DNA of 64,000 nucleotides from Candidatus Omnitrophota bacterium (GCA_041651115.1 JBAZJY010000002.1:350855-414854); one strand, 5' to 3'. Shown: positions 1 through 64,000, numbered from the stretch's first letter. The notes: a model not told the origin generated them from the letters alone. Translations and numbers: made by a program.

Positions 1-162
1 CCTTTATTTATGATCGGGAAGTTCCTGATCATCCTGGTATTGTTTATTTTGATCAAAAATACCAATCCCCGGCTGCGCATTGACCAGGCAATGAGATTTC
101 TCTGGGGGCCGGTGACGTTATTGGCGATTGCCGCGATCGTATTGGCGGCGTTAGGAAAGTAA
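1..162 (+). CDS. C-terminal fragment of a NuoH/MbhM-like membrane subunit (5' partial)
   Basis: Frame 1 reads PLFMIGKF...RLRIDQAMRFLWGPVTLLAIA, which resembles the NuoH C-terminus; stop at 160..162, immediately upstream of the hydrogenase small subunit. Confidence 0.5.
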   Translation, partial: PLFMIGKFLIILVLFILIKNTNPRLRIDQAMRFLWGPVTLLAIAAIVLAALGK

Positions 163-165
163 AAA

Positions 166-615
166 ATGGACCTTAAGCTTAAGGCATTGACCAAATCGAT
201 CTGGGTATTCCATGTCAGCGCCGGATCATGCAATAACTGCGATATTGAGATACTGGATTGCCTTACCCCGCGTTTTGACGTGGAGCGCTTTGGTATCCAA
301 CTGATCGGTTCGGTAAGGCATGCCGACGCGCTGCTGATCACCGGGGCAATGAACCGTAAGGCAGTGCCGCGGATGAAAGAGATCTACCGTCAGGCGCCCA
401 AACCGTGCATCGTGGTTGCCTGCGGCATTTGCGCGCTTTCCCAGCATATGTTCCGCGACAGCTATAATGTCAGAGAGCCGCTGGATAAGATCCTGCCTGT
501 GGATGTTTACATACCCGGCTGCCCGCCAAAACCGGAGGCGATCATCAGCGGCATAGTCAAGGCAGTAAATAAATTACAGGAAAAATCAAGCCATGGACAT
601 AAAAGCAAAGATTAA
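166..615 (+). CDS. Group-4 [NiFe] hydrogenase small subunit (NuoB-like, MbhJ/EchC-type)
   Basis: Cys pattern for the proximal 4Fe-4S cluster and a GCPPKPE motif typical of the NuoB/hydrogenase small-subunit family. Confidence 0.85.
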   Translation: MDLKLKALTKSIWVFHVSAGSCNNCDIEILDCLTPRFDVERFGIQLIGSVRHADALLITGAMNRKAVPRMKEIYRQAPKPCIVVACGICALSQHMFRDSYNVREPLDKILPVDVYIPGCPPKPEAIISGIVKAVNKLQEKSSHGHKSKD

Positions 616-1018
616 AGACAGGCTGGGCGATAAGATCCTTCTTTGGGAGGAGAGGTCAGGGACAAGGATATATTTTTCCGTAAGGAAGAAGGACCTTATT
701 GAGGCGGTAAAATTATTATTCCGGGATTTGGGCTTAAGGCTGGCCACGGCTTCAGCGACCGACACGCCGGAAGGCTTTGAAATATTGTATCATTTTAGTT
801 TTGATGAAACCGGGCAGATCTTTTCCATACGCGTGCTGTTGGAAGATAAGGCGCAGCCGGAAGTTGATTCGATCACTCCGCTTTTCCCCGGAGCGGAATG
901 GATCGAGCGCGAGATGTGGGAGCTGATGGGCATAAACTTTAAAGGCCATCCGAATTTAAAAAAGTTATTATTGGCAGATGACTGGCCGGAAGGCGAGTAT
1001 CCGCTGAGAAAGGAATAG
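593..1018 (+). CDS. NuoC-like (30 kDa) hydrogenase subunit (MbhK-type)
   Basis: Position between small and large subunits; NuoC-like conserved C-terminal EREMWE..GI.F motif. Confidence 0.75.
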   Translation: MDIKAKIKDRLGDKILLWEERSGTRIYFSVRKKDLIEAVKLLFRDLGLRLATASATDTPEGFEILYHFSFDETGQIFSIRVLLEDKAQPEVDSITPLFPGAEWIEREMWELMGINFKGHPNLKKLLLADDWPEGEYPLRKE

Positions 1019-2227
1019 ATGTCGCATAAGGTTGTGGTGCCGATAGGGCCGTATCATCCCTTGCAGGAAGAGCCGGAATTTTTCCGGCTTTACGTGGAAG
1101 GCGAGAAAGTCGTAGATATCGATATTATTATCGGTTACAACCACCGCGGTATCGAAGAGCTTTCTGAATCAAAGCATTTTGACCAGGTGGCCTTTCTCGT
1201 AGAGAGGATCTGCGGGATCTGTTCGTCAAGCCACCCCTATGCCTACGTGCTTGCGGTGGAAGACATTATTGGCGGGGAAGCAAGCGTCGTGCCTGCGCGG
1301 GCATTATACATCCGTACGATCATTGATGAGCTGCAACGGATCCACAGCCATTTATTGTGGCTGGGGCTTGCCGGGCATTTTATCGGTTATAACACCGTTT
1401 GGATGTGGGCGTGGAAATACCGCGAGCCGGTGTTGGATATGTTTGAAATGGTCACCGGTAACCGCAACAACTACGCGATGTTCAAGGTGGGAGGCGTGCG
1501 CCGCGACATCAAAGACGAAGATATACCTATATTAAAAAAGACATTGGATGAGCTTTCTCCGGCAATAGATATGTTCCGCGGCGCGGTAATGGATGACCCG
1601 GTGATCAGGGCCAGGCTTGTCGGAGCGGGGATCTTGACCCGGCAGCAGGCGATTGACTGGTGCGTTGTCGGGCCGACAGCGCGCGCATCGGGTATTAATA
1701 TTGATATCCGGCGCGACGAGCCGTATGGGGCGATATCAAAGCTTGACTGGAACGTGATCGTGGAAAAAGAGGGTGACGTATTTGCCAAGACAAAAGCAAG
1801 GATACTGGAGATGTATGAATGTATCCGGATCATCCGGCAGTGCCTGGACAATATGCCGCATGGCGAGATCGATGCTAATGTTAAAGATATCCCCCCGGGA
1901 GAAGGCATCGGCAGGGTCGAGGCGCCGCGCGGCGAGTGCTTTCATTATGTAAAGACCGACGGCACCAACCGCCCGGTAAGGCATAAGATCCGCGCGCCGA
2001 GTTTCATGAACGTGGCTTCCAACAAGGTCTCCGTTATCGGCAACACGATATCGGACGCAGCGATCACCCTGGCAGCGGTTGATCCCTGTTATTGTTGCAC
2101 TGAACGGCTGGCAGTGATCGCTAAACCGGATGATAAAAAAGTAATGAATGGCTGGGATTTAATTAAGCTTTGCCAGGAAAAGACAGAAGCGGTTAAAAAA
2201 GAAATGAAGGGGTCGGACAGGCAATGA
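1019..2227 (+). CDS. Group-4 [NiFe] hydrogenase large subunit (NuoD-like, MbhL/EchE-type)
   Basis: N-terminal RICGICSSSH and C-terminal DPCYCCTER Ni-Fe ligand motifs are both present; NuoD-like core. Confidence 0.9.
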   Translation: MSHKVVVPIGPYHPLQEEPEFFRLYVEGEKVVDIDIIIGYNHRGIEELSESKHFDQVAFLVERICGICSSSHPYAYVLAVEDIIGGEASVVPARALYIRTIIDELQRIHSHLLWLGLAGHFIGYNTVWMWAWKYREPVLDMFEMVTGNRNNYAMFKVGGVRRDIKDEDIPILKKTLDELSPAIDMFRGAVMDDPVIRARLVGAGILTRQQAIDWCVVGPTARASGINIDIRRDEPYGAISKLDWNVIVEKEGDVFAKTKARILEMYECIRIIRQCLDNMPHGEIDANVKDIPPGEGIGRVEAPRGECFHYVKTDGTNRPVRHKIRAPSFMNVASNKVSVIGNTISDAAITLAAVDPCYCCTERLAVIAKPDDKKVMNGWDLIKLCQEKTEAVKKEMKGSDRQ

Positions 2228-3618
2228 AATCCGTATTGACGGCTGTATTTTTGCCATTGTTGGGGGCGTTCCTTATTCCGGTATTGCCGAAGAGATATAG
2301 GTCTTATTACTCGGTCCTGCTCCTGGGTTTAACTTTTTTCTTCAGCTTGATCGCGGTATCCCTGGCGCTTAAACATAAAGATTTTGTCTTTGTGCGCTAT
2401 TTTTCCGGATGGTTTGAATTTTCCTTTTTGTCCGACGGCCTGGCAGCCTTTATGGCTGCGGTTTCCTCGTTCGTGGCGTTCCTGATCTCTTTGTATTCTT
2501 TGGATTATATGGAGCATTATCCGGAAAACGGCACGTTTTATTTTTGGACCGTGCTGTTCGTAGGCAGCATGATGGGGCTGGTGTTTTCCGCAAACCTCCT
2601 TCTTTTGTTCTGCTTCTGGGAAATATCTTCTGTTTGTTCATGGCGGCTGATCGGATTTTATCGCAAGGATGAAGACGTGGCTGCCGCGGATAAGGCGTTC
2701 CTGATCACATTTTTGGGCGCCTCGTTAATGCTGGCAGGCATTATTGCCGTTTACCTTAATTACGGAACTTTAAGCGTAAATTCTTTGAAGGGCCTGCCGA
2801 TCAGCAATATTGCCGCGTTCCTGCTTTTAGCAGGAATAATTTCCAAATCCGCGCAGCTTCCTTTACAGACCTGGCTGCCGGACGCCGGAGTAGCCCCTAC
2901 GCCGGTAACCGCGCTTTTGCACGCGGCAGTGCTGGTAAAGATCGGGGTTTACTTTTTTGCCCGCGCCTTTGGCATGACTTTCGCGTCATCGCCGTTATTC
3001 ACCAATACCGCGATAGCCATCAGCGCGGTAACGATAATCGTTGCCGGCGGCTCTGCGTTGGTTGAGAATAATATAAAAAGGATCCTTGCGTATTCAACAA
3101 TCAGCCAGCTGGGTTATATCCTGCTCGCGCTTGCTTTAAACAGCGCTATTTCGTTTAAGGTTGCCTTGGTTTATATATTGGCGCACAGCCTTGCCAAGGC
3201 CGGCTTGTTCCTCTGCGCAGGCATAATCGAACAGGCAACCGGAACAAAAGACATTAACCGGCTCGGTGGCTTGCTTAAGACCATGCCGTTTACCGCGGCA
3301 GCTTATCTTTTGTGTGCGTTTTCAGTGATCGGCATTGCGCCTTTTCTGGGGTTTTGGCCGAAATTCATGATCGTGCTCTTGGCAATAAAATCAGGGCATC
3401 TCATCGCCGGATTTCTTGCGGTGCTGGGAGCGTTGTTTACCCTGCTTTACCTGATGCGGGTATTTAATAAAGTGTTCCTGGGCGTTGGCGCTGTTGAGGC
3501 GCATGAAGATAAAAAGTCTTTTATGGTCATGGTAGTGCTGGCTTTCGGGGCTTTGTCCTTGTTGCTGGGCATTTTGTTTAAATTACCGTTTAATTTTGTT
3601 AATACACTGATAAGATAA
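2224..3618 (+). CDS. Mrp/NuoL-family antiporter-like membrane subunit
   Basis: WLPDAGVAPTPVTALLHAAVLVKIGVYFF proton-pumping antiporter motif; polytopic. Confidence 0.8.
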   Translation: MKSVLTAVFLPLLGAFLIPVLPKRYRSYYSVLLLGLTFFFSLIAVSLALKHKDFVFVRYFSGWFEFSFLSDGLAAFMAAVSSFVAFLISLYSLDYMEHYPENGTFYFWTVLFVGSMMGLVFSANLLLLFCFWEISSVCSWRLIGFYRKDEDVAAADKAFLITFLGASLMLAGIIAVYLNYGTLSVNSLKGLPISNIAAFLLLAGIISKSAQLPLQTWLPDAGVAPTPVTALLHAAVLVKIGVYFFARAFGMTFASSPLFTNTAIAISAVTIIVAGGSALVENNIKRILAYSTISQLGYILLALALNSAISFKVALVYILAHSLAKAGLFLCAGIIEQATGTKDINRLGGLLKTMPFTAAAYLLCAFSVIGIAPFLGFWPKFMIVLLAIKSGHLIAGFLAVLGALFTLLYLMRVFNKVFLGVGAVEAHEDKKSFMVMVVLAFGALSLLLGILFKLPFNFVNTLIR

Positions 3619-5516
3619 TGACAATGCCTGTATTTTTATTGACTGGTTTGCCTATTTTGGCAGGGATAATTTGTTTCTGCGTTGCCAATGGCACTTTAAG
3701 GCGTAACCTGGCGCAGTCAATATTCTTTATCAGCCTTGCCGCTTCGGTATTCCTGCTGATGAAGCCGCAGCCCGGCATGGCAATAAATCTGCTCCCGGAC
3801 TACAATATCATCTTGGCAATAAATAAACTTTCCGGGTTCATTATTATTTTCGTTAATCTTTTTGGTTTGCTGATCTGCCAGTATTGCCGTGATTACGAAA
3901 GGCTTAAAGACAGCCGTTTGTATTTTTCCTGTTTACTGTGGCTGATCGCTTTTTCTAATCTGATCTGCCTTGCCGCGGATTTCGCGGTTTTTATCTTTGC
4001 CTGGGGCGCGGGGCTGGCGCTTTTGTACGCGCTTTTAAGCATGGGCTCGCGTGAGGTTGCAAATAAGGCGCTGGTTGTCGTCGGATTAGGTGATTTTTTC
4101 CTGCTTTTAGGAGCAAGCCTTTATATTTATTTGACCGGGACAACTGCCATTCCGCTTAAGGCAGCAGTGCCCCTGGATAATCCGCTTGGCTGGATGAGTT
4201 TTTTGTTCATGCTTTTCGGCGCATTTGCGAAATCAGGCTGTTTTCCTTTTCATACCTGGATCCCCGATGCCGCAGAGACCGCGCCTGTGCCGGTAATGGC
4301 GCTACTTCCGGCATGCCTTGATAAGTTACTCGGCATCTATTTCCTGGCAAGGGTGTGCGCCGACCTCTTTATATTTAATAACGCGGCTTCCGCGTTTCTG
4401 CTTATTATCGGGTCTTTTACGATATTGTTCGCGGTAATGATGGCGCTCGTCCAGCATGACTTAAGGAAGCTTTTATCTTTTCATGCCATCAGCCAGGTCG
4501 GATATATGGTGTTAGGCTTTGGCACGGCACTGCCCATCGGCATTGCCGGAGCGCTGTTCCATATGTTGAATAACGCGATCTATAAAACCGGGCTGTTCCT
4601 CACCGGTGGATCAGTCGGCCAGAAAAAAGGTACTTTTGAGCTGGATAACCTTGGCGGCCTGGCAAAGTATATGCCCGTGACTTTTGGGGCCGCTTTGGTC
4701 TTTTCTCTATCCATCTCCGGCATCCCGCCGCTTAACGGGTTTGCTTCCAAATGGATGATCTATCAGGCAGCGCTGCTGGGAGCGGTGAATTCGTCCTCTC
4801 TACTGCTGCGTCCGGTATTTATGCTCGCCCTGATCAGCGCGATGTTCGGCAGTATCCTGACGCTGGCAAGCTTCGTAAAATTCATTCACGCGATCTTTCT
4901 CGGCGAAGAAAAATCATCAAGCCGCGACAGCGCGGCCGGAATTTCTTTTAATATGCAGGTCCCCGTCGTTATCCTGGCCGGCCTTTGCGTATTCTTCGGG
5001 CTTTTCCCGAACTTATTTTTGAAATGGGTCATCCAGCCATGGATAGGAGAAGAGATATTGTTCTCCGGCAGCTGGAACAGTACGCTCGCTTTTATTTTGA
5101 TCGCTCTCGGGCTGCTCTTGGGGCTGATATTCTTTAGCCTGACCAAAGACAGAAAATCATTAAGGCCGATGGTCTCCTTTATCGGAGGCGAAGACCCGGA
5201 TCTTGCTACGGCCTTTTCATCATCCGGTTTTTATAAAACCATAGAAGAGATGCCGTTGGCAAAAAAGGCATACCGCTTAATAAAGATCGAGGCATTTGAC
5301 CTGTTTAATGTAATAGACAGCGCGATGAAATTATGCGGCTATCTTTTATTTATTTTCGCAGACAGGTTTATAAACCTGATCACGCACGCAACAGGCTATG
5401 CCGTGCTCGGGGTAAGCCGGCTGCTGCGTTTGTTCCATACCGGCGTGCTTGATTTTTATCTGGCCTGGAGCCTGTTTGGTTTAGCAACCCTATTTTTTAT
5501 CTTAATGTCAAAATGA
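3618..5516 (+). CDS. MrpA-like long antiporter subunit
   Basis: HTWIPDAAETAPVPVMALL motif; 632 aa with a C-terminal extension typical of MrpA. Confidence 0.75.
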   Translation: MTMPVFLLTGLPILAGIICFCVANGTLRRNLAQSIFFISLAASVFLLMKPQPGMAINLLPDYNIILAINKLSGFIIIFVNLFGLLICQYCRDYERLKDSRLYFSCLLWLIAFSNLICLAADFAVFIFAWGAGLALLYALLSMGSREVANKALVVVGLGDFFLLLGASLYIYLTGTTAIPLKAAVPLDNPLGWMSFLFMLFGAFAKSGCFPFHTWIPDAAETAPVPVMALLPACLDKLLGIYFLARVCADLFIFNNAASAFLLIIGSFTILFAVMMALVQHDLRKLLSFHAISQVGYMVLGFGTALPIGIAGALFHMLNNAIYKTGLFLTGGSVGQKKGTFELDNLGGLAKYMPVTFGAALVFSLSISGIPPLNGFASKWMIYQAALLGAVNSSSLLLRPVFMLALISAMFGSILTLASFVKFIHAIFLGEEKSSSRDSAAGISFNMQVPVVILAGLCVFFGLFPNLFLKWVIQPWIGEEILFSGSWNSTLAFILIALGLLLGLIFFSLTKDRKSLRPMVSFIGGEDPDLATAFSSSGFYKTIEEMPLAKKAYRLIKIEAFDLFNVIDSAMKLCGYLLFIFADRFINLITHATGYAVLGVSRLLRLFHTGVLDFYLAWSLFGLATLFFILMSK

Positions 5517-6031
5517 TCGAACTGCATCTGATCCTGATATTCATGATCATCGGCGCGCTTGTGGCAATGGAAGCCAAGGATCTCTTGTCCAGCGTAATCG
5601 CGCTGGGTGCGGTAGGTATGGGGCTTACTTTGGAATTTTTGCTTCTTAGGGCTCCGGATCTGGCGATCACCCAGTTGGTAGTGGAGATATTGTCTCTGGT
5701 TATCCTTATCCAGGCAACAGTGGGTGTTACTATACCGCCGGAAAAAATAAAAGTGAGATTGGGTTATTTTGCTTTCGCGATTATCTTTTGCGCGATATTC
5801 CTCTGGTTTGGCCATAAAGCGCTGGCAGAGTTGCCGGCTTTTGGAAACTCCATAATGAAAATGGGCTCGCAATATCTTGCCGAAGGCTTAAGCAAGACCG
5901 GGGCTGCCAACATGGTCGCGGCAATAATCCTTGATTTCCGGGGCTACGACACTTTAGGCGAGGCAACCATATTATTCGCTTCAGTGATCGGAGTGCTCGC
6001 GGTATTAAGGAATAAGGACAAGAAAAAATGA
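5513..6031 (+). CDS. MnhB/MrpB-domain membrane subunit
   Basis: Hydrophobic with an MnhB-like LLRAPDLAITQLVVE motif; translationally coupled to its neighbours. Confidence 0.6.
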   Translation: MIELHLILIFMIIGALVAMEAKDLLSSVIALGAVGMGLTLEFLLLRAPDLAITQLVVEILSLVILIQATVGVTIPPEKIKVRLGYFAFAIIFCAIFLWFGHKALAELPAFGNSIMKMGSQYLAEGLSKTGAANMVAAIILDFRGYDTLGEATILFASVIGVLAVLRNKDKKK

Positions 6032-6489
6032 AACGCAAGGAAGCGGGAATGTCGTTGATCGTCAAACGGATTACCAAGATCACCGTCAGCCTGATATTTT
6101 TGTACGGTGTTTATATTGTTTTGCACGGCCACCTTACCCCGGGCGGAGGGTTTGCCGGAGGAGTGATCATCGCATTGTCTTTTATTCATCTTGTCCTTGC
6201 CTTTGGCAGGGAAACTGCCGTGAAAAGGCTAAGCGAGGCAGCTGTTTCAATCGTGGAATCCGCGGGAGGCTTGATATTTTTGGGATTAGCGCTCCTGGGC
6301 GTCATTACCGGATCAGTTTTCTTTTTAAACGCGCTTCCTAAGGGCCAACCGTTCCACTTATTCAGCTCCGGCACCATTGTCTTGTGCAATATCGCGATAT
6401 TCTTAAAGGTCGGGGCAGGGCTATTCGCGATATTTATCGCGCTGGCTGTTTTAAGAATCCCCGTTGAAACAGCAAAAGAGGAGAAATAA
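6028..6489 (+). CDS. Small Mrp/Mbh membrane subunit
   Basis: 153 aa polytopic protein within the coupled operon; no specific motif recognised. Confidence 0.45.
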   Translation: MKRKEAGMSLIVKRITKITVSLIFLYGVYIVLHGHLTPGGGFAGGVIIALSFIHLVLAFGRETAVKRLSEAAVSIVESAGGLIFLGLALLGVITGSVFFLNALPKGQPFHLFSSGTIVLCNIAIFLKVGAGLFAIFIALAVLRIPVETAKEEK

Positions 6490-6492
6490 GGG

Positions 6493-6831
6493 ATGAGCCT
6501 TTATGTCCTGTGTCTAATTTTATTCTCTATCGGCATATACTGCCTGTTGGTAAAGAAAAACCTGGTCAAGAAGATCGTTGGCTTCGGCATTGCCGAATAC
6601 GCCTTAAATCTTTTCTTTATCCTTTTGGGTTACCGGTCCTCGGGCAGGGCGCCGATACTGGACCAGCGCGTGACGATCACTAATTTTGTTGATCCCTTGC
6701 CGCAGGCGTTGATCCTTACCTCTATCGTCATAGGCCTGGGCATTACGGCATTAATGGTAGCGCTGGTAGTGCGCATTTATGAGAAATACAAGACGTTTGA
6801 TATAGACGAGATTCGCAGGTTGAAAGGGTAA
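6493..6831 (+). CDS. MrpC/NuoK-like subunit
   Basis: 112 aa, three TM segments, NuoK-like pattern. Confidence 0.65.
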   Translation: MSLYVLCLILFSIGIYCLLVKKNLVKKIVGFGIAEYALNLFFILLGYRSSGRAPILDQRVTITNFVDPLPQALILTSIVIGLGITALMVALVVRIYEKYKTFDIDEIRRLKG

Positions 6832-6833
6832 TT

Positions 6834-8312
6834 ATGCTTCCATTATTTGTGGTTGTGCCGTTAGCTGCCGCGTTTACGATCCCGATTTTATCGGCGCTGC
6901 GCAGGAACTTTGCGCAGTGGCTGGCAATAATCTGCGGCGGGTGGCTGCTCTTGCTTTCTATTAAAAGTATCTCCTGGCTGAAAAGCGGCATAAAAGTTTA
7001 TGCTGTAGGAAACTGGCAGCCGCCGTTCGGTATTTGCATGGAGTTGGACGGCCTGACCGTGCTTATGCTTTTAGTGGTTAACTTGATCGGATTTCTTGCC
7101 ATCCTGTATTCTTTTGATTACGCGAAAAAATATTCTTCGCCCAAGCTGTATTATACGCTGTTTTGCCTGCTTTTGGCCGGATTAAACGGCGTAGTGATCA
7201 GCGGAGATTTATTCAACATGTTTGTTTTTCTTGAGATCGCCTCGATAGCCAGCTATTCTTTGGTTGCCTTCGGCGCTGAAGCGGAAGAACTTGAGGCAGC
7301 GTTTAAATACCTGGTCTTGGGCAGCGTTGCTTCGGCATTTATCCTGCTTGCCATTGCAATGCTTTTGGGCGGCGTTTCCACGTTAAATATGGCGGATATC
7401 AGCCGTTCTTTAAATATGTCGTCTTCGGCTAATCTCATTCTTTTTTCCCTTGCCCTGTTTATCATGGGTTTTGGTTTAAAAACCGGGCTTGTGCCTTTTC
7501 ACGCCTGGCTTCCTGACGCCCATCCTGCGGCGCCCGCGCCTGTATCGGCAATGCTTTCCGGCGTAGTGATCAAAACGCTGGGGGTTTATGCGTTAGTAAG
7601 GGTGATCTTTAATATTATCGGTTTTACTCCGCTTATCGGCTCACTTTTGGCAGGCTTCGGGATCTTATCAATGGTTTTCGGGGCCTTGCTGTCTCTGGGG
7701 CAATGGGATCTTAAGCGGCTCCTGGCATACAGTTCAATCAGTCAGGTCGGCTATGTGATTTTCGGCATCAGCCTTGGCACGCCCCTGGGGATTATCGGCG
7801 GCTTGTTCCATCTTTTTAACCACTCTTTGTTCAAATCGCTGCTTTTCTTTAATGCTGGCAGCCTTGAACAGGCAACCGGCACAAGGATGCTTGATAAATA
7901 CGGCGGTTTATCCAAAGAAATGCCGGTTACGGCAGCTACATCTATGGCAGCTTCTTTGTCGATCATCGGTATCCCACCTATGTGCGGCTTCTGGAGCAAA
8001 CTGATCATTATTATTGCCGCTTTCGAAGCGGGAAATATATTCGGCGCGCTTACCTGCATAGCGGTAGCGGTGATCACACTGGCGATATTTTTAAAATTCC
8101 AGAAGCACGCGTTCCTGCGCAAGGGCAAGGAAGATACGGCTCATATAAAAGAAGCAGGCGTTTGCATGCGTTCTTCAATGATCATCCTGGCGCTGTTGTG
8201 TTTTGCGGTGGGAGTAATGTTCCATCCTTTTGTCAATAAAATCGTAAAACCGGCCGCGGATATGTTGCTTGAAGGCAAAGGCTACGCAAATATAGTATTA
8301 AAAGACAAATGA
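6834..8312 (+). CDS. MrpD/NuoN-like antiporter subunit
   Basis: HAWLPDAHPAAPAPVSAMLSGVVIKTLGVYALVR motif. Confidence 0.8.
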   Translation: MLPLFVVVPLAAAFTIPILSALRRNFAQWLAIICGGWLLLLSIKSISWLKSGIKVYAVGNWQPPFGICMELDGLTVLMLLVVNLIGFLAILYSFDYAKKYSSPKLYYTLFCLLLAGLNGVVISGDLFNMFVFLEIASIASYSLVAFGAEAEELEAAFKYLVLGSVASAFILLAIAMLLGGVSTLNMADISRSLNMSSSANLILFSLALFIMGFGLKTGLVPFHAWLPDAHPAAPAPVSAMLSGVVIKTLGVYALVRVIFNIIGFTPLIGSLLAGFGILSMVFGALLSLGQWDLKRLLAYSSISQVGYVIFGISLGTPLGIIGGLFHLFNHSLFKSLLFFNAGSLEQATGTRMLDKYGGLSKEMPVTAATSMAASLSIIGIPPMCGFWSKLIIIIAAFEAGNIFGALTCIAVAVITLAIFLKFQKHAFLRKGKEDTAHIKEAGVCMRSSMIILALLCFAVGVMFHPFVNKIVKPAADMLLEGKGYANIVLKDK

Positions 8313-8812
8313 AGAATAAACGTTCAAGGGTAGTGACTTTTTTTGTTTGCGTGATCCTCTGGCTGCTTTTGACTTTTCCGCCTGACCGGCAGGAATTATT
8401 TGCCGCCGTATTAGTCGGCCTGCTTGCCGCGCTGTTAATGGGCGATATGTTTACCTCTAAAGCGGGCAGATGGGTCAGCCCGAAGCGCTGGCGCTGGTTT
8501 GCCGTATTTATCGCGGTGTTTATCTGGGAGTGTATTAAGGCAAACTTTGACGTGGCGATCCGGATCTTGAGCCCGCGCCTGCCGATAAATCCCGGAATCG
8601 TTAAGGTAAAAACCAGCTTAAAATCAGAGACCGGCCTGACCTTCTTGGCGAATTTCATTACCCTGACGCCCGGTACTTTTACCGTTGACGTAGACAAGGA
8701 AAACGGTTACCTTTATATCCATTGGATCGACGTAAAAACGCAGGACGTTGAAAAAGCTACGCGGATAATCGTGTCTAAGTTTGAAAGGATCCTAAAAGGA
8801 GTATTTGAATGA
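8309..8812 (+). CDS. MrpE-like subunit
   Basis: LTPGTFTVDVD motif characteristic of MrpE/MnhE. Confidence 0.6.
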   Translation: MKNKRSRVVTFFVCVILWLLLTFPPDRQELFAAVLVGLLAALLMGDMFTSKAGRWVSPKRWRWFAVFIAVFIWECIKANFDVAIRILSPRLPINPGIVKVKTSLKSETGLTFLANFITLTPGTFTVDVDKENGYLYIHWIDVKTQDVEKATRIIVSKFERILKGVFE

Positions 8813-9147
8813 AATTTTTTCGCTGGCTGGCGGGTTTTGTTTTCCTGGCTGCGGCAATTATCTTTATTTTTGTTTTTCTTAAGGTTACCGCGCAGCAGAA
8901 ACTTATACTTTTCCTTTTACTTTGTTTTATGCTTTCCCTGATCCGGATCTTTAAGGGGCCGACAGCGGCAGACCGCTCGGTGGCAACGGACATACTCGGC
9001 ATATTGGTCATTGGTTTCTGCGCGATAATGGAAATATACGGAAACCGTGGATGGTATATGGATATTGCCATTGCCTGGGCGCTGCAGAGCTTTATCGGCA
9101 CACTTGCTTTAGCCAAATTTTTGGAAGGCAGGCATTTTGATGAATGA
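8809..9147 (+). CDS. MrpF-like subunit
   Basis: Small three-TM protein in the MrpF position. Confidence 0.55.
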   Translation: MKFFRWLAGFVFLAAAIIFIFVFLKVTAQQKLILFLLLCFMLSLIRIFKGPTAADRSVATDILGILVIGFCAIMEIYGNRGWYMDIAIAWALQSFIGTLALAKFLEGRHFDE

Positions 9148-9487
9148 GATAATTTCACTTTTGTTCATTATTGTGGGCATTATGTTTGACCTGTTCGGCT
9201 GCCTCGGCCTGCTCAGGCTGCCGGATGTTTATAACCGGCTTCAGGCTTCCACAAAGTGCGTGACCCTGGGGACCTGCAGCATCTTATTCGGGGTCTTCGT
9301 AAAGTTCGGGTTCAGCTCTACCGGTATAAAAGCCCTACTTTGCATCGGTTTTCTTTTACTTACTTCGCCGGTTGCCGCGCACGCGCTTGCCCGGGGATGT
9401 CACTGCGCGGGAATTAAATTATGGAAGCATTCTGTCTGCGATAAATATGAGGAAGACAAGAACAGCGCCAAGGAGCCGTCTGCCTGA
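9137..9487 (+). CDS. MrpG-like subunit
   Basis: PDVYNRLQASTK motif (MnhG-like RLHA.TK). Confidence 0.6.
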   Translation: MMNEIISLLFIIVGIMFDLFGCLGLLRLPDVYNRLQASTKCVTLGTCSILFGVFVKFGFSSTGIKALLCIGFLLLTSPVAAHALARGCHCAGIKLWKHSVCDKYEEDKNSAKEPSA

Positions 9488-10095
9488 TGCGATATCCTAA
9501 ATTACGGGAGTTAAAAGAGGCGATAAGGTCGCTTTTTAGTAAGCCTTATACTACGCGCTTTCCTTATGAGCAGCATAAGCCGTATGAAAGGTTCCGGGGA
9601 AAGCCCGAGTTCCACGTTGATGATTGCGTCGGCTGCACTGCCTGTGTGCAGGTCTGTCCTGCCGGAGCGCTCAGTTTTAAAGACGAAGCCAAGAACGGCA
9701 AAACAAAGCGCGTATTGACCGTGCGTTGGGATATTTGCATTTATTGCGGGCAGTGCGAGGCAAATTGCCTTACCGGAAAAGGGATCGTCCTTTCGCGGGA
9801 ATTTGATCTGGCTACCACCGGGAAAAGGGAAGACCTTTACCAGACCATAGAAAAGGAGGTCTTGCTTTGCGATTGCTGTAAAGAGGTAATTATGCCGCTT
9901 GACCAGATAAAATGGGTGGCGAATAAATTAGGGCCGCTTTGTTTTACCAATGCTTCAGTGATGCTGTTTTATTTGCGGAACTTGAGCCTTGCCTGGAAAG
10001 AAAAGTTTTTCCCCAAGGAAGAAGCGTTCCTGCGTTCAGACCGGGTTAAATTGCTTTGTCCGCGTTGCCGCAGGCAGGCAGTAATTACGTCGTAG
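9487..10095 (+). CDS. 2x[4Fe-4S] ferredoxin subunit (NuoI/MbhN-like)
   Basis: CVGCTACVQVCP and CIYCGQCEANC cluster motifs, plus extra C-terminal Cys pairs. Confidence 0.8.
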   Translation: MRYPKLRELKEAIRSLFSKPYTTRFPYEQHKPYERFRGKPEFHVDDCVGCTACVQVCPAGALSFKDEAKNGKTKRVLTVRWDICIYCGQCEANCLTGKGIVLSREFDLATTGKREDLYQTIEKEVLLCDCCKEVIMPLDQIKWVANKLGPLCFTNASVMLFYLRNLSLAWKEKFFPKEEAFLRSDRVKLLCPRCRRQAVITS

Positions 10096-10166
10096 GGACG
10101 GTTCTCGGCCAAGGAGAAAAATGTCCCCGGATGGGGACACTTTTCCCTTGGACCGAGAACCGTCCC
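10096..10166. terminator. Nested 71 nt stem-loop immediately after the hydrogenase operon
   Basis: gggacggttctcggcc...ggccgagaaccgtccc perfect outer inverted repeat with an inner gtcccc/ggggac hairpin. Confidence 0.55.
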
Positions 10167-10245
10167 TAAAACATTTGCATTTTTTAAAATAAGTATTAAA
10201 ATGGATTGCATATTATTGTGCAACGAGAGGGGGTGAATCGCGACT

Positions 10246-10734
10246 ATGAAGAAAACGGGTTTTATAGTTTTAACGCTGGCAATAGCAGGTATTTGCCTTT
10301 GGGGGTGCGGCCAGAAAGAGCCTTCATCCGAAGAATTAATGCAGGATCCGATGTCAATGGAGTCGTTAAGCACAATGACTGCCACTGATACAAAGGCAAT
10401 GCCGGGAATGAAGCCGGAAGTCGGTATTCAAGAAGTAAAACCGGCGGCTGTAACAGCCGAGCCTAAATTGGAGCCGCTTCCGCCCGCAGGACCTTATAAG
10501 CCTACGTCAAGCGAGATCCAGACTGCGCTAAAGAACGCGGGTTATTATGACGGCAACATAGACGGAAAAGTCGGCCCGAAGACAAAAAAGGCAATACAGG
10601 ATTTTCAAAAGGCCAATAGCCTTGAGGCAGACGGAAAAGTCGGCCCCAAAACCTGGGCAGTCTTAGGCCCTTACCTTGATACTGCAGCCATGGAAGCAGC
10701 CGCGTCAAAGCCGGCTGGAAAGAAAAAAAGATAA
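10246..10734 (+). CDS. Lipoprotein with peptidoglycan-binding (PG_binding_1-like) repeats
   Basis: Signal peptide with LWGCG lipobox; tandem DGKVGPKT repeats. Confidence 0.6.
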   Translation: MKKTGFIVLTLAIAGICLWGCGQKEPSSEELMQDPMSMESLSTMTATDTKAMPGMKPEVGIQEVKPAAVTAEPKLEPLPPAGPYKPTSSEIQTALKNAGYYDGNIDGKVGPKTKKAIQDFQKANSLEADGKVGPKTWAVLGPYLDTAAMEAAASKPAGKKKR

Positions 10735-10747
10735 GCATAACGCCCCC

Positions 10748-10776
10748 TTGAAAACCGGAATGTAATGTTGTATACT
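10748..10776 (+). promoter_or_regulatory. Sigma70-like promoter (TTGAAA, 17 nt spacer, TATACT)
   Basis: Spacing and hexamers read directly from the sequence. Confidence 0.45.
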
Positions 10777-10782
10777 TTAATT

Positions 10783-11036
10783 GCCGATAAAGGTAAACCC
10801 CGGGAAACCGGGGGGCGCAAAGCCTCAGGCCTAAGTTGCTCTACAAAGCCATATTCTTTGAGGAGGCGAGATCAAGAATAGCTCGGCATGTAGGGGCAAT
10901 ATGGTAGCTGGGTTGCCGAAACGCGAGGCCGCGAGTAGTTTAGATTTTGGCCTTTATCGGCGTTTTCATTTATCCGGCATATAAATTACTAAAAATCCCA
11001 ACAGGATCCCCCCAAGATTTTGTTGGGATTTTTTAT
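10783..11036 (+). ncRNA. Candidate structured small RNA, possibly 6S-like
   Basis: Promoter immediately upstream; long-range closing helix gccgataaagg (10783..10793) with cctttatcggc (10951..10961); intrinsic terminator hairpin plus T-tract at 10995..11040; no convincing ORF. Confidence 0.3.
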
Positions 11037-11095
11037 TTTAAAGTGTTATAATTAAACGAGCTAAGATAGATTATTCATACAGTTAAGGAGCAAAA

Positions 11096-11299
11096 ATGGC
11101 TATATCCGCTAAGTTGGCCCACGAGATAAAGAATTCCCTGGCAATAATCCTGCAGGGAGTTGAATGCTTAAGGAACAATGCCGTTTCCGCGGATGAAAGC
11201 ATGAAAACAGTAGTAAAATACATTGAAGAGGCGGCATTGAAGATTGATAAAGCCATAAAAGGAGGCGAAATTGACAAAGAAAAAGATCCTGATCATTGA
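11096..11299 (+). CDS. Stand-alone DHp (HisKA H-box) domain protein, 67 aa
   Basis: LAHEIKNSLAIILQGVECL matches the histidine-kinase H-box; there is no ATPase domain. Confidence 0.4.
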   Translation: MAISAKLAHEIKNSLAIILQGVECLRNNAVSADESMKTVVKYIEEAALKIDKAIKGGEIDKEKDPDH

Positions 11300-11651
11300 T
11301 GATGAAGAGGCTCTCACCCATCTTGTGAAGATGAATCTTGAAGCAACCGGCAATTATGAAGTAATGGCGGAAAACAGAGGGGCCAACGGGCTTGCAGATA
11401 TAAAATCGTTTAAGCCGGACCTGGTTTTATTGGATATTATCATGCCGGAGATAGACGGTTCGGACGTAGCCAGCCAGATAATGGCAGACCCGGAAACCTC
11501 CGGCACGCCGATAGTTTTTTTGACCGCGATAATCAGGAAAGAAGAGGCCGCGGCAAGCAAGGGGGTTATCAGCGGGTATCCTTTTATCGCCAAGTCCGTA
11601 AGCATTAAAGAGCTTATTGAGTGCATAGAGAAAAACGCGCGCAGGCAATAA
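11271..11651 (+). CDS. Single-domain response regulator (CheY-like REC)
   Basis: ILIIDDEE...DLVLLDIIMPEIDG receiver motifs. Confidence 0.8.
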   Translation: MTKKKILIIDDEEALTHLVKMNLEATGNYEVMAENRGANGLADIKSFKPDLVLLDIIMPEIDGSDVASQIMADPETSGTPIVFLTAIIRKEEAAASKGVISGYPFIAKSVSIKELIECIEKNARRQ

Positions 11652-11657
11652 AGGCCC

Positions 11658-13676
11658 ATGGAGCCCATTGACAAAGACCTGATATTGCGGCAGATCCCGC
11701 TGTTTGAGGCCTTATCGGCCGAAGAGAGCGAGCTGGTCAAGCCGCGGTCGGAGATCATTGAATACGGCAAGAACCAGGTAGTCTATGAAGAAGGCTCGCC
11801 TGCCGACGCATTTTATTGCGTTGTCCTCGGCAGGGTAGTGATCTACACGCGTGACCCATCCGGCAATGAGACAATCCTTGAATACCTGCATCGCGGAAAA
11901 TATTTCGGGATCATTTCGTTGCTTACCAATGACAGCCACTCGGTAAGCGCCCGCACGCTCAACGATTCGGCGCTGCTGGTCATTAAAAAGGAAGATTTTG
12001 ATTTTATACTTAAAAGTATCCCCAGGCTTGCCATAGACTTAAGCCTTACTCTTTCACGCCGCCTAAAAAATAAATCCGTCCACCAAAAAACGATCTTTGA
12101 AAGCACGATCGCCTCGGTATTCAGTTCCTACTCGCAGGCAGGCAAAACCGTTTATGCCCTGAACCTGGCGCTTAGCCTGCATAAGGAATCATGTAAATCG
12201 GTGTTGATCATTGATATCTGCGCCGAAGATGCAATCCACAGCCTGCCGCAGAAACTCGGGGTAAGCGCAGAGTATAAAGTTGTTGACCTTTCGGCGTTAT
12301 CCGGAAGCCCTGCGGATATAGTAAAGGCATCCATCGTAAAGAGCGCTTACGGCGCCGACCTTGTTTGTATAACTTATGCAGCGGAAGACGAATCAAGCCT
12401 GAAAAAACTCCTGGCTGTTTTAAGCCAGATGATAAACGATTATCATTACATCATCCTTGACCTGCCTTCGTCCATGGACCAGTTTGTGCTTGGCGCGCTG
12501 AACCAGTCTGACTTTATACATATATTGACCAGCCCCCAGGCAGTTGATTTGAAGAAGACGCATAACCTCATCAATCGGCTTAAGGATGATTTTCATTTCC
12601 AGGAAGCAAAGATCAGGGTAGTCATTAATGAATACAAGCTTTCCAAGATCAATTACCAGGAGCAGCGGGAGATCGTAGGTTTTAATATCCACGCGACCCT
12701 GCCGCGAATGGCGCTTGAATCATCCGACAGACTGGTGCTTGACGATCCGCTCTCGGAATATGCCAAGGCAGTAAGGAGGATCAGCCGGCAGCTGGCAGAT
12801 AACCTTGTGGGCCTGGCGCTGGGCATAGGCGTGGGTTACGGGTTCTGCCATATCGGCGTGCTTAAGGTTATTGAAGAGGAAAATATCCCCATAGACGTCA
12901 TTTCCGGATCAAGTATCGGTTCGCTGATTGCCAGCCTATGGGCAACCGGCAGGAGCGCTCAGGAAATACTTGAGATCATTAAAGAGGAGTTTAAACAACC
13001 CAAATATACATGGGGCCTTATTGACCTTACTTTTCCGTCGCTGGGTTTTATCAGGGGCAACAAGCTTTACAAATTTCTCAAAAAATATCTAGGCAGTAAG
13101 ACTTTTTACGACGTGCGGCTGCCGCTGAAGATCATTGCCAGCGATATCCGCAATAAGGAGCCGCGCGTGCTTGACAAGGGGCTCTTGATTGACGCGATCA
13201 TGGCAAGCTGCGCGATGCCCGGGGTTTTCCAGCCGTTTAAACTTAAGGAAGAATTGCTGCTTGACGGCGGAGTGATCAATCCCCTGCCGACGGAAGTGCT
13301 GTTTAAAATGGGGATCCGCAAAATTATCGCAGTCAACGTGACTCCCTCAAGGGAGGATATTTTAAAGCAATACGAGAGTTTAAAAGAACAATTTGCCTTA
13401 GCCGGCAAAGAGATCAAAAAAGGCAACTGGTTTAACCTGAAACATTATCTGCAGAAGAAATTCAGGACGAACATCCTGGATATAATCTTTAGCAGCGTTG
13501 AGTTGATGCAGTCGGAGATAATACGCAGGGAAGTCCTGCTTGCCGATGTTGTCCTGCATCCGGATACCAGCGGCCTGCATTGGCTTGAGCTTTACCGCGC
13601 CGTGGAATTTGCCCAGCGCGGGGAAAAAGAGGCGCGCGCCAACCTTGACAGGATCAAACAGATGTTGAATGAATAA
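11658..13676 (+). CDS. cNMP-binding domain / degenerate ParA-MinD-like / patatin-like phospholipase
   Basis: N-terminal cyclic-nucleotide-binding beta-barrel motifs (GKYFGIISLL); central SQAGKT plus ILDLP P-loop-like region; C-terminal GxGxxG, GSSIG (GxSxG) and DGG motifs of the patatin family. Confidence 0.8.
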   Translation: MEPIDKDLILRQIPLFEALSAEESELVKPRSEIIEYGKNQVVYEEGSPADAFYCVVLGRVVIYTRDPSGNETILEYLHRGKYFGIISLLTNDSHSVSARTLNDSALLVIKKEDFDFILKSIPRLAIDLSLTLSRRLKNKSVHQKTIFESTIASVFSSYSQAGKTVYALNLALSLHKESCKSVLIIDICAEDAIHSLPQKLGVSAEYKVVDLSALSGSPADIVKASIVKSAYGADLVCITYAAEDESSLKKLLAVLSQMINDYHYIILDLPSSMDQFVLGALNQSDFIHILTSPQAVDLKKTHNLINRLKDDFHFQEAKIRVVINEYKLSKINYQEQREIVGFNIHATLPRMALESSDRLVLDDPLSEYAKAVRRISRQLADNLVGLALGIGVGYGFCHIGVLKVIEEENIPIDVISGSSIGSLIASLWATGRSAQEILEIIKEEFKQPKYTWGLIDLTFPSLGFIRGNKLYKFLKKYLGSKTFYDVRLPLKIIASDIRNKEPRVLDKGLLIDAIMASCAMPGVFQPFKLKEELLLDGGVINPLPTEVLFKMGIRKIIAVNVTPSREDILKQYESLKEQFALAGKEIKKGNWFNLKHYLQKKFRTNILDIIFSSVELMQSEIIRREVLLADVVLHPDTSGLHWLELYRAVEFAQRGEKEARANLDRIKQMLNE

Positions 13677-14139
13677 TAGGAGGGAAGCCATGAAGGTAAG
13701 ATTTTCAGGTTTAATGCTTGTATTTTGCGCGTTTATCCTTGTCGGATGCTCGACGGTAAAAGAGGCTGCCCGGGGCGTGATCGGGATATCTACAAAGGAA
13801 GTTGAAGAGAGCCGCAAAGACGCGCTGGTAAAGCAATTCAATTATTCGTATAATGATTGCTATGATAAAACCATGGAAGTCTTGAAGTATATCGGCGCGT
13901 ATGTTTATACGGAGGACCCGAAAAAAAATATGATTGCCGTATATGTCTCTGCTTCCGATACCACGGTAGCCGGAGTGTTCTTTAAAAAGATTGATCCTGC
14001 CAATACGCAGGTGGAAGTGGCGTCTCCGAGTACTTATGCCAAGGAATTGATCGCCGAAAATGTTTTTGCCGGGCTTGACGGGACATTGGATATGGAGAAA
14101 GATTTTGTTAGTCCCAATAATACAATTGAGCAGGAATAG
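13669..14139 (+). CDS. Lipoprotein, function unknown
   Basis: Signal peptide with LVGCST lipobox. Confidence 0.5.
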   Translation: MNNRREAMKVRFSGLMLVFCAFILVGCSTVKEAARGVIGISTKEVEESRKDALVKQFNYSYNDCYDKTMEVLKYIGAYVYTEDPKKNMIAVYVSASDTTVAGVFFKKIDPANTQVEVASPSTYAKELIAENVFAGLDGTLDMEKDFVSPNNTIEQE

Positions 14140-14156
14140 AAAGGGAGGATAAAGCT

Positions 14157-14390
14157 ATGCCGTATAATGCCAGTCTGGATGAACAGTTGTTTTCCAAATC
14201 ATGGGAATCGGAGAACGGTAAGATCGTTGTCAGCGTATATTCCTACAATAAAGGGACTAAGAAACTGCAGATCGCAAGGGAAGTCAAAGACAGGGAAGGC
14301 AATTTTACCTTTGCCAAGCTCGGAAGGCTTTCCAAGGATGAAGTAGAAGCGGTCTTGCCTTTGATACAGGAAGCTGTAAAAGCCATGTAA
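14157..14390 (+). CDS. Hypothetical small protein
   Basis: ORF with RBS (aagggagg); no motif recognised. Confidence 0.4.
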   Translation: MPYNASLDEQLFSKSWESENGKIVVSVYSYNKGTKKLQIAREVKDREGNFTFAKLGRLSKDEVEAVLPLIQEAVKAM

Positions 14391-14399
14391 ATTCCGGCA

Positions 14400-14891
14400 A
14401 TGTCAGACACTGCCTGTGATATGCTGCAACATTTAAGAGCTCATTTAAAGGGTAAGGTCGTGATACTTGCCGTAGGCAATACCCTAAGAAGCGACGATGC
14501 TCTTGGCCCTGTCTTAGCCGGGCGCATAAAAGACAAGGTGCCCTTTAAGGTCTTTGATGCCGGCCCAACCCCGGAGAATTATTTCGGTAAGATCATCCGG
14601 GAAGCGCCGGATAATCTGGTCGTCATTGACGCGGTTGATTTTGGCGCTAAAGCAGGCGAATTCAGCGTTATTGAAGCCAGCGCCTTAAAGACAGCTAATT
14701 TATTCGCCACGCATAATGCCTCCATTTCATTAGTCAGCGATTACTTGCAAAATAATTTGGCCGCGGATATAATATTTTTAGCGATCCAGCCTAAAACAAC
14801 CGTTTTCGGCGAGAATTTAAGCCCGGAAGTAACCCGCACATTGGATAAATTAGAGGATTGGTTTTGTGAAGCAGGCAAAGAAGAGAGATAG
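14400..14891 (+). CDS. hycI: Hydrogenase maturation endopeptidase (HycI/HyaD family)
   Basis: VVILAVGNTLRSDDALGP...VIDAVDFG signature of hydrogenase maturation proteases. Confidence 0.75.
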   Translation: MSDTACDMLQHLRAHLKGKVVILAVGNTLRSDDALGPVLAGRIKDKVPFKVFDAGPTPENYFGKIIREAPDNLVVIDAVDFGAKAGEFSVIEASALKTANLFATHNASISLVSDYLQNNLAADIIFLAIQPKTTVFGENLSPEVTRTLDKLEDWFCEAGKEER

Positions 14892-16434
14892 CTGGGGTTC
14901 GCGATTAGGCATCATCATGGCGGTTGCCGGTTCGGCAATCGGCTTGGGAAATTTTTTGAGGTTTCCTGCTAAAGCAGCCGCTAACGGCGGCGGCGCTTTC
15001 ATGATCCCGTACTTTGTTTCGTTATTCCTGCTTGGCATACCTTTGATGTGGATCGAGTGGACGCTCGGCCGTTACGGCGGCGGGTTTGAACACGGCACTG
15101 CCCCGGGGATCTTTCACAGCGTCTGGCAGAAGAACCGTTTTATCAAATATTTCGGGGTGATTGGCATATTCGGGCCGCTGGTTATATTCGTATATTATAC
15201 GTATATTGAAGCCTGGACTTTAGCGTACAGTTTTTTCGCGCTCACGGGAAAATATTCCGGGCTTGCCGATCAGGCCTCAATGCAAAGTTTTCTGGCGGGT
15301 TTCCAGGGCCTGGAGCATAACCAGCATTTTAGCGGCTTGCGCACCGCCTACATTTTTTTCCTGATCACTTTTGCGTTGAATGCCGGGGTGATCTACTATG
15401 GCATAAAAGGCGGCATTGAGCGGCTTTGTAAGATCGCCATGCCGCTGTTGTTTATTTTTGGCGTTATCCTGATGATCCGCGTTTTGACTTTAGGCGCGCC
15501 GGATCCTAACCATCCGGCGTGGAATATTTCCAACGGCTTCGGGTTCTTATGGAACGCGGATTTTTCCAGTTTAAAATCAGCAAAGGTCTGGCTTGAGGCA
15601 GCAGGCCAGATATTTTTTACTTTAAGCGTGGGTATCGGCGTGATCCTTACTTATGCCAGTTACCTTTCTAAGGGCGATGATGTTGTTTTATCAGGTTTGA
15701 CTGCGGCAAGCACCAATGAATTCGCGGAAGTGATCCTTGGAGCCAGCATTATCATCCCGGCGGCATTTGTTTTCTTTGGCCCGGATCAGATGCAGTCCGT
15801 GGCAAGCTCCGGAGTATTTAATCTGGGCTTTGTGACTATGCCATTAATACTCAGCAAATTGCCGCTTGCCGCGTTATTCGGATTTTTGTGGTTTGGCCTG
15901 TTGTTTTTGGCAGGCGTAACTTCTGCAGTTTCCCTGGCACAGCCGGCGGTGGCCTTCCTTGAAGATGAATTTGACATTAACAGGAAAAAAGCGGTTGGCA
16001 TATTTTCCGCAGCGGCATTTTTACTTTGTCAGCCGGCGATCTTCTTTTTGGGCAGGGGCGTGGTTGATGAATTGGATTTTTGGGGCGGGACATTTTTCCT
16101 GGTTTTGTTCGCTACGATCGAGACGATCCTTTTTGCCTGGGTATTCGGCATTGAAAAGGCATGGGATGAGATACATAAGGGAGCGGATATGGCCGTACCG
16201 AAGATATATAAATTCATTATCCGCTATATTACGCCGTTGTTCTTGTTCATTATTCTGGGGATGTGGTTTTGGCAGGAATGGCTGCCGATCATTTTTATGA
16301 AAAATGTTTCTGCACAAAACCGGATCTATGTATTGGCAACAAGAGTGGGGCTGCTGTTGGTGTTTTTCGTCCTGGCGGTTTTAGTCAGGCTTGCCTGGAA
16401 ACGTAAAAAGGCAATAGCGGAGAAATTCAGATGA
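14866..16434 (+). CDS. Sodium-dependent transporter, NSS (SNF) family
   Basis: GNFLRFP...GGGAFMIPYF...WIEWTLGRYGG N-terminal NSS motifs; about 12 TM segments. Confidence 0.85.
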   Translation: MKQAKKRDSWGSRLGIIMAVAGSAIGLGNFLRFPAKAAANGGGAFMIPYFVSLFLLGIPLMWIEWTLGRYGGGFEHGTAPGIFHSVWQKNRFIKYFGVIGIFGPLVIFVYYTYIEAWTLAYSFFALTGKYSGLADQASMQSFLAGFQGLEHNQHFSGLRTAYIFFLITFALNAGVIYYGIKGGIERLCKIAMPLLFIFGVILMIRVLTLGAPDPNHPAWNISNGFGFLWNADFSSLKSAKVWLEAAGQIFFTLSVGIGVILTYASYLSKGDDVVLSGLTAASTNEFAEVILGASIIIPAAFVFFGPDQMQSVASSGVFNLGFVTMPLILSKLPLAALFGFLWFGLLFLAGVTSAVSLAQPAVAFLEDEFDINRKKAVGIFSAAAFLLCQPAIFFLGRGVVDELDFWGGTFFLVLFATIETILFAWVFGIEKAWDEIHKGADMAVPKIYKFIIRYITPLFLFIILGMWFWQEWLPIIFMKNVSAQNRIYVLATRVGLLLVFFVLAVLVRLAWKRKKAIAEKFR

Positions 16435-16535
16435 ACCTGAGCGGGTGGATATTTATCGCTATTTCATGGGGTTTTATCATCAGCCTGCTCATATTTTGTT
16501 TTATGAAAGTCTTCTCAAAGAAGGAATTAAAATGA
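16431..16535 (+). CDS. Small (34 aa) single-TM protein translationally coupled to the NSS transporter
   Basis: ATGA start/stop overlap with the upstream gene; MNLSGWIFIAISWGFIISLLIFCFMKVFSKKELK. Confidence 0.3.
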   Translation: MNLSGWIFIAISWGFIISLLIFCFMKVFSKKELK

Positions 16536-16671
16536 GGGGTTATCTGGAATTTCAGGATGGCGCAACGAAAGTCACGCTGCGGTAAGCTTCCCCGCTGAAA
16601 GCCGGTAAAAATGTTGCTTTTTCTGTAATTTGTGTTAATATAAAAACCCTGCAGTTTTATGGAATTAATTA

Positions 16672-16746
16672 GCCGAGGTAGCTCAGTGGTAGAGCGCGGC
16701 CCTGAAAAGGCCGGCGTGGGGGGTCCGATTCCCTCCCTCGGCACCA
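16672..16746 (+). tRNA. tRNA-Phe (anticodon GAA)
   Basis: Cloverleaf folded by hand: acceptor GCCGAGG/CCTCGGC, D-arm GCTCAGTGGTAGAGC, anticodon loop CTGAAAA, CCA encoded. Confidence 0.85.
16724..16743. repeat. attL: 20 bp core (tccgattccctccctcggca) inside the tRNA-Phe 3' end
   Basis: Identical 20-mer recurs at 33650..33669. Confidence 0.8.
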
Positions 16747-16752
16747 TATAAA

Positions 16753-16790
16753 AACGAGAGGTTCTCACAAGCCTCTCGTTTTGCTTTATT
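16753..16790 (+). terminator. Intrinsic terminator after tRNA-Phe
   Basis: cgagagg...cctctcg stem followed by a T-tract. Confidence 0.5.
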
Positions 16791-16919
16791 TAGGCGTAAT
16801 TGCTTCATTTTTGAGGCACTTACGCCTTTTTTGTTGCTTTGGATAACTTTGCATGAATTTACAGGGGTTTATATAACGCATTGTCTTAACGTCACCTTAA
16901 CGTCACAAGGAGGATAATT

Positions 16920-18044
16920 ATGAAAATTCAGGAACTGAGGGAAGATTTAACAGTTTTAGGGTTAGGGGATAATCTTAATTTAGCTGTATTGCTATATTTA
17001 TCCGCAACAGCCAGAAAGACCTCGTGCAAAATCTCCGTTCTTGTTTCCGGCCCTGCAGGATTAGGTAAATCTCATCTTGCCAAGAAGATATTAGAATTAT
17101 TCCCGTCAGAAGATATTATCGTAAGCTCCCGGATGACCCCCGCCGGTCTTATGGGGCTTGAAGATTTAAGGGGCAAGATCCTGTTTATTTACGAACGTTT
17201 TGAAGATCCGCTATTTGCTCAATACATTCGGGAGCTGATGACAGAGGGAGAAGTCAGGTATACCACGGCAGACGGCGAACGGTGTCTGAAGGGCCCGGTT
17301 ACCTTAATCGAGACTACCGTTAATCACAACATCATAGGTGCCGAGAACAGGTCGAGGTGTTTTGTGGTCGGCATAAATACTTCTCTCGAAGCAAAAAATG
17401 GAATTCTGGAGAAGCAGAAGGCGTTAAGAACCATGGAAGGTTTTCGTTATCAGGAGAATTTTGATTCTATTCAGAAAAAGCATAGGGAATTCCACCAAGG
17501 GTTAGACGAGTCTTTGTGGGTTATAATTCCCTTTGCGAAGAATATCAAATTTCAAGCCTCTCCGCATCACGCCCCGCGGATACTCCAGCGTGTCCTCAAT
17601 GTTATCGCAACTATAGCATATCTAGACCAGAATCCAACTCGTGTCGTCACTGAAGGCGGCACACGCTACATTGAAGCTACAACGACTGATTTCGAAGAAG
17701 CAAGGCAGCTACTTACCAATATTCCTATTGAAGAAGACGGTTCTCTGCTTTCTTATAAGGAGGTGGAATTTATTAATATGCTAAGAAGTCAAAGAGAGAG
17801 GCTGTCCAGAAAAACCTTTTTTTCGCGCAATGATTTATTGAATGCGTTGCCTCAAGAGAGCCCTTACAGGAGCTATAAGGTTGTTTCTAAAATCCTTGCT
17901 ACCATTAGTAGGCTTGGTTTCATTGATGAACTTCCGCTGCGGGGGATAAAGAATAGGGTAGAGTATCGTTTCAATAAGGAGTTTCCGTATATGTCTGAGG
18001 GGAATTCGATGTTGACGTGCTACTCAACGCTGAGTTTGGCGTAG
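16920..18044 (+). CDS. SF3-helicase-like P-loop NTPase (phage/plasmid primase-associated type)
   Basis: Walker A GPAGLGKS, acidic Walker-B-like FIYERFED, TTVNHN motif-C-like; first gene of the island. Confidence 0.5.
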   Translation: MKIQELREDLTVLGLGDNLNLAVLLYLSATARKTSCKISVLVSGPAGLGKSHLAKKILELFPSEDIIVSSRMTPAGLMGLEDLRGKILFIYERFEDPLFAQYIRELMTEGEVRYTTADGERCLKGPVTLIETTVNHNIIGAENRSRCFVVGINTSLEAKNGILEKQKALRTMEGFRYQENFDSIQKKHREFHQGLDESLWVIIPFAKNIKFQASPHHAPRILQRVLNVIATIAYLDQNPTRVVTEGGTRYIEATTTDFEEARQLLTNIPIEEDGSLLSYKEVEFINMLRSQRERLSRKTFFSRNDLLNALPQESPYRSYKVVSKILATISRLGFIDELPLRGIKNRVEYRFNKEFPYMSEGNSMLTCYSTLSLA

Positions 18045-18080
18045 TTTTGCCATAAGGCAGGGGAAGCAGATCTTGAGTTA

Positions 18081-18815
18081 TTGAAATTAGTTAGGTTAAA
18101 AATTTTAGTTTTGCCAGTTTTCACAAAAGAAAGGAATGACAAAATGGAAGACTTTAGAATTAAATACCGGCCACAAGATATGTCAGAAATTTGGGGCAAT
18201 GAATGTTTGAAAAAAAGATGGGCTGGGTATCTAAGGAGAAAATCTCCGCCTAAATCCATAATCTTGCACGGTAACTACGGCGTAGGCAAAACTACCCTAG
18301 CAAGGATTATTGGAGGGGATATCTTAAAACTCAGAGATAATAATTTTGGTTTATCTGGGGGTTTTCACGAATTGGATTCAACTAAGCTTGATTCTGAAAA
18401 CCTAAGAGGGTTTTTATCTAAGATTACGGGATATGTTCATGGAACTACGGTGTTGTTTTTTGACGAATTCCAAAGGATGCCCCCAAAGGCCCAAGAGATA
18501 CTTTTAAAGCCCGTTGAAGAGGACGACGATCTGTTTTGTGTCTTTGCAACAACGGATATGAACAGCATAGACGGCGGTATCCAATCAAGAAGCGATAAAT
18601 TCATCATCCAAAAACCCTCAATGGCGATCCTGATAGAGAAGCTTACTGAAATAGCCGAAAAAGAGGATATTGAGATTACGAAGGAAGCCTTGGGGTTTCT
18701 CATCGAGTTAGCTGATTATTCTCCACGCGAGTGCTTGGGGAATCTCTATTCTTTTGGGGGTTCCGATGGCATTATTGACGGAAAAGTGGTGCAACAATTC
18801 TTAAACCCTGATTAA
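18081..18815 (+). CDS. AAA+ ATPase, clamp-loader (DnaX/RFC-small)-like
   Basis: HGNYGVGKTTLARII Walker A, LFFDEFQRM Walker B, CVFATTD sensor-1. Confidence 0.6.
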   Translation: MKLVRLKILVLPVFTKERNDKMEDFRIKYRPQDMSEIWGNECLKKRWAGYLRRKSPPKSIILHGNYGVGKTTLARIIGGDILKLRDNNFGLSGGFHELDSTKLDSENLRGFLSKITGYVHGTTVLFFDEFQRMPPKAQEILLKPVEEDDDLFCVFATTDMNSIDGGIQSRSDKFIIQKPSMAILIEKLTEIAEKEDIEITKEALGFLIELADYSPRECLGNLYSFGGSDGIIDGKVVQQFLNPD

Positions 18816-19036
18816 GCAATAAAATTTTAAAATTCTCCGACGAGAAAATAAATTTAACTAAAAAATCCCTTGACAAATATTATCCGCTATGGTTTTTATT
18901 TATTTGTAGATGTGATGTAACATACTGTAAATAAATGAGTTATGTGTCAGGAGCGAAGCAGGGAATTATCAATTTTTCTCTGTAGCAAGAGCAATATAGG
19001 CATTATTAAACTTTTTCTCCGTGAGAGGAATAGATA

Positions 19037-20275
19037 TTGTCCGATTCAAAGAATAGAACTCCCCGGAGCCATATTTATAGGCGTCACAGGATGCACAGCC
19101 AGTCAATCATTGAACTGGAGCAGGCGATGCTGCCCGTCAAAGCGGCGATGCAGGCGCGCGGGCTCAATATCTGCTTGGAAAAATTAGATAGCCTAATCAA
19201 TAAGATTAACCATGAAAAATCAGACATAGAGTCTAACCTTCGCTCAAGCCTCGGCATTAAGGGCGAGATAAATTTCAACAGCTCAAAGGATATCGCGGTC
19301 ATTCTTTCCGCGGCCTTAGGGGTTAAATTGCTTAAGAGCCGCAGCGGTAGATTTATTACGAACAGGCAGGTTCTCCAAAATTTCAATAATCCTTTGACTG
19401 AAACTATTGCCCAATATCGCAACCTGCAAAAGATTTTGTCTTCCCTAACGGCTGTTTATGGAGCAACTGACAAAGCGGAAGCTAAACTATCCTGCATCTA
19501 TACTGATGATTGCCCCAGCGGTCGGCTTTATACCAAAAACTACAACATCCAAGGCATCGGCGAACTCTGCCGTGGTGTCGTTTATCCTGATGAGGGCTGT
19601 TCGTTTATCTTAGCGGACTACGATAGTTTTGAATTGCGAATTCTTAGCGCACTTGCCCACGATACCTATTTTAAAGACTGCTGGTCTAAAGGTTTGGATT
19701 TACACCGTAAAGTAGTCAGTGATATGAAAGGGATTCCCTACGAATCCGTAACTGCTAAGGAACGCAAACTCGGAAAATGTCTCAATTTCGGTCTTGCATA
19801 CGGTCAGGAGCCTCATGGATTGGCGCGTAATCTCCGTATTCCCGTTTCTGAGTCTTCTAAGTTAATGGCTGGCTATAAAAACAAGATTCCTAAGATTGAA
19901 GAATTTAAACGGGAGTCAATCCGTTCAGCGCATATCACCGGCTACACTAAGACTTACTACGGTCGCAAGCGCCTGCTTCCTGAAATCCTATCTTCTAATC
20001 TCCTCGATGCAAAGAAAGCTGAGCGGCAAGTCATTAATACCAAGATCCAAGGCACAGGGGCAGACATTGTTAAATTCAGCTTAGTTAAATTACATAACGC
20101 CGGGTTTAAAATAGACACCATGTTACACGACGGGATTTTAATTACGGTCTCAGACGATAAGGTCGACAGCAGCATTCAGAAGATCAGGGAAATTATGGAG
20201 ATAGAAATTGAAGGGATGAAATTTACTACTTCTATCAAAACCGGGAAGACGTGGGGCCAATGTCACCAATCTTAA
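19037..20275 (+). CDS. Family-A DNA polymerase, polymerase domain only (no exonuclease domains)
   Basis: Motif A ADYDSFELRIL, motif B KLGKCLNFGLAYG, motif C MLHDGIL; TTG start at 19037 or ATG at 19091. Confidence 0.75.
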   Translation: MSDSKNRTPRSHIYRRHRMHSQSIIELEQAMLPVKAAMQARGLNICLEKLDSLINKINHEKSDIESNLRSSLGIKGEINFNSSKDIAVILSAALGVKLLKSRSGRFITNRQVLQNFNNPLTETIAQYRNLQKILSSLTAVYGATDKAEAKLSCIYTDDCPSGRLYTKNYNIQGIGELCRGVVYPDEGCSFILADYDSFELRILSALAHDTYFKDCWSKGLDLHRKVVSDMKGIPYESVTAKERKLGKCLNFGLAYGQEPHGLARNLRIPVSESSKLMAGYKNKIPKIEEFKRESIRSAHITGYTKTYYGRKRLLPEILSSNLLDAKKAERQVINTKIQGTGADIVKFSLVKLHNAGFKIDTMLHDGILITVSDDKVDSSIQKIREIMEIEIEGMKFTTSIKTGKTWGQCHQS

Positions 20276-20293
20276 ATAACAGGCTTAATCAAA

Positions 20294-20427
20294 TTTTTAA
20301 CTTTTTTGGGCTGGCAAAAAGCTACCTGTTTATTGTGTATGGTCATAGTTTGACTTGTGCTGGGAGATTTTATGCTGATAAATGATTTTACCTTTTGAGC
20401 CAAAAATAACCCAACCTATGCCCTGTT
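20294..20427. repeat. 134 bp direct repeat, copy 1
   Basis: Perfect match to 24463..24596; contains promoter-like TTGACT-N17-TGCTGATAAAT. Confidence 0.9.
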
Positions 20428-20439
20428 AGAGTTTTTCTT

Positions 20440-20745
20440 ATGAAACTGTTACCGAAAGAACTGGCACAAAAGATACCTAATCTCTATTCGCAGGAATATA
20501 AGGGCGAAGAGGCGTTGGTTTATATTAAATTATTCGATCCCTGCAGTAACTGGGCATGGTTTGCCACGGAATTTGATGGTGAGGATACTTTTTTCGGATT
20601 AGTGATTGGCCATTTTACAGAACTGGGCTATTTCAGCTTAAAAGAATTAGAGAGTTTTCGCAACCGTCTTGGGCTGGGTATTGAAAGGGATTTGCATTTT
20701 ACACCTATGACTCTAAAGGAAGTGAGGGAAGTAAATGGCTGCTAG
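20440..20745 (+). CDS. DUF2958-like conserved phage/plasmid protein
   Basis: LPxLYSQE...KLFDP..NWAWFATEFDGEDTFFGLV..ELGYFSL.ELE....LGLGIERDLHF pattern recalled from plasmid/ICE proteins. Confidence 0.5.
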   Translation: MKLLPKELAQKIPNLYSQEYKGEEALVYIKLFDPCSNWAWFATEFDGEDTFFGLVIGHFTELGYFSLKELESFRNRLGLGIERDLHFTPMTLKEVREVNGC

Positions 20746-20793
20746 GTCTATATTTTTATTGATAATTATTCTGCCGGTAGTATCATAATTCCT

Positions 20794-21399
20794 ATGACAA
20801 TACAAGAGCGCTACGAAGCATTAAAAGGTAAAGTCGTTAAGAGAAAGAAGGAATTCGATTCCTTCATAAAGATGTTGGAGTCAGAGTCAAGTTGGCTCAC
20901 AAGTCCGGCAAGCACGAGGTTCCATTTGAACAAAGAAGGTGGGCTTTTGGAGCATAGTGTTGGCGTTACTGAAACTCTCCTGAAATTCAGAGAGTTCCTC
21001 GCTCCTCAAATATCAGAGGAATCTTGCGTAATTGTTGGGCTTCTTCACGATGTCGGCAAGATAGGCATGCCTGGCAAACCTAGGTATTTGAAGAATGATA
21101 ACCAATGGGAGATCGATAAACGAGGTATTACCTATAAGATCAACCCCGCAGAGGTAGATATGAATCTTGCCGCACGCAGCTTGTATCTCATTGCAAAATA
21201 TATCCCGCTTTCTGACTCAGAGGCCCAAGCTGTTCTTTATCACGATGGCCAATTTTTAGATTTTAACAAGGAAGTGGCGCATAAAGAGACGCCCTTGACT
21301 CTTTTAGCGCATTGGGCTGATTACTGGACGGCGCATATCTATGAAGAAGGCCGTAGCATTAATGAAGATAGTGATTATTATACTGGAGATAGAAAATAA
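20794..21399 (+). CDS. HD-domain phosphohydrolase
   Basis: H..H, LLHDVGK and a late D motif of the HD superfamily. Confidence 0.7.
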   Translation: MTIQERYEALKGKVVKRKKEFDSFIKMLESESSWLTSPASTRFHLNKEGGLLEHSVGVTETLLKFREFLAPQISEESCVIVGLLHDVGKIGMPGKPRYLKNDNQWEIDKRGITYKINPAEVDMNLAARSLYLIAKYIPLSDSEAQAVLYHDGQFLDFNKEVAHKETPLTLLAHWADYWTAHIYEEGRSINEDSDYYTGDRK

Positions 21400-21401
21400 A
21401 T

Positions 21402-22355
21402 ATGTATCAACCAATGCATTCAGATTTTCTTATACACTGGACAGGCAAGGACATTGATGCAAAATATGACCCTAGGTGGTATACAGGACATTCATCGCGG
21501 ACAAGTGAGAAGGCTATCAAGTTATATTTGCAGCGTCTTAAAGGCATCTTATACCACGGCTTGTGGATGACAAAGCGCAGAGAAGATGAGACGGTTGTTA
21601 TTTATGATAACAATGGGAAGAGAAGAAAAATTAAGAGACCAGAAACAGCGAGGATATGTTTTACTGAATTGCGGCTGTCTGACGCGCGGGCTCATGCGAA
21701 AAAGTTTGGAAGGTTAGGTATTGGATTTAAAAGATTTTTTGTATTCAACCTTTTAGGAGCTCCCGTGGTCTATTTTCATCCTCAGAGAGCTAACTGGTTT
21801 TTTCCTCCTTATTTCGACTGGTTCAAAAAGATTGGCAAGGAAGCGTATTTCTCATGTTTTTTGAAAAAGATGGGGGAGAAAGATAGGAAAGACAGGACTT
21901 GGAAGTATAAGTTTTTCGATGAATCAGAATGGCGCGTAGTGTATTCTCCAGAGATTAAAGAAAAATTAGTAAGTATGGGGAGAACTGATGTATGTTCCGG
22001 ATTTAAAGAATCCGGAGATAAAGAATTTAAGAGGCTTGAAAGATATTTAGAAAAGACTGGCATAAAGGAGAGGCCGAGTTATCTCATTCCTATAAATCCA
22101 TCTCGGTGGTTCGCTATGATCATTTATCCTAGTTTAGCTGTAAAAGTCATAGCCGAAAGGGATCCCGATATTAGAAGAATTATAAATAAACTGAAATCTG
22201 GCAGAGAGAGCGTGGATGGGATGGAAGCAACCATCAGCAAAGATTGGCCATCAGGGGTATCTTCCGTCGGAGCTATCGGGAAGGCCAAATCGGCTTCCCT
22301 TGAAGATTTTAATCTGCCAATTCAGATTGACTTAGACGCTTGTAGAAATTTCTAG
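21402..22355 (+). CDS. Hypothetical protein (317 aa), function unknown
   Basis: ORF translationally coupled to the HD gene (stop and start 2 nt apart). Confidence 0.5.
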   Translation: MYQPMHSDFLIHWTGKDIDAKYDPRWYTGHSSRTSEKAIKLYLQRLKGILYHGLWMTKRREDETVVIYDNNGKRRKIKRPETARICFTELRLSDARAHAKKFGRLGIGFKRFFVFNLLGAPVVYFHPQRANWFFPPYFDWFKKIGKEAYFSCFLKKMGEKDRKDRTWKYKFFDESEWRVVYSPEIKEKLVSMGRTDVCSGFKESGDKEFKRLERYLEKTGIKERPSYLIPINPSRWFAMIIYPSLAVKVIAERDPDIRRIINKLKSGRESVDGMEATISKDWPSGVSSVGAIGKAKSASLEDFNLPIQIDLDACRNF

Positions 22356-22371
22356 AAACTAGAAAGGCAGT

Positions 22372-23136
22372 ATGAATATACTTATTACAAATGACGATGG
22401 TATCAATTCTGATGGTATCTTCACTTTGTTCGAAGCGGTTAAAGAGCTTGGTAATGTAACCGTTGTAGCCCCTGATTCAGAACGAAGTGCCGCGGGCCAT
22501 GCTATAACGATATCCGATCCTTTGCGCGTGAAGACAGTGAACCGTAACGGTAAGTTTTTTGGATATGCGTGTTCAGGGACACCGGCGGACTGCGTCAAAC
22601 TAGCTGTAAGGGCATTGATGAAGGATAAACCCGACATAGTCATATCCGGGGTTAATCTGGGCCCAAACACTGGTTTTAGTGTTTTATACTCTGGTACGGT
22701 ATCAGGAGCAACTGAGGGTGCAATATTAGGCATACCAGCCTTTGCAATATCTCTGGGAACTTTCGATAACCCTGATTTTAGTATAGCAGCTGAATTTGCC
22801 AAAAAATTAGTAGTTCTGCTTAGAGAAAAAGGTCTTCCGAAGGGAACCCTGTTAAATGTCAATATCCCTGCTGTAAAAAATAGAAATGATATCAGAGGCA
22901 TAAAGGTTACTACTCAAAGCAAGACTTCATTGGTAGAGCATTTCGATAAGCGGGAGGATCCCCGTAAACACGTCTATTACTGGCTTACAGGTGAGCTGAT
23001 AGAGTTGGACGGGGAGGAAGATAGTGACATCAAAGCACTACGGGATAATTTTATCTCCATAAGCCCCGTTCATTGTGATATGACTAACCGCGCCTTTATC
23101 GATGAGCTAAAGAAGTGGGATTTTGAGAGGCGTTAA
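22372..23136 (+). CDS. surE: 5'/3'-nucleotidase SurE
   Basis: MNILITNDDGINSDGI N-terminus and a SurE-like core. Confidence 0.85.
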   Translation: MNILITNDDGINSDGIFTLFEAVKELGNVTVVAPDSERSAAGHAITISDPLRVKTVNRNGKFFGYACSGTPADCVKLAVRALMKDKPDIVISGVNLGPNTGFSVLYSGTVSGATEGAILGIPAFAISLGTFDNPDFSIAAEFAKKLVVLLREKGLPKGTLLNVNIPAVKNRNDIRGIKVTTQSKTSLVEHFDKREDPRKHVYYWLTGELIELDGEEDSDIKALRDNFISISPVHCDMTNRAFIDELKKWDFERR

Positions 23137-24206
23137 AATATATTAAAGGCCCGGCTGCAACCCAAGCTTTTGTTTTTTAAATACCAGCCTAAATTATCCA
23201 ATTCTCTATTGTCTTTTACGATCTGTTCGTAAATGTCCTCCCAAGTCAGATGGGTAAACCGCTTTTTGTATTCAGCTTTTAACATAGAGCGGACATTACG
23301 CATAACAGGCATGCTTTCAGGCTCGCCGCGCTTTAAATTCATCGCGTGCCTGTTCCTTAAGTTCACTACATACCATCTTTTCGCGCCTTCCAAATGAGCC
23401 ATTGATGCAGCGAATACAATATTCCTAAATAGCTGCTCGTAGAATGGGTTCGGCATATCACTAAAATCAAATATGCTGTTAGTATCTATTAGTTTGTTAT
23501 GGGTGCAGTATCTCGTTATTGACCTATCTGCTGCTTTTGGCTTTTCGCCCTCAACATCTTCTTTTTCTTTTGCTATAGAGTTTTTACTCCCAAACTTAGC
23601 CTCTATACATATGATAACCTTATTCGGGACGACAAGCATTATGTCCGGTTCAGTAGCGAATCGCTTTATATCACTTTCAAGGTGCTTGCGAACATCTAAT
23701 AGAGGGGCGTAAGGCGTGAATTTATTGTTTTTAAGATCAATCTTTCCGCCCCACAGATACAAGTCTACCTTATCCTTTATATCTTCATTGATTATTTGGC
23801 TCGCTAGTTTATTTAGCGCCAGTCCGTTTGATAGTAGCTCCGTAAATACATTGTAAGATACCGCATCTTCGCTGTTTTCATAGCACAGCCTTCCAGATTC
23901 CATTTTGTTGCCTTTTTTGAAGAAATTTGCTATGTAGTATTCTCCATTGAATAATAAATTACGCTTGGTGGCGGTCAGCAGGTTTGAGTCAAAGGGCCCA
24001 TTATAATATACGAATCCATTGGTATGTATCCGCAGGCCGTGTTCAGGGCAGAAGGGTAAATATCTCATTTTACCCTTGAAGCGCTGGAAGGGAACCTTAT
24101 GGCTATGGGTATCTGATGAGCAGTTTTTGATTGGGCAGCTATTAGGAAGTCTCGTTTTTTGAAGGTCGTTTCTGAAGAATGATATTGTGCAGCTTGAATC
24201 GGGCAT
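23133..24206 (-). CDS. PD-(D/E)xK-type nuclease with N-terminal Cys-rich (Zn-ribbon-like) region
   Basis: PDIMLVV...IICIEAKF matches a D..(D/E)xK core; CPIKNC...CPEHG; convergent with surE. Confidence 0.5.
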   Translation of the reverse strand: MPDSSCTISFFRNDLQKTRLPNSCPIKNCSSDTHSHKVPFQRFKGKMRYLPFCPEHGLRIHTNGFVYYNGPFDSNLLTATKRNLLFNGEYYIANFFKKGNKMESGRLCYENSEDAVSYNVFTELLSNGLALNKLASQIINEDIKDKVDLYLWGGKIDLKNNKFTPYAPLLDVRKHLESDIKRFATEPDIMLVVPNKVIICIEAKFGSKNSIAKEKEDVEGEKPKAADRSITRYCTHNKLIDTNSIFDFSDMPNPFYEQLFRNIVFAASMAHLEGAKRWYVVNLRNRHAMNLKRGEPESMPVMRNVRSMLKAEYKKRFTHLTWEDIYEQIVKDNRELDNLGWYLKNKSLGCSRAFNIF

Positions 24207-24462
24207 AGGTTATTTTTCATTGTAGCTCCCTAAAATAATAAGGGAGCGCATATCTGCTACCGGCAACGTTCAAGTAAATCCGATAGAGCTGCATTTCTCC
24301 CTGCCCTTTCGGGCAACGAAACAGCTCCACCATACTTGAACGTTCACAGGGCTCTCCCCTGTGTTATGGTAGAAACGAACTGCTCCTGATTGTAAAAACT
24401 AACTAAAGTATATCAGCCGGTTAGGTTATTGTCAATTGAGCTATGTTAGGAAGCATAGTTAT

Positions 24463-24596
24463 TTTTTAACTTTTTTGGGCTGGCAAAAAGCTACCTGTTT
24501 ATTGTGTATGGTCATAGTTTGACTTGTGCTGGGAGATTTTATGCTGATAAATGATTTTACCTTTTGAGCCAAAAATAACCCAACCTATGCCCTGTT
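24463..24596. repeat. 134 bp direct repeat, copy 2
   Basis: Perfect match to 20294..20427. Confidence 0.9.
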
Positions 24597-24648
24597 TCTA
24601 AATATATCCAATCTTAATCAGGCACGTGATGCTTCTAAGTAAAAGCCC

Positions 24649-24676
24649 TTGACTTTTTCAAAATGTAGCATATAAT
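24649..24676 (+). promoter_or_regulatory. Strong sigma70-like promoter (TTGACT, 16 nt spacer, TATAAT)
   Basis: Near-consensus hexamers read from the sequence. Confidence 0.55.
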
Positions 24677-24683
24677 TTTATTC

Positions 24684-24795
24684 AAGATACGATATAGTGG
24701 TGCGTTACGGAGAGGGAACCTCCACTTTAAAAAAGTAAAATCTCCACGAGCCGATTGCTCATGCACATTTGCGCTTGTGGGGATTTTTTATTTTA
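24684..24795 (+). ncRNA. Candidate sRNA (about 110 nt) with its own promoter and intrinsic terminator
   Basis: No ORF; internal ggagaggg/cctcc hairpin; terminator stem tctccacgagc/gcttgtgggga plus TTTTTTATTTT at 24741..24795. Confidence 0.4.
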
Positions 24796-24911
24796 TAGGG
24801 AAATTAGCTTGGTTAATTGACAAGACGAAAGGTAGGTGAATAATCTTTTAGGTATCTTGAGCGACCGAGTTTAAGTATAAAAACTATAAATATTGAAAAC
24901 GGAGGACTTAA

Positions 24912-25142
24912 ATGGGTAAAAATCAGCACGTTGTGCCTTATGGTGATAAGTGGGCAGTTAGAGGTGAGAAAAACAGCAGGATAACTTCTGATCACCACAC
25001 GCAGGGAGCGGCGATTAGTGCTGCAGTAAAAATAGCCAAGCACGAGAAATCAGAAGTAGTGATACACGGCAGGGATGCGAAGATTCGGGATAAAGATAGC
25101 TACGGATCTGATTCTTGCCCGCCAAGAGACAAAAAATATTAA
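24912..25142 (+). CDS. DUF2188-like small protein (paralog 1)
   Basis: NQHVVPYGDKWAV...EVVIHGRDAKIRDKDSYG pattern; paralog at 27304. Confidence 0.6.
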   Translation: MGKNQHVVPYGDKWAVRGEKNSRITSDHHTQGAAISAAVKIAKHEKSEVVIHGRDAKIRDKDSYGSDSCPPRDKKY

Positions 25143-25272
25143 AATACTAGAGGGGCATGAAAATGCCCCTCAGTTCTAATGTATTTTTGTGGCTTATAGA
25201 AGGAAATGGTAATATAATACAATATGAATCATAAGGGATAGTATATACAGATGCAGGACAAGATATCCTAAA

Positions 25273-26019
25273 ATGAAAAATATTGAAACTATAGGTCTTT
25301 TTAAAAAAATATTACAGCCCGCATTTATTATAACTATTGCTACGTGTGTAGGATATCTATGGGGTTGGCATTATATAGATGGTTATTTAGAACGTTTTGG
25401 ATTAAATCATGATTCCTTTGAATTTTCTTTAACCTATTATTTGAATCAGTCGTTCTTTATATCCATTTTTCTTGCAATGATTTTGTTTTTTTCCATAGGT
25501 AGAAAAAAAGATTCTCAGTTGACTATCCCTCAAGCCTTTCAGCAGAACTCAATCATTTTATTATTTTTAGGAATTGGCTTGTCGATGGCATTTAAAGATT
25601 TTCCCTCCCCGAATGCAATAATGATACTGTTAAATTCATTAATTTTGTTAATTTATTTTGTTAGATTAAGCTGTAAGAAAAAAACGATTATCTCGGTTAT
25701 TGAGAATGAAGGGTCGCCAATAGTATTTCTTTTAGCTTTCTTATTAATGATTTTACTAGGACTTTTGATTAGTAGAGATTTCGGAGAAGAACATGCCCGG
25801 AGGACCATCAGTGGCGCACTTAATAATTTATCTTCGATCTCTTTTGTATCTGATAATCCATCAATCACTGATCTCAACAAAAAAGAATTAAATCTTATTT
25901 TTTATCATAATAGTAACTATTATTTAGTTGAAAAAGAACAGCCAGCGCCTAAGTTCCCTAAAATTTTTATTGTTCCAGATAAGAATATAGAGTATGTAAT
26001 TTGTAAAAAATTTAATTAA
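25273..26019 (+). CDS. Hypothetical polytopic membrane protein (AT-rich gene)
   Basis: Multiple hydrophobic segments; very low GC compared with its surroundings. Confidence 0.5.
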   Translation: MKNIETIGLFKKILQPAFIITIATCVGYLWGWHYIDGYLERFGLNHDSFEFSLTYYLNQSFFISIFLAMILFFSIGRKKDSQLTIPQAFQQNSIILLFLGIGLSMAFKDFPSPNAIMILLNSLILLIYFVRLSCKKKTIISVIENEGSPIVFLLAFLLMILLGLLISRDFGEEHARRTISGALNNLSSISFVSDNPSITDLNKKELNLIFYHNSNYYLVEKEQPAPKFPKIFIVPDKNIEYVICKKFN

Positions 26020-26126
26020 TTTATGATTATATAGTAACTCAATGAACCTATGTTAATGGTGATTGTAGGCGTTGGTAAATATCATGGACAGAGAACACGC
26101 TAAACAAAAATGATTAAAGGAACTAT

Positions 26127-27293
26127 ATGCGCAGAGGCATAGTTGATATCGTACAGGAGAATAGCAGGGACATAGAAAGAAAAATTCTTTCTGAGTTCGC
26201 GACAAAAAGTTGTGATGCTTTAAGGCGGTTACCGGAGAAATTAGGCGTTAGGCCCGATTTCTTTAGGGACACGGATAGGATATTGCATTCTAAATGTTAT
26301 GCGAGATATATTGATAAAACACAGGTATTTTATTTATTTGATAATGATGATATTACTCATCGAGTATTACATGTTCAATTTGTCTCTAAGATTGCCAGAA
26401 CCATTGGTAGAGCTTTAAAACTGAATGAAGATTTAATTGAAGCAATAGCGTTAGGGCACGATGTTGGGCACCCTCCCTTTGGGCATGAAGGTGAAAGTTA
26501 CTTAGACGAACTTTGTTTGCATTACAAAATAGGTCATTTTGTTCATAGTGTTCAAGGAGTAATTTTTTTAGACAAAATTGAGAAAAGAATGGAGATAAAA
26601 CCATTGAATTTAAGTTTACAAGTTTTAGATGGCATACTTTGTCATGATGGCGAGAAATTTAATGATTATTTAATACCTCAAAGAAAGAAAACATGGTCAA
26701 CACATTATAATGAACGAAAGGAGAAGATGTTTAACAAGCAAGTAGCGCTCGTTCCAATGACCATGGAGGGTTGTGTTGTTAGATTTGCGGATGTTGTAAG
26801 CTATATTGGAAGAGATATTGAAGACGCTATAACGCTAAGACTAATAAAAAGACAAGATCTGCCAAGGGAATGTACAAAGGTATTAGGGGATAATAACAGA
26901 GATATAATTAACACATTAGTTACCGATTTGATAGAAAACAGCAAAAGAATTGGCGACAGGATATATTATAGTAAAAGAACCTCTAAGGTTTTAAAGAAAC
27001 TTAAGAAATTTAATGACAAAAATATCTACTTGAATAAAAAAATAAAGAGAGAATCCCCAAAAAATAAAAAATTATATACTCTTCTATTCGAAGAATTTCT
27101 TCATGATATAAAAGTAAAAAACAGTAGATCAGAAATATTTACTCAATGGAGTGACATTAAAGATGCCAAGTATATTTCAAAATGTAGACACCCAGAAATC
27201 GTACGCGATTTTTTGTCATCTCTTACAGATGATTATTTTATAGGGCTTTTTGAACGGAAATTTTTCCCAAGAAGATTTGGAATACATTTCTAA
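26127..27293 (+). CDS. dGTP-triphosphohydrolase-like HD-domain protein (Dgt family-like)
   Basis: H..RxxH at the N-terminus, ALGHDVGHPPFGHEGE signature of the dGTPase family, later D motif. Confidence 0.7.
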   Translation: MRRGIVDIVQENSRDIERKILSEFATKSCDALRRLPEKLGVRPDFFRDTDRILHSKCYARYIDKTQVFYLFDNDDITHRVLHVQFVSKIARTIGRALKLNEDLIEAIALGHDVGHPPFGHEGESYLDELCLHYKIGHFVHSVQGVIFLDKIEKRMEIKPLNLSLQVLDGILCHDGEKFNDYLIPQRKKTWSTHYNERKEKMFNKQVALVPMTMEGCVVRFADVVSYIGRDIEDAITLRLIKRQDLPRECTKVLGDNNRDIINTLVTDLIENSKRIGDRIYYSKRTSKVLKKLKKFNDKNIYLNKKIKRESPKNKKLYTLLFEEFLHDIKVKNSRSEIFTQWSDIKDAKYISKCRHPEIVRDFLSSLTDDYFIGLFERKFFPRRFGIHF

Positions 27294-27303
27294 AGGAGGA
27301 GAG

Positions 27304-27534
27304 ATGAGTAGAAACCAACATGTCGTTCCCTACGGAGACAAATGGGCTGTGCGAAAAGAAGGGAATACTAGGATAACATCTTCACACATAACTCGGAGAG
27401 ATGCTATCCATACTGCGAATAGAATTGCTTCGTCGGAAGCTTCTGAAGTGGTTATACATGGTAGAGACGGGAGAATTCGAGATAAAGACAGTTACGGTTA
27501 CGATGCGTTACCACCACGATGCAGGAAATACTAA
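27304..27534 (+). CDS. DUF2188-like small protein (paralog 2)
   Basis: MSRNQHVVPYGDKWAV...EVVIHGRDGRIRDKDSYG; RBS aaggagga; ORF-track start 27250 rejected. Confidence 0.6.
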   Translation: MSRNQHVVPYGDKWAVRKEGNTRITSSHITRRDAIHTANRIASSEASEVVIHGRDGRIRDKDSYGYDALPPRCRKY

Positions 27535-27686
27535 TTTTTAAAGAAAGAGGACTCATTAATCTGAAAGAAATCAAGGCTGTCAAGAGAGGTAGTAGTTGGC
27601 ATGATCTCACCTTTTAATATCGTCAAGAAAGGTCAAAAATATAGCCTTTGTTAATTCCATTTAGTCCCCCCTATAAGTGAATACTA

Positions 27687-27935
27687 TCAAGCTAATTTAC
27701 ACTCGAATTCATCTAAGTCCTGCCGGCTTTTAGCAATGATTTCTTTTATGCATGTCTGGCAGTAAACCTTTCTTCCCATGCTGCCGGGAATAGGAACTAC
27801 AATGCATACAGTTCCTCCGTAAATCGCTGTGTTGCACCTTTTGCAAGTTCGTTTTCCTTTTGCAGTGTCTAATTTTGGCGCTCCATGTGTTCCATTGATA
27901 AGAGAAGGACATTTTCCACGTTTTTTACTTATCAC
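27687..27935 (-). CDS. Small Zn-ribbon protein (82 aa)
   Basis: CKRCN...CIVV...CQTC Cys quartet; directly downstream of the helicase and overlapping it. Confidence 0.45.
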   Translation of the reverse strand: MISKKRGKCPSLINGTHGAPKLDTAKGKRTCKRCNTAIYGGTVCIVVPIPGSMGRKVYCQTCIKEIIAKSRQDLDEFECKLA

Positions 27936-29952
27936 CCTTAGCCTCCTTTTTAGTTAAGCGTCTTGTTAGGACATTGAGAATATTGTCAAGGGCTTCTATC
28001 GCTTTTACATAGTCTTCAGTTCGTAACTTTTCCCGTTCGCCTTTTTCAATTCCGAGCTGCTTATTTACCTCATGATTTATAAGTTGGACAGCGGCTGCAA
28101 AGTTAGGCCCAGTGACTCCACTACTCTGAGCAAGTTTATAGGCTAAATCTTTTCCGTCAAATGAGATGTCCAAGCGATTCAACAATAGTTTTGCCGCTCG
28201 TTTTACCTCTTCATGCAAACGTCGCTTCGCCTCGTTCCTTTGCCGTTGGGGAATTACAGGGAAAGGTATGGTGGATTCCACTTTGTTTATTTTATCCCCT
28301 TGTTTATTTTTGAGGAATTCTGCTATGTCTTGAGCATCAATTCCAAGTGACTCAGCGGTAGCTTTCATTTCTTCGATAAGTATCTCGTCTTCCACATCAA
28401 TGAAATGTTCCTGTAGGAAGCTATCCACTATTTCATTGCGAATGATCGTAGATTCACTAAGTTTTAATCTTGTACTACCTTCAAGCACCTCTCGAGGAGG
28501 CTCGGGTTCTTTGCCTTTAATAATATCTGTGAAGAATTCTCGGTCGTCCCTGTCAATTTCACGGAAATCAGCAAGATGGGTATCTATGTTAAGCCCAATA
28601 TGTGTTACTATGTGACCATAATTATCAGGGTGTCGAGGGTCATTTTGGACGATGACACGCATTACTCGACCAACGAATTGGACATACGGTGGTAGGGTGC
28701 GGAAAGGCCTAAATATAGCTGCAACACTTAAATGAGGGTGGTCAAATCCCTCGCCGAGCATTTGAACTTGGATAATACAATCTAAGGCGCCCGCTCTCAA
28801 TTTATTTAAGACAGCATCTTGCTCATCGGGTAGCATTTTACTATGGATTTCCGCTGCTTCATAACCACGCTCAGCATATAGAGAGCGTATTGCCTTTGCA
28901 TGATTTACTGAACACGCAACTGCTATTAGTTGGTGCTTTGTTCCAGATTGCCGCAGATGTTCGAGTTTGTCGAGACTTGCGTCTACGATATTTTTATTAC
29001 AGACTGGGGATAAAGCCACACCACGACTAAACCATTCTTCATCTTTTAACACCAATACTTCTTCAAGTGTGTGGTATTTTTCATCACCTTCATATGTAAA
29101 ATAGAGTTCTTTAGGTGCGACATATGTTGCCTGTAATTTTTTTATGTAGCCTTTTATCATTGCCCGTTTGAATGAATACTTGTAAATTAGTTCACCTTCA
29201 ATTTCTTGTTGGTCACTTCTGAATGGCGTAGCAGTTAAATTAACAACCTTTGCATCCGGGAATCTACTAAATACTTTTTTCCAACTCGGGGCCGCACTAT
29301 GGTGTCCTTCGTCTACCAGAATCATATCAAAGAAATTATTTGTAAACTGTGGGAGCCAGCGGTCGGCGCTACTCGCCAGTTGCTGTATATTTGTCAAAAC
29401 AAAATGCGACTGTTCGCAATCATGGATGTTGGCATCGATGCTATCGAGAATAGCAAGATACGGGCCGGCTAAGGTTACGTCCGGATTCAGCACCCGGCAT
29501 TTAAACCAGAAGCAGTTTCTACGATTGGCGATATCTAAAGCCTTTCTTAATTCATCTCTGATGGTGAGATTTGGCGCGATCACGAGGATCCTTCCTTGGG
29601 CAATTCCAAGTGGAAGTAACGTAATGAGCCCTGATTTTCCACATCCAACCGGTAATTGAATTAACGCTTTTTTGGCTCCTTTCTCGAAAAAATTACGGGT
29701 TGCTATGTATGCTTCTTTCTGTGGGTCTCTTAATAGTAAATTGTCTTCTATTTTGAAATCCAGCGAAGCAAAGAAATTACCCATGGATTTATTAGCTTTT
29801 ATCCACTTGTCTAATTCAAGAACTTGGAATCGCCACATTTTTCCTACTTTGTGAGCAGGTATCCGGTTGCTCTGCGCAAGTGCGTATAAATTCGTTATGC
29901 TGATATCAAGATATTTTGCTGCTTCCTCTGCGTTTAGCCATTCTTCTCTCAT
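27925..29952 (-). CDS. HTH (excisionase/MerR-like) + SF2 DEAH/ResIII-type helicase
   Basis: N-terminal LNAEEAAKYLDISITNLY...HKVG.MWRF HTH; Walker A PVGCGKSG; DEGH box; TATP motif III; QFVGRVMR motif VI. Confidence 0.75.
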   Translation of the reverse strand: MREEWLNAEEAAKYLDISITNLYALAQSNRIPAHKVGKMWRFQVLELDKWIKANKSMGNFFASLDFKIEDNLLLRDPQKEAYIATRNFFEKGAKKALIQLPVGCGKSGLITLLPLGIAQGRILVIAPNLTIRDELRKALDIANRRNCFWFKCRVLNPDVTLAGPYLAILDSIDANIHDCEQSHFVLTNIQQLASSADRWLPQFTNNFFDMILVDEGHHSAAPSWKKVFSRFPDAKVVNLTATPFRSDQQEIEGELIYKYSFKRAMIKGYIKKLQATYVAPKELYFTYEGDEKYHTLEEVLVLKDEEWFSRGVALSPVCNKNIVDASLDKLEHLRQSGTKHQLIAVACSVNHAKAIRSLYAERGYEAAEIHSKMLPDEQDAVLNKLRAGALDCIIQVQMLGEGFDHPHLSVAAIFRPFRTLPPYVQFVGRVMRVIVQNDPRHPDNYGHIVTHIGLNIDTHLADFREIDRDDREFFTDIIKGKEPEPPREVLEGSTRLKLSESTIIRNEIVDSFLQEHFIDVEDEILIEEMKATAESLGIDAQDIAEFLKNKQGDKINKVESTIPFPVIPQRQRNEAKRRLHEEVKRAAKLLLNRLDISFDGKDLAYKLAQSSGVTGPNFAAAVQLINHEVNKQLGIEKGEREKLRTEDYVKAIEALDNILNVLTRRLTKKEAKGDK

Positions 29953-29990
29953 CGTAGCCTCCTTTGATAACTGATTTCATAATACCATAT

Positions 29991-30052
29991 TTAAATACGA
30001 TGTCAATTAGTATTATTTAGTATCATTTAGTATCATTTAGAGTTATTTATTA
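29991..30052. repeat. Short tandem/iteron-like repeats (tatcatttag family) in a divergent promoter region
   Basis: attagtattatttag / tatcatttag / tatcatttag / agttatttat in series. Confidence 0.5.
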
Positions 30053-30296
30053 ATGGGGTAGATATTTAAATCTAAAAGATTTCTTTGGGTAGCTGCGTTG
30101 AAATACTCAAGTTTTCTCTAAAAAACTTTTACCTTTTTAGCATAACTCCCCTCGGCATAAGCAGTTAGTAAATTCCTTCCATTCATTTCAGAGTTAATTT
30201 CCGTCGGTAAAATTACATAAAAGGTTAAAACTTTTTTACATTTTTCATTGACAAATAAGTACCATATGGTTCTTATATTGTTAGGAGGTGATTGTT

Positions 30297-31112
30297 ATGA
30301 ATTCCGACGAGATTGCGGTTGGCTATATACGAGTTAGCAGTATCAATCAGGTGGAAAATGGTGGTGGTTTGGCTATCCAGAGGAAGAAGATAACCAACTT
30401 CTGCAGAGAAAAAGGCTACAATCTAGAACGTTTCTACGAAGAAAGGGGAATTTCCGGCAGCATTAAAGAACGCCCTGCGTTATTAAGATTGTTAAAGGAC
30501 TGCGAGTCTGGTTTAATCAAAAGGGTAGTAGTTTTTCGTCAGGATAGGTTAGCTCGTGAATTAACAGTTTCCCTCTGGCTCGAGACTCAATTCAAGAAAT
30601 ATGATGTAGCAGTCAGCTCAGTTCTGGATCCAGAACTCGATATGAATGACCCGCTGCAGCTCGCTTTTAAAAGGCTGATTGATGTGTTTGCTGAATTAGA
30701 GAAAACACTTATTGTGACCCGTCTTAGAGAAGGCCGGGTTGATAAGGCCGAGAATGGACGTAGAGCTGTCGGTGCAATTGCTTTTGGCTATTATAAAGAG
30801 AAAGACGGTTTGGTTGTTAACCTTGAAGAATCCGAATGGGTGAAAAAGATTTTTCGGAACGCAGCTAAGGGAAAGAAATACTCAGAGATTGTGGCGATGC
30901 TTAAAAAGAACGGCGTAGTTACACGGCGAAAGAAACCGTTCAGTATTGAAACAGTTAAGTATGTCTTACGAAACTCTTTTTATTATGGTGAGTCAACCTA
31001 CGGCGATATAAAGAGCAGGGGGGAGCATAGGCCTATTATTAGTAAACGACTTTTTGTTAGAGTTCAAAAGGTCAAAAGGAAAGAAGTATTGTTACCAGCT
31101 AGGGTTTCGTAG
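30297..31112 (+). CDS. Serine recombinase (resolvase/invertase family)
   Basis: VGYIRVSS catalytic Ser motif, RLARE; RBS aggagg 8 nt upstream of ATG 30297. Confidence 0.8.
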   Translation: MNSDEIAVGYIRVSSINQVENGGGLAIQRKKITNFCREKGYNLERFYEERGISGSIKERPALLRLLKDCESGLIKRVVVFRQDRLARELTVSLWLETQFKKYDVAVSSVLDPELDMNDPLQLAFKRLIDVFAELEKTLIVTRLREGRVDKAENGRRAVGAIAFGYYKEKDGLVVNLEESEWVKKIFRNAAKGKKYSEIVAMLKKNGVVTRRKKPFSIETVKYVLRNSFYYGESTYGDIKSRGEHRPIISKRLFVRVQKVKRKEVLLPARVS

Positions 31113-31631
31113 TTCGTTGATGTTCATTTTTTCCGAATGGCTCTGGAATTCTGGCATATGAGGCCAACAGGATACTTCCTGAAGTCGCTTTAAATGTTCT
31201 TGAGTGACGATTAGTGATTCCCGTTTTTTCCCGTTGCGAAGAAGGCTTCTAAAGAATTGACGCCTTAAATAATAATCAAGTTTCTTAGCATTTTTAAGGT
31301 AAGAATCGTAATCCTCAGGGTCATCATGGACTTTTCTAATCCAGTCGATTATTGTATTGGGTCGGGTATTAAGCGCGCGGGCAATATCGATAATACGCAT
31401 CCCGTTATTGTATCGACCAATTGCATCATCGAATTTATCGGGTGACACGCGCATTCCTTTGAAAAATGGCTCTTGAAGTAGCGTGAATGCTTTTTTGCAG
31501 CTTCGACAGTAAATCCTCTGCACTGCGGGTTTATTTTTCAACCTGCGTTTCCCGTAATAAATAGCGATTTTGTGACATTCTGGACAAGGTTCTTTGTAAG
31601 GCATAGGTAGATTATACCGCAGAAACGCCAA
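31092..31631 (-). CDS. InsA-like Zn-ribbon + HTH protein (IS1-type transposase N-terminal fragment or regulator)
   Basis: CPEC...CRSCKKAF Zn ribbon followed by an HTH (IIDIARALNTRPNTI). Confidence 0.45.
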   Translation of the reverse strand: MAFLRYNLPMPYKEPCPECHKIAIYYGKRRLKNKPAVQRIYCRSCKKAFTLLQEPFFKGMRVSPDKFDDAIGRYNNGMRIIDIARALNTRPNTIIDWIRKVHDDPEDYDSYLKNAKKLDYYLRRQFFRSLLRNGKKRESLIVTQEHLKRLQEVSCWPHMPEFQSHSEKMNINELRNPSW

Positions 31632-31833
31632 CTGTCAAGCGATATAAAACGACAGCTAACCGATATAGGAGTCTTTATTGATTAAAAATATTTTTTTTCT
31701 GGTTCTGTAACTTATTGTATAACAGGATGATGCATCATTGAATTTTTTTAAAGTTTTTCTGAATTGGTGCGTATTAATTCTGAAGGGGGGAGTTCAGACA
31801 CGGTTAGTTCCCCTCAGAAGGAGGTGAGGTTAG

Positions 31834-32016
31834 ATGGAGCGCTTTATTAAGGTTGAGTGTTTGAGATGTGGTGAGCAATACTATATACCAGCGTATAAGC
31901 TCCCGCAAGAAAAGGCAGAGATTCTTGATGCAGCTTTCCCTAGCAGGTGTCCCTTTTGCGAAGATAGCGATTACGCTGTATTAACAGTTCCAAACGAACT
32001 TAAGAAAAGGAAATAA
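31834..32016 (+). CDS. Small Zn-ribbon protein (60 aa)
   Basis: CLRCG...CPFC; strong RBS aggaggtgag. Confidence 0.35.
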   Translation: MERFIKVECLRCGEQYYIPAYKLPQEKAEILDAAFPSRCPFCEDSDYAVLTVPNELKKRK

Positions 32017-32095
32017 CACGGTGCAGCAGGAGTTTGGGTTGTTATCCTGAACTCCTGCTGCCAAAAAATGTAATTTAAGCTATGGAGGTAATCAA

Positions 32096-32320
32096 ATGAA
32101 GGCAATCTGGAATGGCGAAAAGTTATTGATTAGACGCAAACAAGTAGGGTTAACTATGGCTGAATTAGCCGCAAAAGTGGATTGTGACCGGCCATTGGTG
32201 TCAATGTGGGAAGCAGGCAAGGTAGCTCCGTCCGGGCATTTTCTTGTGATGCTCGGCATCACATTGAATATTGAGCCGAAAGAGTTTTATAATCTGGAGG
32301 ACGAAGGAGTGCAGCTATGA
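32096..32320 (+). CDS. XRE/Cro-type HTH regulator
   Basis: LTMAELAAKVDCDRPLVSMWE HTH. Confidence 0.6.
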   Translation: MKAIWNGEKLLIRRKQVGLTMAELAAKVDCDRPLVSMWEAGKVAPSGHFLVMLGITLNIEPKEFYNLEDEGVQL

Positions 32321-32508
32321 GTAACCTTTTAACTCCAGAGCAAGTATGCGAGAGGTATGGTATAAGCCGGTGGACGCTCTATCAGTGGACATCCAAGCAT
32401 CTTATACCATATCTCAAGATTAGAGGGCTAAACCGTTTCAGGGAAGAAGATCTTGAGAAGTGGGAAGAACAAAATCTGGTAAGCGATGGGAAGGCTGAAT
32501 TGGTATGA
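32317..32508 (+). CDS. xis: Excisionase / AlpA-like HTH protein
   Basis: QVCERYGISRWTLYQW motif; immediately upstream of the integrase and overlapping it. Confidence 0.6.
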   Translation: MSNLLTPEQVCERYGISRWTLYQWTSKHLIPYLKIRGLNRFREEDLEKWEEQNLVSDGKAELV

Positions 32509-33572
32509 GACAGCGTTATCGAATGCCAAAATCTATTTACCCCCGTGGCAACTGGTATTGCTTTAAGGTAACTACTTCTTATGGCAAGAGAGTCGAGGTT
32601 AAGTCAGCCACCATGGAAGAGGCGCGTAAGAAACGCAACGATATAGAGCGTCAGATATTCAGTGCCGTGTCTGGAGATCCATCCTATAGAGTTAGCCTTG
32701 AGCATGGAATAGGGTTTTGGCTAAAAATTAAGAAAGGAAGTATCGACGATACCTCATATGATAGATACCGGGGATGTTTAGATAACTTCCTTGATTATAT
32801 TAAGGCAAAACGCTCCGATTTACAATATTTCGACCAAATAAAAGCGGAGGACATTAAGGCATTTATGGACTATCGGATCGAAGAGAAGGGGCGGGCGACT
32901 AAGACCGTGAATTCTGAAAGGCTGGCTTTATACAACTTATTTCTTACCTTGATTAAACATAAGAAAATTGAAGGTAGTAATCCCGTGGAAAATGTTGACC
33001 CATTAAAAATGATTAAGGTCCAAAAGAGGCATGCTCTTTCTGATGAGGAATTGTTGAAATTTCTTGAGGGTGCCAAGGCAGAAAGCGGGGCTATTAATTG
33101 GTATGCTATCTTTCTTACCTTATATATAACCGGCATGAGAAGGGATGAGGTTCGGAAGATGGAGAAAACAGCAATAGACCTGTCCAGAAATCTGATAATT
33201 ATTTTGAACACCAAAACCGATAAGCCAAAGATCATACCGATACATCCTGAATTGCGGCCAGTATTGCAGCAGGCGTTGGGGCAGTCCAATAGCGGCTTGG
33301 TATTTCCTAACTCTAAAGGCGGGCTGCTTCATAAGAACAAAATTCGGGATAAGATGATTCAGATATGTGAGAGGGTCGGTATCCCTAAAGCAACGGTTCA
33401 CGATTTACGCCATACATTCGCGAGCCGCCCAGAATTATCCGGTATGGCCAAGCAACTTATAGGCGGTTGGAGCAGCAAGCAGGTAATGGAGAAAACCTAT
33501 ATTCACGCCCCCGAGGATTATGTTCGAGATGAGTATTTTAAGGTTAAGTTCATACCGAAGGCAGGAAACTAA
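32505..33572 (+). CDS. int: Tyrosine integrase (phage integrase family)
   Basis: Conserved R...HDLRHTFAS...Y catalytic region; adjacent to attR. Confidence 0.85.
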   Translation: MRQRYRMPKSIYPRGNWYCFKVTTSYGKRVEVKSATMEEARKKRNDIERQIFSAVSGDPSYRVSLEHGIGFWLKIKKGSIDDTSYDRYRGCLDNFLDYIKAKRSDLQYFDQIKAEDIKAFMDYRIEEKGRATKTVNSERLALYNLFLTLIKHKKIEGSNPVENVDPLKMIKVQKRHALSDEELLKFLEGAKAESGAINWYAIFLTLYITGMRRDEVRKMEKTAIDLSRNLIIILNTKTDKPKIIPIHPELRPVLQQALGQSNSGLVFPNSKGGLLHKNKIRDKMIQICERVGIPKATVHDLRHTFASRPELSGMAKQLIGGWSSKQVMEKTYIHAPEDYVRDEYFKVKFIPKAGN

Positions 33573-33649
33573 TGTCACGCTATCGTCACGAAAGGATGTT
33601 GCAAATGTCAGAACCTTCTGATAATATAGATAATTATGCAAAACCGGGA

Positions 33650-33669
33650 TCCGATTCCCTCCCTCGGCA
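33650..33669. repeat. attR: second copy of the 20 bp tRNA-Phe 3' core
   Basis: tccgattccctccctcggca identical to 16724..16743. Confidence 0.8.
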
Positions 33670-33680
33670 TTTAAATTTTA

Positions 33681-33709
33681 AGAGGGGTTATCGCAACCCC
33701 TCTTTTTTA
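33681..33709 (+). terminator. Intrinsic terminator (probably the ancestral tRNA-Phe terminator)
   Basis: agagggg...cccctct stem plus a T-tract. Confidence 0.5.
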
Positions 33710-33727
33710 TTGGGGTTTTATGCGCCT

Positions 33728-34900
33728 ATGAAGATAAAATACCTGAGATTATTGGATAAATATTTAGGGTTTTTGCTGATCCTGGCTATCCACTTAGCTA
33801 AAATATTCAGCAAAGCGCCCCATTTTTCCGGTAAGCAGAAGGTAGAAAAGATACTGATCATCAAGTTCTGGGGTTTCGGGAGCATAATTTTAGGGTATGA
33901 TTTTTTTCAAGCCATACGCAAAGAATTTCCCGGCGCGCATATCTGCGTCTTAACCCTGAAACAAAACCGCCAAGTTTTTGAGATCAGCGGGATTTTCGAT
34001 GAAATAATTGATATCGATATAAGGGACCCGCTGCGTTTTGCGATAGATGCCGCCAGGGCAGTCATTTATTTAAGAAAGAAATCTTTTGATGTTTCTTTTG
34101 ACTTGGAATTCTCGGCAAGGTTTTCGGCCTGCATATCTTGTCTGATCAATGCCAGGCGGAGGGTGGGTTTTCAGTACGACGGCATCTGGCGAGGGAATTG
34201 TTTTTCGGATCTCCTGCATTTCCGGGAAGACGCAAAACTAAAAGATTCTTACCTGGGAATGATTTATCGTATAAAGAGCGATGCCGCGGCGCCTTCCCGG
34301 CCGCTTGAATTAGAAATTGGAAATGAGCAGAAAGCGATTGTTGATGATCTGCTTAAGAAGGAATCTTTAAAAGGTGCGGGCCCGCTAGTCGCGATCAACA
34401 TAAACGCAAGCGAATTATGTTTATTAAGGCGCTGGCCAAAGGAATATTTTGTTATTTTAGCCGAAGAATTGATCAAGCTGTATTCTGCGCGTATAATATT
34501 TATAGGTTCAGAAGAGGACTTTCATTATGTAAGTTCCGCGATCAGCCTGATACAGCCGGGCCGGAGGGAAAGTATCCGTAATTTTGCGGGTAAAACTTCT
34601 TTGGCGCAGTTGGCTTATTTAATGACAAAATTCAGGTTATTTATTTCTAATGACAGCGGGCCTTTGCATTTAGCCGTTTACTTAAAAGTTCCCTCGGTTT
34701 CCTTCTTCGGCCCGGAAACCCCGCTTATTTACGGGCCGGACAGGGCAGCAGATACGGTATTTTATAAAAACCCGGGCTGCAGCCCGTGCATCAGAGTCAA
34801 GAATTATAAGTTTGCCAAATGCGGCAATAACCACCTGTGCCTGAGAGAAATAAAACCATCCAGCGTTCTCGATGAAATCAGAAGAAAAAAATTACTTTAA
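33728..34900 (+). CDS. Glycosyltransferase family 9 (heptosyltransferase-like)
   Basis: KILIIKFWGFGSIIL N-terminus and GT9-like core; start moved to ATG 33728 to clear attR and the terminator. Confidence 0.7.
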   Translation: MKIKYLRLLDKYLGFLLILAIHLAKIFSKAPHFSGKQKVEKILIIKFWGFGSIILGYDFFQAIRKEFPGAHICVLTLKQNRQVFEISGIFDEIIDIDIRDPLRFAIDAARAVIYLRKKSFDVSFDLEFSARFSACISCLINARRRVGFQYDGIWRGNCFSDLLHFREDAKLKDSYLGMIYRIKSDAAAPSRPLELEIGNEQKAIVDDLLKKESLKGAGPLVAININASELCLLRRWPKEYFVILAEELIKLYSARIIFIGSEEDFHYVSSAISLIQPGRRESIRNFAGKTSLAQLAYLMTKFRLFISNDSGPLHLAVYLKVPSVSFFGPETPLIYGPDRAADTVFYKNPGCSPCIRVKNYKFAKCGNNHLCLREIKPSSVLDEIRRKKLL

Positions 34901-35591
34901 CGCGGTAGCGGATTCCTTTGACGCGGACTTTAATGCATACTCCCGGCCTGCGGGCATATTGCGGGTAGAGAAGCGCGTAAAACTTTTTATGGAATATTGC
35001 AGCCTGAAACCCGGCCTTAAGATTTTAGAAATTGGCTGCGGCACCGGCGAATACAGCAAGGCCTTATTTGGGCGCGGGCTGAATTTATTTGCCACTGACA
35101 TATCCTTTAATATGTTGAGGCATGCCAAAAATAAATTAAATAGAACAAAAAGGGTAATGTTCTTTGTATCGGATATCAGCCTGTTTCCTTTTGCGGCAGA
35201 TAGCTTTGACGTAATTTTAGGCAATTCTATTTTACACCACTTAGAAATTGAAGAGTCCCTTAAAGAGATACACCGGGTTCTAAGAAAAAATGGAAGATTT
35301 GCTTTTTCGGAGCCGAATATGTGCAATCCGCAAATATTCCTGCAAAAAAGAATAAAATCCCTTAAAAAACTTGTCGGCGATTCTCCGGGAGAGAAGGATT
35401 TTTCCCGTTGGGCGTTAAGGAGGATGTTTGAAATGGCAGGCTTTAAGAATATAATTGTTAGGCCGTTTGATTTCCTGCATCCCTATACTCCGGCAGCGTT
35501 GGTTAAGGCTGCCGATAAAATAGGCACGTTCCTGGAAAGGACGCCGTTAAGGGAAATCGCAGGGTCGTTATTTATCACAGGTGAAAAATGA
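34872..35591 (+). CDS. Class I SAM-dependent methyltransferase
   Basis: LEIGCGTGEYS motif I. Confidence 0.75.
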   Translation: MKSEEKNYFNAVADSFDADFNAYSRPAGILRVEKRVKLFMEYCSLKPGLKILEIGCGTGEYSKALFGRGLNLFATDISFNMLRHAKNKLNRTKRVMFFVSDISLFPFAADSFDVILGNSILHHLEIEESLKEIHRVLRKNGRFAFSEPNMCNPQIFLQKRIKSLKKLVGDSPGEKDFSRWALRRMFEMAGFKNIIVRPFDFLHPYTPAALVKAADKIGTFLERTPLREIAGSLFITGEK

Positions 35592-37006
35592 GAGTTTATT
35601 TTGTTAATCCTCCGGCAGCAAACGGCATAAAGATGGTCAGGGAGGGCAGGTGCATGCAAAGGAAAGGCGCCTGGACCACTGTCTGGCCGCCGGTTACGTT
35701 AGCGACGATGGCAGCAATGCTTTTAAAAGAGGGGATAGAAGTAAAATTAAGCGACTGCATTGTTGAGGATATGCCTTTCCATGAATTACGGAAGAATATA
35801 GAAAAATTCAATCCGGACCTTCTCGTGATTAATACGGCAACAGCTTCCATATATTCCGACCTTGATTGCGTAAAGATCGCTAAAGAAATTTTACCAAAGA
35901 TTAAGACTTTGGTTTTTGGCTTACATGTGACTGCGCTGCCGGATGAGGCATTTTCAATAGCCCATGGCCTTGATTATGTAATTCGCGGCGAACCGGAATT
36001 CTGCCTTTTAGACCTTGTAAAGGGATTGGGGCGCGGCAGCTTCGCGGTTCAGGAAATCAGGGGCCTATCTTACCGTGAAGGCGTTAAGATACAGCATAAT
36101 TTAGACCGTGGATTTGAGGAAAGCCTGGACAGGCTGCCGTCTCCTGCCTGGGAGTTAATAGATACAAATAATTATCTCCTGCCGTTAAGCGCCGAGCCGT
36201 TTCTTCTAATTACAACTTCCAAGGGATGCCCTAATGCTTGTATATTTTGTCCGGCAAAGCCTTTTTACGGCAGCCGCATCAGGCACCGGGATTATAGGAT
36301 CGTAGTTCAGGAGATGGCTGATATAAAAGAGAGGCTCAAGGTTAACCAATTCCTTATTTGGAGCGAATCATTTACCGAATCCCGGGATTATGTGGTTAAT
36401 CTATGCAATGAGATCAGCCATAGAAAACTGGCTGTGTCTTGGGCATGCAACAGCCGCGTGGATAAGGTAGATTTAGAATTGCTTCGGCTAATGAAGCGCG
36501 CCGGATGTTGGATGATCGGCTACGGCATAGAATCCGGCAGCCAGCGCATACTTGATGCGGCAAAAAAGAACGTGACGATCGCGCAGATAGAAAGCGCGGT
36601 TGATCTGGCCAAATCCGCAGGGCTGGAAGTTACCGGGCATGTAATTTTTGGCTTGCCCGCAGAGACGATGGAAACCGGATTAAACACGATAAATTGGCTG
36701 AAGAAACTCAAGATAGACTTTATTCAGGTGTATTGCGCTGTTCCCTGGCCGTCCACGGCCCTTTATAAGATAGCCCAAGAAAAAGGATGGCTGGCAACGC
36801 GGGATTGGAAGTTATACGAGCAGAATAATTACATTATGGGTATGGGCGGGATCACGCCGAAGCAGGTGGAGTATTTAAGAAGGTCGGCGATGGTAAAGTT
36901 TTATTTATCCGCCGGCAGGGCAGGGAAGATATTAAAACAAATAAATTCTTTTAAAAAATTAAAAATATTCCTTAGTACGCTTAAGGAATTCATGGGGTGG
37001 TTATAA
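35588..37006 (+). CDS. B12-binding radical SAM protein
   Basis: N-terminal B12-binding-like domain; CPNACIFCP radical-SAM Cys triad. Confidence 0.8.
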   Translation: MRVYFVNPPAANGIKMVREGRCMQRKGAWTTVWPPVTLATMAAMLLKEGIEVKLSDCIVEDMPFHELRKNIEKFNPDLLVINTATASIYSDLDCVKIAKEILPKIKTLVFGLHVTALPDEAFSIAHGLDYVIRGEPEFCLLDLVKGLGRGSFAVQEIRGLSYREGVKIQHNLDRGFEESLDRLPSPAWELIDTNNYLLPLSAEPFLLITTSKGCPNACIFCPAKPFYGSRIRHRDYRIVVQEMADIKERLKVNQFLIWSESFTESRDYVVNLCNEISHRKLAVSWACNSRVDKVDLELLRLMKRAGCWMIGYGIESGSQRILDAAKKNVTIAQIESAVDLAKSAGLEVTGHVIFGLPAETMETGLNTINWLKKLKIDFIQVYCAVPWPSTALYKIAQEKGWLATRDWKLYEQNNYIMGMGGITPKQVEYLRRSAMVKFYLSAGRAGKILKQINSFKKLKIFLSTLKEFMGWL

Positions 37007-37009
37007 CTC

Positions 37010-38902
37010 ATGCTTATATCCGACAATAAAATATCCGGTTTTATGGTATTTATCGTGTTTTTTGGCGTTTGCTTTTTTTTATATTTCAACGGCCTGAACA
37101 GCGCTTTTATCTTTGACGATAATTTTCTTATTGTGGATAATGTATTCGTGAAGAATTTTGATATCGCAAAGATTTTTACAACCGACATCTTTCATTTTAA
37201 GCCTCAAGATGCCGTTTCGGCCGGCTATTATTATCGCCCGTTCCAATCGTTAAGTTATTCCCTGGAGCATATTGCCTGGGGGTTGAAGCCGATAGGATAC
37301 CGTATCACTAATATACTTTTACACAGCCTTAACTCTTTTTTTATCTTTCTGATCATTTGTTTGATATTTAAGAACAGGATCCTGGCATTTTTAAGCGGCA
37401 TGTTCTTCTGCATTCATCCCGCCCAGGTCTGTTTAGTCACATTTATTGCCGGCAGGTCAAACCTGCTGGAAACGTTTTTTATGCTCTTGTCCGTGCTCAT
37501 GTATATTAATTGGCTGGATTCCGATAGAAAAAGATTTTATTGTTTTTCCTTGTTGTTATATGCCGGGGCGTTGCTCTGCAGGGAGGGCGCCCTGTTATTG
37601 CCGCTTTATTTGATTATTTGCGCATTATTCCTAAGGATTAAATATAAAAAAATCATTTTATCCGTCCTGCCTTATGCTGCCTTAAGCTTATTGTATCTTG
37701 TCATCCGCAATATGTTTTTGCCTTCTAATAATCTTAATATCGCGGCCCCGCTGCCGTTAAGCAGCCTGCTTGGTTTTGTATTGCGGTTACAGGACTATTT
37801 TTGGCAGCTCATTTTACCTCTACCTTTAAAGGTAGAGGTATTTGCCAAACACTATGCGATCAGGGCGGTATTTTATTTATTTTCTTCAATAATATTCAGC
37901 TATCTTCTAGTTAAAGCCATTATCCATAAAAATAAAATAATCGCTTTCGGATTAATCATGTATTTCGTTGGGTTGGTCCCCCTTATCAAGCTCGGCGATA
38001 ATCTCGCTTATCTTGGGCTGGTCTTTTCCGAGCACTATGTCTATAATGCGTCTATCGGCTTTTCCGTTCTTTTGGCATGCTCGATTTTAGGGGTATATTA
38101 TCACCATCGCAAGTTTGCTGCGGCCGCATTTATTGCGGTAAGCTTATTTTTTTCAATTTTGACGATCGCATCGAATTCCTATTACAAAAATGAGCTTAGT
38201 TTTTATGAATATGTTTTGCGCGTTGATAAGCATAATCCAATTGCCCGTTTGAACCTGGGGAATGTTTATTACGCGCAGAAAGAATATGCGCGGGCAATTG
38301 ATGAGGCAAAAAAGGTTTTGAGACTTGAGCCGGAGGCCTGGGATGCGTATTTACTACTGGGCAATATTTACGCTGCCCAGGGTAAAAAAGCCGAAGCGGT
38401 TGAATCATTTCAGGAGGCGCTGCGCATTTATCCGCGTTCCGTAGAAGCGTTGAATAATCTGGCGTTGATCTATCGGGACAGCGGCGAAGACGAAAAAGCG
38501 GATGATTATTTGAGGAGGGCGTTGTTGATCAACCCGGAATACTCATTGGCCCTGCAGAATTATCACGATCTTCTATTTGGAAAAAAGCTGTATGGCCCGG
38601 CCTTAGGAATAGGCCGGCGGGTTTTGCGGCTTGAGCCGCATAATGCCGATATGCTGCTCAAGCACGGCATAACTTTAGCGCAGCTTGGGCGTGCGCAGGA
38701 GGCTGAATCAGCTTTGCTCAGGGCGTTGAAATTGAAGCCCGGATCATTTCAGGCTACCTATAACCTTGCTGCGTTATACGGCAATATGGGTAAGCTTGAT
38801 AAGGCTGTTACCATGTGGAAAGCGGCTTTAAGGATAAAACCGGATGATAAAGATGCCAAGGATAGTTTAAAAAAGGCCGAGGGCCTTATTAAAGAGAAAT
38901 GA
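37010..38902 (+). CDS. Polytopic membrane protein (PMT/ArnT-like glycosyltransferase fold?) with C-terminal TPR repeats
   Basis: About 11 TM segments at the N-terminus; four or more TPR-like repeats at the C-terminus. Confidence 0.6.
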   Translation: MLISDNKISGFMVFIVFFGVCFFLYFNGLNSAFIFDDNFLIVDNVFVKNFDIAKIFTTDIFHFKPQDAVSAGYYYRPFQSLSYSLEHIAWGLKPIGYRITNILLHSLNSFFIFLIICLIFKNRILAFLSGMFFCIHPAQVCLVTFIAGRSNLLETFFMLLSVLMYINWLDSDRKRFYCFSLLLYAGALLCREGALLLPLYLIICALFLRIKYKKIILSVLPYAALSLLYLVIRNMFLPSNNLNIAAPLPLSSLLGFVLRLQDYFWQLILPLPLKVEVFAKHYAIRAVFYLFSSIIFSYLLVKAIIHKNKIIAFGLIMYFVGLVPLIKLGDNLAYLGLVFSEHYVYNASIGFSVLLACSILGVYYHHRKFAAAAFIAVSLFFSILTIASNSYYKNELSFYEYVLRVDKHNPIARLNLGNVYYAQKEYARAIDEAKKVLRLEPEAWDAYLLLGNIYAAQGKKAEAVESFQEALRIYPRSVEALNNLALIYRDSGEDEKADDYLRRALLINPEYSLALQNYHDLLFGKKLYGPALGIGRRVLRLEPHNADMLLKHGITLAQLGRAQEAESALLRALKLKPGSFQATYNLAALYGNMGKLDKAVTMWKAALRIKPDDKDAKDSLKKAEGLIKEK

Positions 38903-39717
38903 TCAGGGCGACAGTTTTTTTAATTTTATCCTGCGTTATTTTTTCCGGTTGCAACCGGCCTGACCTTGTCAGCGCCTGGCGCGACCATCCGATAGTTATC
39001 AACGGCAAATATACGGATTTTGGCAATGCCACGGCTTATTATGATGAAAAAGAAAAGGTAACGCTTAGTCTCTATAATGACAATGAGTTTTTGTATATTT
39101 GCCTGATCTCCCGGAACCGCCGGATGGAAAACCAGCTACTGGAATCGGGCTTAATGGTATGGTTTGACCCGGAGGCGGGAAAAAATAAAGGGTTTGGCAT
39201 CCGTTTTCCTGTTGGCATGCAGGCAATGGGCATGCCTTTAATGGAGCCTGGCAGTGCAGCAAGGGCCAGGCCGGAAAGTGAAGAGGAAGCAGCCGCAGAA
39301 GACGAGAAAACCCGGGTAAAAGCAAGGATGCGTGAAAGAGAGCTTGAAAAAAGACTGGAGGCTTTAGTAGACCTGCAGGAAGAATTAGAGATCATAACCG
39401 GCCCTGGTAAGGAAAGCCGCGTAAAACTATCCTTAGAAGAGGCGGCAAAACAGGGCATTGAGGCAAAAACCGGCAGGGAGAACGGATATTTTGTTTATGG
39501 GCTTAAGGTACCGCTGGTAAAAAACAGCAAATATCAATATGCAATAGCTGCCAAAGAAGGCAAGCCAATAGGCTTTGGCATAGAAATGGCTCCTATGGTT
39601 GAGATAGAGATGCCGGGCGAAGAGCCTGATAAACCCGGCATGCATACGGACGGGATGGTAGCGGAAGGCTTTCGGTTATGGACAACAATCACGCTTGCCC
39701 AGTCCAATAATCAATAA
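38899..39717 (+). CDS. Lipoprotein, function unknown
   Basis: Signal peptide with FSGCN lipobox; Glu/Ala-rich middle region. Confidence 0.5.
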   Translation: MIRATVFLILSCVIFSGCNRPDLVSAWRDHPIVINGKYTDFGNATAYYDEKEKVTLSLYNDNEFLYICLISRNRRMENQLLESGLMVWFDPEAGKNKGFGIRFPVGMQAMGMPLMEPGSAARARPESEEEAAAEDEKTRVKARMRERELEKRLEALVDLQEELEIITGPGKESRVKLSLEEAAKQGIEAKTGRENGYFVYGLKVPLVKNSKYQYAIAAKEGKPIGFGIEMAPMVEIEMPGEEPDKPGMHTDGMVAEGFRLWTTITLAQSNNQ

Positions 39718-39775
39718 AAACCCCCGCTTTCCTAATCGGAGTTTACTCCCATTTAGGTAAGCGGGGGATTCTTTT
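39716..39775. terminator. Bidirectional intrinsic terminator between convergent genes
   Basis: aaaaa-cccccgctt...aagcggggg-attctttt. Confidence 0.6.
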
Positions 39776-39791
39776 GCTATTCAGGTGCTAC

Positions 39792-39992
39792 TTATAATTT
39801 ACTAACGTTGGTAGCCTGTTCGCCTTTGGGACCCTGGGTGACGTCAAACTCCACTTCCTGTCCCTCATCCAAGGTTTTATAGCCTTCGCCTTTGATTGCG
39901 CTGTGATGCACGAACACATCTTTGCCATCTTCGCGGGTGATAAAGCCATAACCCTTTTGGTTGCTGAACCACTTCACTTTGCCTTTTGCCAT
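39792..39992 (-). CDS. cspA: Cold-shock protein (CspA family)
   Basis: [28 protein letters not shown] motifs. Confidence 0.9.
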
Positions 39993-40236
39993 TTATTACC
40001 TTTCACCCCCTTCACAACAAGAAAAACAACTTTGTTAATAACCTGCGATTTTCGCAGTGGTATAGGAAAGTTTCTAGTTTCCTATACCATAAAAAACCGT
40101 AAAGCGCATTGGTTGTGTTGACTGATTTTGCTTTACGGTCCGTAGATCCAAAATAAGTTACTCCTTCATGCTCTAACTGCCTCTAGCATAGCAGGTTTTT
40201 GCTTTTTGTCAACAGATTTTTTGGGGATTTGTTCAA

Positions 40237-40264
40237 TTGACTAATGGCTAAAAGTTGATATAAT
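40237..40264 (+). promoter_or_regulatory. Sigma70-like promoter (TTGACT, 16 nt spacer, TATAAT) driving the tRNA-Thr leader
   Basis: Consensus hexamers. Confidence 0.5.
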
Positions 40265-40433
40265 TAAATGCGCTTAAGATCACACGTGGCGCATTTATCC
40301 TGAGGCCATCCGGGCATAGTAGAGTAGGGCCGAAGGATCTCGCATTTACTTTTTGCTGGCGTAGCTCAGTTCCCGCCACAGGCGGGTCCGCCTCCGGCGG
40401 AGGCAGGCAGGGAGCAGCGCCTATTTTATTTAA

Positions 40434-40508
40434 CGCCGACGTAGCTCAGTTGGTAGAGCAAGTGTTTCGTAAACACTAGGTCGAGGGTTCGAATCCCCCC
40501 GTCGGCTC
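40434..40508 (+). tRNA. tRNA-Thr (anticodon CGU)
   Basis: Acceptor GCCGACG/CGTCGGC, D-arm TAGCTCAGTTGGTAGAGC, anticodon loop TTCGTAA, T-loop TTCGAAT, CCA encoded. Confidence 0.8.
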
Positions 40509-40513
40509 CATTT

Positions 40514-41797
40514 ATGTCTAAATTCACCGAAGTATTAAAAAGACGCGATTTCTTTTTCCTTTGGCTGGGCCAGATCATCTCACAGCTGGGCGATCGGCTT
40601 AACCAGATGGCGTTGATCGCCTTTATTTATCTGCGCGCCCCCGGCTCAAGCATTGAGATTGCCAAAATGCTCTCCTTTACCATAATTCCCGTGTTTTTGA
40701 TCGGCCCGCTTGCCGGAGTATATGTTGACCGCTGGGACAGGCGCAGGACGATGTTCATCTGCGATTTCTTAAGGGCCGGCCTGGTTTTGACTATTCCGGC
40801 ATTTCTGTTTTACGCAAAGAGCCTTATCCCGATATATATCGTTATCTTCATAGTATTTTGCATCAGCAGGTTCTTTGTGCCGGCAAAGTTAGCGATCATC
40901 CCCGATCTTGTGGAGCCTAAAGATCTTTTGATCGCCAATTCATTGGTTAATATTACGGGCATGATCGCGGCAATTTTAGGCTTTGGCGTCAGCGGTATAG
41001 TGGTTGACTGGCTGGGCGCAAGGAGCGGCTTCTTCCTTGATGCGTTTAGTTTCCTGGTTTCCGGCTCGCTGATCTTTTTTATCTCGCGCAGGGCATTTGT
41101 AGCCGTAGGCAGCAAGGCAAAGCATATAGACAGGCAAGGCATAAAAAAAGTAAGCCGGGAGATCGTTGCCGTGATCAATAAATCCGTATTCCAGGAGATA
41201 AAAGAGGGCGTGCTTTATTTCCTGAAAAATAAGGATATCCGTTTTACCGCCGGCATCATTTTTATCCTTTGGTCGGCATTGGGAGCGGTTTACGCGGTTT
41301 CCATTGCTTTTGTGCAAAGGACTTTGCAATCGGTAACCAAGGACCTGGGGCTTCTGGCAATGCTTTTAGGCTTGGGTTTGTTCCTCGGTTCGCTTGTCTA
41401 CGGCCGTTTTGGCCAGCGGCTTTCGCATTACAAAACTATATTTATGTCGCTCGTCTTAAGCGGTATAATGTTGGTAGCATTTGCCTTTGGCATTAGCCAC
41501 TTCCCGAATTTTTTTGTGGCTGCCGGGCTTTCCCTGCTTTTAGGGATGGCGATCGCTCCGATCATGATTGCCTCCAATACGATCATCCACAATGCCAGCT
41601 CAAACGATATGATGGGCAAGATCTTCAGCTCTTTGGAGATCGTGATGCATTTGGGCTTTATTATCTTTATGTTCATCAGCAGTTTCCTGGCAGAAAGATT
41701 CTCTCATAGCATTATCCTCATCAGCGTCGGATGCGTAGTTATCATTTCCGGCATCGTTAACCTTATTTATCATCGTAAAATACCGTGGTTAGATTAG
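40514..41797 (+). CDS. MFS transporter
   Basis: 12 TM segments; GPLAGVYVDRWDRR MFS motif A. Confidence 0.75.
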   Translation: MSKFTEVLKRRDFFFLWLGQIISQLGDRLNQMALIAFIYLRAPGSSIEIAKMLSFTIIPVFLIGPLAGVYVDRWDRRRTMFICDFLRAGLVLTIPAFLFYAKSLIPIYIVIFIVFCISRFFVPAKLAIIPDLVEPKDLLIANSLVNITGMIAAILGFGVSGIVVDWLGARSGFFLDAFSFLVSGSLIFFISRRAFVAVGSKAKHIDRQGIKKVSREIVAVINKSVFQEIKEGVLYFLKNKDIRFTAGIIFILWSALGAVYAVSIAFVQRTLQSVTKDLGLLAMLLGLGLFLGSLVYGRFGQRLSHYKTIFMSLVLSGIMLVAFAFGISHFPNFFVAAGLSLLLGMAIAPIMIASNTIIHNASSNDMMGKIFSSLEIVMHLGFIIFMFISSFLAERFSHSIILISVGCVVIISGIVNLIYHRKIPWLD

Positions 41798-43059
41798 CGC
41801 ATAATAAAAATCTTACCGAGCATAAGGCGATAGAAACTGCGGCCGCACCGCAAAGGGCTTATGTGCCTTTAAGCCAGCATGTAGGTAAAGCCTGTAACCC
41901 GGAAGTCAAGGCAGGAGACGACGTGCTGATTGGCCAGCGGATCGCCTCTGTGGAAGCAAAGGTTTACGCGCCGATACATTCGCCGGTTAGCGGCAAGGTA
42001 GTTTCCATCGAAGATTGGCCGCATCCGGTTTTAGGCAGGTGTAAGGCTATTATCATTGAAAATGACTCAAGTAACCGGAAGGTTGAAATGCCTGCCCGGG
42101 CTCCGGAAGATAGCCACCAGTTAACCGCAGAAGAAATAAGAAAGATCGTTTTTGCATCCGGCATTGTCGGGCAGGGAGGGGCAGCTTTCCCTTCCCACAT
42201 AAAACTTGACCCCCCTAAGCCGGTTGACAGCCTGATCATTAATGGCGCGGAATGCGAGCCATACCTTACCGGAGATTACCGCTTAATGCTGGAGCGGACA
42301 GAGAATATCCTGCGCGGGATTGAATTGATCGCCAGGTGCCTTGGGGTAAAGGATGTTTATATCGCCATTGAAGATGATAAGCCGCAAGCCGTAGAAAAGT
42401 TCAAAATTAAAAATGCAAAATTCAAGATCAAGGTGTTGCGGCCGGAATACCCGCAGGGCGGGGAAAAGCAACTGATCAAATCCGTGCTTGGCAGAGAAGT
42501 CCCCGCAGGCAAGCTTCCTTTGGATGCCGGTGCATGCGTTCATAACGTAGGCACTGCCCTTGCGGTTTATGAAGCTGTTTACCTGGGAAAGCCTTTGTAT
42601 GAGCGCGTGGTCACGGTTACAGGAAGCTGCCTGTCCAGCCCTAAAAATCTTCTCGCGCGTGTCGGCACACCCATAAAAGATCTGATCGATTCTTGCGGCC
42701 CGCTGAAAAAAGAGCCGGCAAAGATTATTACCGGCGGGCCAATGATGGGCATTGCCCAATTTAGCGACAATGTCCCGCTGATAAAATCCACGACCGGGAT
42801 ACTCCTTTTGGCTGAAGAAGAAGTTAAGGAAGTAGAGGAATTGTTCTGTATCCGCTGCGGAGCTTGCGTCAGGGAGTGCCCGGCAAAGCTGTTGCCTACC
42901 TCAATAAACCTCGCGGCGCAGAAACAGCTCTGGCAGGAGGCAAAACTATACGGCGCTTCCGATTGCATTGAATGCGGCGTCTGCAGTTACGTCTGTCCTT
43001 CAAACATAAATTTGGTGCAGTCAATAAGAAGGGCTAAATGGGAGGTGGCGCGATTATGA
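41785..43059 (+). CDS. rnfC: Rnf complex subunit C
   Basis: NADH/FMN-binding core plus CIRCGACVRECP and CIECGVCSYVCP ferredoxin motifs. Confidence 0.85.
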   Translation: MVRLAHNKNLTEHKAIETAAAPQRAYVPLSQHVGKACNPEVKAGDDVLIGQRIASVEAKVYAPIHSPVSGKVVSIEDWPHPVLGRCKAIIIENDSSNRKVEMPARAPEDSHQLTAEEIRKIVFASGIVGQGGAAFPSHIKLDPPKPVDSLIINGAECEPYLTGDYRLMLERTENILRGIELIARCLGVKDVYIAIEDDKPQAVEKFKIKNAKFKIKVLRPEYPQGGEKQLIKSVLGREVPAGKLPLDAGACVHNVGTALAVYEAVYLGKPLYERVVTVTGSCLSSPKNLLARVGTPIKDLIDSCGPLKKEPAKIITGGPMMGIAQFSDNVPLIKSTTGILLLAEEEVKEVEELFCIRCGACVRECPAKLLPTSINLAAQKQLWQEAKLYGASDCIECGVCSYVCPSNINLVQSIRRAKWEVARL

Positions 43060-43583
43060 GAACCATGGCCCGTTACGGTATTACGCTGGGATTCATCTGT
43101 ATCTTGGCTGCCGGGCTTTTAGCCGGGGTAAATGCTTTGACTCGGCCAATGATCTTTGCCCAGGCAAAACAGCAGGAAGAAAAGGCCCTTTCGGAAGTCT
43201 TTCATGATGCCGGCCGTTTTGAAGAGATAAAGTCAGCAGCCGGCGAAATAATTTATTATAAGGTCTATGATAATAATGGCGTTGTCGTTGGCGTTGCTTT
43301 TAAAGCAACGGGCAAGGGTTATTCCGGCCCGGTTGAAACAATGGTGGGTATGGATATGGATGGCAAGATCGGCATAATCAAAGTATTAAGCCAGAATGAA
43401 ACCCCTGGTTTGGGCAGCCGGGTTAGCGAGGGATCTTTTACGTCGCAATTCAGCGGAAAAAATATTGCCGGCCTGGATGAAGTTCAGGCAATTACCGGGG
43501 CAACAATATCTTCCAAGGCAGTTACGGATCCGGTAAAGAATAAGGCGCAAGAAATCCTCTCTTTGATTAAAAATGAAAGATAA
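43038..43583 (+). CDS. rnfG: Rnf complex subunit G (FMN-binding)
   Basis: N-terminal TM segment; ITGATISS FMN-attachment motif. Confidence 0.75.
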   Translation: MGGGAIMRTMARYGITLGFICILAAGLLAGVNALTRPMIFAQAKQQEEKALSEVFHDAGRFEEIKSAAGEIIYYKVYDNNGVVVGVAFKATGKGYSGPVETMVGMDMDGKIGIIKVLSQNETPGLGSRVSEGSFTSQFSGKNIAGLDEVQAITGATISSKAVTDPVKNKAQEILSLIKNER

Positions 43584-44517
43584 GTTATACGTTTCCAGTT
43601 CTCCGCATTTGCATACGAAGGAATCAGCCGCTAAAATAATGTGGCTGGTTGCGCTTTCCCTGGTTCCGGCAGGCATTGCGGGAATTTTTATTTTTGGCGC
43701 ACGCGCCCTGTGGGTGATTGCCGTGGGCATCTTGTCCGCCCTGGCCAGCGAAGGCATTTTACAAAGATTAACGAAGAATAAGATCAGGATTTTTGACGGC
43801 AGCGCTTTTCTTACCGGTTTGCTGTTAGCGTATAATCTTCCTCCTTCAGTCCCGTTATGGATGCCGGTAATCGGCTCTTTTTTTGCCATAGCGATCGGTA
43901 AATTCGTTTTCGGAGGGCTGGGGAAAAACATATTTAACCCTGCTTTGGCAGGCCGGGCGTTCCTGATGGCGTCATGGCCGAAGTATATGACCGACTTTAC
44001 ATCACCGTTCAGTTATGACGCCGTGACTTCTGCTACGCCGCTGGCAATGTTAAAGGAAGGTAAATTGATTGAAAAGATTTCATATTTGGACCTCTTTTTT
44101 GGTAAGCGCGCCGGCTGTATCGGAGAGGTCTGTATCTTAGCCCTGCTTATCGGCGCGGCATTTCTTCTGCTGCGGGGATACATTACATGGCATATCCCGG
44201 TAACCTATATCGCTACTACCGGATTTTTCATTTATATTTTCGGCGGCCCGGCAGGATTCTTTAGCGGAGACTGGCTTTTTCATATTCTCTCCGGTGGATT
44301 AGTGCTGGGAGCATTCTTTATGGCTACCGATTATGTTACTTCGCCCCTTGCAGCTAAAGGGCAGGTGATTTTCGGCATAGGTTGCGGCTTGCTTACTGCG
44401 ATCATCAGGCTTTGGGGCGGCTATCCTGAAGGCGCCTCATACGCGATACTAATGATGAATGCCGCAGTCCCGTTGATCGACCGTTATGCAAGACCGAGGA
44501 TATATGGCACTTATTAA
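43573..44517 (+). CDS. rnfD: Rnf complex subunit D
   Basis: SSPH motif near the N-terminus; polytopic; NqrB/RnfD-like. Confidence 0.8.
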   Translation: MKDKLYVSSSPHLHTKESAAKIMWLVALSLVPAGIAGIFIFGARALWVIAVGILSALASEGILQRLTKNKIRIFDGSAFLTGLLLAYNLPPSVPLWMPVIGSFFAIAIGKFVFGGLGKNIFNPALAGRAFLMASWPKYMTDFTSPFSYDAVTSATPLAMLKEGKLIEKISYLDLFFGKRAGCIGEVCILALLIGAAFLLLRGYITWHIPVTYIATTGFFIYIFGGPAGFFSGDWLFHILSGGLVLGAFFMATDYVTSPLAAKGQVIFGIGCGLLTAIIRLWGGYPEGASYAILMMNAAVPLIDRYARPRIYGTY

Positions 44518-44529
44518 TGGACCAGTAAC

Positions 44530-45207
44530 ATGAAAAAATTGATCGGTATATTCAAAAAAGGCATTGCTGTTGAAAATCCCACGTTCGGGCTGGTGCTGGG
44601 CCTATGCCCCACGCTTGCGGTTTCCACTTCCGTGCATAACGCCGTAGGTATGGGAGCGGCTGCGACCTTTGTGCTATTCGGTTCAAACACCATAATTTCT
44701 TTAGTGCGTAAACTCATCCCTACCCAGATACGCATTCCCTGTTTTATCGTGATTATCGCCACATTCGTTACTATTAACGAGATGATAATGAAGGCTTATT
44801 TTCCGGCGCTTAATGCTTCATTGGGCATCTTTGTGCCTTTGATCGTGGTTAACTGCATTGTCCTGGGCAGGGCAGAAGCGTTTGCTTGTAAAAATCCCGT
44901 AATCGATTCTATTTTTGATGCTTTGGGTAAAGGAGCCGGGTTTACCATCGCCCTGGTGATAATTGCCGCGATCCGGGAGGGCTTAGGCGCGGGAAAGATT
45001 TTCGGCTTTAATCTTATAAAAGGATATGAGCCGGCAGCAATGATGATCCTTGCCCCGGGAGCCTTGCTTACGCTGGGGCTTCTGATTGGTATCGTGAACC
45101 ATCGGCATATTAAACTTAAAACCAAACAACGGGACGGTTCTCGCCAAAATCCAGAGAGATCAACAGAGAACTGTCCCGAAGGAGAGCATTGCGATGGATG
45201 CAAGTAA
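44530..45207 (+). CDS. rnfE: Rnf complex subunit E
   Basis: RnfE/NqrD-like six-TM protein. Confidence 0.8.
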   Translation: MKKLIGIFKKGIAVENPTFGLVLGLCPTLAVSTSVHNAVGMGAAATFVLFGSNTIISLVRKLIPTQIRIPCFIVIIATFVTINEMIMKAYFPALNASLGIFVPLIVVNCIVLGRAEAFACKNPVIDSIFDALGKGAGFTIALVIIAAIREGLGAGKIFGFNLIKGYEPAAMMILAPGALLTLGLLIGIVNHRHIKLKTKQRDGSRQNPERSTENCPEGEHCDGCK

Positions 45208-45802
45208 ATTTATGGCCATAATGATCTCCATGGTCTTTATTAATAATTTTATCCTTTCCAAATTCCTCGGGCTCTGCCCGTTTATCGGAGTATCCAAAGA
45301 AATAAAGCCCGCGTTTTCCATGGGGTCGGCTGTTACCTTTGTTATTACAATGTCCAGTATGATCACTTGGGTTATTTATCGCTACCTGTTAATCCCCTTT
45401 GACCTGACTTATCTGCGCACGATCTCTTTTATACTGGTGATTGCCAGTTTTGTGCAATTTGTAGAAATGGTGATCCGTAAGTTTTTTCCGGCCCTTTACC
45501 GGGCATTCGGGATATACCTGCCGTTGATTACGGTTAACTGCGCAGTGCTGGGAGCCGCGGTCCTGAATTCGGAAACATTCTTTAACGCGAATACCGGTAA
45601 TGCGGCGAGCTTTTTAATGAGCCTTACGCAGGGTTTTTTTGCGGGCGTAGGCTTTCTTCTGGCAATGGCGCTAATGTCCGGCATCAGGCAAAAGCTGGAA
45701 GTGGTTGACGCGCCTGTCAGCTTAAGGGGCGTGCCGTTGGCTTTTATCATTGCTTCCTTGATGAGTTTGGCATTTATGGGCTTTAACGGGTTTAAGTTTT
45801 AA
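45194..45802 (+). CDS. rnfA: Rnf complex subunit A
   Basis: RnfA/NqrE-like. Confidence 0.8.
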   Translation: MDASKFMAIMISMVFINNFILSKFLGLCPFIGVSKEIKPAFSMGSAVTFVITMSSMITWVIYRYLLIPFDLTYLRTISFILVIASFVQFVEMVIRKFFPALYRAFGIYLPLITVNCAVLGAAVLNSETFFNANTGNAASFLMSLTQGFFAGVGFLLAMALMSGIRQKLEVVDAPVSLRGVPLAFIIASLMSLAFMGFNGFKF

Positions 45803-45804
45803 AA

Positions 45805-46620
45805 ATGGACATACTTACTCCTATTCTGATCCTTGGCGGTTTAGGCGTTATTTTCGGTATTGGCCTTGCCGTAGCGGCAAGAAGGTTCTGTGTAGCCGTT
45901 GATCCGCGCATTGAAAAGATATTTTCCCGTTTGCCCGGGGCAAATTGCGGGGCTTGCGGTAAGCCCGGTTGCATAGGTTTTGCCGAAGGCCTGATACAAG
46001 GCACCTGCACGGTTGAAGGCTGCACTGTAAGCTCGGAAAAGGCGCGGCAGGATATTGCGCAGATACTCGGCGTGGAAACAAAAGTAAAGGTTAAGACCCT
46101 GGCAGTCCTGCATTGCCACGGCGGAAGCAAACGCGTAAAAGATAAATTCGTTTATCGCGGGATAAATGATTGCGTATCGGCAAGCATGGTTATGGGAGGG
46201 CCTAAGGCCTGTGTGCATGGCTGTATCGGTTACGGCACTTGTGCCAAAATTTGCCCGTTTGGCGCAATTACCATGAATGAAGAAAATCTTCCGGTGGTGC
46301 ATGCCGATAAATGTCGCGCATGCGGCAAGTGCGTTGAGGTTTGTCCGAAGAAATTATTTAGCCTTACCCCCGCTACAAAAACCTATGCCGTCAGATGCAA
46401 GTCCCTCGATGCGGGAAAAAGCGTGATGGCGGTTTGTTCCGTAGGCTGCATTACCTGCCGCAAATGCGAACAGGCCTGCCCGGTCAAGGCAATCCAAATC
46501 ATCGATAATCTCGCGGTCATAGATTATAATATTTGTGATAACCGGGGAGAATGTTTTAAAGTCTGCCCTACAAAAGCGATTGCTAAAAAAGGGCATCAGT
46601 CGTGGATAAGCAGGCAATAA
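45805..46620 (+). CDS. rnfB: Rnf complex subunit B (polyferredoxin)
   Basis: N-terminal TM segment; CGACGKPGC; multiple CxxCxxCxxxCP motifs. Confidence 0.8.
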   Translation: MDILTPILILGGLGVIFGIGLAVAARRFCVAVDPRIEKIFSRLPGANCGACGKPGCIGFAEGLIQGTCTVEGCTVSSEKARQDIAQILGVETKVKVKTLAVLHCHGGSKRVKDKFVYRGINDCVSASMVMGGPKACVHGCIGYGTCAKICPFGAITMNEENLPVVHADKCRACGKCVEVCPKKLFSLTPATKTYAVRCKSLDAGKSVMAVCSVGCITCRKCEQACPVKAIQIIDNLAVIDYNICDNRGECFKVCPTKAIAKKGHQSWISRQ

Positions 46621-46630
46621 ATATTTTAGG

Positions 46631-46750
46631 CTTAGGTTAAGGTTAGGGCCAGGAAGCCGGTATGGTCTAAGGGTTAAGGTTAGGTCATTGCTACTTAACC
46701 CTAACCTATTTACCATACTGGCTTCTTAACCTTGACCTAATAACCTAACC
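46631..46750. repeat. About 120 bp imperfect palindrome built from GGTTAAGG/GGTTAGG (telomere-like) units
   Basis: Left arm ggttaaggttagggccaggaagccggtatggt; right arm is the near reverse complement accatactggcttcttaacc...cctaacc. Confidence 0.6.
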
Positions 46751-46773
46751 AAGAATGCGATTAATGAAAGGGT

Positions 46774-47385
46774 ATGATGATGAATATTGCGGTATTTGCT
46801 TCGGGCAACGGTTCAAATTTCGCGGCAATCGCTGCGGCAATAAAAAAGAAAAAGATCCGGGCAAAGCTTGCGCTCGTTGTTTGCGATAATCCTGCTGCCT
46901 ATGTGGTCAAACGGGCGCAAAAAGCAGGCGTAAAGGTAGCGTTGGTCAAGCGGCAGGATTTTTCCTCGAAAAAAGATTTTGAAGAGAAGATCATTGAGCA
47001 CCTGGAAAAAAACAATATCAGGCTGATCGTGCTGGCCGGATTCATGCGTATGCTCGGGCAGGCGATCCTTAAGTCTTACAAGAACCGCATCTTAAACATC
47101 CACCCGGCGCTCCTGCCGTCGTTTAAAGGCTCTGCAGGGATAAAAGACGCGTTTGACTACGGCGTGAAGGTTACGGGTGTGACCGTACATTTTGTGGATG
47201 CGTTGATGGATAACGGCCCGGTCATCCTGCAGGCGGCAGTCAGCGTACAAGAAAACGATACGCTTGCCAGTCTTGAGGCAAAGATCCATAAGGTGGAACA
47301 CCGGATCTATCCTGAAGCAATAAATTTATTCGCGCAAGGGAAGTTGAAGGTAAAGGGGAGGAAGGTCGAGATTCTTAATCCGTAG
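46774..47385 (+). CDS. purN: Phosphoribosylglycinamide formyltransferase
   Basis: IAVFASGNGSNF and NIHPALLPSF motifs. Confidence 0.85.
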   Translation: MMMNIAVFASGNGSNFAAIAAAIKKKKIRAKLALVVCDNPAAYVVKRAQKAGVKVALVKRQDFSSKKDFEEKIIEHLEKNNIRLIVLAGFMRMLGQAILKSYKNRILNIHPALLPSFKGSAGIKDAFDYGVKVTGVTVHFVDALMDNGPVILQAAVSVQENDTLASLEAKIHKVEHRIYPEAINLFAQGKLKVKGRKVEILNP

Positions 47386-48271
47386 TTCTTGCCCAGATCG
47401 CCGCTTCATTAAGCGTAACTTTTTTACTCGTTTCCTGGTTGGTCAATCTTACCTCTTCAAAATTCTTGATCCCGTAAGCTTTTAATGTCACCGCGGCTAT
47501 CTTTATGATCTCTTTATCAATGTCCGCGTGCTTATCCACTTCCGGCTTTTGGAATTTGAGCCTAATGCGGTGCTGGATCTGCTTGGAGATGAATTCGCCC
47601 ATGGGAATATCCGTGTAGCTGATATACAGGCCGTCTTTGTCCCCGACAGCCTCCGGAAGAAAGCTAACGTCCTGGATCGTGCGGTGCTGGTATTCTCCCA
47701 GCGAGATATAATTATAGGAAACTTTCTTTAGATCAAGGTAATAGGATAATTCCCGTATTTCAATACCCGTTTTTATGTCGGCAATAACGATACAGATGAA
47801 TTTCGGTTCGCGCTTTTTTTCCCGTTCGGCGCTGAACATCACGCGCCGCGTAACGCTGATGATATCGTTTATTTTCTCCAGTATTTTTTTGTTGTATTTG
47901 AATTCCTGTGTCTTTTCCGTATCTGGTATGGGGCGGATGAAATAACCGATTTCCAGCCTTCCGTCTTTAAATTGGGCGCTGCTTTCTTTTATCAGGAATT
48001 TTTCAGAATACTTTTCCGGCTTGTCTGCTTTTTCAAATATGTTTTCTACGGGAAAATAGACCCAGACAGTTTCTCCCACCAGCCGGGCCTTAAGATCGAT
48101 CCCGTATTCCTTTTTAGAGATATCTACTATCGCTTCCGGGATATTTTCTTTAAGGAAGGTGGGGGCGGTTGAAGTGGAGCAACCGGGAAGAAAAAATATG
48201 ATTAATGCAAGGCTGGCGTTAAAGAGAAGGCCGCGTTTTGCCGAATTCCCTGAATATTGCCTCGATCTCAT
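47375..48271 (-). CDS. Lipoprotein, function unknown
   Basis: Signal peptide with LPGCST lipobox. Confidence 0.45.
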   Translation of the reverse strand: MRSRQYSGNSAKRGLLFNASLALIIFFLPGCSTSTAPTFLKENIPEAIVDISKKEYGIDLKARLVGETVWVYFPVENIFEKADKPEKYSEKFLIKESSAQFKDGRLEIGYFIRPIPDTEKTQEFKYNKKILEKINDIISVTRRVMFSAEREKKREPKFICIVIADIKTGIEIRELSYYLDLKKVSYNYISLGEYQHRTIQDVSFLPEAVGDKDGLYISYTDIPMGEFISKQIQHRIRLKFQKPEVDKHADIDKEIIKIAAVTLKAYGIKNFEEVRLTNQETSKKVTLNEAAIWARTTD

Positions 48272-49901
48272 CGTAATTGAGCTCTTCCTTTATCACAAGT
48301 TCCTTTGCCAGGCGCTCTAAAAGCGGCTCTTCTTTCTTGAGAAGATTTATCACCTCTTCAAGGCAGCTGTGCATGATCTCCTGCGTGTCTTTATCCAGCA
48401 CGGTTTTTGTTTCTTCGGATATCAGGGGCACTCCGCCCACGCGGCGGTAGAAATCAAGCGCGTGAAAATCGCCGATCATGCCGGTCTTGCCCATACCCAT
48501 GCGCCAGACCATATTATGCGCGGTATAAAGGGCATTGGCAAAGTCTCCGCCTACGCCGGAGGTGGTAAACCCAAGTTTTATTTTTTCCGCGGCATAGGAG
48601 CCGAGGGCGATCTTTATTTCAGTCAGCAGCTGTTTCTGGTCTTCAATAAAAATTTCCTCGCGCTCCGGCACCCAGGTGACGCCGCCTGTATGTCCGCGCG
48701 GGGTGATGGTGATTTTGAATACGTCTTTTGTCGGGGCCAAGAGGTAAGTCACAATCGCGTGGCCTGCTTCATGATAGGCGATCTGTAATTTTTCTTTTTC
48801 GCTGAGCTTGACCCGGCGCTTAATGCCTAAGGCGATCCTTTCGCGCGCGTCGTCAATGTCTTTCATCCCGATAGCCTGCCGGTTGTTACGCACGGCAATC
48901 AGCGCGGCTTCCCTGACGAGATTGGCAATATCCGCCGGGCTTGAACCTACGGTAATGCGCGCAAGGCGGTCGATCTTTACGTCGTTTGCGTCAAATTTTA
49001 CTTTCTTGAGATAATAAGCAAGAAGTTTTTCCCTGTCTTCAAGGCTGGGTTTATCCACGTAGATCTTGCGGTCAAACCGTCCGGGCCGCAACAGCGCCGT
49101 ATCAAGGAAGAATTCCGCCATGTTCGTGGCGCCGATGATCACAATATTGATGTCTCTTTCTTTAAGGCCGTCCATTTCCACCAATAACTGGTTTAAGGTG
49201 GTGTTAGTTTCTGTCTGGCCGCCAAATCCGGAATCCGCCGATCTCTGCGCGCCCACGGCGTCTATTTCATCAATAAAGATTATGCACCCGCCGTGCAACT
49301 CTGCCAGCTGGCGCGCCTTTTTAAACAAACTCCTGATCCTGCCCGCGCCCACGCCGACAAACATTTCTACGAATTCCGAACCCGACATTGAAATAAACGG
49401 CATTTTTGCTTCTGTGGCAATTGCTTTAGCCAGGTAGGTCTTGCCGCATCCCGGAGGTCCGAGCATAAGGATGCCCTTAAGGATCTTTCCGCCGATACGC
49501 TGGAGCGAGGCGCGGTCTGTGATCAGCTTGACTACTTCCAGCGCTTCCTGCTTAGCCTCATCCATGCCGATCACGTCATTCCAGGTAATGCCGATACTTT
49601 CCCCGGAGATAGATTTTTTGCTTGTCTGGCTGAATGACTGGGCGCCGCGCTTAAACATCAGCCAATACCACATATATGTATATATAACACCGAATATAAG
49701 CGCCATGACCAGCTGCAGGTATAATTGCAGGGGGATCATGGCCATTTGCGACTGGCGCAGGTAGGATTCGGCTTCATTCCAAGCCTGTATGCCTCTTGAA
49801 ATAAAGAATACCAGGGATATGATGAAAGCGGCCAGGCCGATGGTGCCGAGTATTCTTATCCAGTATAACTTCCAGAAAAATCTTATTTTTTTCCAGTTCA
49901 T
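48219..49901 (-). CDS. ftsH: ATP-dependent zinc metalloprotease FtsH-like
   Basis: N-terminal TM segments, GPPGCGKTYLAKAIA, IIFIDEIDAVG, HEAGHAIV zinc site. Confidence 0.85.
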   Translation of the reverse strand: MNWKKIRFFWKLYWIRILGTIGLAAFIISLVFFISRGIQAWNEAESYLRQSQMAMIPLQLYLQLVMALIFGVIYTYMWYWLMFKRGAQSFSQTSKKSISGESIGITWNDVIGMDEAKQEALEVVKLITDRASLQRIGGKILKGILMLGPPGCGKTYLAKAIATEAKMPFISMSGSEFVEMFVGVGAGRIRSLFKKARQLAELHGGCIIFIDEIDAVGAQRSADSGFGGQTETNTTLNQLLVEMDGLKERDINIVIIGATNMAEFFLDTALLRPGRFDRKIYVDKPSLEDREKLLAYYLKKVKFDANDVKIDRLARITVGSSPADIANLVREAALIAVRNNRQAIGMKDIDDARERIALGIKRRVKLSEKEKLQIAYHEAGHAIVTYLLAPTKDVFKITITPRGHTGGVTWVPEREEIFIEDQKQLLTEIKIALGSYAAEKIKLGFTTSGVGGDFANALYTAHNMVWRMGMGKTGMIGDFHALDFYRRVGGVPLISEETKTVLDKDTQEIMHSCLEEVINLLKKEEPLLERLAKELVIKEELNYDEIEAIFREFGKTRPSL

Positions 49902-49983
49902 TTTATTCCTCCACAGGGTTTTCTTAAAATAGCATATTAAAAAGGTATAGTCAATCCCTAAATTTGCTTGACTATGGTTATGA

Positions 49984-51309
<1,326 letters not shown>

Positions 51310-51317
51310 TCTAACCG

Positions 51318-51593
51318 ATGCTGAAAAAAGCTTTCTGGCTGTTTGGGATCACGGTTTTTTTGCTGGTGATATTTTTGCCGGGCTATACCAAGTTACAGGA
51401 ACTCAGGGAAAAAAACAGCAATCTGGAAGTTAAGATCAAGCGCCTGAACGTGGAGAATGCGCTCCTGGAACAGGAATTAAAGCGCGCGGAAAGCGATCCC
51501 GTATACCAGGAAAAGATCGCCCGGGAAAGAATGGGCGTGGTGCGCAAAGGCGAAGTTCCGGTAAAGATTATCGCCGCTGATACAAAGCGGTAG
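51318..51593 (+). CDS. ftsB: Septum formation initiator FtsB/DivIC-like
   Basis: N-terminal TM segment plus coiled-coil leucine zipper; position after eno. Confidence 0.55.
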   Translation: MLKKAFWLFGITVFLLVIFLPGYTKLQELREKNSNLEVKIKRLNVENALLEQELKRAESDPVYQEKIARERMGVVRKGEVPVKIIAADTKR

Positions 51594-51712
51594 GCTGGAA
51601 AATTCATTTACAAGCATTATTCGTTCTGTTAATATAGTAAGTAAGAGATCGGACAGTTTGAAGTTGAAGCTGCTTCTTTGACAGCGAACAGTAGGAAATA
51701 ACGCGCGATATT

Positions 51713-51789
51713 CGCGGGGTGGAGCAGCCTGGTAGCTCGTCAGGCTCATAACCTGAAGGCCAGAGGTTCAAATCCTCTCCCCGCAATTA
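51713..51789 (+). tRNA. Initiator tRNA-fMet (anticodon CAU); CCA not encoded
   Basis: CGCGGGGTGGAGCAGCCTGGTAGCTCGTC.GGCTCATAACC...GGTTCAAATCC..CCCCGCAA closely resembles the canonical bacterial initiator tRNA. Confidence 0.85.
51770..51786. repeat. att core (aaatcctctccccgcaa) at the tRNA-fMet 3' end
   Basis: Identical 17-mer at 56341..56357. Confidence 0.7.
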
Positions 51790-51890
51790 ATTCAACAAGA
51801 AGGCAGTCAATGAGTTACATCGTTGGCTGCTTTTTTGTTTATTAGTATAATCTATTATGTGCTAACGCTGTGCTAGCAGAATCTCTAAAT

Positions 51891-51977
51891 CGCCATCCCC
51901 CGGAGGGGTATCTGGCTCGATCCTTATAGGGTAAGTCAGTGATCACCCGTCACAGAGAACCTCCACGGAAATATTTT
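51891..51977 (+). ncRNA. Conserved roughly 90 nt non-coding motif, copy A
   Basis: GC palindrome cccccggagggg, then atctgg...tataggg.aag...cacccgtcacagaga.c.cc.cgg.aatattt; second copy at 53462..53547. Confidence 0.35.
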
Positions 51978-52217
51978 TAAGATAGGTAAAATGTAGCGTA
52001 ACTCATTAAATTAAATTAGGTTACGGAAAGAAAATGCACTATGTTTTAAGATTAAAAAACTGTTATTTAGTGTGTCCAAAACAGGTAAGCGGAAAGTGTT
52101 AAAAAATAAAACACCAATATGCGCGCGAATTATTAAGTTAGGATCGCATATAGTCTACTCCTTATGTTCATTGACAAGATACGTGGGTTGTGCTATCTTA
52201 TCACTTTGGAGAACATA

Positions 52218-53075
52218 ATGCTAAACGCAACCACCCAACAAAAAGAAAAGATAGTATTTCTCGGACCCGAAGAAACTTATAGCCACAAAGCAGCAAAATC
52301 TTTATTTGGCGACAAAGTTATCTATAATCCAGTAGCAAGCTTTGATTCCGTTATAAATGCGGTCATAGAGAAAAAGGCAGATAAGGGAGTTATTCCTTTC
52401 TTTAACCCTTACGAAGAACATATACGTGAATGCCAGGATAAGTTATTTAAGACTGAGTTAATAGCTACCGGTGTAACAAAAATAGATATCGATTTAACTT
52501 TAGCTACAAATAGATTAAAACTCGATGAAATCAAAAAAGTTTATTCAAATAGCCACGTATTTAAGCAGTGCGATATATGGCTAAGAAAAAACCTCCCAGG
52601 GGTTATTACCGAATTGGTAACGAGCACGGCTAAAGCAGCCGAAGAGGTAAAAATTATCCCGGGTTCTGCAGCGATATGCTCTTTAGAATCAGCGATGAAA
52701 AATGAGCTTGATACGATCGCTGAGCGTATACAAAATCCTAAGAACTTTACCTTATTTTTCGTTATTGAGCGTTCCGATTCTATAGCGCAGCGTAAAGAGT
52801 GGGGGTATTATTCATTTTTGTGTTTTAAGCTTAATAGTTCAAAAGAAAAAATGAATATTTTAGATATCCTTGATGCCCATCATTTACGGAGTTCACAAAA
52901 ATGGGATTTTCCTCATCCGTCAGATGATTATTTGCTTTTCTTTTTAGAATTTTTTGGCAGCTGGCTCGATCTTAATGTTGTGGCTTTTATCGCCGATTGC
53001 AAAAAGTATTTTAAAGACTTTAGATTAATTGGTACATTTGATCATAGTATTACCAAGGTATTGGAAACGATTTAA
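52218..53075 (+). CDS. Prephenate-dehydratase-like (PDT + ACT-like) protein
   Basis: IVFLGPEETYSHKAA...GVIPFFNPYEE...VYSNSHVFKQC...NFTLFFVIER pattern; ATG 52218 with RBS ggag preferred over the ORF-track start 52164. Confidence 0.5.
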   Translation: MLNATTQQKEKIVFLGPEETYSHKAAKSLFGDKVIYNPVASFDSVINAVIEKKADKGVIPFFNPYEEHIRECQDKLFKTELIATGVTKIDIDLTLATNRLKLDEIKKVYSNSHVFKQCDIWLRKNLPGVITELVTSTAKAAEEVKIIPGSAAICSLESAMKNELDTIAERIQNPKNFTLFFVIERSDSIAQRKEWGYYSFLCFKLNSSKEKMNILDILDAHHLRSSQKWDFPHPSDDYLLFFLEFFGSWLDLNVVAFIADCKKYFKDFRLIGTFDHSITKVLETI

Positions 53076-53116
53076 TTTCAGTTGACAAGAAAAAAAAACC
53101 TAATATACTAAAAGAG

Positions 53117-53389
53117 ATGGATTCTATGAGACAGGACTCCCCAAAACCTTTTTTAACCTTAGCAATAACTGAAATAAACGGCTGGGCCATGGCTTTATGC
53201 CCCGAGTTGGAAGTTTCTGCTTGTGGACCGGACCGGAATATTGCTGTTAATGATCTAAATGATATGATAAAACGCAACGCTTCTTTGATATTAAAAGGTA
53301 AAGAGCACGTACCGTCTCATGTTGTCGAGTGGGCAAAAGAAATTGCGAAGCAAACTGATGTCACTATTCTTTTTAAAAGACAGATATAG
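53117..53389 (+). CDS. HicB-like (UPF0150) antitoxin-fold protein
   Basis: WMALCPELEVSACGPDRNIAVNDLNDMI resembles the HicB N-domain. Confidence 0.4.
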   Translation: MDSMRQDSPKPFLTLAITEINGWAMALCPELEVSACGPDRNIAVNDLNDMIKRNASLILKGKEHVPSHVVEWAKEIAKQTDVTILFKRQI

Positions 53390-53461
53390 TAAATAGTATT
53401 GAGGTCGTATTTCAGAATTCATTAGGCTGGACTTAACTGTTCAGTCTTTTTTGTTTGTATT

Positions 53462-53547
53462 GATGCCCCCCCGGGGGGGCATCTGGTTTACCCTATAGCG
53501 GGTACAGTTATAACCACCTGTCACAGAGATAACCCCCGTAAATATTT
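53462..53547 (+). ncRNA. Conserved roughly 90 nt non-coding motif, copy B
   Basis: gatgccccccc/gggggggcatc perfect palindrome followed by the same conserved blocks as copy A. Confidence 0.35.
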
Positions 53548-53807
53548 CAGTTAAAAGCATTGACAAAATTTAATTTTGAGCTATACTCAAACTAGTGCGT
53601 GGAGCTCGCACTTAGCTAAATTAACCTTAGGGTGCCGGTAGGCACGAAGGAAAGGAGTCGTGAGATGAAAAAACATTTTTGGTAACAGCTACACATTGAA
53701 TAAGTGTGTAGTTTTTTGTTTATATGGCCCGGATGGGCTAAGGTTTACCCTTGGAAGGTACTGGACTGTAGAAGATTATTGGATCTATAAATAAAAAGGA
53801 GAATGAA

Positions 53808-54998
53808 ATGGATAAGAAAAAATTAGAGAAAGTTATTCTAAAATCAGACTATTCCCGCCGCTATCCAGACCCACTTAACAGTACCCAGGTTGAAGAAACT
53901 TATAGCATTGAACACCATGTGCTTCTGTGTAAAGCAAAAGATGTTCCTTCGGGAATATCCAAAGAGCCTAACCCCAGAGAACAGAGGATTGATTTGGGTA
54001 TCTATAAGGATATTCAGACCAGTCTGGAGGATGGAGAAGAACCGACTTTTCATCTGAAAAACAAAGGGATTACCTTATTGGCGCACAGCATCGATTACAG
54101 CGAAGATAAAAAAGTCGCCACAGTATACCTAGGTGAAAAAGATGGTATAGCTGACGGTGGGCATACTTATGAGATAATCCTCAATGCGATATCAAGAGGA
54201 GCCTGTCCGGATAGCCAGTATGTAAAATTCGAAATTCTTACTGGCGTTCCAAGCAGTATGGCCGTTGATATAACAGGAGGGTTAAACACCGCCGTTCAGG
54301 TACAAGAAGCCAGCTTGGCTAATCTGGAAGGTGCATTTGATTGGATTAGAGAAATTATTAAGCGTGAGCCCTATGCTGATAAAATAGCGTTTAAGCAGAA
54401 TGAAAGGAAGGACGTTGACATAAGGGATATAGTAGCTTTCCTTACACTCTTTAACGTTGAACAAAAGAGTTTAAAGGGTAGGCATCCGAGGGAAGCGTAT
54501 ACTTCGAAGGCCGCGTGTTTAAATCTTTACAAGGATGACCAGGATTCCTACGAAATGCTCGCTCCAATTCTGAAGGATATTCTGTACCTCAGCGATTACG
54601 TCCATATTAAATCTAGGGAAATCTACAATGCCGAGACAGGCGGTAAAGCTGGTGGCATGAAGGGTGTCTATGAGGGAAGGTTAAGGGGGAAGTTTCATTT
54701 TGTGTTTATGGATACCGATTATGAGTATAAGCTTTACAGCGGCACCCTATTCCCAATCTTAGGTGCCTTAAGATATCTTGTGGAGAAGAAACCAGGCCAA
54801 AACGTATATTCATGGAAATTGCGTTCGTTTGAAGAAGTAAAATCCTTCTTCAACAAGATAGCTGCTGATATGGTAGGCATTACCTATAACACGAGTATAA
54901 ACTATGGCAGAAAGCCGAATGCGGTAGGTAAAGATGAAAACCATTGGGATAATCTATATAAGACTGTAGCCTTAGCTTATCTGCAGGGTCGTCGTTAG
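53808..54998 (+). CDS. Hypothetical protein (396 aa), possibly abortive-infection-like
   Basis: ORF with RBS aaaaggaga; no confident motif; located in the islet next to the RES-like gene. Confidence 0.45.
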   Translation: MDKKKLEKVILKSDYSRRYPDPLNSTQVEETYSIEHHVLLCKAKDVPSGISKEPNPREQRIDLGIYKDIQTSLEDGEEPTFHLKNKGITLLAHSIDYSEDKKVATVYLGEKDGIADGGHTYEIILNAISRGACPDSQYVKFEILTGVPSSMAVDITGGLNTAVQVQEASLANLEGAFDWIREIIKREPYADKIAFKQNERKDVDIRDIVAFLTLFNVEQKSLKGRHPREAYTSKAACLNLYKDDQDSYEMLAPILKDILYLSDYVHIKSREIYNAETGGKAGGMKGVYEGRLRGKFHFVFMDTDYEYKLYSGTLFPILGALRYLVEKKPGQNVYSWKLRSFEEVKSFFNKIAADMVGITYNTSINYGRKPNAVGKDENHWDNLYKTVALAYLQGRR

Positions 54999-55055
54999 AG
55001 TATCTCTAAACGGGGGGCTTAATAGCCCCCCCTCTTTATTGGAGAAAATAAGTCT

Positions 55056-55970
55056 ATGGCAAGCGGAATTAAGAAAAGAAGTCTCACGGAAATAAGCTCT
55101 CAAATAGATAAAATTAAGAAATTGGATCTTAAAGTAGTTGATTTTATGGAAGTTCATAAGGAAATAAGAATCCTAATGAGCGAGTATACAGCTGTAGGAT
55201 TTCCAGCTTTACAGAATACTATTTATCGAGCAAGGCCTAATGATAAAGATAAGTTGTTTGAAACCATTAGTGATATGTGGGCCCCTCGTCCGGAAAAAAT
55301 GCCCCAGAATAGATTCGGCAGGGCAAACAAGCCCAGAAAACCGGTTTTCTATTGTAGTAATCGTGAAGAGACAGCCATTTCTGAATTACTAATTAATGAA
55401 GGGGATTGTGTAACAATTATGCGATGTTGTAGCAGAGGGGATACATCTGCTATGATGAATGTCGGGTTTGGTTTCAGGGATGAAGGGAAGCTACAATCTA
55501 AGGATGGAAAGACCATTATAAACTGGGGAAAGTACAAGGAAGAAAAGATACGCCGGTTATATAGTAAACAATATAGTATAGATAGGATCGTTCAGGAGTG
55601 TTTATTGAAAAATAAAATGATAGACGGGTTTTTGAATCAAGAATTTCGTAAAGAGATTAATTCTGACGAATGTAACTATGAGTATAAAATTACTGCTGCC
55701 ATCGCTAGTTTATATTTAGATAATCCCTTATCACATGTGAGGCTCGATGCGATTAGCTACCCAAGTATACGTACTGGTCTATCGGCTGGACCTAATTGGG
55801 CATTCACGATCGAATCAGCTAACAAATTTTATAAACCTGAACATTTAGAGACTATAGAGATTGACAAAATTGAAAATAAAAGCGAATCTATAAAATATTC
55901 TGGTAATGCTCGGTTTAAATCAAAAGAGATAAAGCACTCGGGACAAATTATCTGGGAAAAGCTAGTATAA
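55056..55970 (+). CDS. RES-domain-like protein (putative NAD+-targeting toxin family), 304 aa
   Basis: NRFGRANKPRKPVFYCSNREETAISE resembles the R-x-E-x-S core of RES toxins; longer than typical. Confidence 0.35.
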   Translation: MASGIKKRSLTEISSQIDKIKKLDLKVVDFMEVHKEIRILMSEYTAVGFPALQNTIYRARPNDKDKLFETISDMWAPRPEKMPQNRFGRANKPRKPVFYCSNREETAISELLINEGDCVTIMRCCSRGDTSAMMNVGFGFRDEGKLQSKDGKTIINWGKYKEEKIRRLYSKQYSIDRIVQECLLKNKMIDGFLNQEFRKEINSDECNYEYKITAAIASLYLDNPLSHVRLDAISYPSIRTGLSAGPNWAFTIESANKFYKPEHLETIEIDKIENKSESIKYSGNARFKSKEIKHSGQIIWEKLV

Positions 55971-56340
55971 CGTAACGTATTAGCCAGTAGAGAATTCCAG
56001 CAATTCACAGGTTTGACTTTTAATGCTTTTGTAATCCGTTCGATAGCATCAATCTTTAGCGTGGGTGGTCTAGATTTAAGGTGTGCCGTTGCCACTAGCG
56101 ATACTGTGCAATTCGTACCAACCTCCAATAGCTGGAAAATGGAGAATCTCACAATAGATGGCTTCGCTGTTGATCCTAGGTCGTAATTTTAATATCTAAA
56201 AATACGGTACCCTGTATCAAAAAATCTGATAATTTATCCGCTCTCCTAAGGTTGCAGAGGTTCTCCCGCAAAAAGCGTGCGGGATTAATTCGGCCAAGCA
56301 ACTTATGTCGCTGTCGCTCCATAAGTTGCGGCCTCATTAA

Positions 56341-56357
56341 AAATCCTCTCCCCGCAA
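56341..56357. repeat. Distal att copy (aaatcctctccccgcaa followed by CCA)
   Basis: Exact 17-mer match to the tRNA-fMet 3' end. Confidence 0.7.
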
Positions 56358-56364
56358 CCATAAA

Positions 56365-56420
56365 AGTAGGGACAGAGACTATTTTTATTTACAAAAAATA
56401 GTCTCTGTCCCTACTTTTTT
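56365..56420. terminator. Perfect 22 bp stem bidirectional intrinsic terminator
   Basis: agtagggacagagactattttt...aaaaatagtctctgtccctact followed by tttttt. Confidence 0.7.
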
Positions 56421-56490
56421 AGGAGCACCCCCCTTTTTAATTGACTTTCCCCGTAGTCTTTGTATAATACGAGAATAGGATAGGAGGGCG

Positions 56491-57933
56491 ATGAAAAATA
56501 TTCTGAAGCTCAAATCAGTTGATGATGCTCCGATAGTCAGGAAGTTTTCCGTTTATTTCAGCTTGATGTCGCTGCTGCCTTTTGTAATACTGGCGGCAGC
56601 TTTTTTTGTTTTTTCTTCCCGCGGCGAGATAAAAGTAGACTCTAACCTGTTCTTCTGGGCGGTTTTTATCGTCGGGTTCTTTTCCTTTGTCGGGTTCGTC
56701 GCCATGCGTAAGACCTTTGTCAATCTGATGAAGGTCTCTTCAAACGTCAAAGACATCCTTTCCGGAAATCTTTCCAAGCGCATTGATATTAAGGGAAGCG
56801 GCAATAATGAAGTAGCGCAGCTCGCCCACGCCTTTAACGAAGTGGTCCAGCAGTTAGAAAATAACATCCAACAGCTGGAAAAATCAAAAGCTACGCTGCA
56901 GAATGTCCTGCTGAAAGTTTCCAGCGGCGCCTCTTCCGCCGATAATATTGATGCTTTTCTTGACTTAATATTAGAAACCACCGTTAATGCCCTAGACGGG
57001 CACATCGGCATGCTTCTGATGCTTGATGAAACAAAAAAAGAATTTATCGTAAAGAGCCATCACGGCCTGGATAAAACTTATGCCGATAGGCGTATTCCCG
57101 TTGATGAAGAGGTTGTCGGCTGGGTAGTAAAGCAAAAAAAACCTTTATTAATCCCGCGGTTGCATAAGATTGATTCAGCAGAGGGAAAGCCTTCATTTTT
57201 TGAGCCGCCGTTGATCTGTTCGCCGCTGGTGTTCCGGAATCAGGTTATTGGTGCGATCTCTATCAGCGGTAAAAAAGGAGATGTGAACTTTGAAGAGGAC
57301 GAGTTGATCATCCTTTCCAACCTCGGCGCGCAGATCGCCCTGGCCATGGAGAACGCGCGGCTTAACTCGGACAACCAAAAAACATACCTTGAAACAGTTA
57401 CTGCTTTGGCGTTGGCAGTTGAGGCCCGCGACTTATACAGCCGCGGCCATTCTGACCGGGTCAGCGAATATTCGGTAAAGCTGGCAGAAGCTATTGGATT
57501 AAGCGAGCAGCAGATCAAGACGATCAAGGAGGCTGCGCAGCTGCATGATGTGGGTAAGATCGGCATCAGTGACGAGATCCTGCGTAAGCCCGCCGCCTTA
57601 AACGACCTTGAGCGCAGGATCATTGAGCAGCATCCGGTTATCGGCGAGGGCATTATCGTGCCTTTGCACGGGTTCTCGCATTTAAGGGACCCTATCCGGC
57701 ACCATCATGAGTGGGTTAACGGCGAGGGCTACCCCGACCATTTGAAAGGCGATGAGATCTGTATCGAGGCGCGCATCATGGCAATTACCGACAGTTACGA
57801 TGCGATGATCACCGATCGGCCTTACCGCAAGGGTTTGAGCATAGAAACGGCAAAAGCCGAACTCTTAAAATATAAAGATATCCGTTACGACCCAAAGCTG
57901 GTAGATGCTTTTATTCAGTGTATGAATATATAA
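56491..57933 (+). CDS. Membrane-anchored HAMP/GAF/HD-GYP c-di-GMP phosphodiesterase-like protein
   Basis: Two TM segments at the N-terminus, GAF-like middle, LHDVGKIG HD motif, HHHEWVNGEGYPD GYP motif. Confidence 0.8.
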   Translation: MKNILKLKSVDDAPIVRKFSVYFSLMSLLPFVILAAAFFVFSSRGEIKVDSNLFFWAVFIVGFFSFVGFVAMRKTFVNLMKVSSNVKDILSGNLSKRIDIKGSGNNEVAQLAHAFNEVVQQLENNIQQLEKSKATLQNVLLKVSSGASSADNIDAFLDLILETTVNALDGHIGMLLMLDETKKEFIVKSHHGLDKTYADRRIPVDEEVVGWVVKQKKPLLIPRLHKIDSAEGKPSFFEPPLICSPLVFRNQVIGAISISGKKGDVNFEEDELIILSNLGAQIALAMENARLNSDNQKTYLETVTALALAVEARDLYSRGHSDRVSEYSVKLAEAIGLSEQQIKTIKEAAQLHDVGKIGISDEILRKPAALNDLERRIIEQHPVIGEGIIVPLHGFSHLRDPIRHHHEWVNGEGYPDHLKGDEICIEARIMAITDSYDAMITDRPYRKGLSIETAKAELLKYKDIRYDPKLVDAFIQCMNI

Positions 57934-58039
57934 AAAACCGGCTTATGGTTTATGCATCAAGCAACCCGCCTTACGGCGGGTTTTTTAGTTGCCAAAACCG
58001 TTATTTTTGGTATAATAAAGCCTTCTTGACGGAGGGAAC

Positions 58040-59344
58040 ATGATTGAGCGTTACAGCTTGCCAAAAATGGCCGGAATATGGCAGGATGATTTCAAGTTTA
58101 AAGTTATGCTTGAGATTGAACTGCTTACCATAGAAGCACTTGCCAAAAAAAGAAAGATCCCCGCATCCGTACCTTCCCGGATAAGAAAAAAAGCAAAATT
58201 CAGCATTCCCCGGATCAAAAAAATCGAAGAAAAAACCCAGCACGATATCGTAGCATTCGTAACCAACGTTGCCGCAAGCATCGGCGCTGACGCCAAATAC
58301 CTGCATGCCGGCCTGACTTCTTCAGACCTCTTGGATACGACTTTGGGCGTGCAGCTCAAGGCAGCTTCGGAGATACTTATTGCCGATTTGGAACGGCTGC
58401 GCAATGTCCTGGCGAAGAAAGCTTTGAGATATAAAGACATGGTTTGTATCGGCAGGACGCACGGCATACATGCTGAGCCGACAACCTTTGGTTTGAAGCT
58501 GGCGCTTTGGTATGATGAAACCAACAGGAATTTAGCGCGCCTTAAATTAGCCAAGGAGGAAGTTTCCGTCGGTAAGATCTCCGGGGCAGTCGGCACTTAC
58601 GCAAATGTTGATCCCGAGGTAGAGGCTTATATCTGCCGCAAGCTAGGGATAAGGCCGGCAAAAATATCCACGCAAGTCATTCAAAGAGATATTTACGCGG
58701 TATTTATGGCCAGGCTTGCAATCGTCGGCTCCAGCCTTGAGAAATTCGCAACGGAGATCCGGCATTTACAGCGCACAGAAGTGCGCGAAGCAGAAGAGCC
58801 GTTTGGTAAAGGCCAAAAAGGCTCATCAGCCATGCCGCATAAGCGCAACCCGGTGATCTGCGAGCGGATCTGCGGTTTATCGCGCTTGCTGCGCGGCAAT
58901 GCCTTAGCCGCCATGGAAAACGTGGCCTTATGGCATGAGCGCGATATCAGTCATTCTTCGGTTGAACGGGTGATCATGCCTGATTCTACGCTTGCCCTCG
59001 ATTATATGTTAAATAAATTCATTCAGGTAGTTGAAGGGATGACGGTTTATCCCGATAATATGCTTGCCAATCTCGTCAAGACCAACGGCTTGATCTTTTC
59101 CCAGCGGGTACTCCTGGCGCTGATGGATAAGGGTCTGGCGCGGCCAAAAGCGTATGACCTGGTACAACGTCAGGCTATGAAGAGCTGGAAAGAAAACCTT
59201 GATTTTAAAAAATTACTTTCGCAAGATAAAGACGTATCAAGGCTCTTAAGCCCGTCAGAACTCAATAAGATTTTTAATCTGGATTATTATTTGCGTAACG
59301 TCAATAAGATCTTTAAAAACGTCGGTTTAAGGCCCTCTCCTTAA
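58040..59344 (+). CDS. purB: Adenylosuccinate lyase
   Basis: MIERYSLPKM N-terminus; SSAMPHKRNP fumarate-lyase signature. Confidence 0.9.
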   Translation: MIERYSLPKMAGIWQDDFKFKVMLEIELLTIEALAKKRKIPASVPSRIRKKAKFSIPRIKKIEEKTQHDIVAFVTNVAASIGADAKYLHAGLTSSDLLDTTLGVQLKAASEILIADLERLRNVLAKKALRYKDMVCIGRTHGIHAEPTTFGLKLALWYDETNRNLARLKLAKEEVSVGKISGAVGTYANVDPEVEAYICRKLGIRPAKISTQVIQRDIYAVFMARLAIVGSSLEKFATEIRHLQRTEVREAEEPFGKGQKGSSAMPHKRNPVICERICGLSRLLRGNALAAMENVALWHERDISHSSVERVIMPDSTLALDYMLNKFIQVVEGMTVYPDNMLANLVKTNGLIFSQRVLLALMDKGLARPKAYDLVQRQAMKSWKENLDFKKLLSQDKDVSRLLSPSELNKIFNLDYYLRNVNKIFKNVGLRPSP

Positions 59345-59365
59345 AGCTCCGGAAAACACATTATC

Positions 59366-62341
59366 ATGCTATACAATATCGAAATAAAAGATAAGCCCGG
59401 CGTCTTTGACGCTGTCGGCGAAGGCATTAAGAAGGATATTTCTGATTTAGGGATTAAAGGCGTATCCGAAGTCAGGTTCGTGCAGGCATATTTTATAGAG
59501 ACAGATGCTTCAGAAACGGATGTACGCAGGATATGCGAAGAGCTGTTGATCGACAGGGTCGCGCAGAATTATACGATTGAGAAAAGGGAGGCGTCGCAGG
59601 CTTTACCGGAAACATCCTCTTTTTCAGTGATAGAAGTTGCCTATAACCTGGGGGTAATGGATCCGGTAGAAGAATCCGCGCTTAAGGGGATAAAAGACTT
59701 AGGCATAGAAGGCGTTACTTCTTTTAAAACCGCAAAGAAATATCTCATCAAGGGAAATATCAGCAAGGATCAGCTTAAAACAATTTCCAATAAGCTCCTC
59801 TATAATAAGTTGATCCAGCATATTGTCTTGCCAAACACCAAGCATCAAACACCAAGCATCAAACAGGTCGGCTACAGGTTTAATTTAGTTACCGTTGATC
59901 TGTTAGCTGCTTCCGACAATGACCTGATACGTATTGCCAGGGCCGGCCAGCTGTTCTTGAGCCTTGCGGAAATGCAGGCGATCAAAAATTATTTCAAAAA
60001 ACTTAAAAGGAACCCCATTGACTGCGAATTAGAAGCGATTGCCCAGACATGGTCGGAGCATTGCCTGCATAAAACCTTTCGCGGAAAAATAAAATACAGC
60101 GAAAAGATCCCGGGTTCCAAGCCCCAAACCCCAAAGCTAAAAATAAAAAAAATAAATAACCTGCTTAAATCAACGATCATGAAAGTGACCATGGAGTTGA
60201 ATAAGTCCTGGTGCGTTTCGGTATTCAAGGATAATTCCGGGATCATTAAATTCGACGAAAAAAACAATGTCTGTTTTAAGGTTGAGACGCATAACCACCC
60301 TTCAGCGCTTGAGCCGTTCGGCGGGGCAAATACCGGCATCGGCGGCGTGATCCGCGACCCGATGGGCACAGGCCTGGGCGCCAAGCCGATCCTCAATACC
60401 GATGTTTTTTGTTTCGCGTCTCCGGACTATCCGTTTGCCAAAGTGCCCAAGGGCAGCCTTCACCCCAAACGCGTAATGAAAGGCGTGGTTTCCGGGGTGA
60501 GAGATTACGGTAATAAAATGGGCATCCCTACGGTAAACGGCGCGATATTATTTCACGAGAGGTTTGTCGGCAACCCCCTTGTATATTGCGGGACAGTCGG
60601 CATTTTGCCTGAAGATAAATCTTTTAAGGATCCCCGGACCGGGGACCTGGTAGTTGTTACCGGCGGCAGGACCGGAAGGGACGGCATCCACGGCGCGACT
60701 TTCTCTTCAGGCGAACTGACGCACGAGTCGGAAACCGTATCCAGCGGCGCAGTACAGATCGGCAATCCCATACAAGAAAAGAAAATGCTGGACGTGATAC
60801 TTAAGTGCCGCGATGAAAACTTGTATACCGCGATCACCGACTGCGGCGCAGGCGGGCTTTCCAGCGCTGTCGGGGAGATGGGCCAGGACCTTGGCGCAGA
60901 AGTGCACCTTGAAAAAGTGCCGTTAAAATATTCCGGCTTATCCTATACGGAGATCTGGATCTCCGAATCGCAGGAGCGCATGGTGCTTTCCGTGCCCAAA
61001 GAAAAGATCAGCCGGCTGCTGGAAGTTTTTAACAGCGAAAACGTTGAGGCGGCGGTGATCGGCGAATTTACCGATACAAAACAACTCAAGCTTTATTATG
61101 AAGGCAACCTTGTCTGCGACCTGGAAATGGGATTTTTGCACTCCGGCAATCCGCAGATAGAAAAAAAGGCAATGTTTATTATGCCGCGGCATAAAGAGCC
61201 GGGATTCAGCTGTCCGAAAAATCTCACCCCGCAGCTTAAGAAACTGCTTTCACATTACGATACCTGCTCTAAGGAATGGGTAGTCCGTCAATACGACCAT
61301 GAGGTGCAAGGCGGTTCGGTGGTAAAGCCACTTTCCGGCATTGCCAATGACGGCCCATCGGACGCGGCAGTTGTCCGGCCGCTCTTAAATTCTCCCAAAG
61401 GGATCGTTGTTTCCAACGGCATAAATTTCCGGTTTGGCTTTATCGATCCCTACTGGATGGCTGCTTCCTGTATTGATGAGGCCCTGCGCCAGATCATCAG
61501 CGTTGGCGGCTCACTTAAAGAAGTGGCGATATTGGATAATTTCTGTTGGGGCAATCCCGATAAGCCGGACAGGCTGGGCAGTTTAGTGCGGGCGTCTTAC
61601 GGTTGTTATGATTTTGCCAAAGCATTCGGCGTGCCGTTTATTTCCGGCAAAGACAGTTTATATAACGAATTTACCGTGGAGAACAAGTCTATTTCTATCC
61701 CCGGCACTTTATTGATCTCGGCGATCGCGGTGATGGAAGATGTTGCCAGGGCAGTTTCGATGTATGCCAAGCAGGCAGGAGATTTGGTCTATGTGGTCGG
61801 CCCCACTTATGATGAAATGGGCGGCTCGCATTATTTTGATCTCTCCGGGGCCATAGGCAATAATGTGCCGAAAGTGCATAGCCGGCAGGCGCTGAAAATT
61901 TTCAATGCTTTAAGCAGCGCTTCCGGGCAGGGATTGGCAAAAGCAATACACGATTGTTCAGACGGCGGCATAGCTGTTGCCTTGGCAGAAATGGCGTTTT
62001 CCGGCGGATTGGGCATGGAAGTATTTTTGTCGGAAGTGCCGTATACGGTAAGATCACGGGTTTCAAATTCCGCCGTAGGCGGATCAGCCTACGGCTGGCC
62101 CAAATCACAAAATAGGAATGATTTTATTTTATTCTCGGAGTCAAATTCGCGGTTTATCGTGGAAGTAGAACGGAGAAATCAGAAAAAATTCGAAGCGCTT
62201 TTAAAGGGCATTGATTTTGGCCTGGTCGGCTGTTTGTCCGCGGACAAAGCATTCATGGTGCACGGCCTTGACGGAAAGCTTTGCGTCAAAACGGATATTG
62301 ATACCTTAAAAGAAGCGTGGCAGAAACCATTGAGGTGGTAA
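59366..62341 (+). CDS. purL: Phosphoribosylformylglycinamidine synthase subunit PurL with N-terminal PurS-like domains
   Basis: PurS-like repeats in the first roughly 230 aa, then PurL AIR-synthase-like cores (HNHPSALEPFGGANTGIGG). Confidence 0.9.
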   Translation: MLYNIEIKDKPGVFDAVGEGIKKDISDLGIKGVSEVRFVQAYFIETDASETDVRRICEELLIDRVAQNYTIEKREASQALPETSSFSVIEVAYNLGVMDPVEESALKGIKDLGIEGVTSFKTAKKYLIKGNISKDQLKTISNKLLYNKLIQHIVLPNTKHQTPSIKQVGYRFNLVTVDLLAASDNDLIRIARAGQLFLSLAEMQAIKNYFKKLKRNPIDCELEAIAQTWSEHCLHKTFRGKIKYSEKIPGSKPQTPKLKIKKINNLLKSTIMKVTMELNKSWCVSVFKDNSGIIKFDEKNNVCFKVETHNHPSALEPFGGANTGIGGVIRDPMGTGLGAKPILNTDVFCFASPDYPFAKVPKGSLHPKRVMKGVVSGVRDYGNKMGIPTVNGAILFHERFVGNPLVYCGTVGILPEDKSFKDPRTGDLVVVTGGRTGRDGIHGATFSSGELTHESETVSSGAVQIGNPIQEKKMLDVILKCRDENLYTAITDCGAGGLSSAVGEMGQDLGAEVHLEKVPLKYSGLSYTEIWISESQERMVLSVPKEKISRLLEVFNSENVEAAVIGEFTDTKQLKLYYEGNLVCDLEMGFLHSGNPQIEKKAMFIMPRHKEPGFSCPKNLTPQLKKLLSHYDTCSKEWVVRQYDHEVQGGSVVKPLSGIANDGPSDAAVVRPLLNSPKGIVVSNGINFRFGFIDPYWMAASCIDEALRQIISVGGSLKEVAILDNFCWGNPDKPDRLGSLVRASYGCYDFAKAFGVPFISGKDSLYNEFTVENKSISIPGTLLISAIAVMEDVARAVSMYAKQAGDLVYVVGPTYDEMGGSHYFDLSGAIGNNVPKVHSRQALKIFNALSSASGQGLAKAIHDCSDGGIAVALAEMAFSGGLGMEVFLSEVPYTVRSRVSNSAVGGSAYGWPKSQNRNDFILFSESNSRFIVEVERRNQKKFEALLKGIDFGLVGCLSADKAFMVHGLDGKLCVKTDIDTLKEAWQKPLRW

Positions 62342-62342
62342 G

Positions 62343-62996
62343 ATGAAAAGAATAAACATCAAGGATGATTTTACGCATGAAGACACATGGCGGATGTTCA
62401 GGATCATGTCGGAGTTCGTGGAAGGTTTTGAAGTGCTTTCCGAAGTAGGCAGCGCAGTGTCCATTTTCGGGTCCAGCCGTTCAAAGGCCGCAAATAAATA
62501 TTACAAATTGGCCGAAGAAATAGCCTATCTTTTAGCAAAAGAAGGCTTCGCGATCATTACCGGCGGCGGGCCGGGGATAATGGAAGCCGGCAACCGCGGG
62601 GCAAGGCGGGCAAAGGGCCTTTCTATCGGCTTGAATATCCAGATACCCATGGAGCAGAAGGCCAATAAGTATATTGATACGTTGCTTGATTTTCATTATT
62701 TCTTCGTGCGCAAGGTGATGTTCGTGAAGTATGCCAAGGCATTTGTGATCATGCCCGGCGGCTACGGCACGCTGGATGAATTTTACGAAGCGATCAACCT
62801 TATCCAGACAAAAAGAATACCCCGTTTTCCCGTAGTCCTCTTTGGCAGCGATTATTGGAAAGGTATGATCAAGTGGCTTAAGGAAAACGTGCTTGCCGCC
62901 GGAAATATCAGCCGGGAAGACCTTGATTTATTCAAGATCGCCGACAGCCCGTCAGAAGTCGTGGGCATAATCAAAAAGTTTTATGAAAAGACCTAA
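62343..62996 (+). CDS. LOG family protein (Rossmann-fold nucleotide-binding, cytokinin riboside 5'-monophosphate phosphoribohydrolase-like)
   Basis: ITGGGPGIMEAGNRGA and PGGYGTLDE motifs. Confidence 0.75.
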   Translation: MKRINIKDDFTHEDTWRMFRIMSEFVEGFEVLSEVGSAVSIFGSSRSKAANKYYKLAEEIAYLLAKEGFAIITGGGPGIMEAGNRGARRAKGLSIGLNIQIPMEQKANKYIDTLLDFHYFFVRKVMFVKYAKAFVIMPGGYGTLDEFYEAINLIQTKRIPRFPVVLFGSDYWKGMIKWLKENVLAAGNISREDLDLFKIADSPSEVVGIIKKFYEKT

Positions 62997-63780
62997 GGTT
63001 TGCGTATTAAGGACAGCAGGAACGAACTGTGACAAGGAGACTGCTTTTGCTTTTCAGAAAGCAGGCGGAGAGCCTGAATCCGTGCATATTAATAAATTTA
63101 TTTGCGGGCAGGAAAAACTGGATGCCTTTCAGATCCTTGTTTTGCCCGGAGGTTTTAGTTACGGCGATGACCTGGGCGCCGGCAGGATCCTTGCCAATGA
63201 ATTAAGGTTTAAATTGATCGATAGCCTTAAAGAATTTATCCGGCAGGGCAAGCTGATCATCGGAATATGTAATGGCTTCCAGATACTGGTAAAAAGCGGG
63301 TTATTGCCGGGTAATGCCGGTTTTAGGCAGGAAGTAAGCCTGATCATAAACGATTCGGGAAAATTCGAGGACCGCTGGATATATCTGAAATCCCAAATTA
63401 TAAATTCCAAATCCCAAACCAAATGCGTATGGACGCAAGGATTGCCGGAAGTGATCTATCTGCCGGTAGCGCACGGAGAAGGAAAATTTATCAGCGAAGA
63501 TAAGGCTATCTTGCAGCGCCTTCAGGCAAGCGGCCAGATAGTTTTACGGTATTGTAATGAGCATGGCCAGGCATCAGGCTATCCTGCTAACCCCAACGGG
63601 TCAACTGATAATATTGCCGGTATCTGCGATGAGACCGGGAGGATACTCGGGCTGATGCCGCATCCGGAAAGGCATATTGACAGCCTGCAGCACCCGCGGC
63701 ACGCGGGGGCGGCCAAAAAGGACGGCGACGGCCTGCAGATATTCAAGAACGCCATAGAATTCGCAATTAAGAACCTCTAA
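62983..63780 (+). CDS. purQ: Phosphoribosylformylglycinamidine synthase glutaminase subunit PurQ
   Basis: Class I GATase: GICNGFQ catalytic Cys, HPE at the C-terminus. Confidence 0.85.
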   Translation: MKRPKVCVLRTAGTNCDKETAFAFQKAGGEPESVHINKFICGQEKLDAFQILVLPGGFSYGDDLGAGRILANELRFKLIDSLKEFIRQGKLIIGICNGFQILVKSGLLPGNAGFRQEVSLIINDSGKFEDRWIYLKSQIINSKSQTKCVWTQGLPEVIYLPVAHGEGKFISEDKAILQRLQASGQIVLRYCNEHGQASGYPANPNGSTDNIAGICDETGRILGLMPHPERHIDSLQHPRHAGAAKKDGDGLQIFKNAIEFAIKNL

Positions 63781-63792
63781 CGGAGCGTAAAC

Positions 63793-64000
63793 ATGAGCGG
63801 CATTTTCGGCGTAGTTGCAAAAGATAATTGCCGGCAAGACCTGTATTACGGCACAGATTATCACTCGCATTTAGGCACGCAGTTCGCCGGCCTTGCGGTG
63901 TGGTCGGACAACGAGCTGGTGCGTAAAATACACGATATCAGGGGCAGCCAGTTTAAGGCTAAATTTTATGATGACCATAAGAAGATGAATGGCCGCATGG
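63793..64000 (+). CDS. purF: Amidophosphoribosyltransferase N-terminus (3' partial)
   Basis: MSGIFGVV Ntn-type start (Ser in place of the usual Cys); runs off the window. Confidence 0.6.
   Translation, partial: MSGIFGVVAKDNCRQDLYYGTDYHSHLGTQFAGLAVWSDNELVRKIHDIRGSQFKAKFYDDHKKMNGRM

What the first reader, a model, noticed from the sequence alone, without database searches (positions are those of the whole stretch)
11096..13676. Orphan DHp (H-box only) protein, CheY-like receiver, cNMP/ParA-like/patatin effector: an unusual signalling trio
The 67 aa ORF carries a textbook HisKA H-box (AHEIKNSL) but has no ATP-binding domain. Its stop overlaps the start of a stand-alone REC gene. Directly downstream is a 672 aa protein combining a cyclic-nucleotide-binding domain, a degenerate MinD/ParA-like region and a patatin lipase with an intact GxSxG...DGG catalytic dyad. 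This could be a phosphorelay or cNMP-gated membrane-lipid remodelling or effector module, conceptually similar to cNMP- or phospho-activated patatin effectors in immune systems.
Basis: partly seen in the sequence, partly recalled or inferred. Interest (0 to 1): 0.55.

Follow-up and report, generated by a model that had tools for sequence, protein, structure and literature searches.

The report
Histidine-kinase stump in riboswitch-led lipase operon
The 67-residue protein is the leftover phosphate-carrying hairpin of a sensor kinase that has lost its sensor and ATP-binding parts but is still kept intact by selection next to its receiver partner. The conserved core of this Omnitrophota locus is a c-di-GMP riboswitch followed by a three-domain patatin lipase, so the "trio" is a lineage-specific add-on, not a fixed signalling module.

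Summary
All three ORFs and their domains are real. The 67-aa ORF is a HisKA DHp hairpin and not an Hpt. It derives from a histidine kinase: syntenic relatives carry 485-, 252- and 224-aa HisKA+HATPase_c kinases at the same position, and window-versus-L084 DNA blocks show about 518 nt of CA-domain sequence replaced by 23 nt. A 67–68-aa mini-ORF precedes the receiver in at least four lineages. In three it is shown to be DHp-only; the fourth has no sequence. It is under purifying selection (dN/dS 0.30, p = 0.0016). It keeps His-Glu-x-x-Asn but has lost the H-box proline.

The kinase+receiver cassette is absent from 80 of 80 other loci encoding the same patatin protein, and from one relative at 83% identity. 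The patatin protein is a conserved Omnitrophota protein (64–85% identity). Its CNB domain lacks the canonical cNMP-contacting Glu and Arg, and its ParA-like P-loop lacks the signature Lys.

Best reading: a riboswitch-led lipase operon with an inserted, decaying two-component cassette whose DHp stump probably serves as a CA-less phosphatase or phosphotransfer partner of the receiver.

The parts
10748..10776 (+). Promoter-like site P1 (TTGAAA-17-TATACT) in front of the riboswitch
   Evidence: Consensus scan, 10 of 12 matches. Invariant in the window, L082 and L083, and recurs in other loci.
10782..10920 (+). c-di-GMP-I riboswitch aptamer (RF01051), with a 55-nt insertion in the second hairpin and G-G-C where the consensus has G-A-C
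   Evidence: Infernal score 73 bits against a gathering score of 35, E = 2e-12. Homologous aptamers lie at the same position in 17 of 19 loci by Rfam and in 52 of 82 by nhmmer.
10783..10960 (+). Outer helix enclosing the aptamer: 10783-10794 (GCCGAUAAAGGU) pairs with 10949-10960
   Evidence: Minimum-free-energy fold. The same helix and sequence occur in all twelve other loci folded.
10991..11039 (+). Intrinsic-terminator hairpin (18 bp, AAAAAUCCCAACA...UGUUGGGAUUUUU) plus U-run
   Evidence: Terminator scan and fold. The stem sequence is conserved across divergent loci. No antiterminator was found.
11023..11052 (+). Promoter-like site P2 (TTGGGA-18-TATAAT with an extended -10, TGTTATAAT). Its -35 lies in the terminator 3' arm.
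   Evidence: Consensus scan, 10 of 12 matches with TG. The TATAAT-type -10 hexamer recurs at a fixed distance after the U-run in every locus inspected (an extended -10 in most).
11096..11299 (+). 67-aa DHp-only protein (His9, Glu10, Asn13), a relic of a HisKA histidine kinase. RBS AAGGAG at 11085-11090. The tail, residues ~55-67, is read-through over the REC RBS.
   Evidence: Annotated at NCBI as hypothetical protein WC532_05325.
11271..11651 (+). Single-domain response regulator (REC) with D10, D11, D55, T85 and K108. TTG start, RBS AGGAGG at 11260-11265.
   Evidence: Pfam 65.5 bits. Residues checked. Orthologues at 75-81% identity use the same start position.
11658..13676 (+). 672-aa protein: CNB-like domain (~1-140), ParA/MinD-like P-loop domain (~150-385) and patatin-like phospholipase domain (~385-672)
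   Evidence: Pfam. More than 120 clusters at 64-85% identity over the full length. Alignment A1. AF2 model with pLDDT 74. Foldseek matches to PlpD, ParA 3ea0, MinD and CRP.
13690..14139 (+). Conserved downstream lipoprotein (lipobox LVGC). The mechanical ORF starts at 13669; the likely start is 13690, after a GGAGG.
   Evidence: tblastn hit just downstream of patatin in nearly all loci whose sequence extends past the gene. Sequence checked.
14157..14390 (+). Conserved 77-aa protein of unknown function, downstream in the same gene string
   Evidence: 65-84% identity in many loci. No family found.

Best explanation
The locus is a c-di-GMP-riboswitch-led operon of an Omnitrophota bacterium. Its conserved cargo is a cytoplasmic three-domain patatin-like phospholipase with a CNB-like sensor domain, a ParA/MinD-like P-loop domain and a patatin domain.

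In one small clade a two-component cassette, made of a membrane histidine kinase and a single-domain receiver, lies between the riboswitch leader and the downstream genes. In that clade the kinase has been cut down stepwise: 485 aa, then 252 or 224 aa (sensor lost), then 67-68 aa (CA domain lost). The window carries the end state. Its 67-aa ORF retains only the His-bearing helical hairpin (DHp), and the window has also lost the GH1 gene that relatives keep between REC and patatin.

These steps are shown: the homology, the deletion junctions, the conservation of the small ORF and the purifying selection acting on it.

These steps are inferred. The stump dimerises into a four-helix bundle. It still docks the adjacent REC. 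Having kept His-Glu-x-x-Asn but no ATP-binding domain, it works as a dedicated CA-less phosphatase or reversible phospho-sink/phosphotransfer partner for REC~P. The REC would be phosphorylated by another kinase or by acetyl phosphate.

The conserved signal input for the lipase is c-di-GMP acting on the leader RNA, and not the two-component pair. The direction of the switch is unknown. The lipase is probably further controlled through its CNB-like and P-loop domains by ligands other than cAMP or cGMP.
For: Relic origin:
- The contig of the closest patatin relative (85% identity) carries the 485-aa HisKA+HATPase_c kinase P0131 at the same position, overlapping the REC gene by the same 29 nt and ending in a similar tail, GEEKDPDR against KEKDPDH.
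- L084/L085 and L086 carry 252- and 224-aa DHp+CA kinases behind the same riboswitch, terminator and TATAAT, followed by REC and, where the contig reaches that far (L084/L085), GH1.
- blastn of the window against L084 gives three colinear blocks. About 518 nt of CA-domain sequence is replaced by 23 nt.
- No CA remnants remain.

Real and selected:
- Intact 67-68-aa ORFs with ribosome-binding sites occur in the window, L082 and L083. A 68-aa ORF lies 15 nt upstream of REC on 17 further contigs.
- dN/dS between L082 and L083 is 0.30, against 0.10 for REC and 0.09 for patatin. Fisher p = 0.0016.
- A neutral ORF would stay open in only 2.2% of simulations.
- A8, H9, E10, N13, L15 and A16 are invariant.
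- The AF2 model is a helix-turn-helix, H5-28 and H34-54, with pLDDT 80. The top Foldseek hits are kinase DHp domains, including GacS DHp.

Phosphatase precedent:
- The Thr/Asn at His+4 is required for HisKA phosphatase activity (PMC3510030).
- HK853 lacking its CA domain shows phosphatase activity in vitro (cited in PMC7005713).

Riboswitch:
- 73 bits in the window.
- Present in 17 of 19 loci by Rfam and 52 of 82 by nhmmer. It directly precedes patatin where no GH1 is present.

Cassette is accessory:
- No tblastn hit for the 67-aa ORF or REC in 80 loci.
- L087 (83% identity) lacks the cassette.

Lipase domains.
Against: - No biochemical data exist for any part of the locus.
- The small ORF evolves about three times faster than its neighbours, has lost the conserved H-box proline, and is absent from most lineages. 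All of this also fits a gene on its way out.
- p67 itself scores below Pfam's HisKA gathering threshold (22.3 against 26.9 bits).
- No partner kinase or stand-alone CA protein lies in the 64-kb window, so the phosphate source for REC is unknown.
- No antiterminator could be found, and a conserved promoter-like element follows the terminator. How, or even whether, the riboswitch controls the downstream genes is not established.
- The count of independent CA losses rests on pairwise identities, not on a resolved phylogeny.
Confidence: 0.55

Rival explanations
1. The 67-aa ORF is a functionless remnant of a decaying histidine kinase. It may be translated, but it is a transitional stage on the way to complete loss of the cassette. 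The REC is then an orphan or also on its way out.
For: - There is a graded series of 485, 252, 224, 68/67 and 0 aa at one position.
- The conserved H-box Pro is lost only in the CA-less forms.
- dN/dS is three times higher than in the neighbouring genes.
- The tail is accidental read-through over the REC RBS.
- The cassette is absent from 80 of 80 other loci.
Against: - The ORF is intact, with a start codon and RBS, in at least four lineages that have three different 3' junctions.
- dN is significantly lower than dS in a pair that share the truncated state (p = 0.0016).
- A neutral ORF would stay open only about 2% of the time.
- The His, Glu and Asn are invariant.
Confidence: 0.25
2. One reading: DHp, REC and the CNB/ParA/patatin protein form one phosphorelay-gated effector module. 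Phosphorylated REC, with the DHp as phosphodonor or phosphatase, switches the lipase on or off through its ParA-like or CNB domain.
For: - The three genes are adjacent, on the same strand and tightly spaced: a 29-nt overlap and a 6-nt gap.
- The patatin domain is closest to RssA, by NCBIfam. Its E. coli gene neighbours the REC protein RssB (own knowledge).
- Some ParA/MinD relatives, such as TadZ/CpaE, are fused to receiver-like domains (own knowledge).
Against: - The direct REC-patatin adjacency is unique to the window. Every other cassette-bearing relative has GH1 between them.
- The patatin protein is 64-85% conserved in at least 80 loci with no DHp or REC.
- REC homologues at 66% identity pair with an ordinary CHASE4-PAS kinase in an unrelated locus.
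Confidence: 0.1
3. The DHp stump is a decoy. It forms heterodimers with the DHp of another histidine kinase elsewhere in the genome and blocks it, in the manner of RetS acting on GacS. It does not act on the neighbouring REC.
For: - It is a helical hairpin of the DHp type.
- Among the best structural matches is the GacS DHp in complex with RetS, 7n0e, TM 0.70-0.78.
- It has no CA domain of its own.
Against: - The Foldseek E-values are not significant for so small a fold.
- The His-Glu-x-x-Asn catalytic residues would not need to be invariant in a pure decoy.
- No candidate target kinase lies in the window.
Confidence: 0.07
4. The 672-aa protein is a nucleotide-activated abortive-infection lipase of the CBASS CapV type, and the locus is a defence system.
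For: - There are weak hits to the CBASS cGAMP-activated phospholipase (NCBIfam NF041079, 32 bits against a cut-off of 200) and to PADLOC phospholipase effector models.
- CapV is a cGAMP-activated patatin lipase (PMC6042076).
Against: - All hits are far below the family cut-offs.
- No cyclase or other defence gene is adjacent.
- The gene is near-universal among the retrieved Omnitrophota loci, in fixed synteny with Mrp-like, PG-binding, HycI and SNF genes. That is the opposite of a patchy defence island.
Confidence: 0.03

Closest known systems
Isolated DHp domains studied in vitro: EnvZ 'domain A' (67 residues; own knowledge, Zhu et al. 2000 PNAS) and HK853 lacking its CA domain (cited in PMC7005713)
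   Same: A His-bearing HisKA helical hairpin of about 60-70 residues with no ATP-binding domain. It keeps the His+1 acidic and His+4 Asn/Thr residues. The engineered fragments dimerise and dephosphorylate the cognate regulator.
   Different: Those are laboratory truncations. Here the truncation arose naturally, recurs in several lineages and is maintained by selection. The H-box Pro is lost and helix 1 starts only 8 residues before the His. No activity has been measured.
Spo0B and ChpT histidine phosphotransferases (own knowledge)
   Same: Kinase-derived DHp four-helix-bundle proteins that cannot autophosphorylate and shuttle phosphate between receiver domains.
   Different: Spo0B and ChpT keep a degenerate CA-like domain and are about 190-250 aa. 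p67 has no CA remnant at all. No second receiver is encoded nearby.
RetS-GacS DHp-DHp interaction (PDB 7n0e)
   Same: A DHp hairpin used as a protein-interaction module. It is a structural top hit.
   Different: RetS is a full hybrid kinase acting on another kinase. Nothing here indicates a target kinase.
c-di-GMP-I (GEMM-I) riboswitches, Rfam RF01051 and variant RF03167
   Same: The full-length aptamer match is well above the gathering score. It lies in a 5' leader and is followed by an intrinsic terminator.
   Different: - The terminator stands alone, with no detectable antiterminator.
- It is immediately followed by a conserved extended -10 promoter-like element.
- The aptamer is enclosed by a sequence-conserved 11-12-bp outer helix.
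- The downstream gene is a patatin lipase. No paper in the searchable library links that class of gene to this riboswitch.
NTE/PNPLA6-type and RssA/PlpD-type patatin-like phospholipases
   Same: The Ser-Asp dyad (GxSxG, DGG) is present. The patatin fold matches PlpD with TM 0.82. The best NCBIfam hit is RssA. As in NTE, CNB-type domains are fused N-terminally (own knowledge). JGI labels homologues 'NTE family protein'.
   Different: - It is below the RssA equivalog cut-off (97.7 against 272 bits).
- It has an extra ParA/MinD-like domain between the CNB and patatin domains.
- The oxyanion motif is IGVGYG where PlpD has GGAARG.
- The Glu and Arg of the CNB phosphate-binding cassette are replaced.
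CapV, the cGAMP-activated patatin phospholipase of CBASS (PMC6042076)
   Same: A patatin lipase linked to cyclic-dinucleotide signalling.
   Different: CapV is activated directly by the nucleotide and sits next to its cyclase in a mobile defence island. Here the dinucleotide link is an RNA leader, the gene sits in conserved synteny across the retrieved Omnitrophota loci, and only weak sub-threshold similarity exists.

Membership tests
HisKA DHp domain (Pfam PF00512) | Profile match at or above the curated gathering score | tested here: inconclusive
   p67 scores 22.3 bits against a gathering score of 26.9. Its orthologue P0124 (L082) scores 30.2 bits, above the threshold. phmmer gives E = 4.3e-10 to the DHp of a HisKA+HATPase_c kinase.
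HisKA DHp domain (Pfam PF00512) | Phospho-acceptor His with an acidic residue at +1 and Asn/Thr at +4, on helix 1 of a helical hairpin | tested here: met
   H9, E10 and N13 are invariant in 17 aligned sequences. AF2 gives a hairpin, H5-28 and H34-54.
HisKA DHp domain (Pfam PF00512) | Conserved Pro at His+5 (H-E-x-x-N-P-L) | tested here: not met
   The position is Ser in p67 and Gln in both p68 orthologues. It is Pro in all 14 CA-containing homologues.
Sensor histidine kinase (autophosphorylating) | HATPase_c (CA) ATP-binding domain in the same polypeptide | tested here: not met
   There is no HATPase_c hit. tblastn finds no CA remnant in the locus. The CA region of L084 is replaced by 23 nt.
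Hpt phosphotransfer domain | Match to the Hpt profile (monomeric four-helix bundle) | tested here: not met
   The Pfam scan at E <= 0.1 lists only HisKA and a weak PcfK hit. The model has only two helices.
Response regulator receiver (PF00072) | Profile match plus the acidic pocket, phospho-acceptor Asp, and conserved Thr and Lys | tested here: met
   65.5 bits against a gathering score of 30.2. D10, D11, D55, T85 and K108 are present. There is no output domain.
Cyclic-nucleotide-binding domain (PF00027) | Profile and fold match | tested here: met
   74.3 bits against a gathering score of 27.5. Foldseek matches CRP and PKA CNB domains.
Cyclic-nucleotide-binding domain (PF00027) | Phosphate-binding-cassette Glu and Arg that contact cAMP/cGMP | tested here: not met
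   Aligned to PKA RII-alpha and T. thermophilus CRP, FGE...R[SA]A becomes FGI...HSV. I85 and H94 are invariant in the family.
ParA/MinD (SIMIBI) ATPases | Fold/profile match, P-loop GK[ST] and Walker B Asp | tested here: met
   AAA_31 scores 30.9 bits against a gathering score of 27. Foldseek TM is 0.75 to 3ea0 and 0.76 to MinD 4v02. G162, K163 and D268 are invariant.
ParA/MinD (SIMIBI) ATPases | Deviant Walker A with the signature Lys and Gly-Gly (xKGGxGK[ST]) | tested here: not met
   Aligned to FlhG 4rz3, GKGGVGKS corresponds to SYSQAGKT. The signature Lys is replaced by Tyr158, which is nearly invariant.
Patatin-like phospholipase (PF01734) | Profile match and the Ser-Asp dyad (GxSxG, DGG) | tested here: met
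   109.5 bits. S419 and D536 are invariant. TM is 0.82 to PlpD.
Patatin-like phospholipase (PF01734) | Glycine-rich oxyanion motif with a basic residue (GGxxR/KG) | tested here: not met
   GGAARG of PlpD aligns to IGVGYG. Y394 is invariant.
RssA equivalog (NCBIfam NF007623) | Score at or above the curated cut-off | tested here: not met
   97.7 bits against a cut-off of 272.
c-di-GMP-I riboswitch (RF01051) | Covariance-model score at or above the gathering score, in a 5' leader on the gene's strand | tested here: met
   73 bits against a gathering score of 35, covering model positions 1-87. Homologous hits are found in 17 of 19 related loci.
c-di-GMP-I riboswitch (RF01051) | Binds c-di-GMP and changes expression of the downstream gene | not testable with these tools
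   A terminator is present, but no alternative antiterminator pairing was found. The aptamer carries the GGC variant nucleotides, and some orthologues score best with RF03167.
CBASS / anti-phage phospholipase effector | Match above threshold and an adjacent cyclase or defence genes | tested here: not met
   NF041079 scores 32 bits against a cut-off of 200. PADLOC gives only generic phospholipase models. The neighbours are PG-binding, lipoprotein, HycI and SNF genes.

The most novel reading that the evidence does not exclude
The DHp-only mini-protein would be a naturally evolved, stand-alone partner of a response regulator, acting as a phosphatase or histidine-phosphotransfer protein. It would have arisen more than once by whittling a histidine kinase down to its receiver-docking hairpin. 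That would make it a previously unrecognised class of two-component auxiliary protein.

In the same operon, c-di-GMP would control a conserved Omnitrophota membrane-lipid lipase twice: through the leader RNA, and through the non-canonical CNB-like or P-loop domain of the enzyme.
Probability: 0.2. Interest if true: 0.65.

Novelty: new variant of a known kind. Interest (0 to 1): 0.45.

Why it matters
- **Kinase reduction.** If the DHp stump is active, it shows that a histidine kinase can be reduced in nature to a roughly 60-residue receiver-docking module that still has a job. That would change how the many "incomplete kinase" fragments in genomes are read. It would also give a minimal natural system for studying the CA-independent phosphatase and phosphotransfer reaction.
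- **A testable handle on c-di-GMP signalling.** The conserved link between a c-di-GMP riboswitch and a CNB/ParA/patatin lipase offers a way to test what c-di-GMP controls in Omnitrophota, an uncultured phylum of very small and possibly host-dependent bacteria. It points to membrane-lipid turnover as an output.
- **An unusual leader.** The composite of terminator plus promoter is an uncommon expression platform and worth testing.
- **Limit of the claim.** The three-gene "signalling trio" as proposed is not a conserved system.

Tried and rejected
- **The search for related loci with the single 672-aa sequence in genome contigs.** An alignment query in metagenome contigs then gave 80 loci.
- **Word-indexed homologue search with p67.** It found only the protein itself. 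The exhaustive phmmer search was needed.
- **Search for an antiterminator.** I used minimum-free-energy folds of the full and truncated leaders and a complementarity search against the terminator 5' arm. Nothing convincing turned up, so the ON/OFF logic is unresolved.
- **Foldseek of the p67 model.** DHp domains rank top, but the E-values are not significant. The DHp assignment therefore rests on sequence and synteny.
- **afdb50 fold search.** Unavailable.
- **PADLOC and NCBIfam.** No defence-system or named-family membership.
- **Literature searches.** I searched for the riboswitch variant, for Omnitrophota with c-di-GMP or patatin, and for CNB-patatin proteins. Nothing describes this locus.
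- **Search for another kinase or receiver in the 64-kb window with local profiles.** None found.
- **Frameshifted single gene.** I considered and rejected the idea that p67 and REC are one frameshifted gene. Both have their own strong RBS, and orthologues keep them apart by 15-122 nt.
- **Minus-strand ORFs over 11083-11353.** Rejected as frame shadows.


Full report
**Observation**

Pfam gives these results:
- 67-aa ORF: HisKA, E = 1.4e-4, 22.3 bits, below the gathering score of 26.9.
- 126-aa ORF: Response_reg, 65.5 bits.
- 672-aa ORF: cNMP_binding, AAA_31/CbiA and Patatin.

Both small genes have strong ribosome-binding sites, AAGGAG at 11085-11090 and AGGAGG at 11260-11265. The small ORF overlaps REC by 29 nt in a different frame. 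Its last ~13 residues are therefore translated from the REC RBS and start region. The source is a Candidatus Omnitrophota MAG with a 579-kb contig, and the 67-aa ORF is annotated there as a hypothetical protein.

Directly upstream lies a c-di-GMP-I riboswitch aptamer at 10782-10920 (RF01051, 73 bits against a gathering score of 35). It is preceded by a promoter-like site at 10748-10776. It is followed by an 18-bp terminator hairpin with a U-run at 10991-11039, and then by an extended -10 promoter-like element at 11023-11052 whose -35 lies in the terminator's 3' arm. An 11-12-bp outer helix, GCCGAUAAAGG pairing with CCUUUAUCGGC, encloses the aptamer.

**The 672-aa protein is a conserved Omnitrophota protein**

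More than 120 sequence clusters are 64-85% identical over the full length, at 665-690 aa. In an alignment of 32 of them, S419, D536-G-G, G162-K163, D268, I85 and H94 are invariant and Y158 is nearly invariant.

The AF2 model has pLDDT 74. It matches PlpD (TM 0.82), the ParA-family ATPase 3ea0 and MinD (0.75-0.76), and CRP/PKA CNB domains.

Each regulatory domain departs from its family's ligand-binding consensus:
- The CNB phosphate-binding cassette has Ile and His where PKA and CRP have the Glu and Arg that contact the cyclic nucleotide.
- The ParA-type deviant Walker A, GKGGVGKS, reads SYSQAGKT, so the signature Lys is replaced by Tyr.
- The patatin oxyanion motif GGAARG of PlpD reads IGVGYG.

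cAMP/cGMP gating therefore cannot be assumed. The catalytic dyad is intact.

**Neighbourhood conservation**

An alignment-based scan of metagenome contigs returned 80 loci. tblastn shows a fixed order: PG-binding lipoprotein, a gap, patatin, lipoprotein, a 77-aa protein, then HycI. None of the 80 loci has a hit to the 67-aa ORF or to the REC.

In most loci the gap holds a ~405-aa GH1 glycosidase gene that abuts patatin. In six loci the gap is only 290-500 nt with no gene.

The riboswitch is conserved in that gap. Rfam finds it in 17 of 19 loci tested, some scoring best as the GGC variant RF03167. An nhmmer profile finds it in 52 of 82 loci. Most misses lack upstream sequence, and about a dozen have no room for it. 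Wherever the riboswitch is present, the same leader recurs in front of GH1, patatin or the kinase gene: P1, outer helix, aptamer, a terminator (sequence-conserved in nearly all) and a TATAAT-type promoter-like element. I found no antiterminator, so the sign of regulation is open.

**Origin of the 67-aa ORF**

Only the closest relatives carry a two-component cassette, always between the leader and GH1:
- The contig of P0002 (patatin 85% identical) has the 485-aa HisKA+HATPase_c kinase P0131. It overlaps a 126-aa REC by the same 29 nt and ends in ...GEEKDPDR, compared with ...KEKDPDH in p67.
- L084/L085 and L086 have 252- and 224-aa kinases that are just DHp+CA.
- L082 and L083 (81% and 80%) have 68-aa HisKA-only ORFs.
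- Seventeen further contigs carrying a REC 78% identical have a 68-aa ORF 15 nt upstream of REC.
- L087 (83%) has no cassette at all.

phmmer of p67 against 1.84 billion representatives gives 22 hits. Those inspected match through a kinase DHp, the best being P0122 at 61% identity, E = 4.3e-10. blastn of the window against L084 shows three colinear blocks: the promoter, the DHp and the REC start. About 518 nt of CA-coding DNA is replaced by 23 nt, and 144 nt of N-terminal region by 51 nt. No CA remnant survives. The ORF is thus a deletion relic of a kinase. The 3' junctions differ between the window and L082/L083, and the window's nearest patatin relative still has the full kinase. This suggests more than one CA loss but does not prove it.

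**Is the relic functional?**

The ORF is intact with a start codon and RBS in all lineages seen. Between L082 and L083, which share the truncated state, dN/dS is 0.30, against 0.10 for REC and 0.09 for patatin. Fisher p = 0.0016. A neutrally evolving 68-codon ORF would stay open in only 2.2% of simulations at that divergence.

A8, H9, E10, N13, L15 and A16 are invariant across kinases and stumps. The Pro after the Asn is present in all 14 CA-containing homologues and lost in all three stumps. AF2 models a helical hairpin, H5-28 and H34-54, with a disordered tail. The top Foldseek hits are kinase DHp domains but are not statistically significant.

Published work shows that the His+4 Asn/Thr is the phosphatase-specific residue of HisKA kinases (PMC3510030). 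It also reports that HK853 without its CA domain has phosphatase activity in vitro (cited in PMC7005713). EnvZ domain A is the classical 67-residue precedent (own knowledge).

I therefore favour a CA-less phosphatase or phosphotransfer partner of the adjacent REC, whose D10, D11, D55, T85 and K108 are intact. A dying remnant is the main rival. No other kinase or receiver lies in the window.

**Verdict on the trio**

The DHp/REC pair is an accessory insertion in a small clade, and in every relative it is separated from patatin by GH1. The direct REC-patatin adjacency in the window results from a GH1 deletion. More distant REC homologues (66% identity) pair with an ordinary CHASE4-PAS kinase elsewhere. 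There is therefore no conserved evidence that the receiver controls the lipase. The defence-effector analogy is also unsupported, with sub-threshold hits only and housekeeping synteny.

The conserved regulatory link is the c-di-GMP riboswitch in front of the CNB/ParA/patatin gene. I could not find this described in the searchable literature.

Noticed in passing
window 16672-33600: tRNA-Phe (16672-16746) is followed by a low-GC block (35-44%, against ~47% elsewhere). The block carries AAA ATPases, a family-A DNA polymerase, an AbiGi-like protein, a REase-ARP nuclease, an HD phosphohydrolase, an HTH_17+ResIII helicase and a tyrosine integrase (32505-33572). It is probably an integrated mobile or defence island at the tRNA gene.
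   Followed up: partly
window 10991-11052; also L002-L087 leaders: The riboswitch terminator (stem sequence-conserved in most loci) is immediately followed by a conserved TATAAT-type promoter-like element (extended -10, TGnTATAAT, in most loci), with its -35 in the terminator 3' arm. No antiterminator pairing is detectable. This is an unusual expression platform whose logic is unexplained.
   Followed up: partly
window 10782-10920 versus L007, L023, L036, L067: The aptamer's second hairpin carries a 55-nt insertion in the window. Orthologous aptamers range from ~89 to ~149 nt. Both GAC and GGC variants occur at orthologous loci, and some score best with RF03167.
   Followed up: no
window 11652-11657 versus L082 2775-4000: The GH1 beta-glucosidase-like gene (~405 aa) lies between the leader or REC and patatin in most relatives. 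It is missing from the window, leaving a 6-nt REC-patatin gap.
   Followed up: partly
window 14157-14390: A 77-aa protein is 65-84% identical across dozens of loci and matches no family (only a weak YtfJ-like C-terminal hit). It always lies in the same gene string downstream of patatin.
   Followed up: no
window 13669-13690: The lipoprotein ORF listed from 13669 more likely starts at 13690, after a GGAGG RBS. That gives MKVRFSGLMLVFCAFILVGC with a lipobox, so it does not overlap the patatin stop.
   Followed up: yes
L082 2040-2100 and 2308-2393; L083 1990-2064 and 2272-2393: Between the TATAAT element and the 68-aa ORF, and between that ORF and REC, these relatives carry short hairpin-like or repeated inserts (ATCCTGAGG...GAAGGATC; repeated CTTTCTGCGG motifs). 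The inserts are absent from the window.
   Followed up: no
window 1-10095 and 14400-14891: A long same-strand string of Mrp/Mnh-like antiporter or hydrogenase-type membrane subunits and a 4Fe-4S protein precedes the locus, and a HycI-type hydrogenase maturation protease follows it. This synteny is conserved in relatives.
   Followed up: no

Follow-up and report, generated by a model that had tools for sequence, protein, structure and literature searches.

The segment 16744-33669 of the window, as we call the 64,000 nucleotides of a Candidatus Omnitrophota bacterium analyzed here, is very probably a site-specific integrative element that inserted via a tyrosine integrase within a 20-bp core and shares its backbone with a whole family of elements. 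This 17 kb island in tRNA-Phe joins what appears to be a small DNA-replication kit, consisting of an MCM-like helicase and a stripped-down Pol I-type polymerase, with swappable anti-phage genes (Table 1).

Table 1. Features of the island and its boundaries, in window coordinates.
Feature	Coordinates	Strand	Remarks
tRNA-Phe(GAA)	16672..16746	+	Gene intact; ARAGORN and Rfam calls
attL core	16724..16743	+	20-nt exact repeat, T-loop to discriminator base
Element-borne trailer	16744..16827	+	CCA; terminator hairpin 16755-16778 plus U-run; second hairpin GGCGTAA..TTACGCC 16792-16827
P' arm	16885..16906	+	Tandem CTTAACGTCAC x2, directly before RBS of first gene; proposed arm-type Int/Xis sites
MCM-like AAA+ helicase (X)	16920..18044	+	374 aa; C-terminal winged helix; NCBI MFA5156803.1
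Clamp-loader-like AAA+	18144..18815	+	223 aa; DnaX/RFC-small-subunit-like
Family A DNA polymerase (PolA)	19091..20275	+	394 aa; Pfam DNA_pol_A 4.7e-70
Perfect internal direct repeat, copy 1	20294..20427	+	134 nt
DUF2958	20440..20745	+	Small beta-barrel protein
HD phosphohydrolase	20794..21399	+	201 aa; semi-conserved accessory gene
AbiGi-like protein	21402..22355	+	Weak match, 1.1e-7
SurE 5'/3'-nucleotidase	22372..23136	+	
PD-(D/E)XK nuclease	23133..24206	-	Pfam family REase-ARP
Perfect internal direct repeat, copy 2	24463..24596	+	134 nt
DUF2188	24912..25142	+	PADLOC candidate defence gene PDC-S16
Protein with no family match	25273..26019	+	248 aa
dGTPase-type HD triphosphohydrolase	26127..27293	+	PADLOC anti-phage dGTPase 1.2e-49; Pfam HD + HD_assoc
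Second DUF2188 / PDC-S16	27304..27534	+	
Protein coupled to helicase	27687..27935	-	82 aa; 72% identity in L076
SF2 helicase	27925..29952	-	675 aa; N-terminal excisionase-like HTH; HTH_17 + ResIII + Helicase_C; backbone
Small serine recombinase	30297..31112	+	~271 aa; Resolvase + Recombinase domains, catalytic YIRVSS; backbone
HTH protein	31092..31631	-	Weak match
XRE-family regulator	32096..32320	+	HTH_3
Excisionase (Xis)	32317..32508	+	HTH_17
Tyrosine integrase (Int)	32505..33572	+	355 aa; Phage_integrase 4.8e-20; NCBI MFA5156819.1
P arm	33571..33589	+	AATGTCAC-gc-TATCGTCAC; paired repeats akin to P' arm
attR core	33650..33669	+	Original 3' end of tRNA-Phe, displaced
Native tRNA-Phe trailer	33670..33709	+	Own terminator; no CCA

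Insertion site and recombination module

The initial annotation had proposed a tRNA-Phe target carrying an exact 20-bp repeat, a second att copy directly after an XRE/excisionase/integrase trio, a terminator of its own at each junction and a patchy GC content of the insert, and all of these proposals hold up. ARAGORN and Rfam agree on tRNA-Phe(GAA) on the + strand (16672-16746/16743; Rfam, 63.5 bits). The 20-mer TCCGATTCCCTCCCTCGGCA begins at the T-loop's first base and stops at the discriminator base. The window contains two copies of it and no more (16724-16743 and 33650-33669), also when up to three mismatches are allowed, and 100 shuffles gave no match; if one mismatch is accepted, the identity grows to 24 nt (GGG[G/A] followed by the 20-mer). 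A dispersed repeat is ruled out across 51 species genomes, where the 20-mer is a single tRNA 3' end (tRNA-Phe in Omnitrophota) and a second copy is found only at the same locus. After the attL core come CCA, a 13-bp hairpin and a U-run (-20.9 kcal/mol, z -6.2); after the attR core come TTT in place of CCA, a 10-bp hairpin and U6 (-15.1 kcal/mol, with a weaker z of -2.2). The element-borne trailer is kept in the related elements L066, L070, L036 and L034, and the native trailer resembles those of unoccupied relatives (for example L021, L041 and L045). The 3' part of tRNA-Phe from the crossover onward, including CCA, is contributed by the element. GC content is 0.33-0.44 within the island and ~0.47 in the flanks. 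A second island, located at tRNA-Met and lacking an integrase, is also present in the window.

The XRE/Xis/Int trio ends 78 nt before the attR core, and the catalytic residues of the integrase, which aligns to XerA, are all present in its translation: R (GMRRDE), H-x-x-R (HDLRH) and Y (TYIH). Pairs of the AACGTCAC type (x2) are found in both arms of the window element, L066 and L070, while the related element L076, whose integrase is 27% identical, carries GGTGGTG x2 on both sides. We propose that these paired repeats, which co-vary with the integrase type as expected of arm-type binding sites, are putative sites of this kind. At the sequence level, the core is flanked on either side by repeated motifs that go with the integrase type, and an excisionase is encoded, as in lambda-type systems. 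Also in keeping with the Islander definition of tRNA-integrated genomic islands (PMC4383910), the tRNA gene is regenerated intact by island sequence, the displaced fragment recurs as a direct repeat at the opposite boundary (20/20), a tyrosine integrase with its catalytic residues lies inside, and related genomes of other species have the site free.

The comparison with relatives that lack the insertion bears out the initial annotation; it covers ~40 Omnitrophota MAGs, of other species and not of the same strain, which retain the upstream HycI-SNF-tRNA-Phe synteny in the absence of the element. In six of the relatives (L045, L020, L033, L040, L038 and L019) the tRNA is separated by 0.07-1.1 kb (72-1100 bp) from a cold-shock gene downstream. 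The suggested size of about 17 kb is right for the DNA between the repeats but not when measured against element-free relatives, where the extra DNA amounts to 23 kb; of this, 6.1 kb (33.7-39.7 kb) lies outside the repeats and encodes GT9, methyltransferase, radical SAM and TPR proteins. Scars of earlier events are visible at the same tRNA in L014, L040, L012, L007 and L052, and since several relatives harbour additional, degraded versions of the tRNA end, the tRNA-Phe site is a recurrent integration hotspot.

The description of the island as still excisable is only partly sustained. The core (20/20), the R-H-R-Y integrase, Xis and the arm repeats are intact, but neither the attP junction (..AAAACCGGGA-core-CCATATAAAAAC..) nor the empty attB of the same strain (..GGCGTGGGGGG-core-TTTAAATTTTAAG..) was found, so that present-day excision is inferred. 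The attP 29-mer had no matches in JGI metagenome contigs, no variant contig carrying the flank proteins was found, and the only other assemblies of the population also hold the integrated element. These negative results fit a fixed, no longer mobile island, i.e., a real but old insertion whose recombination module is out of use and whose repeats are a scar, as do the decay of insertions at neighbouring loci (L012, L040 and L052, among others, have degenerate copies) and the absence of an integrase from the tRNA-Met island of the same window. We nevertheless regard such a relic as unlikely, given the identity of the core, full-length frames for the integrase, Xis, XRE and serine recombinase with catalytic residues in place, both arm repeat pairs intact and a GC content still about 5-10 points under that of the flanks.

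A family backbone with exchangeable defence genes

The PolA consists of the polymerase domain alone, with no exonuclease domains, and carries HDG as motif C, according to Klenow and family alignments. Among 29 aligned sequences of its family, D194, E199, R243, K247, F251, Y255, H364 and D365 are invariant; they include both metal-binding Asp (D194 and D365) and the O-helix residues (R243, K247, F251 and Y255) expected of the PolA-SSB type. The polymerase is likewise linked to an MCM-like helicase, X lying two genes upstream, and to site-specific recombinases (serine and tyrosine). Throughout the family, the HDE of Klenow is replaced by HD[G/S/A], and since the Glu is missing, the activity could be altered. 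Where the sequence of a related element reaches far enough, the DUF2958 gene in most cases comes after PolA. The DUF2958 product gave no significant match to OB folds; as DUF2958 has >4000 homologues, far above the size of the PolA family, it is not an exclusive partner of PolA.

Replication of the island would be carried out by this PolA module. Tentatively, the MCM-like protein, the clamp-loader-like AAA+ protein and PolA-DUF2958 may form a minimal replisome in which the exonuclease-less PolA both primes and extends. If this is true, a class of family-A 'self-synthesizing' integrative elements exists outside Bacillota. The same block (MCM-like, AAA+, PolA and DUF2958, with or without HD-SurE-REase) could instead be an anti-phage defence system and not replication machinery, a reading to which we give little credence.

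The island belongs to an apparently undescribed family that is confined almost to Omnitrophota; we found no description of such islands for this phylum. PolA homologues form 83 clusters, the named ones being nearly all from Omnitrophota, and in 9 of the 11 distinct elements with upstream sequence PolA is preceded, at a distance of 0.9-2.7 kb and in the same orientation, by a complete tRNA (Phe, Ser-GCT/CGA/GGA, Gln or Asn). The attL side of the family backbone comprises the MCM-like helicase with winged helix, the clamp-loader-like AAA+ protein, the exonuclease-less PolA and DUF2958, and its attR side the SF2 helicase with HTH, the small serine recombinase, XRE, Xis and Int. L076 is a complete relative with a matching distal repeat (18/20) that has the SF2 helicase (84%), the serine recombinase (78%), X, AAA, PolA and DUF2958 in common with the window element, and differs from it in integrase and tRNA. 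Another genome, L066, has an attP-type junction in which Int is followed by part of a tRNA-Phe end and then by the left arm and X; this junction lies within a 199-kb contig and thus indicates tandem elements. The MCM-like and AAA+ genes are missing from relatives of the Asn type, and no integrase was found within 13 kb of the tRNA in L057.

The region that separates the two backbone modules carries exchangeable defence genes. Here they are the dGTPase, two DUF2188/PDC-S16 genes, the AbiGi-like gene and the HD-SurE-REase trio; in relatives, type I and II RM, AbiJ, ThiF/E2 and AAA_13 are found. The dGTPase, for which a defence role is predicted, matches its model over the full length (E = 1.2e-49, positions 27-373/395), and DUF2188 matches PDC-S16 at 1e-30. 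No neighbour of the AbiGi-like gene matched the AbiGii model, and we rejected an AbiG abortive infection system, which requires the AbiGi-AbiGii pair. The initial annotation was correct in seeing replication, recombination and defence-like genes in the insert, but its label of cargo does not suit the replication genes, which are conserved family backbone.

The int-xis-XRE arrangement together with a replication module of its own is typical of satellites, the 17 kb fall within their size range, and a helper phage would account for transfer with no conjugation genes. A cryptic prophage or helper-dependent phage satellite (PICI/P4-like) is nonetheless quite improbable: among 21 proteins, PHROGs and Pfam gave no match to capsid, terminase, portal, tail or packaging-redirection functions, the 20-mer and relatives of PolA are absent from IMG/VR, and no entry of the phage collection reaches 30% identity to PolA. 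Relaxase, T4SS/T4CP, conjugation and packaging genes were not found in the island. The 201-aa HD protein gave a sub-threshold match to MobH (E = 0.005, 30 residues), and classification as an ICE or IME was rejected for lack of a relaxase. An assembly chimera in which the repeat joins unrelated contigs can practically be dismissed, even though the source is a metagenome assembly and one Logan contig breaks within the core (a break explained by a 30-mer that also occurs at another tRNA-Phe locus in that sample), as MEGAHIT and Logan each assembled the attR junction (perhaps from one population or even one set of reads), the attL junction lies inside a 487-kb ENA contig, the element's proteins also occur on a 579-kb NCBI/JGI contig (proteins only) and like architecture is repeated in independent genomes.

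Proposed life cycle and relation to known systems

For the integrative element that we favour, integration brought in a new tRNA 3' end, complete with CCA and terminator, and left the displaced one, next to the native terminator, at the far junction. XRE would hold the element quiescent. Int plus Xis, acting on the paired arm repeats that flank the core, would release a circle of 16.9 kb, to be opened and unwound by the MCM-like protein; PolA would copy it, possibly primed with DUF2958 in the fashion of SCCmec CcPol-MP, and Int would put it back into a free tRNA-Phe. Swaps of the integrase and arm-site module would, if the tentative replisome reading is true, retarget elements to different tRNA genes.

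As in other tRNA islands (Islander-type, with lambda/P4-like att), the tRNA is split and regenerated with a displaced 3' fragment at the far end, a tyrosine integrase and an excisionase are present, the core occupies the T-loop-to-3'-end sublocation and arm repeats lie on both sides. Differently from these islands, the integrase here is at the tRNA-distal end, the element provides the CCA that the native gene lacks, and a second (serine) recombinase is present. Satellites of the SaPI/PICI type carry a Rep helicase and primase, int-xis and a repressor; in contrast to them, the island encodes its own polymerase, with no packaging or capsid-remodelling genes and no helper-phage link.

SCCmec and SCC-like elements encode either Cch, an MCM-like helicase, or CcPol-MP-Cch2, i.e., a PolA-domain primase, a small ssDNA-binding protein and a helicase, which sets a precedent for integrative elements that carry a PolA-plus-small-protein primase beside a helicase of the MCM-like or Rep kind; the published PolA-SSB pairs are all in Bacillota (PMC7581432, PMC10061031). 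Cch/CcPol-MP would be the closest precedent for the PolA module. The present system differs in its Omnitrophota host, in combining the MCM-like gene and PolA on one element together with a clamp-loader-like AAA+ protein, in its gene order (helicase-AAA-Pol-small protein), in a PolA devoid of an exonuclease remnant, in a DUF2958 with no significant OB-fold match, and in the use of tRNA genes and a tyrosine integrase, whereas SCCmec and SCC-like elements use rlmH or ssrA and large serine recombinases.

Self-synthesizing elements, among them pipolins (piPolB) and casposons, have been described as defence islands (PMC11551731, PMC7385651). Like the island described here, they are tRNA-integrated and bimodular, have direct repeats at their ends and pair a conserved backbone of polymerase and recombinase genes with defence systems that can be exchanged. 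Membership among pipolins was rejected, since the polymerase is of family A (DNA_pol_A 4.7e-70) and not of family B. Primer-independent synthesis is hypothetical here. If the proposed replisome is real, such elements would serve as exchangeable, pipolin-like platforms for defence genes in ultra-small uncultured Omnitrophota.

Boundaries and gene content of the tRNA-Phe island

The insertion is delimited by two copies of a 20-mer, TCCGATTCCCTCCCTCGGCA, which spans the first T-loop base to the discriminator base of a tRNA-Phe(GAA) gene on whose position ARAGORN and Rfam agree. A scan of the window revealed no further copies at up to 3 mismatches (0 matches in 100 dinucleotide-preserving shuffles), and the identity between the two copies reaches 24 nt if one mismatch is accepted. 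The left copy is followed by CCA, a 13-bp hairpin and a U-run (-20.9 kcal/mol, z -6.2), whereas the right copy is followed by TTT, not CCA, and by its own 10-bp hairpin and U6 (-15.1 kcal/mol, with a weaker z of -2.2). The encoded CCA, absent from most native tRNA-Phe copies, is present on the element-supplied end. An XRE regulator, an HTH_17 excisionase (Xis) and a tyrosine integrase (Int) form a trio that stops 78 nt short of the right copy, and GC content is 0.33-0.44 within the element versus approximately 0.47 in its flanks. The initial annotation had described the exact direct repeat in tRNA-Phe, the trio preceding its second copy, a separate intrinsic terminator at each junction, patchy GC and a content of replication, recombination and defence-like genes; all of these were recovered here.

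Starting from the attL side, the genes encode a 374-aa P-loop protein (X) with an MCM-like fold and a winged helix, a 223-aa DnaX/RFC-like AAA+ protein, a 394-aa family A polymerase (PolA) that has the polymerase domain alone, DUF2958, a 201-aa HD protein, a protein with weak similarity to AbiGi, a genuine SurE nucleotidase (exceeding the NCBIfam cut-off) and a PD-(D/E)XK nuclease, REase-ARP. These are followed by a DUF2188 protein (PADLOC PDC-S16, 1e-30), a 248-aa protein without family, a dGTPase (PADLOC 1.2e-49), a second DUF2188 protein, an 82-aa protein, a 675-aa SF2 helicase whose N terminus bears an excisionase-like HTH, a serine recombinase of 271 aa, an HTH protein, a zinc-ribbon peptide and, up to attR, XRE, Xis and Int. 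The recombination genes are intact, with R, H-x-x-R and Y all present at the catalytic positions of the integrase and YIRVSS conserved in the serine recombinase. Phage structural, packaging, relaxase and type IV secretion genes are absent from the element. Literature searches for "REase-ARP" and "DUF2958" returned nothing useful.

A 134-nt perfect direct repeat flanks the 4.2-kb DUF2958-HD-AbiGi-SurE-REase segment, and a part of approximately 50 nt is found again at intergenic spots of related elements (L060/L069, L066, L073). It has no Rfam match and its + strand fold is unremarkable (z -1.2); its possible roles are those of a shared promoter/operator or of a site at which cargo is exchanged by recombination. 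Note also that the T-loop of this tRNA-Phe carries C at position 55 (our numbering), as it does in about 40 Omnitrophota MAGs (loci L007-L056). Transfer RNAs normally have U (pseudouridine) at this position.

Coordinates of features in the window
Feature	Position	Remarks
c-di-GMP-I riboswitch	10782-10920	73 bits, exceeds gathering score; upstream of the studied region
tRNA-Phe(GAA)	16672-16746	+ strand
T-loop of tRNA-Phe	16724-16730	TCCGATT
attL core (left 20-mer)	16724-16743	
Element	16744-33669	
134-nt repeat, first copy	20294-20427	
134-nt repeat, second copy	24463-24596	
attR core (right 20-mer)	33650-33669	
6.1-kb block	33670-39790	GT9 glycosyltransferase, methyltransferase, B12-radical SAM, TPR protein, 272-aa protein without assignment
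Cold-shock gene	39792-39992	
Region after cold-shock gene	40435-58030	
tRNA-Met(CAT)-bounded island	51712-56357	4.6 kb, GC 0.36-0.42
Repeat of the last 17 nt of tRNA-Met	56341-56357	AAATCCTCTCCCCGCAA

The occupied site and its relatives

The flanks are ordinary chromosome, with a hydrogenase maturation protease (HycI) and an SNF-family symporter (SNF) upstream, and a GT9 glycosyltransferase, a methyltransferase and a radical SAM enzyme downstream. The window belongs to a 487-kb ENA metagenome contig, and its element proteins recur on a 579-kb contig of an NCBI Candidatus Omnitrophota MAG (MFA5156803.1, MFA5156805.1, MFA5156819.1). Scanning the 20-mer against one genome per species gave 51 loci, most of them in Omnitrophota MAGs, whose near-invariant tRNA-Phe has the 20-mer as its 3' end; the Anaerolineae matches correspond to a tRNA-CAU with an identical 3' end. 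Across species the 20-mer does not behave as a dispersed repeat. The HycI-SNF-tRNA-Phe synteny is kept upstream in about 40 of the 51 loci (SNF 72-85% identical), and none of these carries any element gene, which supplies the comparison with relatives lacking the insertion that had been proposed initially. Where enough downstream sequence exists, tRNA-Phe is followed in relatives by the cold-shock gene, at a distance of 72 bp (L045), 125 bp (L020), 351 bp (L033), 658 bp (L040) or about 1.05-1.1 kb (L038, L019). The trailers of L041, L045 and L021, the closest relative by SNF and HycI, resemble the window after the right repeat (TTTA.., a hairpin, then TTTTTTATT) and have the appearance expected of an unoccupied attB.

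Compared with these genomes the window carries 23 kb of extra DNA, comprising the bounded 17-kb element and a 6.1-kb block that separates attR from the cold-shock gene, the direct neighbour of tRNA-Phe in relatives. A third att copy near 39.7 kb, by which this GT9-rSAM block would qualify as a second island, was not found at up to 6 mismatches; no recombinase is found within the block (33.7-39.7 kb). Sugar-related genes occupy the equivalent position in other species as well, e.g. L034. Beyond the cold-shock gene, L019, L031, L033 and L040 continue with homologues of window genes from 58031 on, and L020, L012 and L053 with homologues from about 40510 on; the 40.5-58 kb stretch is therefore variable among relatives. 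We also would like to point out a second, smaller island bounded by a tRNA-Met(CAT) repeat, low in GC, with genes for a prephenate-dehydratase-like protein, an AIPR abortive-infection protein and a RES-domain protein; an integrase was not seen there.

In several relatives, further copies of the tRNA-Phe 3' end, in part degraded, lie shortly downstream of the gene: an exact copy at +157 (L007), two copies in L040 (1 mismatch in that at +200, 5 in that at +362), one with 1 mismatch 2.1 kb away (L014), one with 4 mismatches 2 kb away, just ahead of the cold-shock gene (L012), and a degenerate copy in tandem (L052). In L034 and L036 the first ~95 nt of the element left arm are kept, followed by unrelated genes, so that these loci are scars or different elements. 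Together, decayed copies and leftover left arms show that tRNA-Phe is a hotspot at which integration has recurred in the phylum. L034 and L053 were considered as sister elements, sharing the element's "CCATATAAAA + hairpin" trailer, but their downstream genes are ordinary (sugar genes, DUF134), and an apparent tblastx match of L012 to the integrase end was not upheld on inspection. The degenerate second 3' ends immediately after tRNA-Phe in L052 (7897-7937) and L012 (36-76) resemble the other tRNA-Phe type (TTCGATTCTTCTCCTCGGCA) used by the elements L066 and L070, a hint that element-borne copies have replaced the tRNA 3' end in the past. In another Omnitrophota MAG (L008, 3299-4879), a 526-aa large serine recombinase lies directly after tRNA-Phe, and the trailer motif C[TA]GTATTGTAAGGTTGACCCTAAAGG is common to L008, L011, L017, L023 and L044; this may be a different, serine-recombinase-driven element at the same tRNA.

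The initial reading of a still-excisable genomic island stands as regards island architecture, and current excision is what we infer from the sequence. The attP junction would read AAAACCGGGATCCGATTCCCTCCCTCGGCACCATATAAAAACGAG and the empty attB GGCGTGGGGGGTCCGATTCCCTCCCTCGGCATTTAAATTTTAAGAGG. In the search for the circular form, the attP junction 29-mer had no match in JGI metagenome contigs, and exact look-ups of flank proteins for a same-strain empty site returned only the occupied contig or nothing. The Logan contig L002, starting at core base 2, was rejected as an attP-derived branch. The shared 30-mer ends at CCATATAAAAA, as calibrated on other contig ends, where the 134-nt internal repeat gives an overlap of k-1 = 30. 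This indicates that the sample contains a different tRNA-Phe locus whose trailer is similar, and hence gives no evidence for attP.

A family with a conserved backbone and exchangeable parts

PolA homologues of about 390 aa fall into 83 clusters, nearly all named ones being from Omnitrophota, and no relatives above 30% identity were found in phage or plasmid collections or in IMG/VR. The block X-AAA-PolA-DUF2958 recurs in their neighbourhoods, often with HD, SurE and REase behind it, and is placed with striking regularity. Of the 11 distinct elements whose upstream sequence reaches far enough, 9 have an entire tRNA gene on the same strand, 0.9-2.7 kb ahead of PolA: Phe (window, L070), Ser-GCT (L057/L064), Ser-CGA (L076), Ser-GGA (L079), Gln (L060/L069, L068) and Asn (L061/L074, L077); the remaining two are L066, with a tRNA-Phe fragment, and L067, without a tRNA. 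Downstream cargo varies by element (type I RM with AAA_13; NgoPII/Vsr/Dcm with AbiJ and MazG; ThiF/E2 with two N6/N4 methylases). A complete relative, L076, sits at tRNA-Ser(CGA) with an 18/20 repeat 12.7 kb distal and shares the right-hand gene set (82-aa protein 72%, helicase 84%, serine recombinase 78%, XRE 62%), whereas its integrase is only 27% identical. Shared ends and differing cargo thus define a bipartite backbone, with replication-type genes at attL and helicase, recombinases and regulators at attR, between which defence genes are swapped.

The 175-bp left arm, conserved among the window, L066 and L070, carries two hairpins, the first of them the terminator, and, right before the RBS of X, a tandem CTTAACGTCAC x2; the right arm contains AATGTCAC..TATCGTCAC 60-78 nt upstream of the core (arm repeats AACGTCAC). 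In L076, with another integrase and another tRNA, paired GGTGGTG(AAA) repeats occupy equivalent positions in both arms. The repeats therefore co-vary with the integrase and not with the replication genes, the pattern expected of arm-type sites, and are putative Int/Xis binding sites. Within the 199-kb contig of L066, Xis-Int and a small ORF precede a partial tRNA-Phe end (GATTCTTCTCCTCGGCACCA), after which come the left arm and X. This is an attP-type junction of the kind that tandem elements produce, and it verifies independently which sequences form the two ends.

PolA aligns with Klenow over the polymerase domain from start to end. An alignment of 29 family members shows no variation in motif A (DYDSFELR), motif B (RKLGKxLNFGxxYG) or the motif C His-Asp, so that the polymerase active-site residues are conserved, and G, S or A takes the place of Klenow E883 throughout. 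Retention of the steric-gate Glu (E199) points to dNTP use. The family is coherent, apparently undescribed and almost restricted to Omnitrophota, and combines an MCM-like and PolA replication backbone, swappable integrase/arm modules and exchangeable defence cargo.

Proposed cycle and comparison with known systems

We propose that a crossover within the 20-bp core, brought about by Int and Xis, would release a 16.9-kb circle, that the MCM-like/winged-helix protein would act as initiator-helicase, and that PolA would copy the circle, assisted by the clamp-loader-like AAA+ protein and perhaps primed with DUF2958, by analogy with CcPol-MP (PMC7581432, PMC10061031). The serine recombinase may serve multimer resolution or cargo exchange, and XRE would govern the switch. 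The cargo (dGTPase, PDC-S16, AbiGi-like and possibly HD-SurE-REase) would help the host against phages.

To our knowledge, Omnitrophota is a phylum without cultured genetics. The family offers a concrete, alignable system for defence-gene shuffling there, and closely related backbones with different integrases, matching arm repeats and different tRNAs constitute a natural experiment on integration-specificity swaps.

As a tRNA-borne island the element is a textbook, ordinary kind of object, with the structure by which Islander recognises tRNA genomic islands (PMC4383910) and an inferred excision; judged by their defining genes, it is not a prophage, satellite, ICE or IME. What sets it apart is the joining of an MCM-like helicase and a truncated Pol I-type polymerase, which had so far been reported apart from each other, on SCC-like elements of Bacillota. 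Its way of working resembles that of SCC-type replicative islands and pipolins, but it belongs to neither group. Differently from SCC-type islands, it integrates at tRNAs by a tyrosine integrase. The OB-fold of PolA-SSB primases was not convincingly found in the element, and the published PolA-SSB pairs are all in Bacillota (PMC10061031). Pipolins follow the same logic of a conserved backbone with exchanged defence genes (PMC11551731), but use a family B polymerase where the element has family A. If the latter self-primes, A-family primase-polymerases would extend to a distant phylum, and the element would be a family A counterpart to PolB-based self-synthesizing elements.

Follow-up and report, generated by a model that had tools for sequence, protein, structure and literature searches.

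Does a mobile island in an Omnitrophota genome encode its own replication? The question is raised by three consecutive genes at positions 16920-20275 of a 64,000-nucleotide stretch (the window) from a Candidatus Omnitrophota bacterium, a member of a phylum of ultra-small, mostly uncultured bacteria. All three open reading frames are present on the + strand, as an earlier note made from the sequence alone had reported. Taken in aggregate, the sequence comparisons and structural models suggest that the three genes are probably the replication module of a 16.9-kb integrative element in a tRNA-Phe gene.

The island and its mobility genes

The element is bounded by 24-nt att repeats at both ends. 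Its integration target, tRNA-Phe (GAA), lies at 16672..16746 on the + strand (ARAGORN; Rfam tRNA, 63.5 bits). Direct-repeat and pattern searches place the attL core in the 3′ 24 nt of this gene (16720-16743, + strand) and the attR core, 16,926 bp away, at 33646..33669 (+ strand). This second copy matches the tRNA-Phe 3′ end at 23/24 positions, where the pattern search expects 0 copies by chance. GC content is 0.33-0.44 inside the island and 0.46-0.53 outside. The locus thereby combines the features of a tRNA-integrating island: direct repeats of a tRNA 3′ end, an integrase with an excisionase, and deviating composition. The earlier placement of the three genes at the attL end of an island is borne out.

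The mobility genes, all on the + strand, encode an HTH_3 regulator (32096-32320), an HTH_17 excisionase-like protein (32317-32508) and a tyrosine integrase (32505-33572). Two further backbone genes encode a serine recombinase with Resolvase and Recombinase domains (30288..31112, + strand), present in most sister elements, and an HTH_17 plus ResIII/SNF2-type helicase (27925..29952, - strand) with 84% identity to the copy in the L002 element. Tandem 11-nt repeats lie just inside attL (CTTAACGTCAC, twice; 16885..16906, + strand) and, as a related pair, inside attR (CTAATGTCACG / CTATCGTCACG; 33569..33590, + strand). The first pair is probably an arm-type binding site for Int/Xis, and the second probably an arm-type site as well. 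The element represented by L002 and L003 has analogous GGTGGTGAAA repeats at both ends, together with the same att and integrase/excisionase architecture.

Downstream of the third gene is one copy of a 134-nt perfect direct repeat found by repeat search (20294..20427, + strand); the second copy lies within the cargo (24463-24596), and sister elements conserve the repeat core 3′ of their polymerase genes. A DUF2958 protein follows (20440..20745, + strand; Pfam 1.5e-14, and synteny), with a low-confidence predicted structure (pLDDT 39) and no informative match in a PDB profile search. This family follows the polymerase gene in 8/17 distinct loci, or 10/20 compared when the window and L102 are added, and is also known from unrelated plasmids and phages, among them a Planctomycetes plasmid where it sits beside a relaxase. 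The next gene encodes a 201-aa HD-domain protein (20794..21399, + strand), the best-conserved neighbour of the polymerase gene (66-84% identity). The remaining cargo block (21402..27534) encodes AbiGi-like, SurE and REase-ARP (- strand) proteins, two DUF2188 proteins, a membrane protein and an HD/HD_assoc phosphohydrolase.

A putative helicase or initiator

The first gene (16920..18044, + strand) encodes a 374-aa AAA+ ATPase that ends in a winged helix, as judged from its AF2 model (pLDDT 87) and Foldseek. The earlier note had given it an SF3-helicase/primase flavour and called for a structure prediction. This is approximately right. Among viral models in BFVD, the protein matches primase-helicases (including helicase domains of the D5-like, NrS-1-like and DUF3987 kinds, E 1e-6 to 1e-9), the best BFVD matches being unnamed. 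Against the PDB, the best 50 Foldseek matches are all MCM2-7 or archaeal MCM (E down to 6e-10, probability 1.0, TM(query) 0.40-0.56), and none of these 50 is an SF3 structure. Because the AlphaFold model matches MCM in the PDB, MCM-like is the better label. By sequence, Pfam gives weak P-loop matches and no MCM match, Pfam, PHROG and NCBIfam give no SF3/D5 profile match, and a PDB sequence-profile search gives no significant match.

The model has the MCM-type AAA+ arrangement: a β-hairpin before sensor 1 (residues 111-124, flanked by the strands of Walker B and sensor 1), a sensor-2 lid, and then the winged helix. A β-hairpin before sensor 1 marks the replicative-helicase AAA+ group and is common to MCM and SF3 helicases. 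The protein begins ~40 residues ahead of the P-loop and so is without the MCM N-terminal OB-fold/Zn domain. Invariant in the family are GPAGLGKS, E92, R146 (SRC-like), R220 and R224; in Walker B the Asp position is occupied by Y/H/Q and the Glu alone is kept ([Y/H/Q]E versus canonical DE). A profile search returned 5154 matches, many of which have DnaG Zn-ribbon and Toprim domains at the N terminus, and distant homologues are C-terminal domains of DnaG-type primase fusions. From the model, the 374-aa protein is a putative MCM-like helicase or initiator of the element. In L001, L097 and L008 the ATPase core of the homologue is deleted, which implies that helicase activity is not universally required.

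A DnaX-like AAA+ module without a collar

The second reading frame extends to a TTG at 18081, giving the 244 aa previously described as a DnaX/RFC-small-like ATPase. Its homologues are 220-226 aa, and the ATG at 18144 is the most likely start, giving 223 aa (18144..18815, + strand). Profile and structure matches identify a DnaX/RFC-small-like AAA+ module consisting of domains I-II only. The expected agreement with clamp-loader profiles was found, most strongly with phrog_5846 'clamp loader' (3.4e-35); the matches to TIGR02397 dnaX_nterm (1.3e-21; 77 bits, under the curated cut-off of 250) and to RFC small PRK00440 (53 bits, under the cut-off of 303) fall below curated thresholds. Archaeal RFC small subunit 2chg matches across residues 5-218 (1.8e-11). 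Like DnaX gamma/tau and RFC small subunits, the protein has an N-terminal KYRP, Walker A (GNYGVGKTT, a GxxGxGKT motif), Walker B (FFDEF), an SRC-type arginine (the SRS arginine of QSRS) and a sensor-2 Arg in the lid. Across 15 sequences the Walker A residues, E108 and R149 are invariant, and KYRP, DE and the SRS arginine vary little or not at all. The homologues in L001 and L097 keep the DnaX-type Zn module.

Unlike clamp-loader subunits, the protein ends after domain II, at the equivalent of RFC-small residue ~221, and there is thus no C-terminal collar (domain III) to form a pentamer. Distant relatives of 306-318 aa do carry a C-terminal extension. The gene was also said to be a clamp-loader paralog paired with PolA. 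The two are adjacent on the island, but presence of the AAA+ gene tracks the helicase-like gene, not the polymerase, and none of the Rep-type or other PolA loci examined has it. With no collar, no clamp gene on the element, and co-occurrence with the helicase-like gene, a clamp-loading role is doubtful.

A family-A polymerase domain without exonucleases

An AT-rich spacer (18816..19090, + strand) separates the second gene from the third. Alignment of seven loci reveals a conserved promoter-like CTTGACAAAT box plus a conserved GTGATGTAACATA...AATAAATGAGTTAT leader, and the spacer looks like a promoter and leader for the polymerase gene.

The third reading frame had been taken from a TTG at 19037 (412 aa). 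Homologues are about 392 aa, with some 80 of them at 380-400 aa, and the ATG at 19091 is the most likely start, giving a predicted 394 aa (19091..20275, + strand). By Pfam and Klenow alignment, the product is a family-A DNA polymerase made up of the polymerase domain alone: it matches DNA_pol_A (PF00476) over profile positions 3-380 of 381 (E 4.7e-70, 236.9 bits, cut-off 34.3). The NCBIfam Pol I equivalogs PRK05755 and TIGR00593 match below their cut-offs (237 versus 720 bits and 208 versus 600 bits), limited to profile positions 486-889. By sequence it matches the Klenow, Bst and Taq large fragments best (E 1e-44 to 1e-37, whole thumb/palm/fingers), at an identity of about 28-29%. The alignment with Klenow runs from chain residue 205 through the C-terminus, leaving no room for an exonuclease domain. 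Both Pol I exonuclease domains are therefore missing, as first noted, and scans of the island ORFs found no exonuclease gene elsewhere on the island. An isolated Klenow polymerase domain (HoLaMa) is described as folded and active (PMC6457538).

The earlier reading that motifs A, B and C are kept holds for the catalytic residues and requires qualification for motif C. The motifs ADYDSFELR, RKLGKCLNFGLAYG and LHD correspond to Klenow D705/E710, R754/K758/F762/Y766 and H881/D882. Both catalytic Asp residues, named beforehand as the point at which the assignment could fail, are intact in the Klenow alignment, as are the O-helix residues. The family conserves the motif A Asp and Glu, the motif B R/K/F/Y, the QGT Gln and the motif C His-Asp; these catalytic residues are kept across a 40-sequence alignment, save in one aberrant sequence. 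Motif C reads HDG in this protein, and every one of the 39 regular members has HD[G/S/A]; unlike Pol I, the Glu after the motif C Asp (Klenow E883 in the canonical HDE) is replaced by G/S/A. A 6-residue deletion also affects the 'NLQNIPVR' motif, around the position of Klenow R668. With both changes, normal polymerase activity is not guaranteed.

If these changes reflected decay, the module would be what is left, without function, of an earlier plasmid or phage replication system, an explanation to which the missing third acidic residue of motif C and the deleted ATPase cores of some sister helicases would lend themselves. It is very improbable. Undisrupted polymerase ORFs occur in about 80 genomes; alignment columns average 55% identity, the catalytic residues do not vary, and the promoter and leader upstream of the gene are conserved. 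The HD[G/S/A] motif is family-wide, which points to an ancient and tolerated change.

A conserved module with interchangeable initiators

Of 83 matches to the polymerase at E<=1e-10, about 80 are proteins of 345-450 aa that contain the polymerase domain alone and share 37-68% identity, whereas ordinary PolA proteins reach at most 30%. Nearly all are from Omnitrophota, and a few are in Planctomycetota-labelled MAGs. One host contig additionally encodes a full-length 928-aa Pol I, which makes the short polymerase accessory.

The order helicase-like gene, AAA+ gene, PolA gene recurs in the window, L001, L002, L005, L007, L010, L096, L097 and L102, in most cases with DUF2958 next and often HD as well. 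Nine loci have a tRNA or tmRNA gene directly 5′ of the module (Phe, Gln, Ser x4, Lys, Asn and tmRNA). The module is thus a conserved part of a family of elements with tRNA or tmRNA genes as their integration sites. In L004, L006, L009 and L100, a ~155-aa HUH rolling-circle Rep takes the place of the helicase and AAA+ pair, immediately 5′ of the polymerase gene; this protein has the HUH and Tyr motifs and matches PF23343 REP_ORF2-G2P (1.2e-6 in L009) and phrog_3584 'replication initiation protein'. The helicase/AAA+ pair and a rolling-circle Rep are interchangeable across the element family, and this exchange marks the polymerase as a replication gene. The islands that share this kit are a small, previously undescribed family.

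The same loci bear on whether the polymerase, with or without its neighbours, is instead cargo serving repair, damage tolerance, mutagenesis or anti-phage defence. The element is rich in defence-type cargo (AbiGi-like, REase-ARP and HD here; RM systems, TIR, AbiJ and E2/ThiF in its sisters), errors would be expected of a polymerase that cannot proofread and has a non-canonical motif C, and auxiliary cellular PolAs such as APEX and CHEAP have been described (PMC10201439). The PADLOC 'RTasPolA' model also gives a weak match (1e-27), but its 95 bits are far below the 237 bits of DNA_pol_A, and shared PolA homology suffices to explain it. Against a cargo role, the polymerase behaves as backbone: it is fixed beside the att/tRNA end in every locus while defence genes vary, and it is always coupled to some replication initiator. 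This alternative is accordingly rated as quite improbable.

Proposed replication of the element

Replication of the element as the role of the module is suggested by four observations: its backbone status together with Int/Xis; its recurring order near tRNA/tmRNA genes; the DnaG-fused relatives of the helicase; and the exchange with an HUH Rep. The proposal that the element replicates autonomously after excision is supported to this extent, but no excised or circular multi-copy form was found (no attP junction, no empty site), and L003 is a mere fragment of the integrated L002 element. No relatives of the element were found in IMG/VR, and neither an iteron-type origin nor a gene for a primase, SSB or clamp was identified on it.

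Replication would likely involve: excision by Int/Xis to give a circular element; and copying of that circle, outside the chromosome, by the element's own proteins. The MCM-like protein, with its winged helix, could recognize the origin, unwind it, or both. The collar-less DnaX-like protein may act as a partner of this helicase or initiator, as loader or cofactor, and not as a canonical clamp loader. The exonuclease-free polymerase, expressed from its own promoter, would then synthesize DNA without proofreading. We infer this division of labour, as well as the source of the primer.

Relationship to known systems

The closest known analogue is the SCCmec system of Bacillota, in which an MCM-like self-loading helicase, Cch, is paired with the A-family-polymerase/SSB primase CCPol-MP (PMC7581432, PMC10061031). 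Both are integrative islands with serine recombinase(s) and conflict-system cargo, and both encode an MCM-like AAA+ helicase and an N-terminally truncated family-A polymerase where related elements carry a primase. The arrangement characteristic of CCPol-MP, in which an integrative element has a serine recombinase and a truncated family-A polymerase beside a helicase, is found here. In contrast to SCCmec, the present elements belong to Omnitrophota/Planctomycetota and insert at tRNA/tmRNA genes by means of a tyrosine integrase (SCCmec uses a large serine recombinase to enter rlmH/ssrA). Their gene order is helicase, AAA+, Pol (Pol, SSB, helicase in SCCmec), they have no recognised OB-fold partner, and they encode an extra DnaX-like AAA+ protein. 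The polymerase itself differs from CCPol in its lack of residual exonuclease helices, its B3 Phe and its HD[G/S/A] motif C.

This parallel raises a second possibility for the polymerase: that it is the primase or primase-polymerase of the element, making primers or short strands for extension by host Pol III, much as CCPol-MP stands in for a primase in SCCmec (PMC7581432, PMC10061031). Consistent with this, the DnaG domain fused to the helicase relatives is missing here, where the module has a truncated family-A polymerase and the element a serine recombinase; no other primase was identified on the element; and the changes in motif C and motif 2 could point to a different mode of substrate use. 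Several features argue the other way. No OB-fold SSB partner was identified, and DUF2958, the only constant small neighbour, is missing at several loci and widespread on unrelated plasmids and phages. The polymerase lacks the exonuclease-domain helices by which CCPol is described as binding MP, and its family has Phe at B3, as in Pol I, versus the Leu reported in the CHEAP/CCPol neighbourhood (PMC10201439). The Rep-type sisters need no primase for the leading strand, yet retain the polymerase. A dedicated priming role is therefore considered unlikely, and bulk synthesis of the element remains the preferred function.

Other comparisons are more distant. Like casposons, pipolins, PICI/SaPI and P4-like satellites, this is a small site-specific integrative element with its own replication protein(s), such elements often using tRNA genes. 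It differs from casposons and pipolins in having a family-A and not a family-B polymerase, no Cas1 and no protein-priming signature. Unlike PICI/SaPI and P4-like satellites with their primase-helicase Rep, the island yielded no packaging or capsid-redirection genes in Pfam and PHROG scans of its ORFs. T7-like PolA cluster #5 of Czernecki et al. 2023 likewise has a polymerase without a 3′-5′ exonuclease domain, described there as an adjacent separate phage gene (PMC10201439); here the element has no exonuclease gene, and the protein is Pol I-like, not T7-like.

Implications

The polymerase defines a new PolA clade, absent from the 19-cluster family-A reclassification as far as the searched text shows; the exonuclease-less enzymes appearing in that text are only split T7-like genes or CCPols. 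Islands with their own helicase and A-family polymerase have so far been reported only in Bacillota, and this combination now extends to PVC-group phyla and to tRNA-targeting tyrosine-integrase elements. The family offers natural experiments: one polymerase behind three initiator modules; helicases losing their ATPase core; and a collar-less clamp-loader AAA+ module. The 394-aa polymerase-only enzyme with its HDG motif C is a compact candidate for studies of fidelity, strand displacement and possible priming.

More tentatively, the islands may be a distinct 'self-synthesising' class. Its hallmark would be a proofreading-free family-A replicase with an HD[G/S/A] site, behind interchangeable initiators (MCM-like plus collar-less DnaX, HUH Rep, or DUF6573-like) and possibly starting chains without a conventional primase. 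If true, these Omnitrophota/Planctomycetota islands would be the family-A counterpart of casposons and pipolins. For Omnitrophota, the module provides a first handle on the movement and maintenance of defence islands.

A polymerase without exonuclease domains

Three consecutive open reading frames on the + strand lie where an earlier note on this sequence placed them: a helicase-like gene (16920-18044, 374 aa), an AAA+ gene (18081-18815, 244 aa, TTG start) and a polymerase gene (19037-20275, 412 aa, TTG start). The starts of the last two required correction. The AAA+ family is 220-226 aa long, with the first Met at the codon at 18144, and the polymerase family is ~392 aa, which fits the ATG at 19091; given these homologue lengths, the true products are most likely shorter than the ORFs, at 223 and 394 aa.

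The polymerase matches Pfam DNA_pol_A (E 4.7e-70, profile positions 3-380 of 381), and among solved structures it is closest to the E. coli Klenow fragment (1e-44), followed by Bst (1e-41) and Taq (1e-37). Aligned residues span the Klenow chain from 205 to the C-terminus, leaving ~8 residues N-terminal of the match, and the protein therefore carries neither a 5'-3' nor a 3'-5' exonuclease domain. Pfam scans of all other island ORFs returned no exonuclease gene, and hence no T7-like split exonuclease gene near the polymerase. HoLaMa, an isolated Klenow polymerase domain, is reported to fold and be active (PMC6457538).

Analysis of a 40-sequence family alignment (A2; 39 regular members) indicates conservation of the motif A Asp and Glu (ADY..FELR), the O-helix R/K/F/Y, the QGT Gln and the motif C His-Asp. 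The motif-2 region, 'NLQNIPVRNEEGRRIR', is six residues shorter and reads 'Q.IPE..R'. The residue following the motif C Asp, equivalent by alignment to Klenow E883 and normally acidic, is Gly in the window and G/S/A in 39/39 regular members. The exonuclease-less family-A polymerase of the earlier note is thus borne out, with the motif A and motif C Asp and the motif B residues present. That note named two findings that would speak against its reading, disruption of the catalytic Asp in motifs A and C and failure of the 244-aa protein to match clamp-loader profiles; from the residue states in the alignment both Asp are intact, and the profiles are matched.

A full-length 928-aa Pol I, 28% identical to the short polymerase, is also encoded on one host contig, making the short enzyme accessory. 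This separate gene, together with the att-flanked low-GC island and the varied tRNA neighbours, rules out the housekeeping Pol I of Omnitrophota. A DpoZ/Z-genome system (PolA with an HD dATPase) is likewise ruled out, as the protein reaches 78 bits with the DpoZ model and 237 bits with that of Pol I, and the DRT 'RTasPolA' defence polymerase gave a weak cross-match and nothing more.

Database searching at E<=1e-10 yielded 83 matches, ~80 of them polymerase-domain-only at 37-68% identity. Nearly all short polymerases come from Candidatus Omnitrophota MAGs; species-representative genomes supplied a few more, from MAGs labelled Planctomycetales or Pirellulales. Beyond these, similarity drops to ordinary PolAs, with <=30% identity. 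No member of the family was found in IMG/VR, INPHARED phages or PLSDB plasmids, and only 2/80 loci from a metagenome scan belonged to it, the remainder being almost all ordinary PolA genes.

The helicase-like and AAA+ partners

By sequence, the helicase-like protein gives weak P-loop matches and no more. Its AlphaFold model (19 homologues in the alignment; pLDDT 87, pTM 0.83) is more informative: the best 50 Foldseek matches in the PDB are all eukaryotic MCM2-7 or archaeal MCM (E 6e-10 to 5e-7, probability 1.0). Among viral models, the matches are primase-helicase proteins, fusellovirus ORFs and D5/NrS-1-type helicase domains (best E 6e-18). Searched with a profile, 1.84 billion representatives yielded 5154 relatives, many of 700-950 aa with the shared domain at the C-terminus. 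N-terminal DnaG-type primase domains were present in 4/10 sampled relatives, as Zn-ribbon, DNAG_N and Toprim in two, Toprim only in one and Zn-ribbon only in one. Taken together, the model, the Foldseek matches and the DnaG-fused relatives point to a replicative-helicase-type AAA+ domain followed by a winged helix. The SF3-helicase/primase flavour previously assigned is therefore approximately right; as the best fold matches are to MCM rather than SF3, 'MCM-like' is the better label, the two groups being neighbours.

The Walker B aspartate of this protein is replaced by Y/H/Q, with the glutamate retained. In three sister elements (L001 7477-8439, L097 253-1161 and L008 8347-9330), the homologue has lost ~60 aa of the ATPase core along with Walker A, and keeps the N-terminal helices, lid and winged helix. 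This pattern suggests that these proteins have ceased to be helicases and act purely in origin binding or as adaptors.

The AAA+ protein matches phrog_5846 (clamp loader, 3.4e-35), TIGR02397 dnaX_nterm (1.3e-21; 77 bits, below the cut-off of 250) and the RFC small subunit profile (2e-14). Its best PDB match is a two-domain fragment of the Archaeoglobus RFC small subunit (1.8e-11, residues 5-218 on 5-221). Across 15 sequences, KYRP, Walker A, Walker B (DE), the SRC-type arginine (SRS here) and the lid arginine are invariant or near-invariant, and two sister proteins keep the DnaX-type Zn module (EPCGNCRNC). The family stops after domain II and is missing the collar, the domain that assembles clamp-loader pentamers. 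'Clamp-loader-like' accordingly holds for profile matches and motifs, whereas a role in clamp loading looks doubtful from the domain content. Among the 20 loci compared, the AAA+ gene occurs only with a helicase-type gene and never where a Rep gene precedes the polymerase, from which we infer that its product serves the helicase/initiator and not the polymerase.

Architecture of the island and its relatives

As proposed earlier, the module sits at the attL end of an island. The last 24 nt of tRNA-Phe (16672-16746), the att target, recur at 33646-33669 with one mismatch, 16,926 bp apart, where none is expected by chance. GC is 0.33-0.44 between the repeats and 0.46-0.53 outside. At the right end are genes for an HTH_3 regulator, an excisionase-like HTH_17 protein and a tyrosine integrase (32096-33572); those for a serine recombinase (30288-31112) and, on the - strand, an HTH_17-ResIII/SNF2 helicase (27925-29952) lie deeper inside the island. 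Tandem 11-nt repeats occur just inside attL (CTTAACGTCAC x2, 16885-16906) and just inside attR (CTAATGTCACG/CTATCGTCACG, 33569-33590), and the L002/L003 sister element, which shows the same att architecture at tRNA-Ser, has analogous GGTGGTGAAA repeats at each end. These are probably arm-type integrase/excisionase sites. No iterons were found between the genes. The tandem 11-nt repeats adjoin the att sites, and Rfam matched only the tRNA.

Mid-island cargo comprises DUF2958, a 201-aa HD protein (HD201), AbiGi-like, SurE and REase-ARP genes, two DUF2188 genes (24912-25142 and 27250-27534, 68% identical to each other) and an HD/HD_assoc phosphohydrolase. The block from DUF2958 to REase-ARP is flanked by a perfect 134-nt direct repeat (20294-20427 and 24463-24596, 4169 bp apart), whose core (…TAAATGATTTTACCTTTTGAGCCAAAAATAACCCAACCTAT…) five sister elements keep immediately downstream of the polymerase stop codon. 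The repeat may serve as a promoter/leader or as a hot spot where cargo is exchanged by recombination. Separately, convergent SurE (5'/3'-nucleotidase family) and REase-ARP nuclease genes recur in several elements (window 22372-24206, L096 12207-13755, L001 13469-14883) and may form a two-gene conflict system.

Two further features of the window lie outside the island. A second low-GC stretch (0.36-0.43; 51712-56000), directly after tRNA-Met, encodes AIPR abortive-infection and RES-domain proteins and is a candidate for a further small defence islet. A partial copy (27 nt, 78%) of the tRNA-Thr 5' region lies 80 nt upstream of that gene (40345-40510).

Synteny was compared across 20 distinct loci, the window included. 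The window, L001, L002, L005, L007, L010, L096, L097 and L102 share the order helicase-like, AAA+, PolA. In L004 (9400-9882), L006 (9441-9905), L009 (9399-9863) and L100 (9507-10004), the helicase and AAA+ genes are absent, and directly upstream of PolA is a ~155-aa HUH rolling-circle Rep with the three Rep motifs (FxTxTF-like, HIHAL, YYLxxK). These proteins match PF23343 REP_ORF2-G2P (1.2e-6, above threshold in L009) and phrog_3584 'replication initiation protein'. L017 and L098 have a DUF6573-like small ORF at the initiator position. In nine loci the module is preceded, at a distance of 180-330 bp, by a tRNA or tmRNA gene (Phe, Gln, Ser x4, Lys, Asn, tmRNA). The cargo of the sister elements varies by locus, including type I-III RM systems, TIR, AbiJ and E2/ThiF, and the polymerase module is therefore the backbone.

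The HD protein follows the polymerase in 8/20 loci (window 20794-21399, L001, L005, L008, L010, L011, L012, L102) and is the best-conserved neighbour, at 66-84% identity against 44-62% for the polymerase. This conservation holds where the polymerase is only 44-46% identical, and the protein is present even in distant Pirellulales-labelled loci. Its assignment as a MobH-type relaxase/nickase is unsupported (MobH E 0.005 over 30 residues; TraI_2 E 0.1 in 1/5 members), and a PDB profile search gave a marginal, non-significant HD-GYP-like match. DUF2958 follows the polymerase in 10/20 loci and is widespread on unrelated plasmids and phages. On the Planctomycetes plasmid pPla86_1 (L104 5983-7089), a 368-aa protein encoded next to a relaxase and MobC has DUF2958 as its N-terminal domain, a context that hints at a general role of DUF2958 in the establishment or leading region of mobile elements.

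Proposed replication of the element

The most economical reading is that the three genes form the replication module of an integrative element, a role well supported by context. In the proposed sequence, Int/Xis would excise the element; the MCM-like protein, via its winged helix, and its AAA+ partner would open the origin; and the family-A polymerase, its gene driven by a conserved promoter and leader of its own, would copy the element without proofreading. By the argument used for SCCmec, in which CCPol-MP stands where SaPIs have a primase (PMC7581432, PMC10061031), the polymerase itself may prime. No SSB-like partner was identified on the element, where DUF2958 was the candidate considered for an MP-like SSB.

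Excision would create an attP junction of the form …AATTATGCAAAACCGGG[A/G]TCCGATTCCCTCCCTCGGCA joined to CCATATAAAAACGAG…; a pattern scan found none. An IMG/VR protein scan for a circular or excised form came back empty, and L003 proved to be part of the integrated L002 element, not an excised copy. A look-up of the transporter gene at the flank recovered no contig but that of the window, and so no empty site. With neither an excised element nor an attP junction or vacant site seen, we infer autonomous replication rather than observe it. The reading of the earlier note is thus supported in part: gene context speaks well for a replication module, clamp loading is doubtful, and autonomous replication stays a proposal.

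The closest system is the SCC/SCCmec core of Cch helicase and CCPol-MP, reported so far in Bacillota only. The island differs in host phylum, in integration chemistry and target, and in gene order, and it adds a collar-less DnaX paralogue. In contrast to CCPol, its polymerase has lost the exonuclease domain completely, has a Pol I-type Phe as the B3 residue and reads HD[G/S/A] in motif C. In the text searched of the 2023 PolA reclassification, enzymes lacking exonuclease domains appear solely as split T7-like genes and CCPols, and Omnitrophota are unmentioned (PMC10201439). Integrative elements that encode their own replication module are a known kind of system; the polymerase clade found here appears undescribed.
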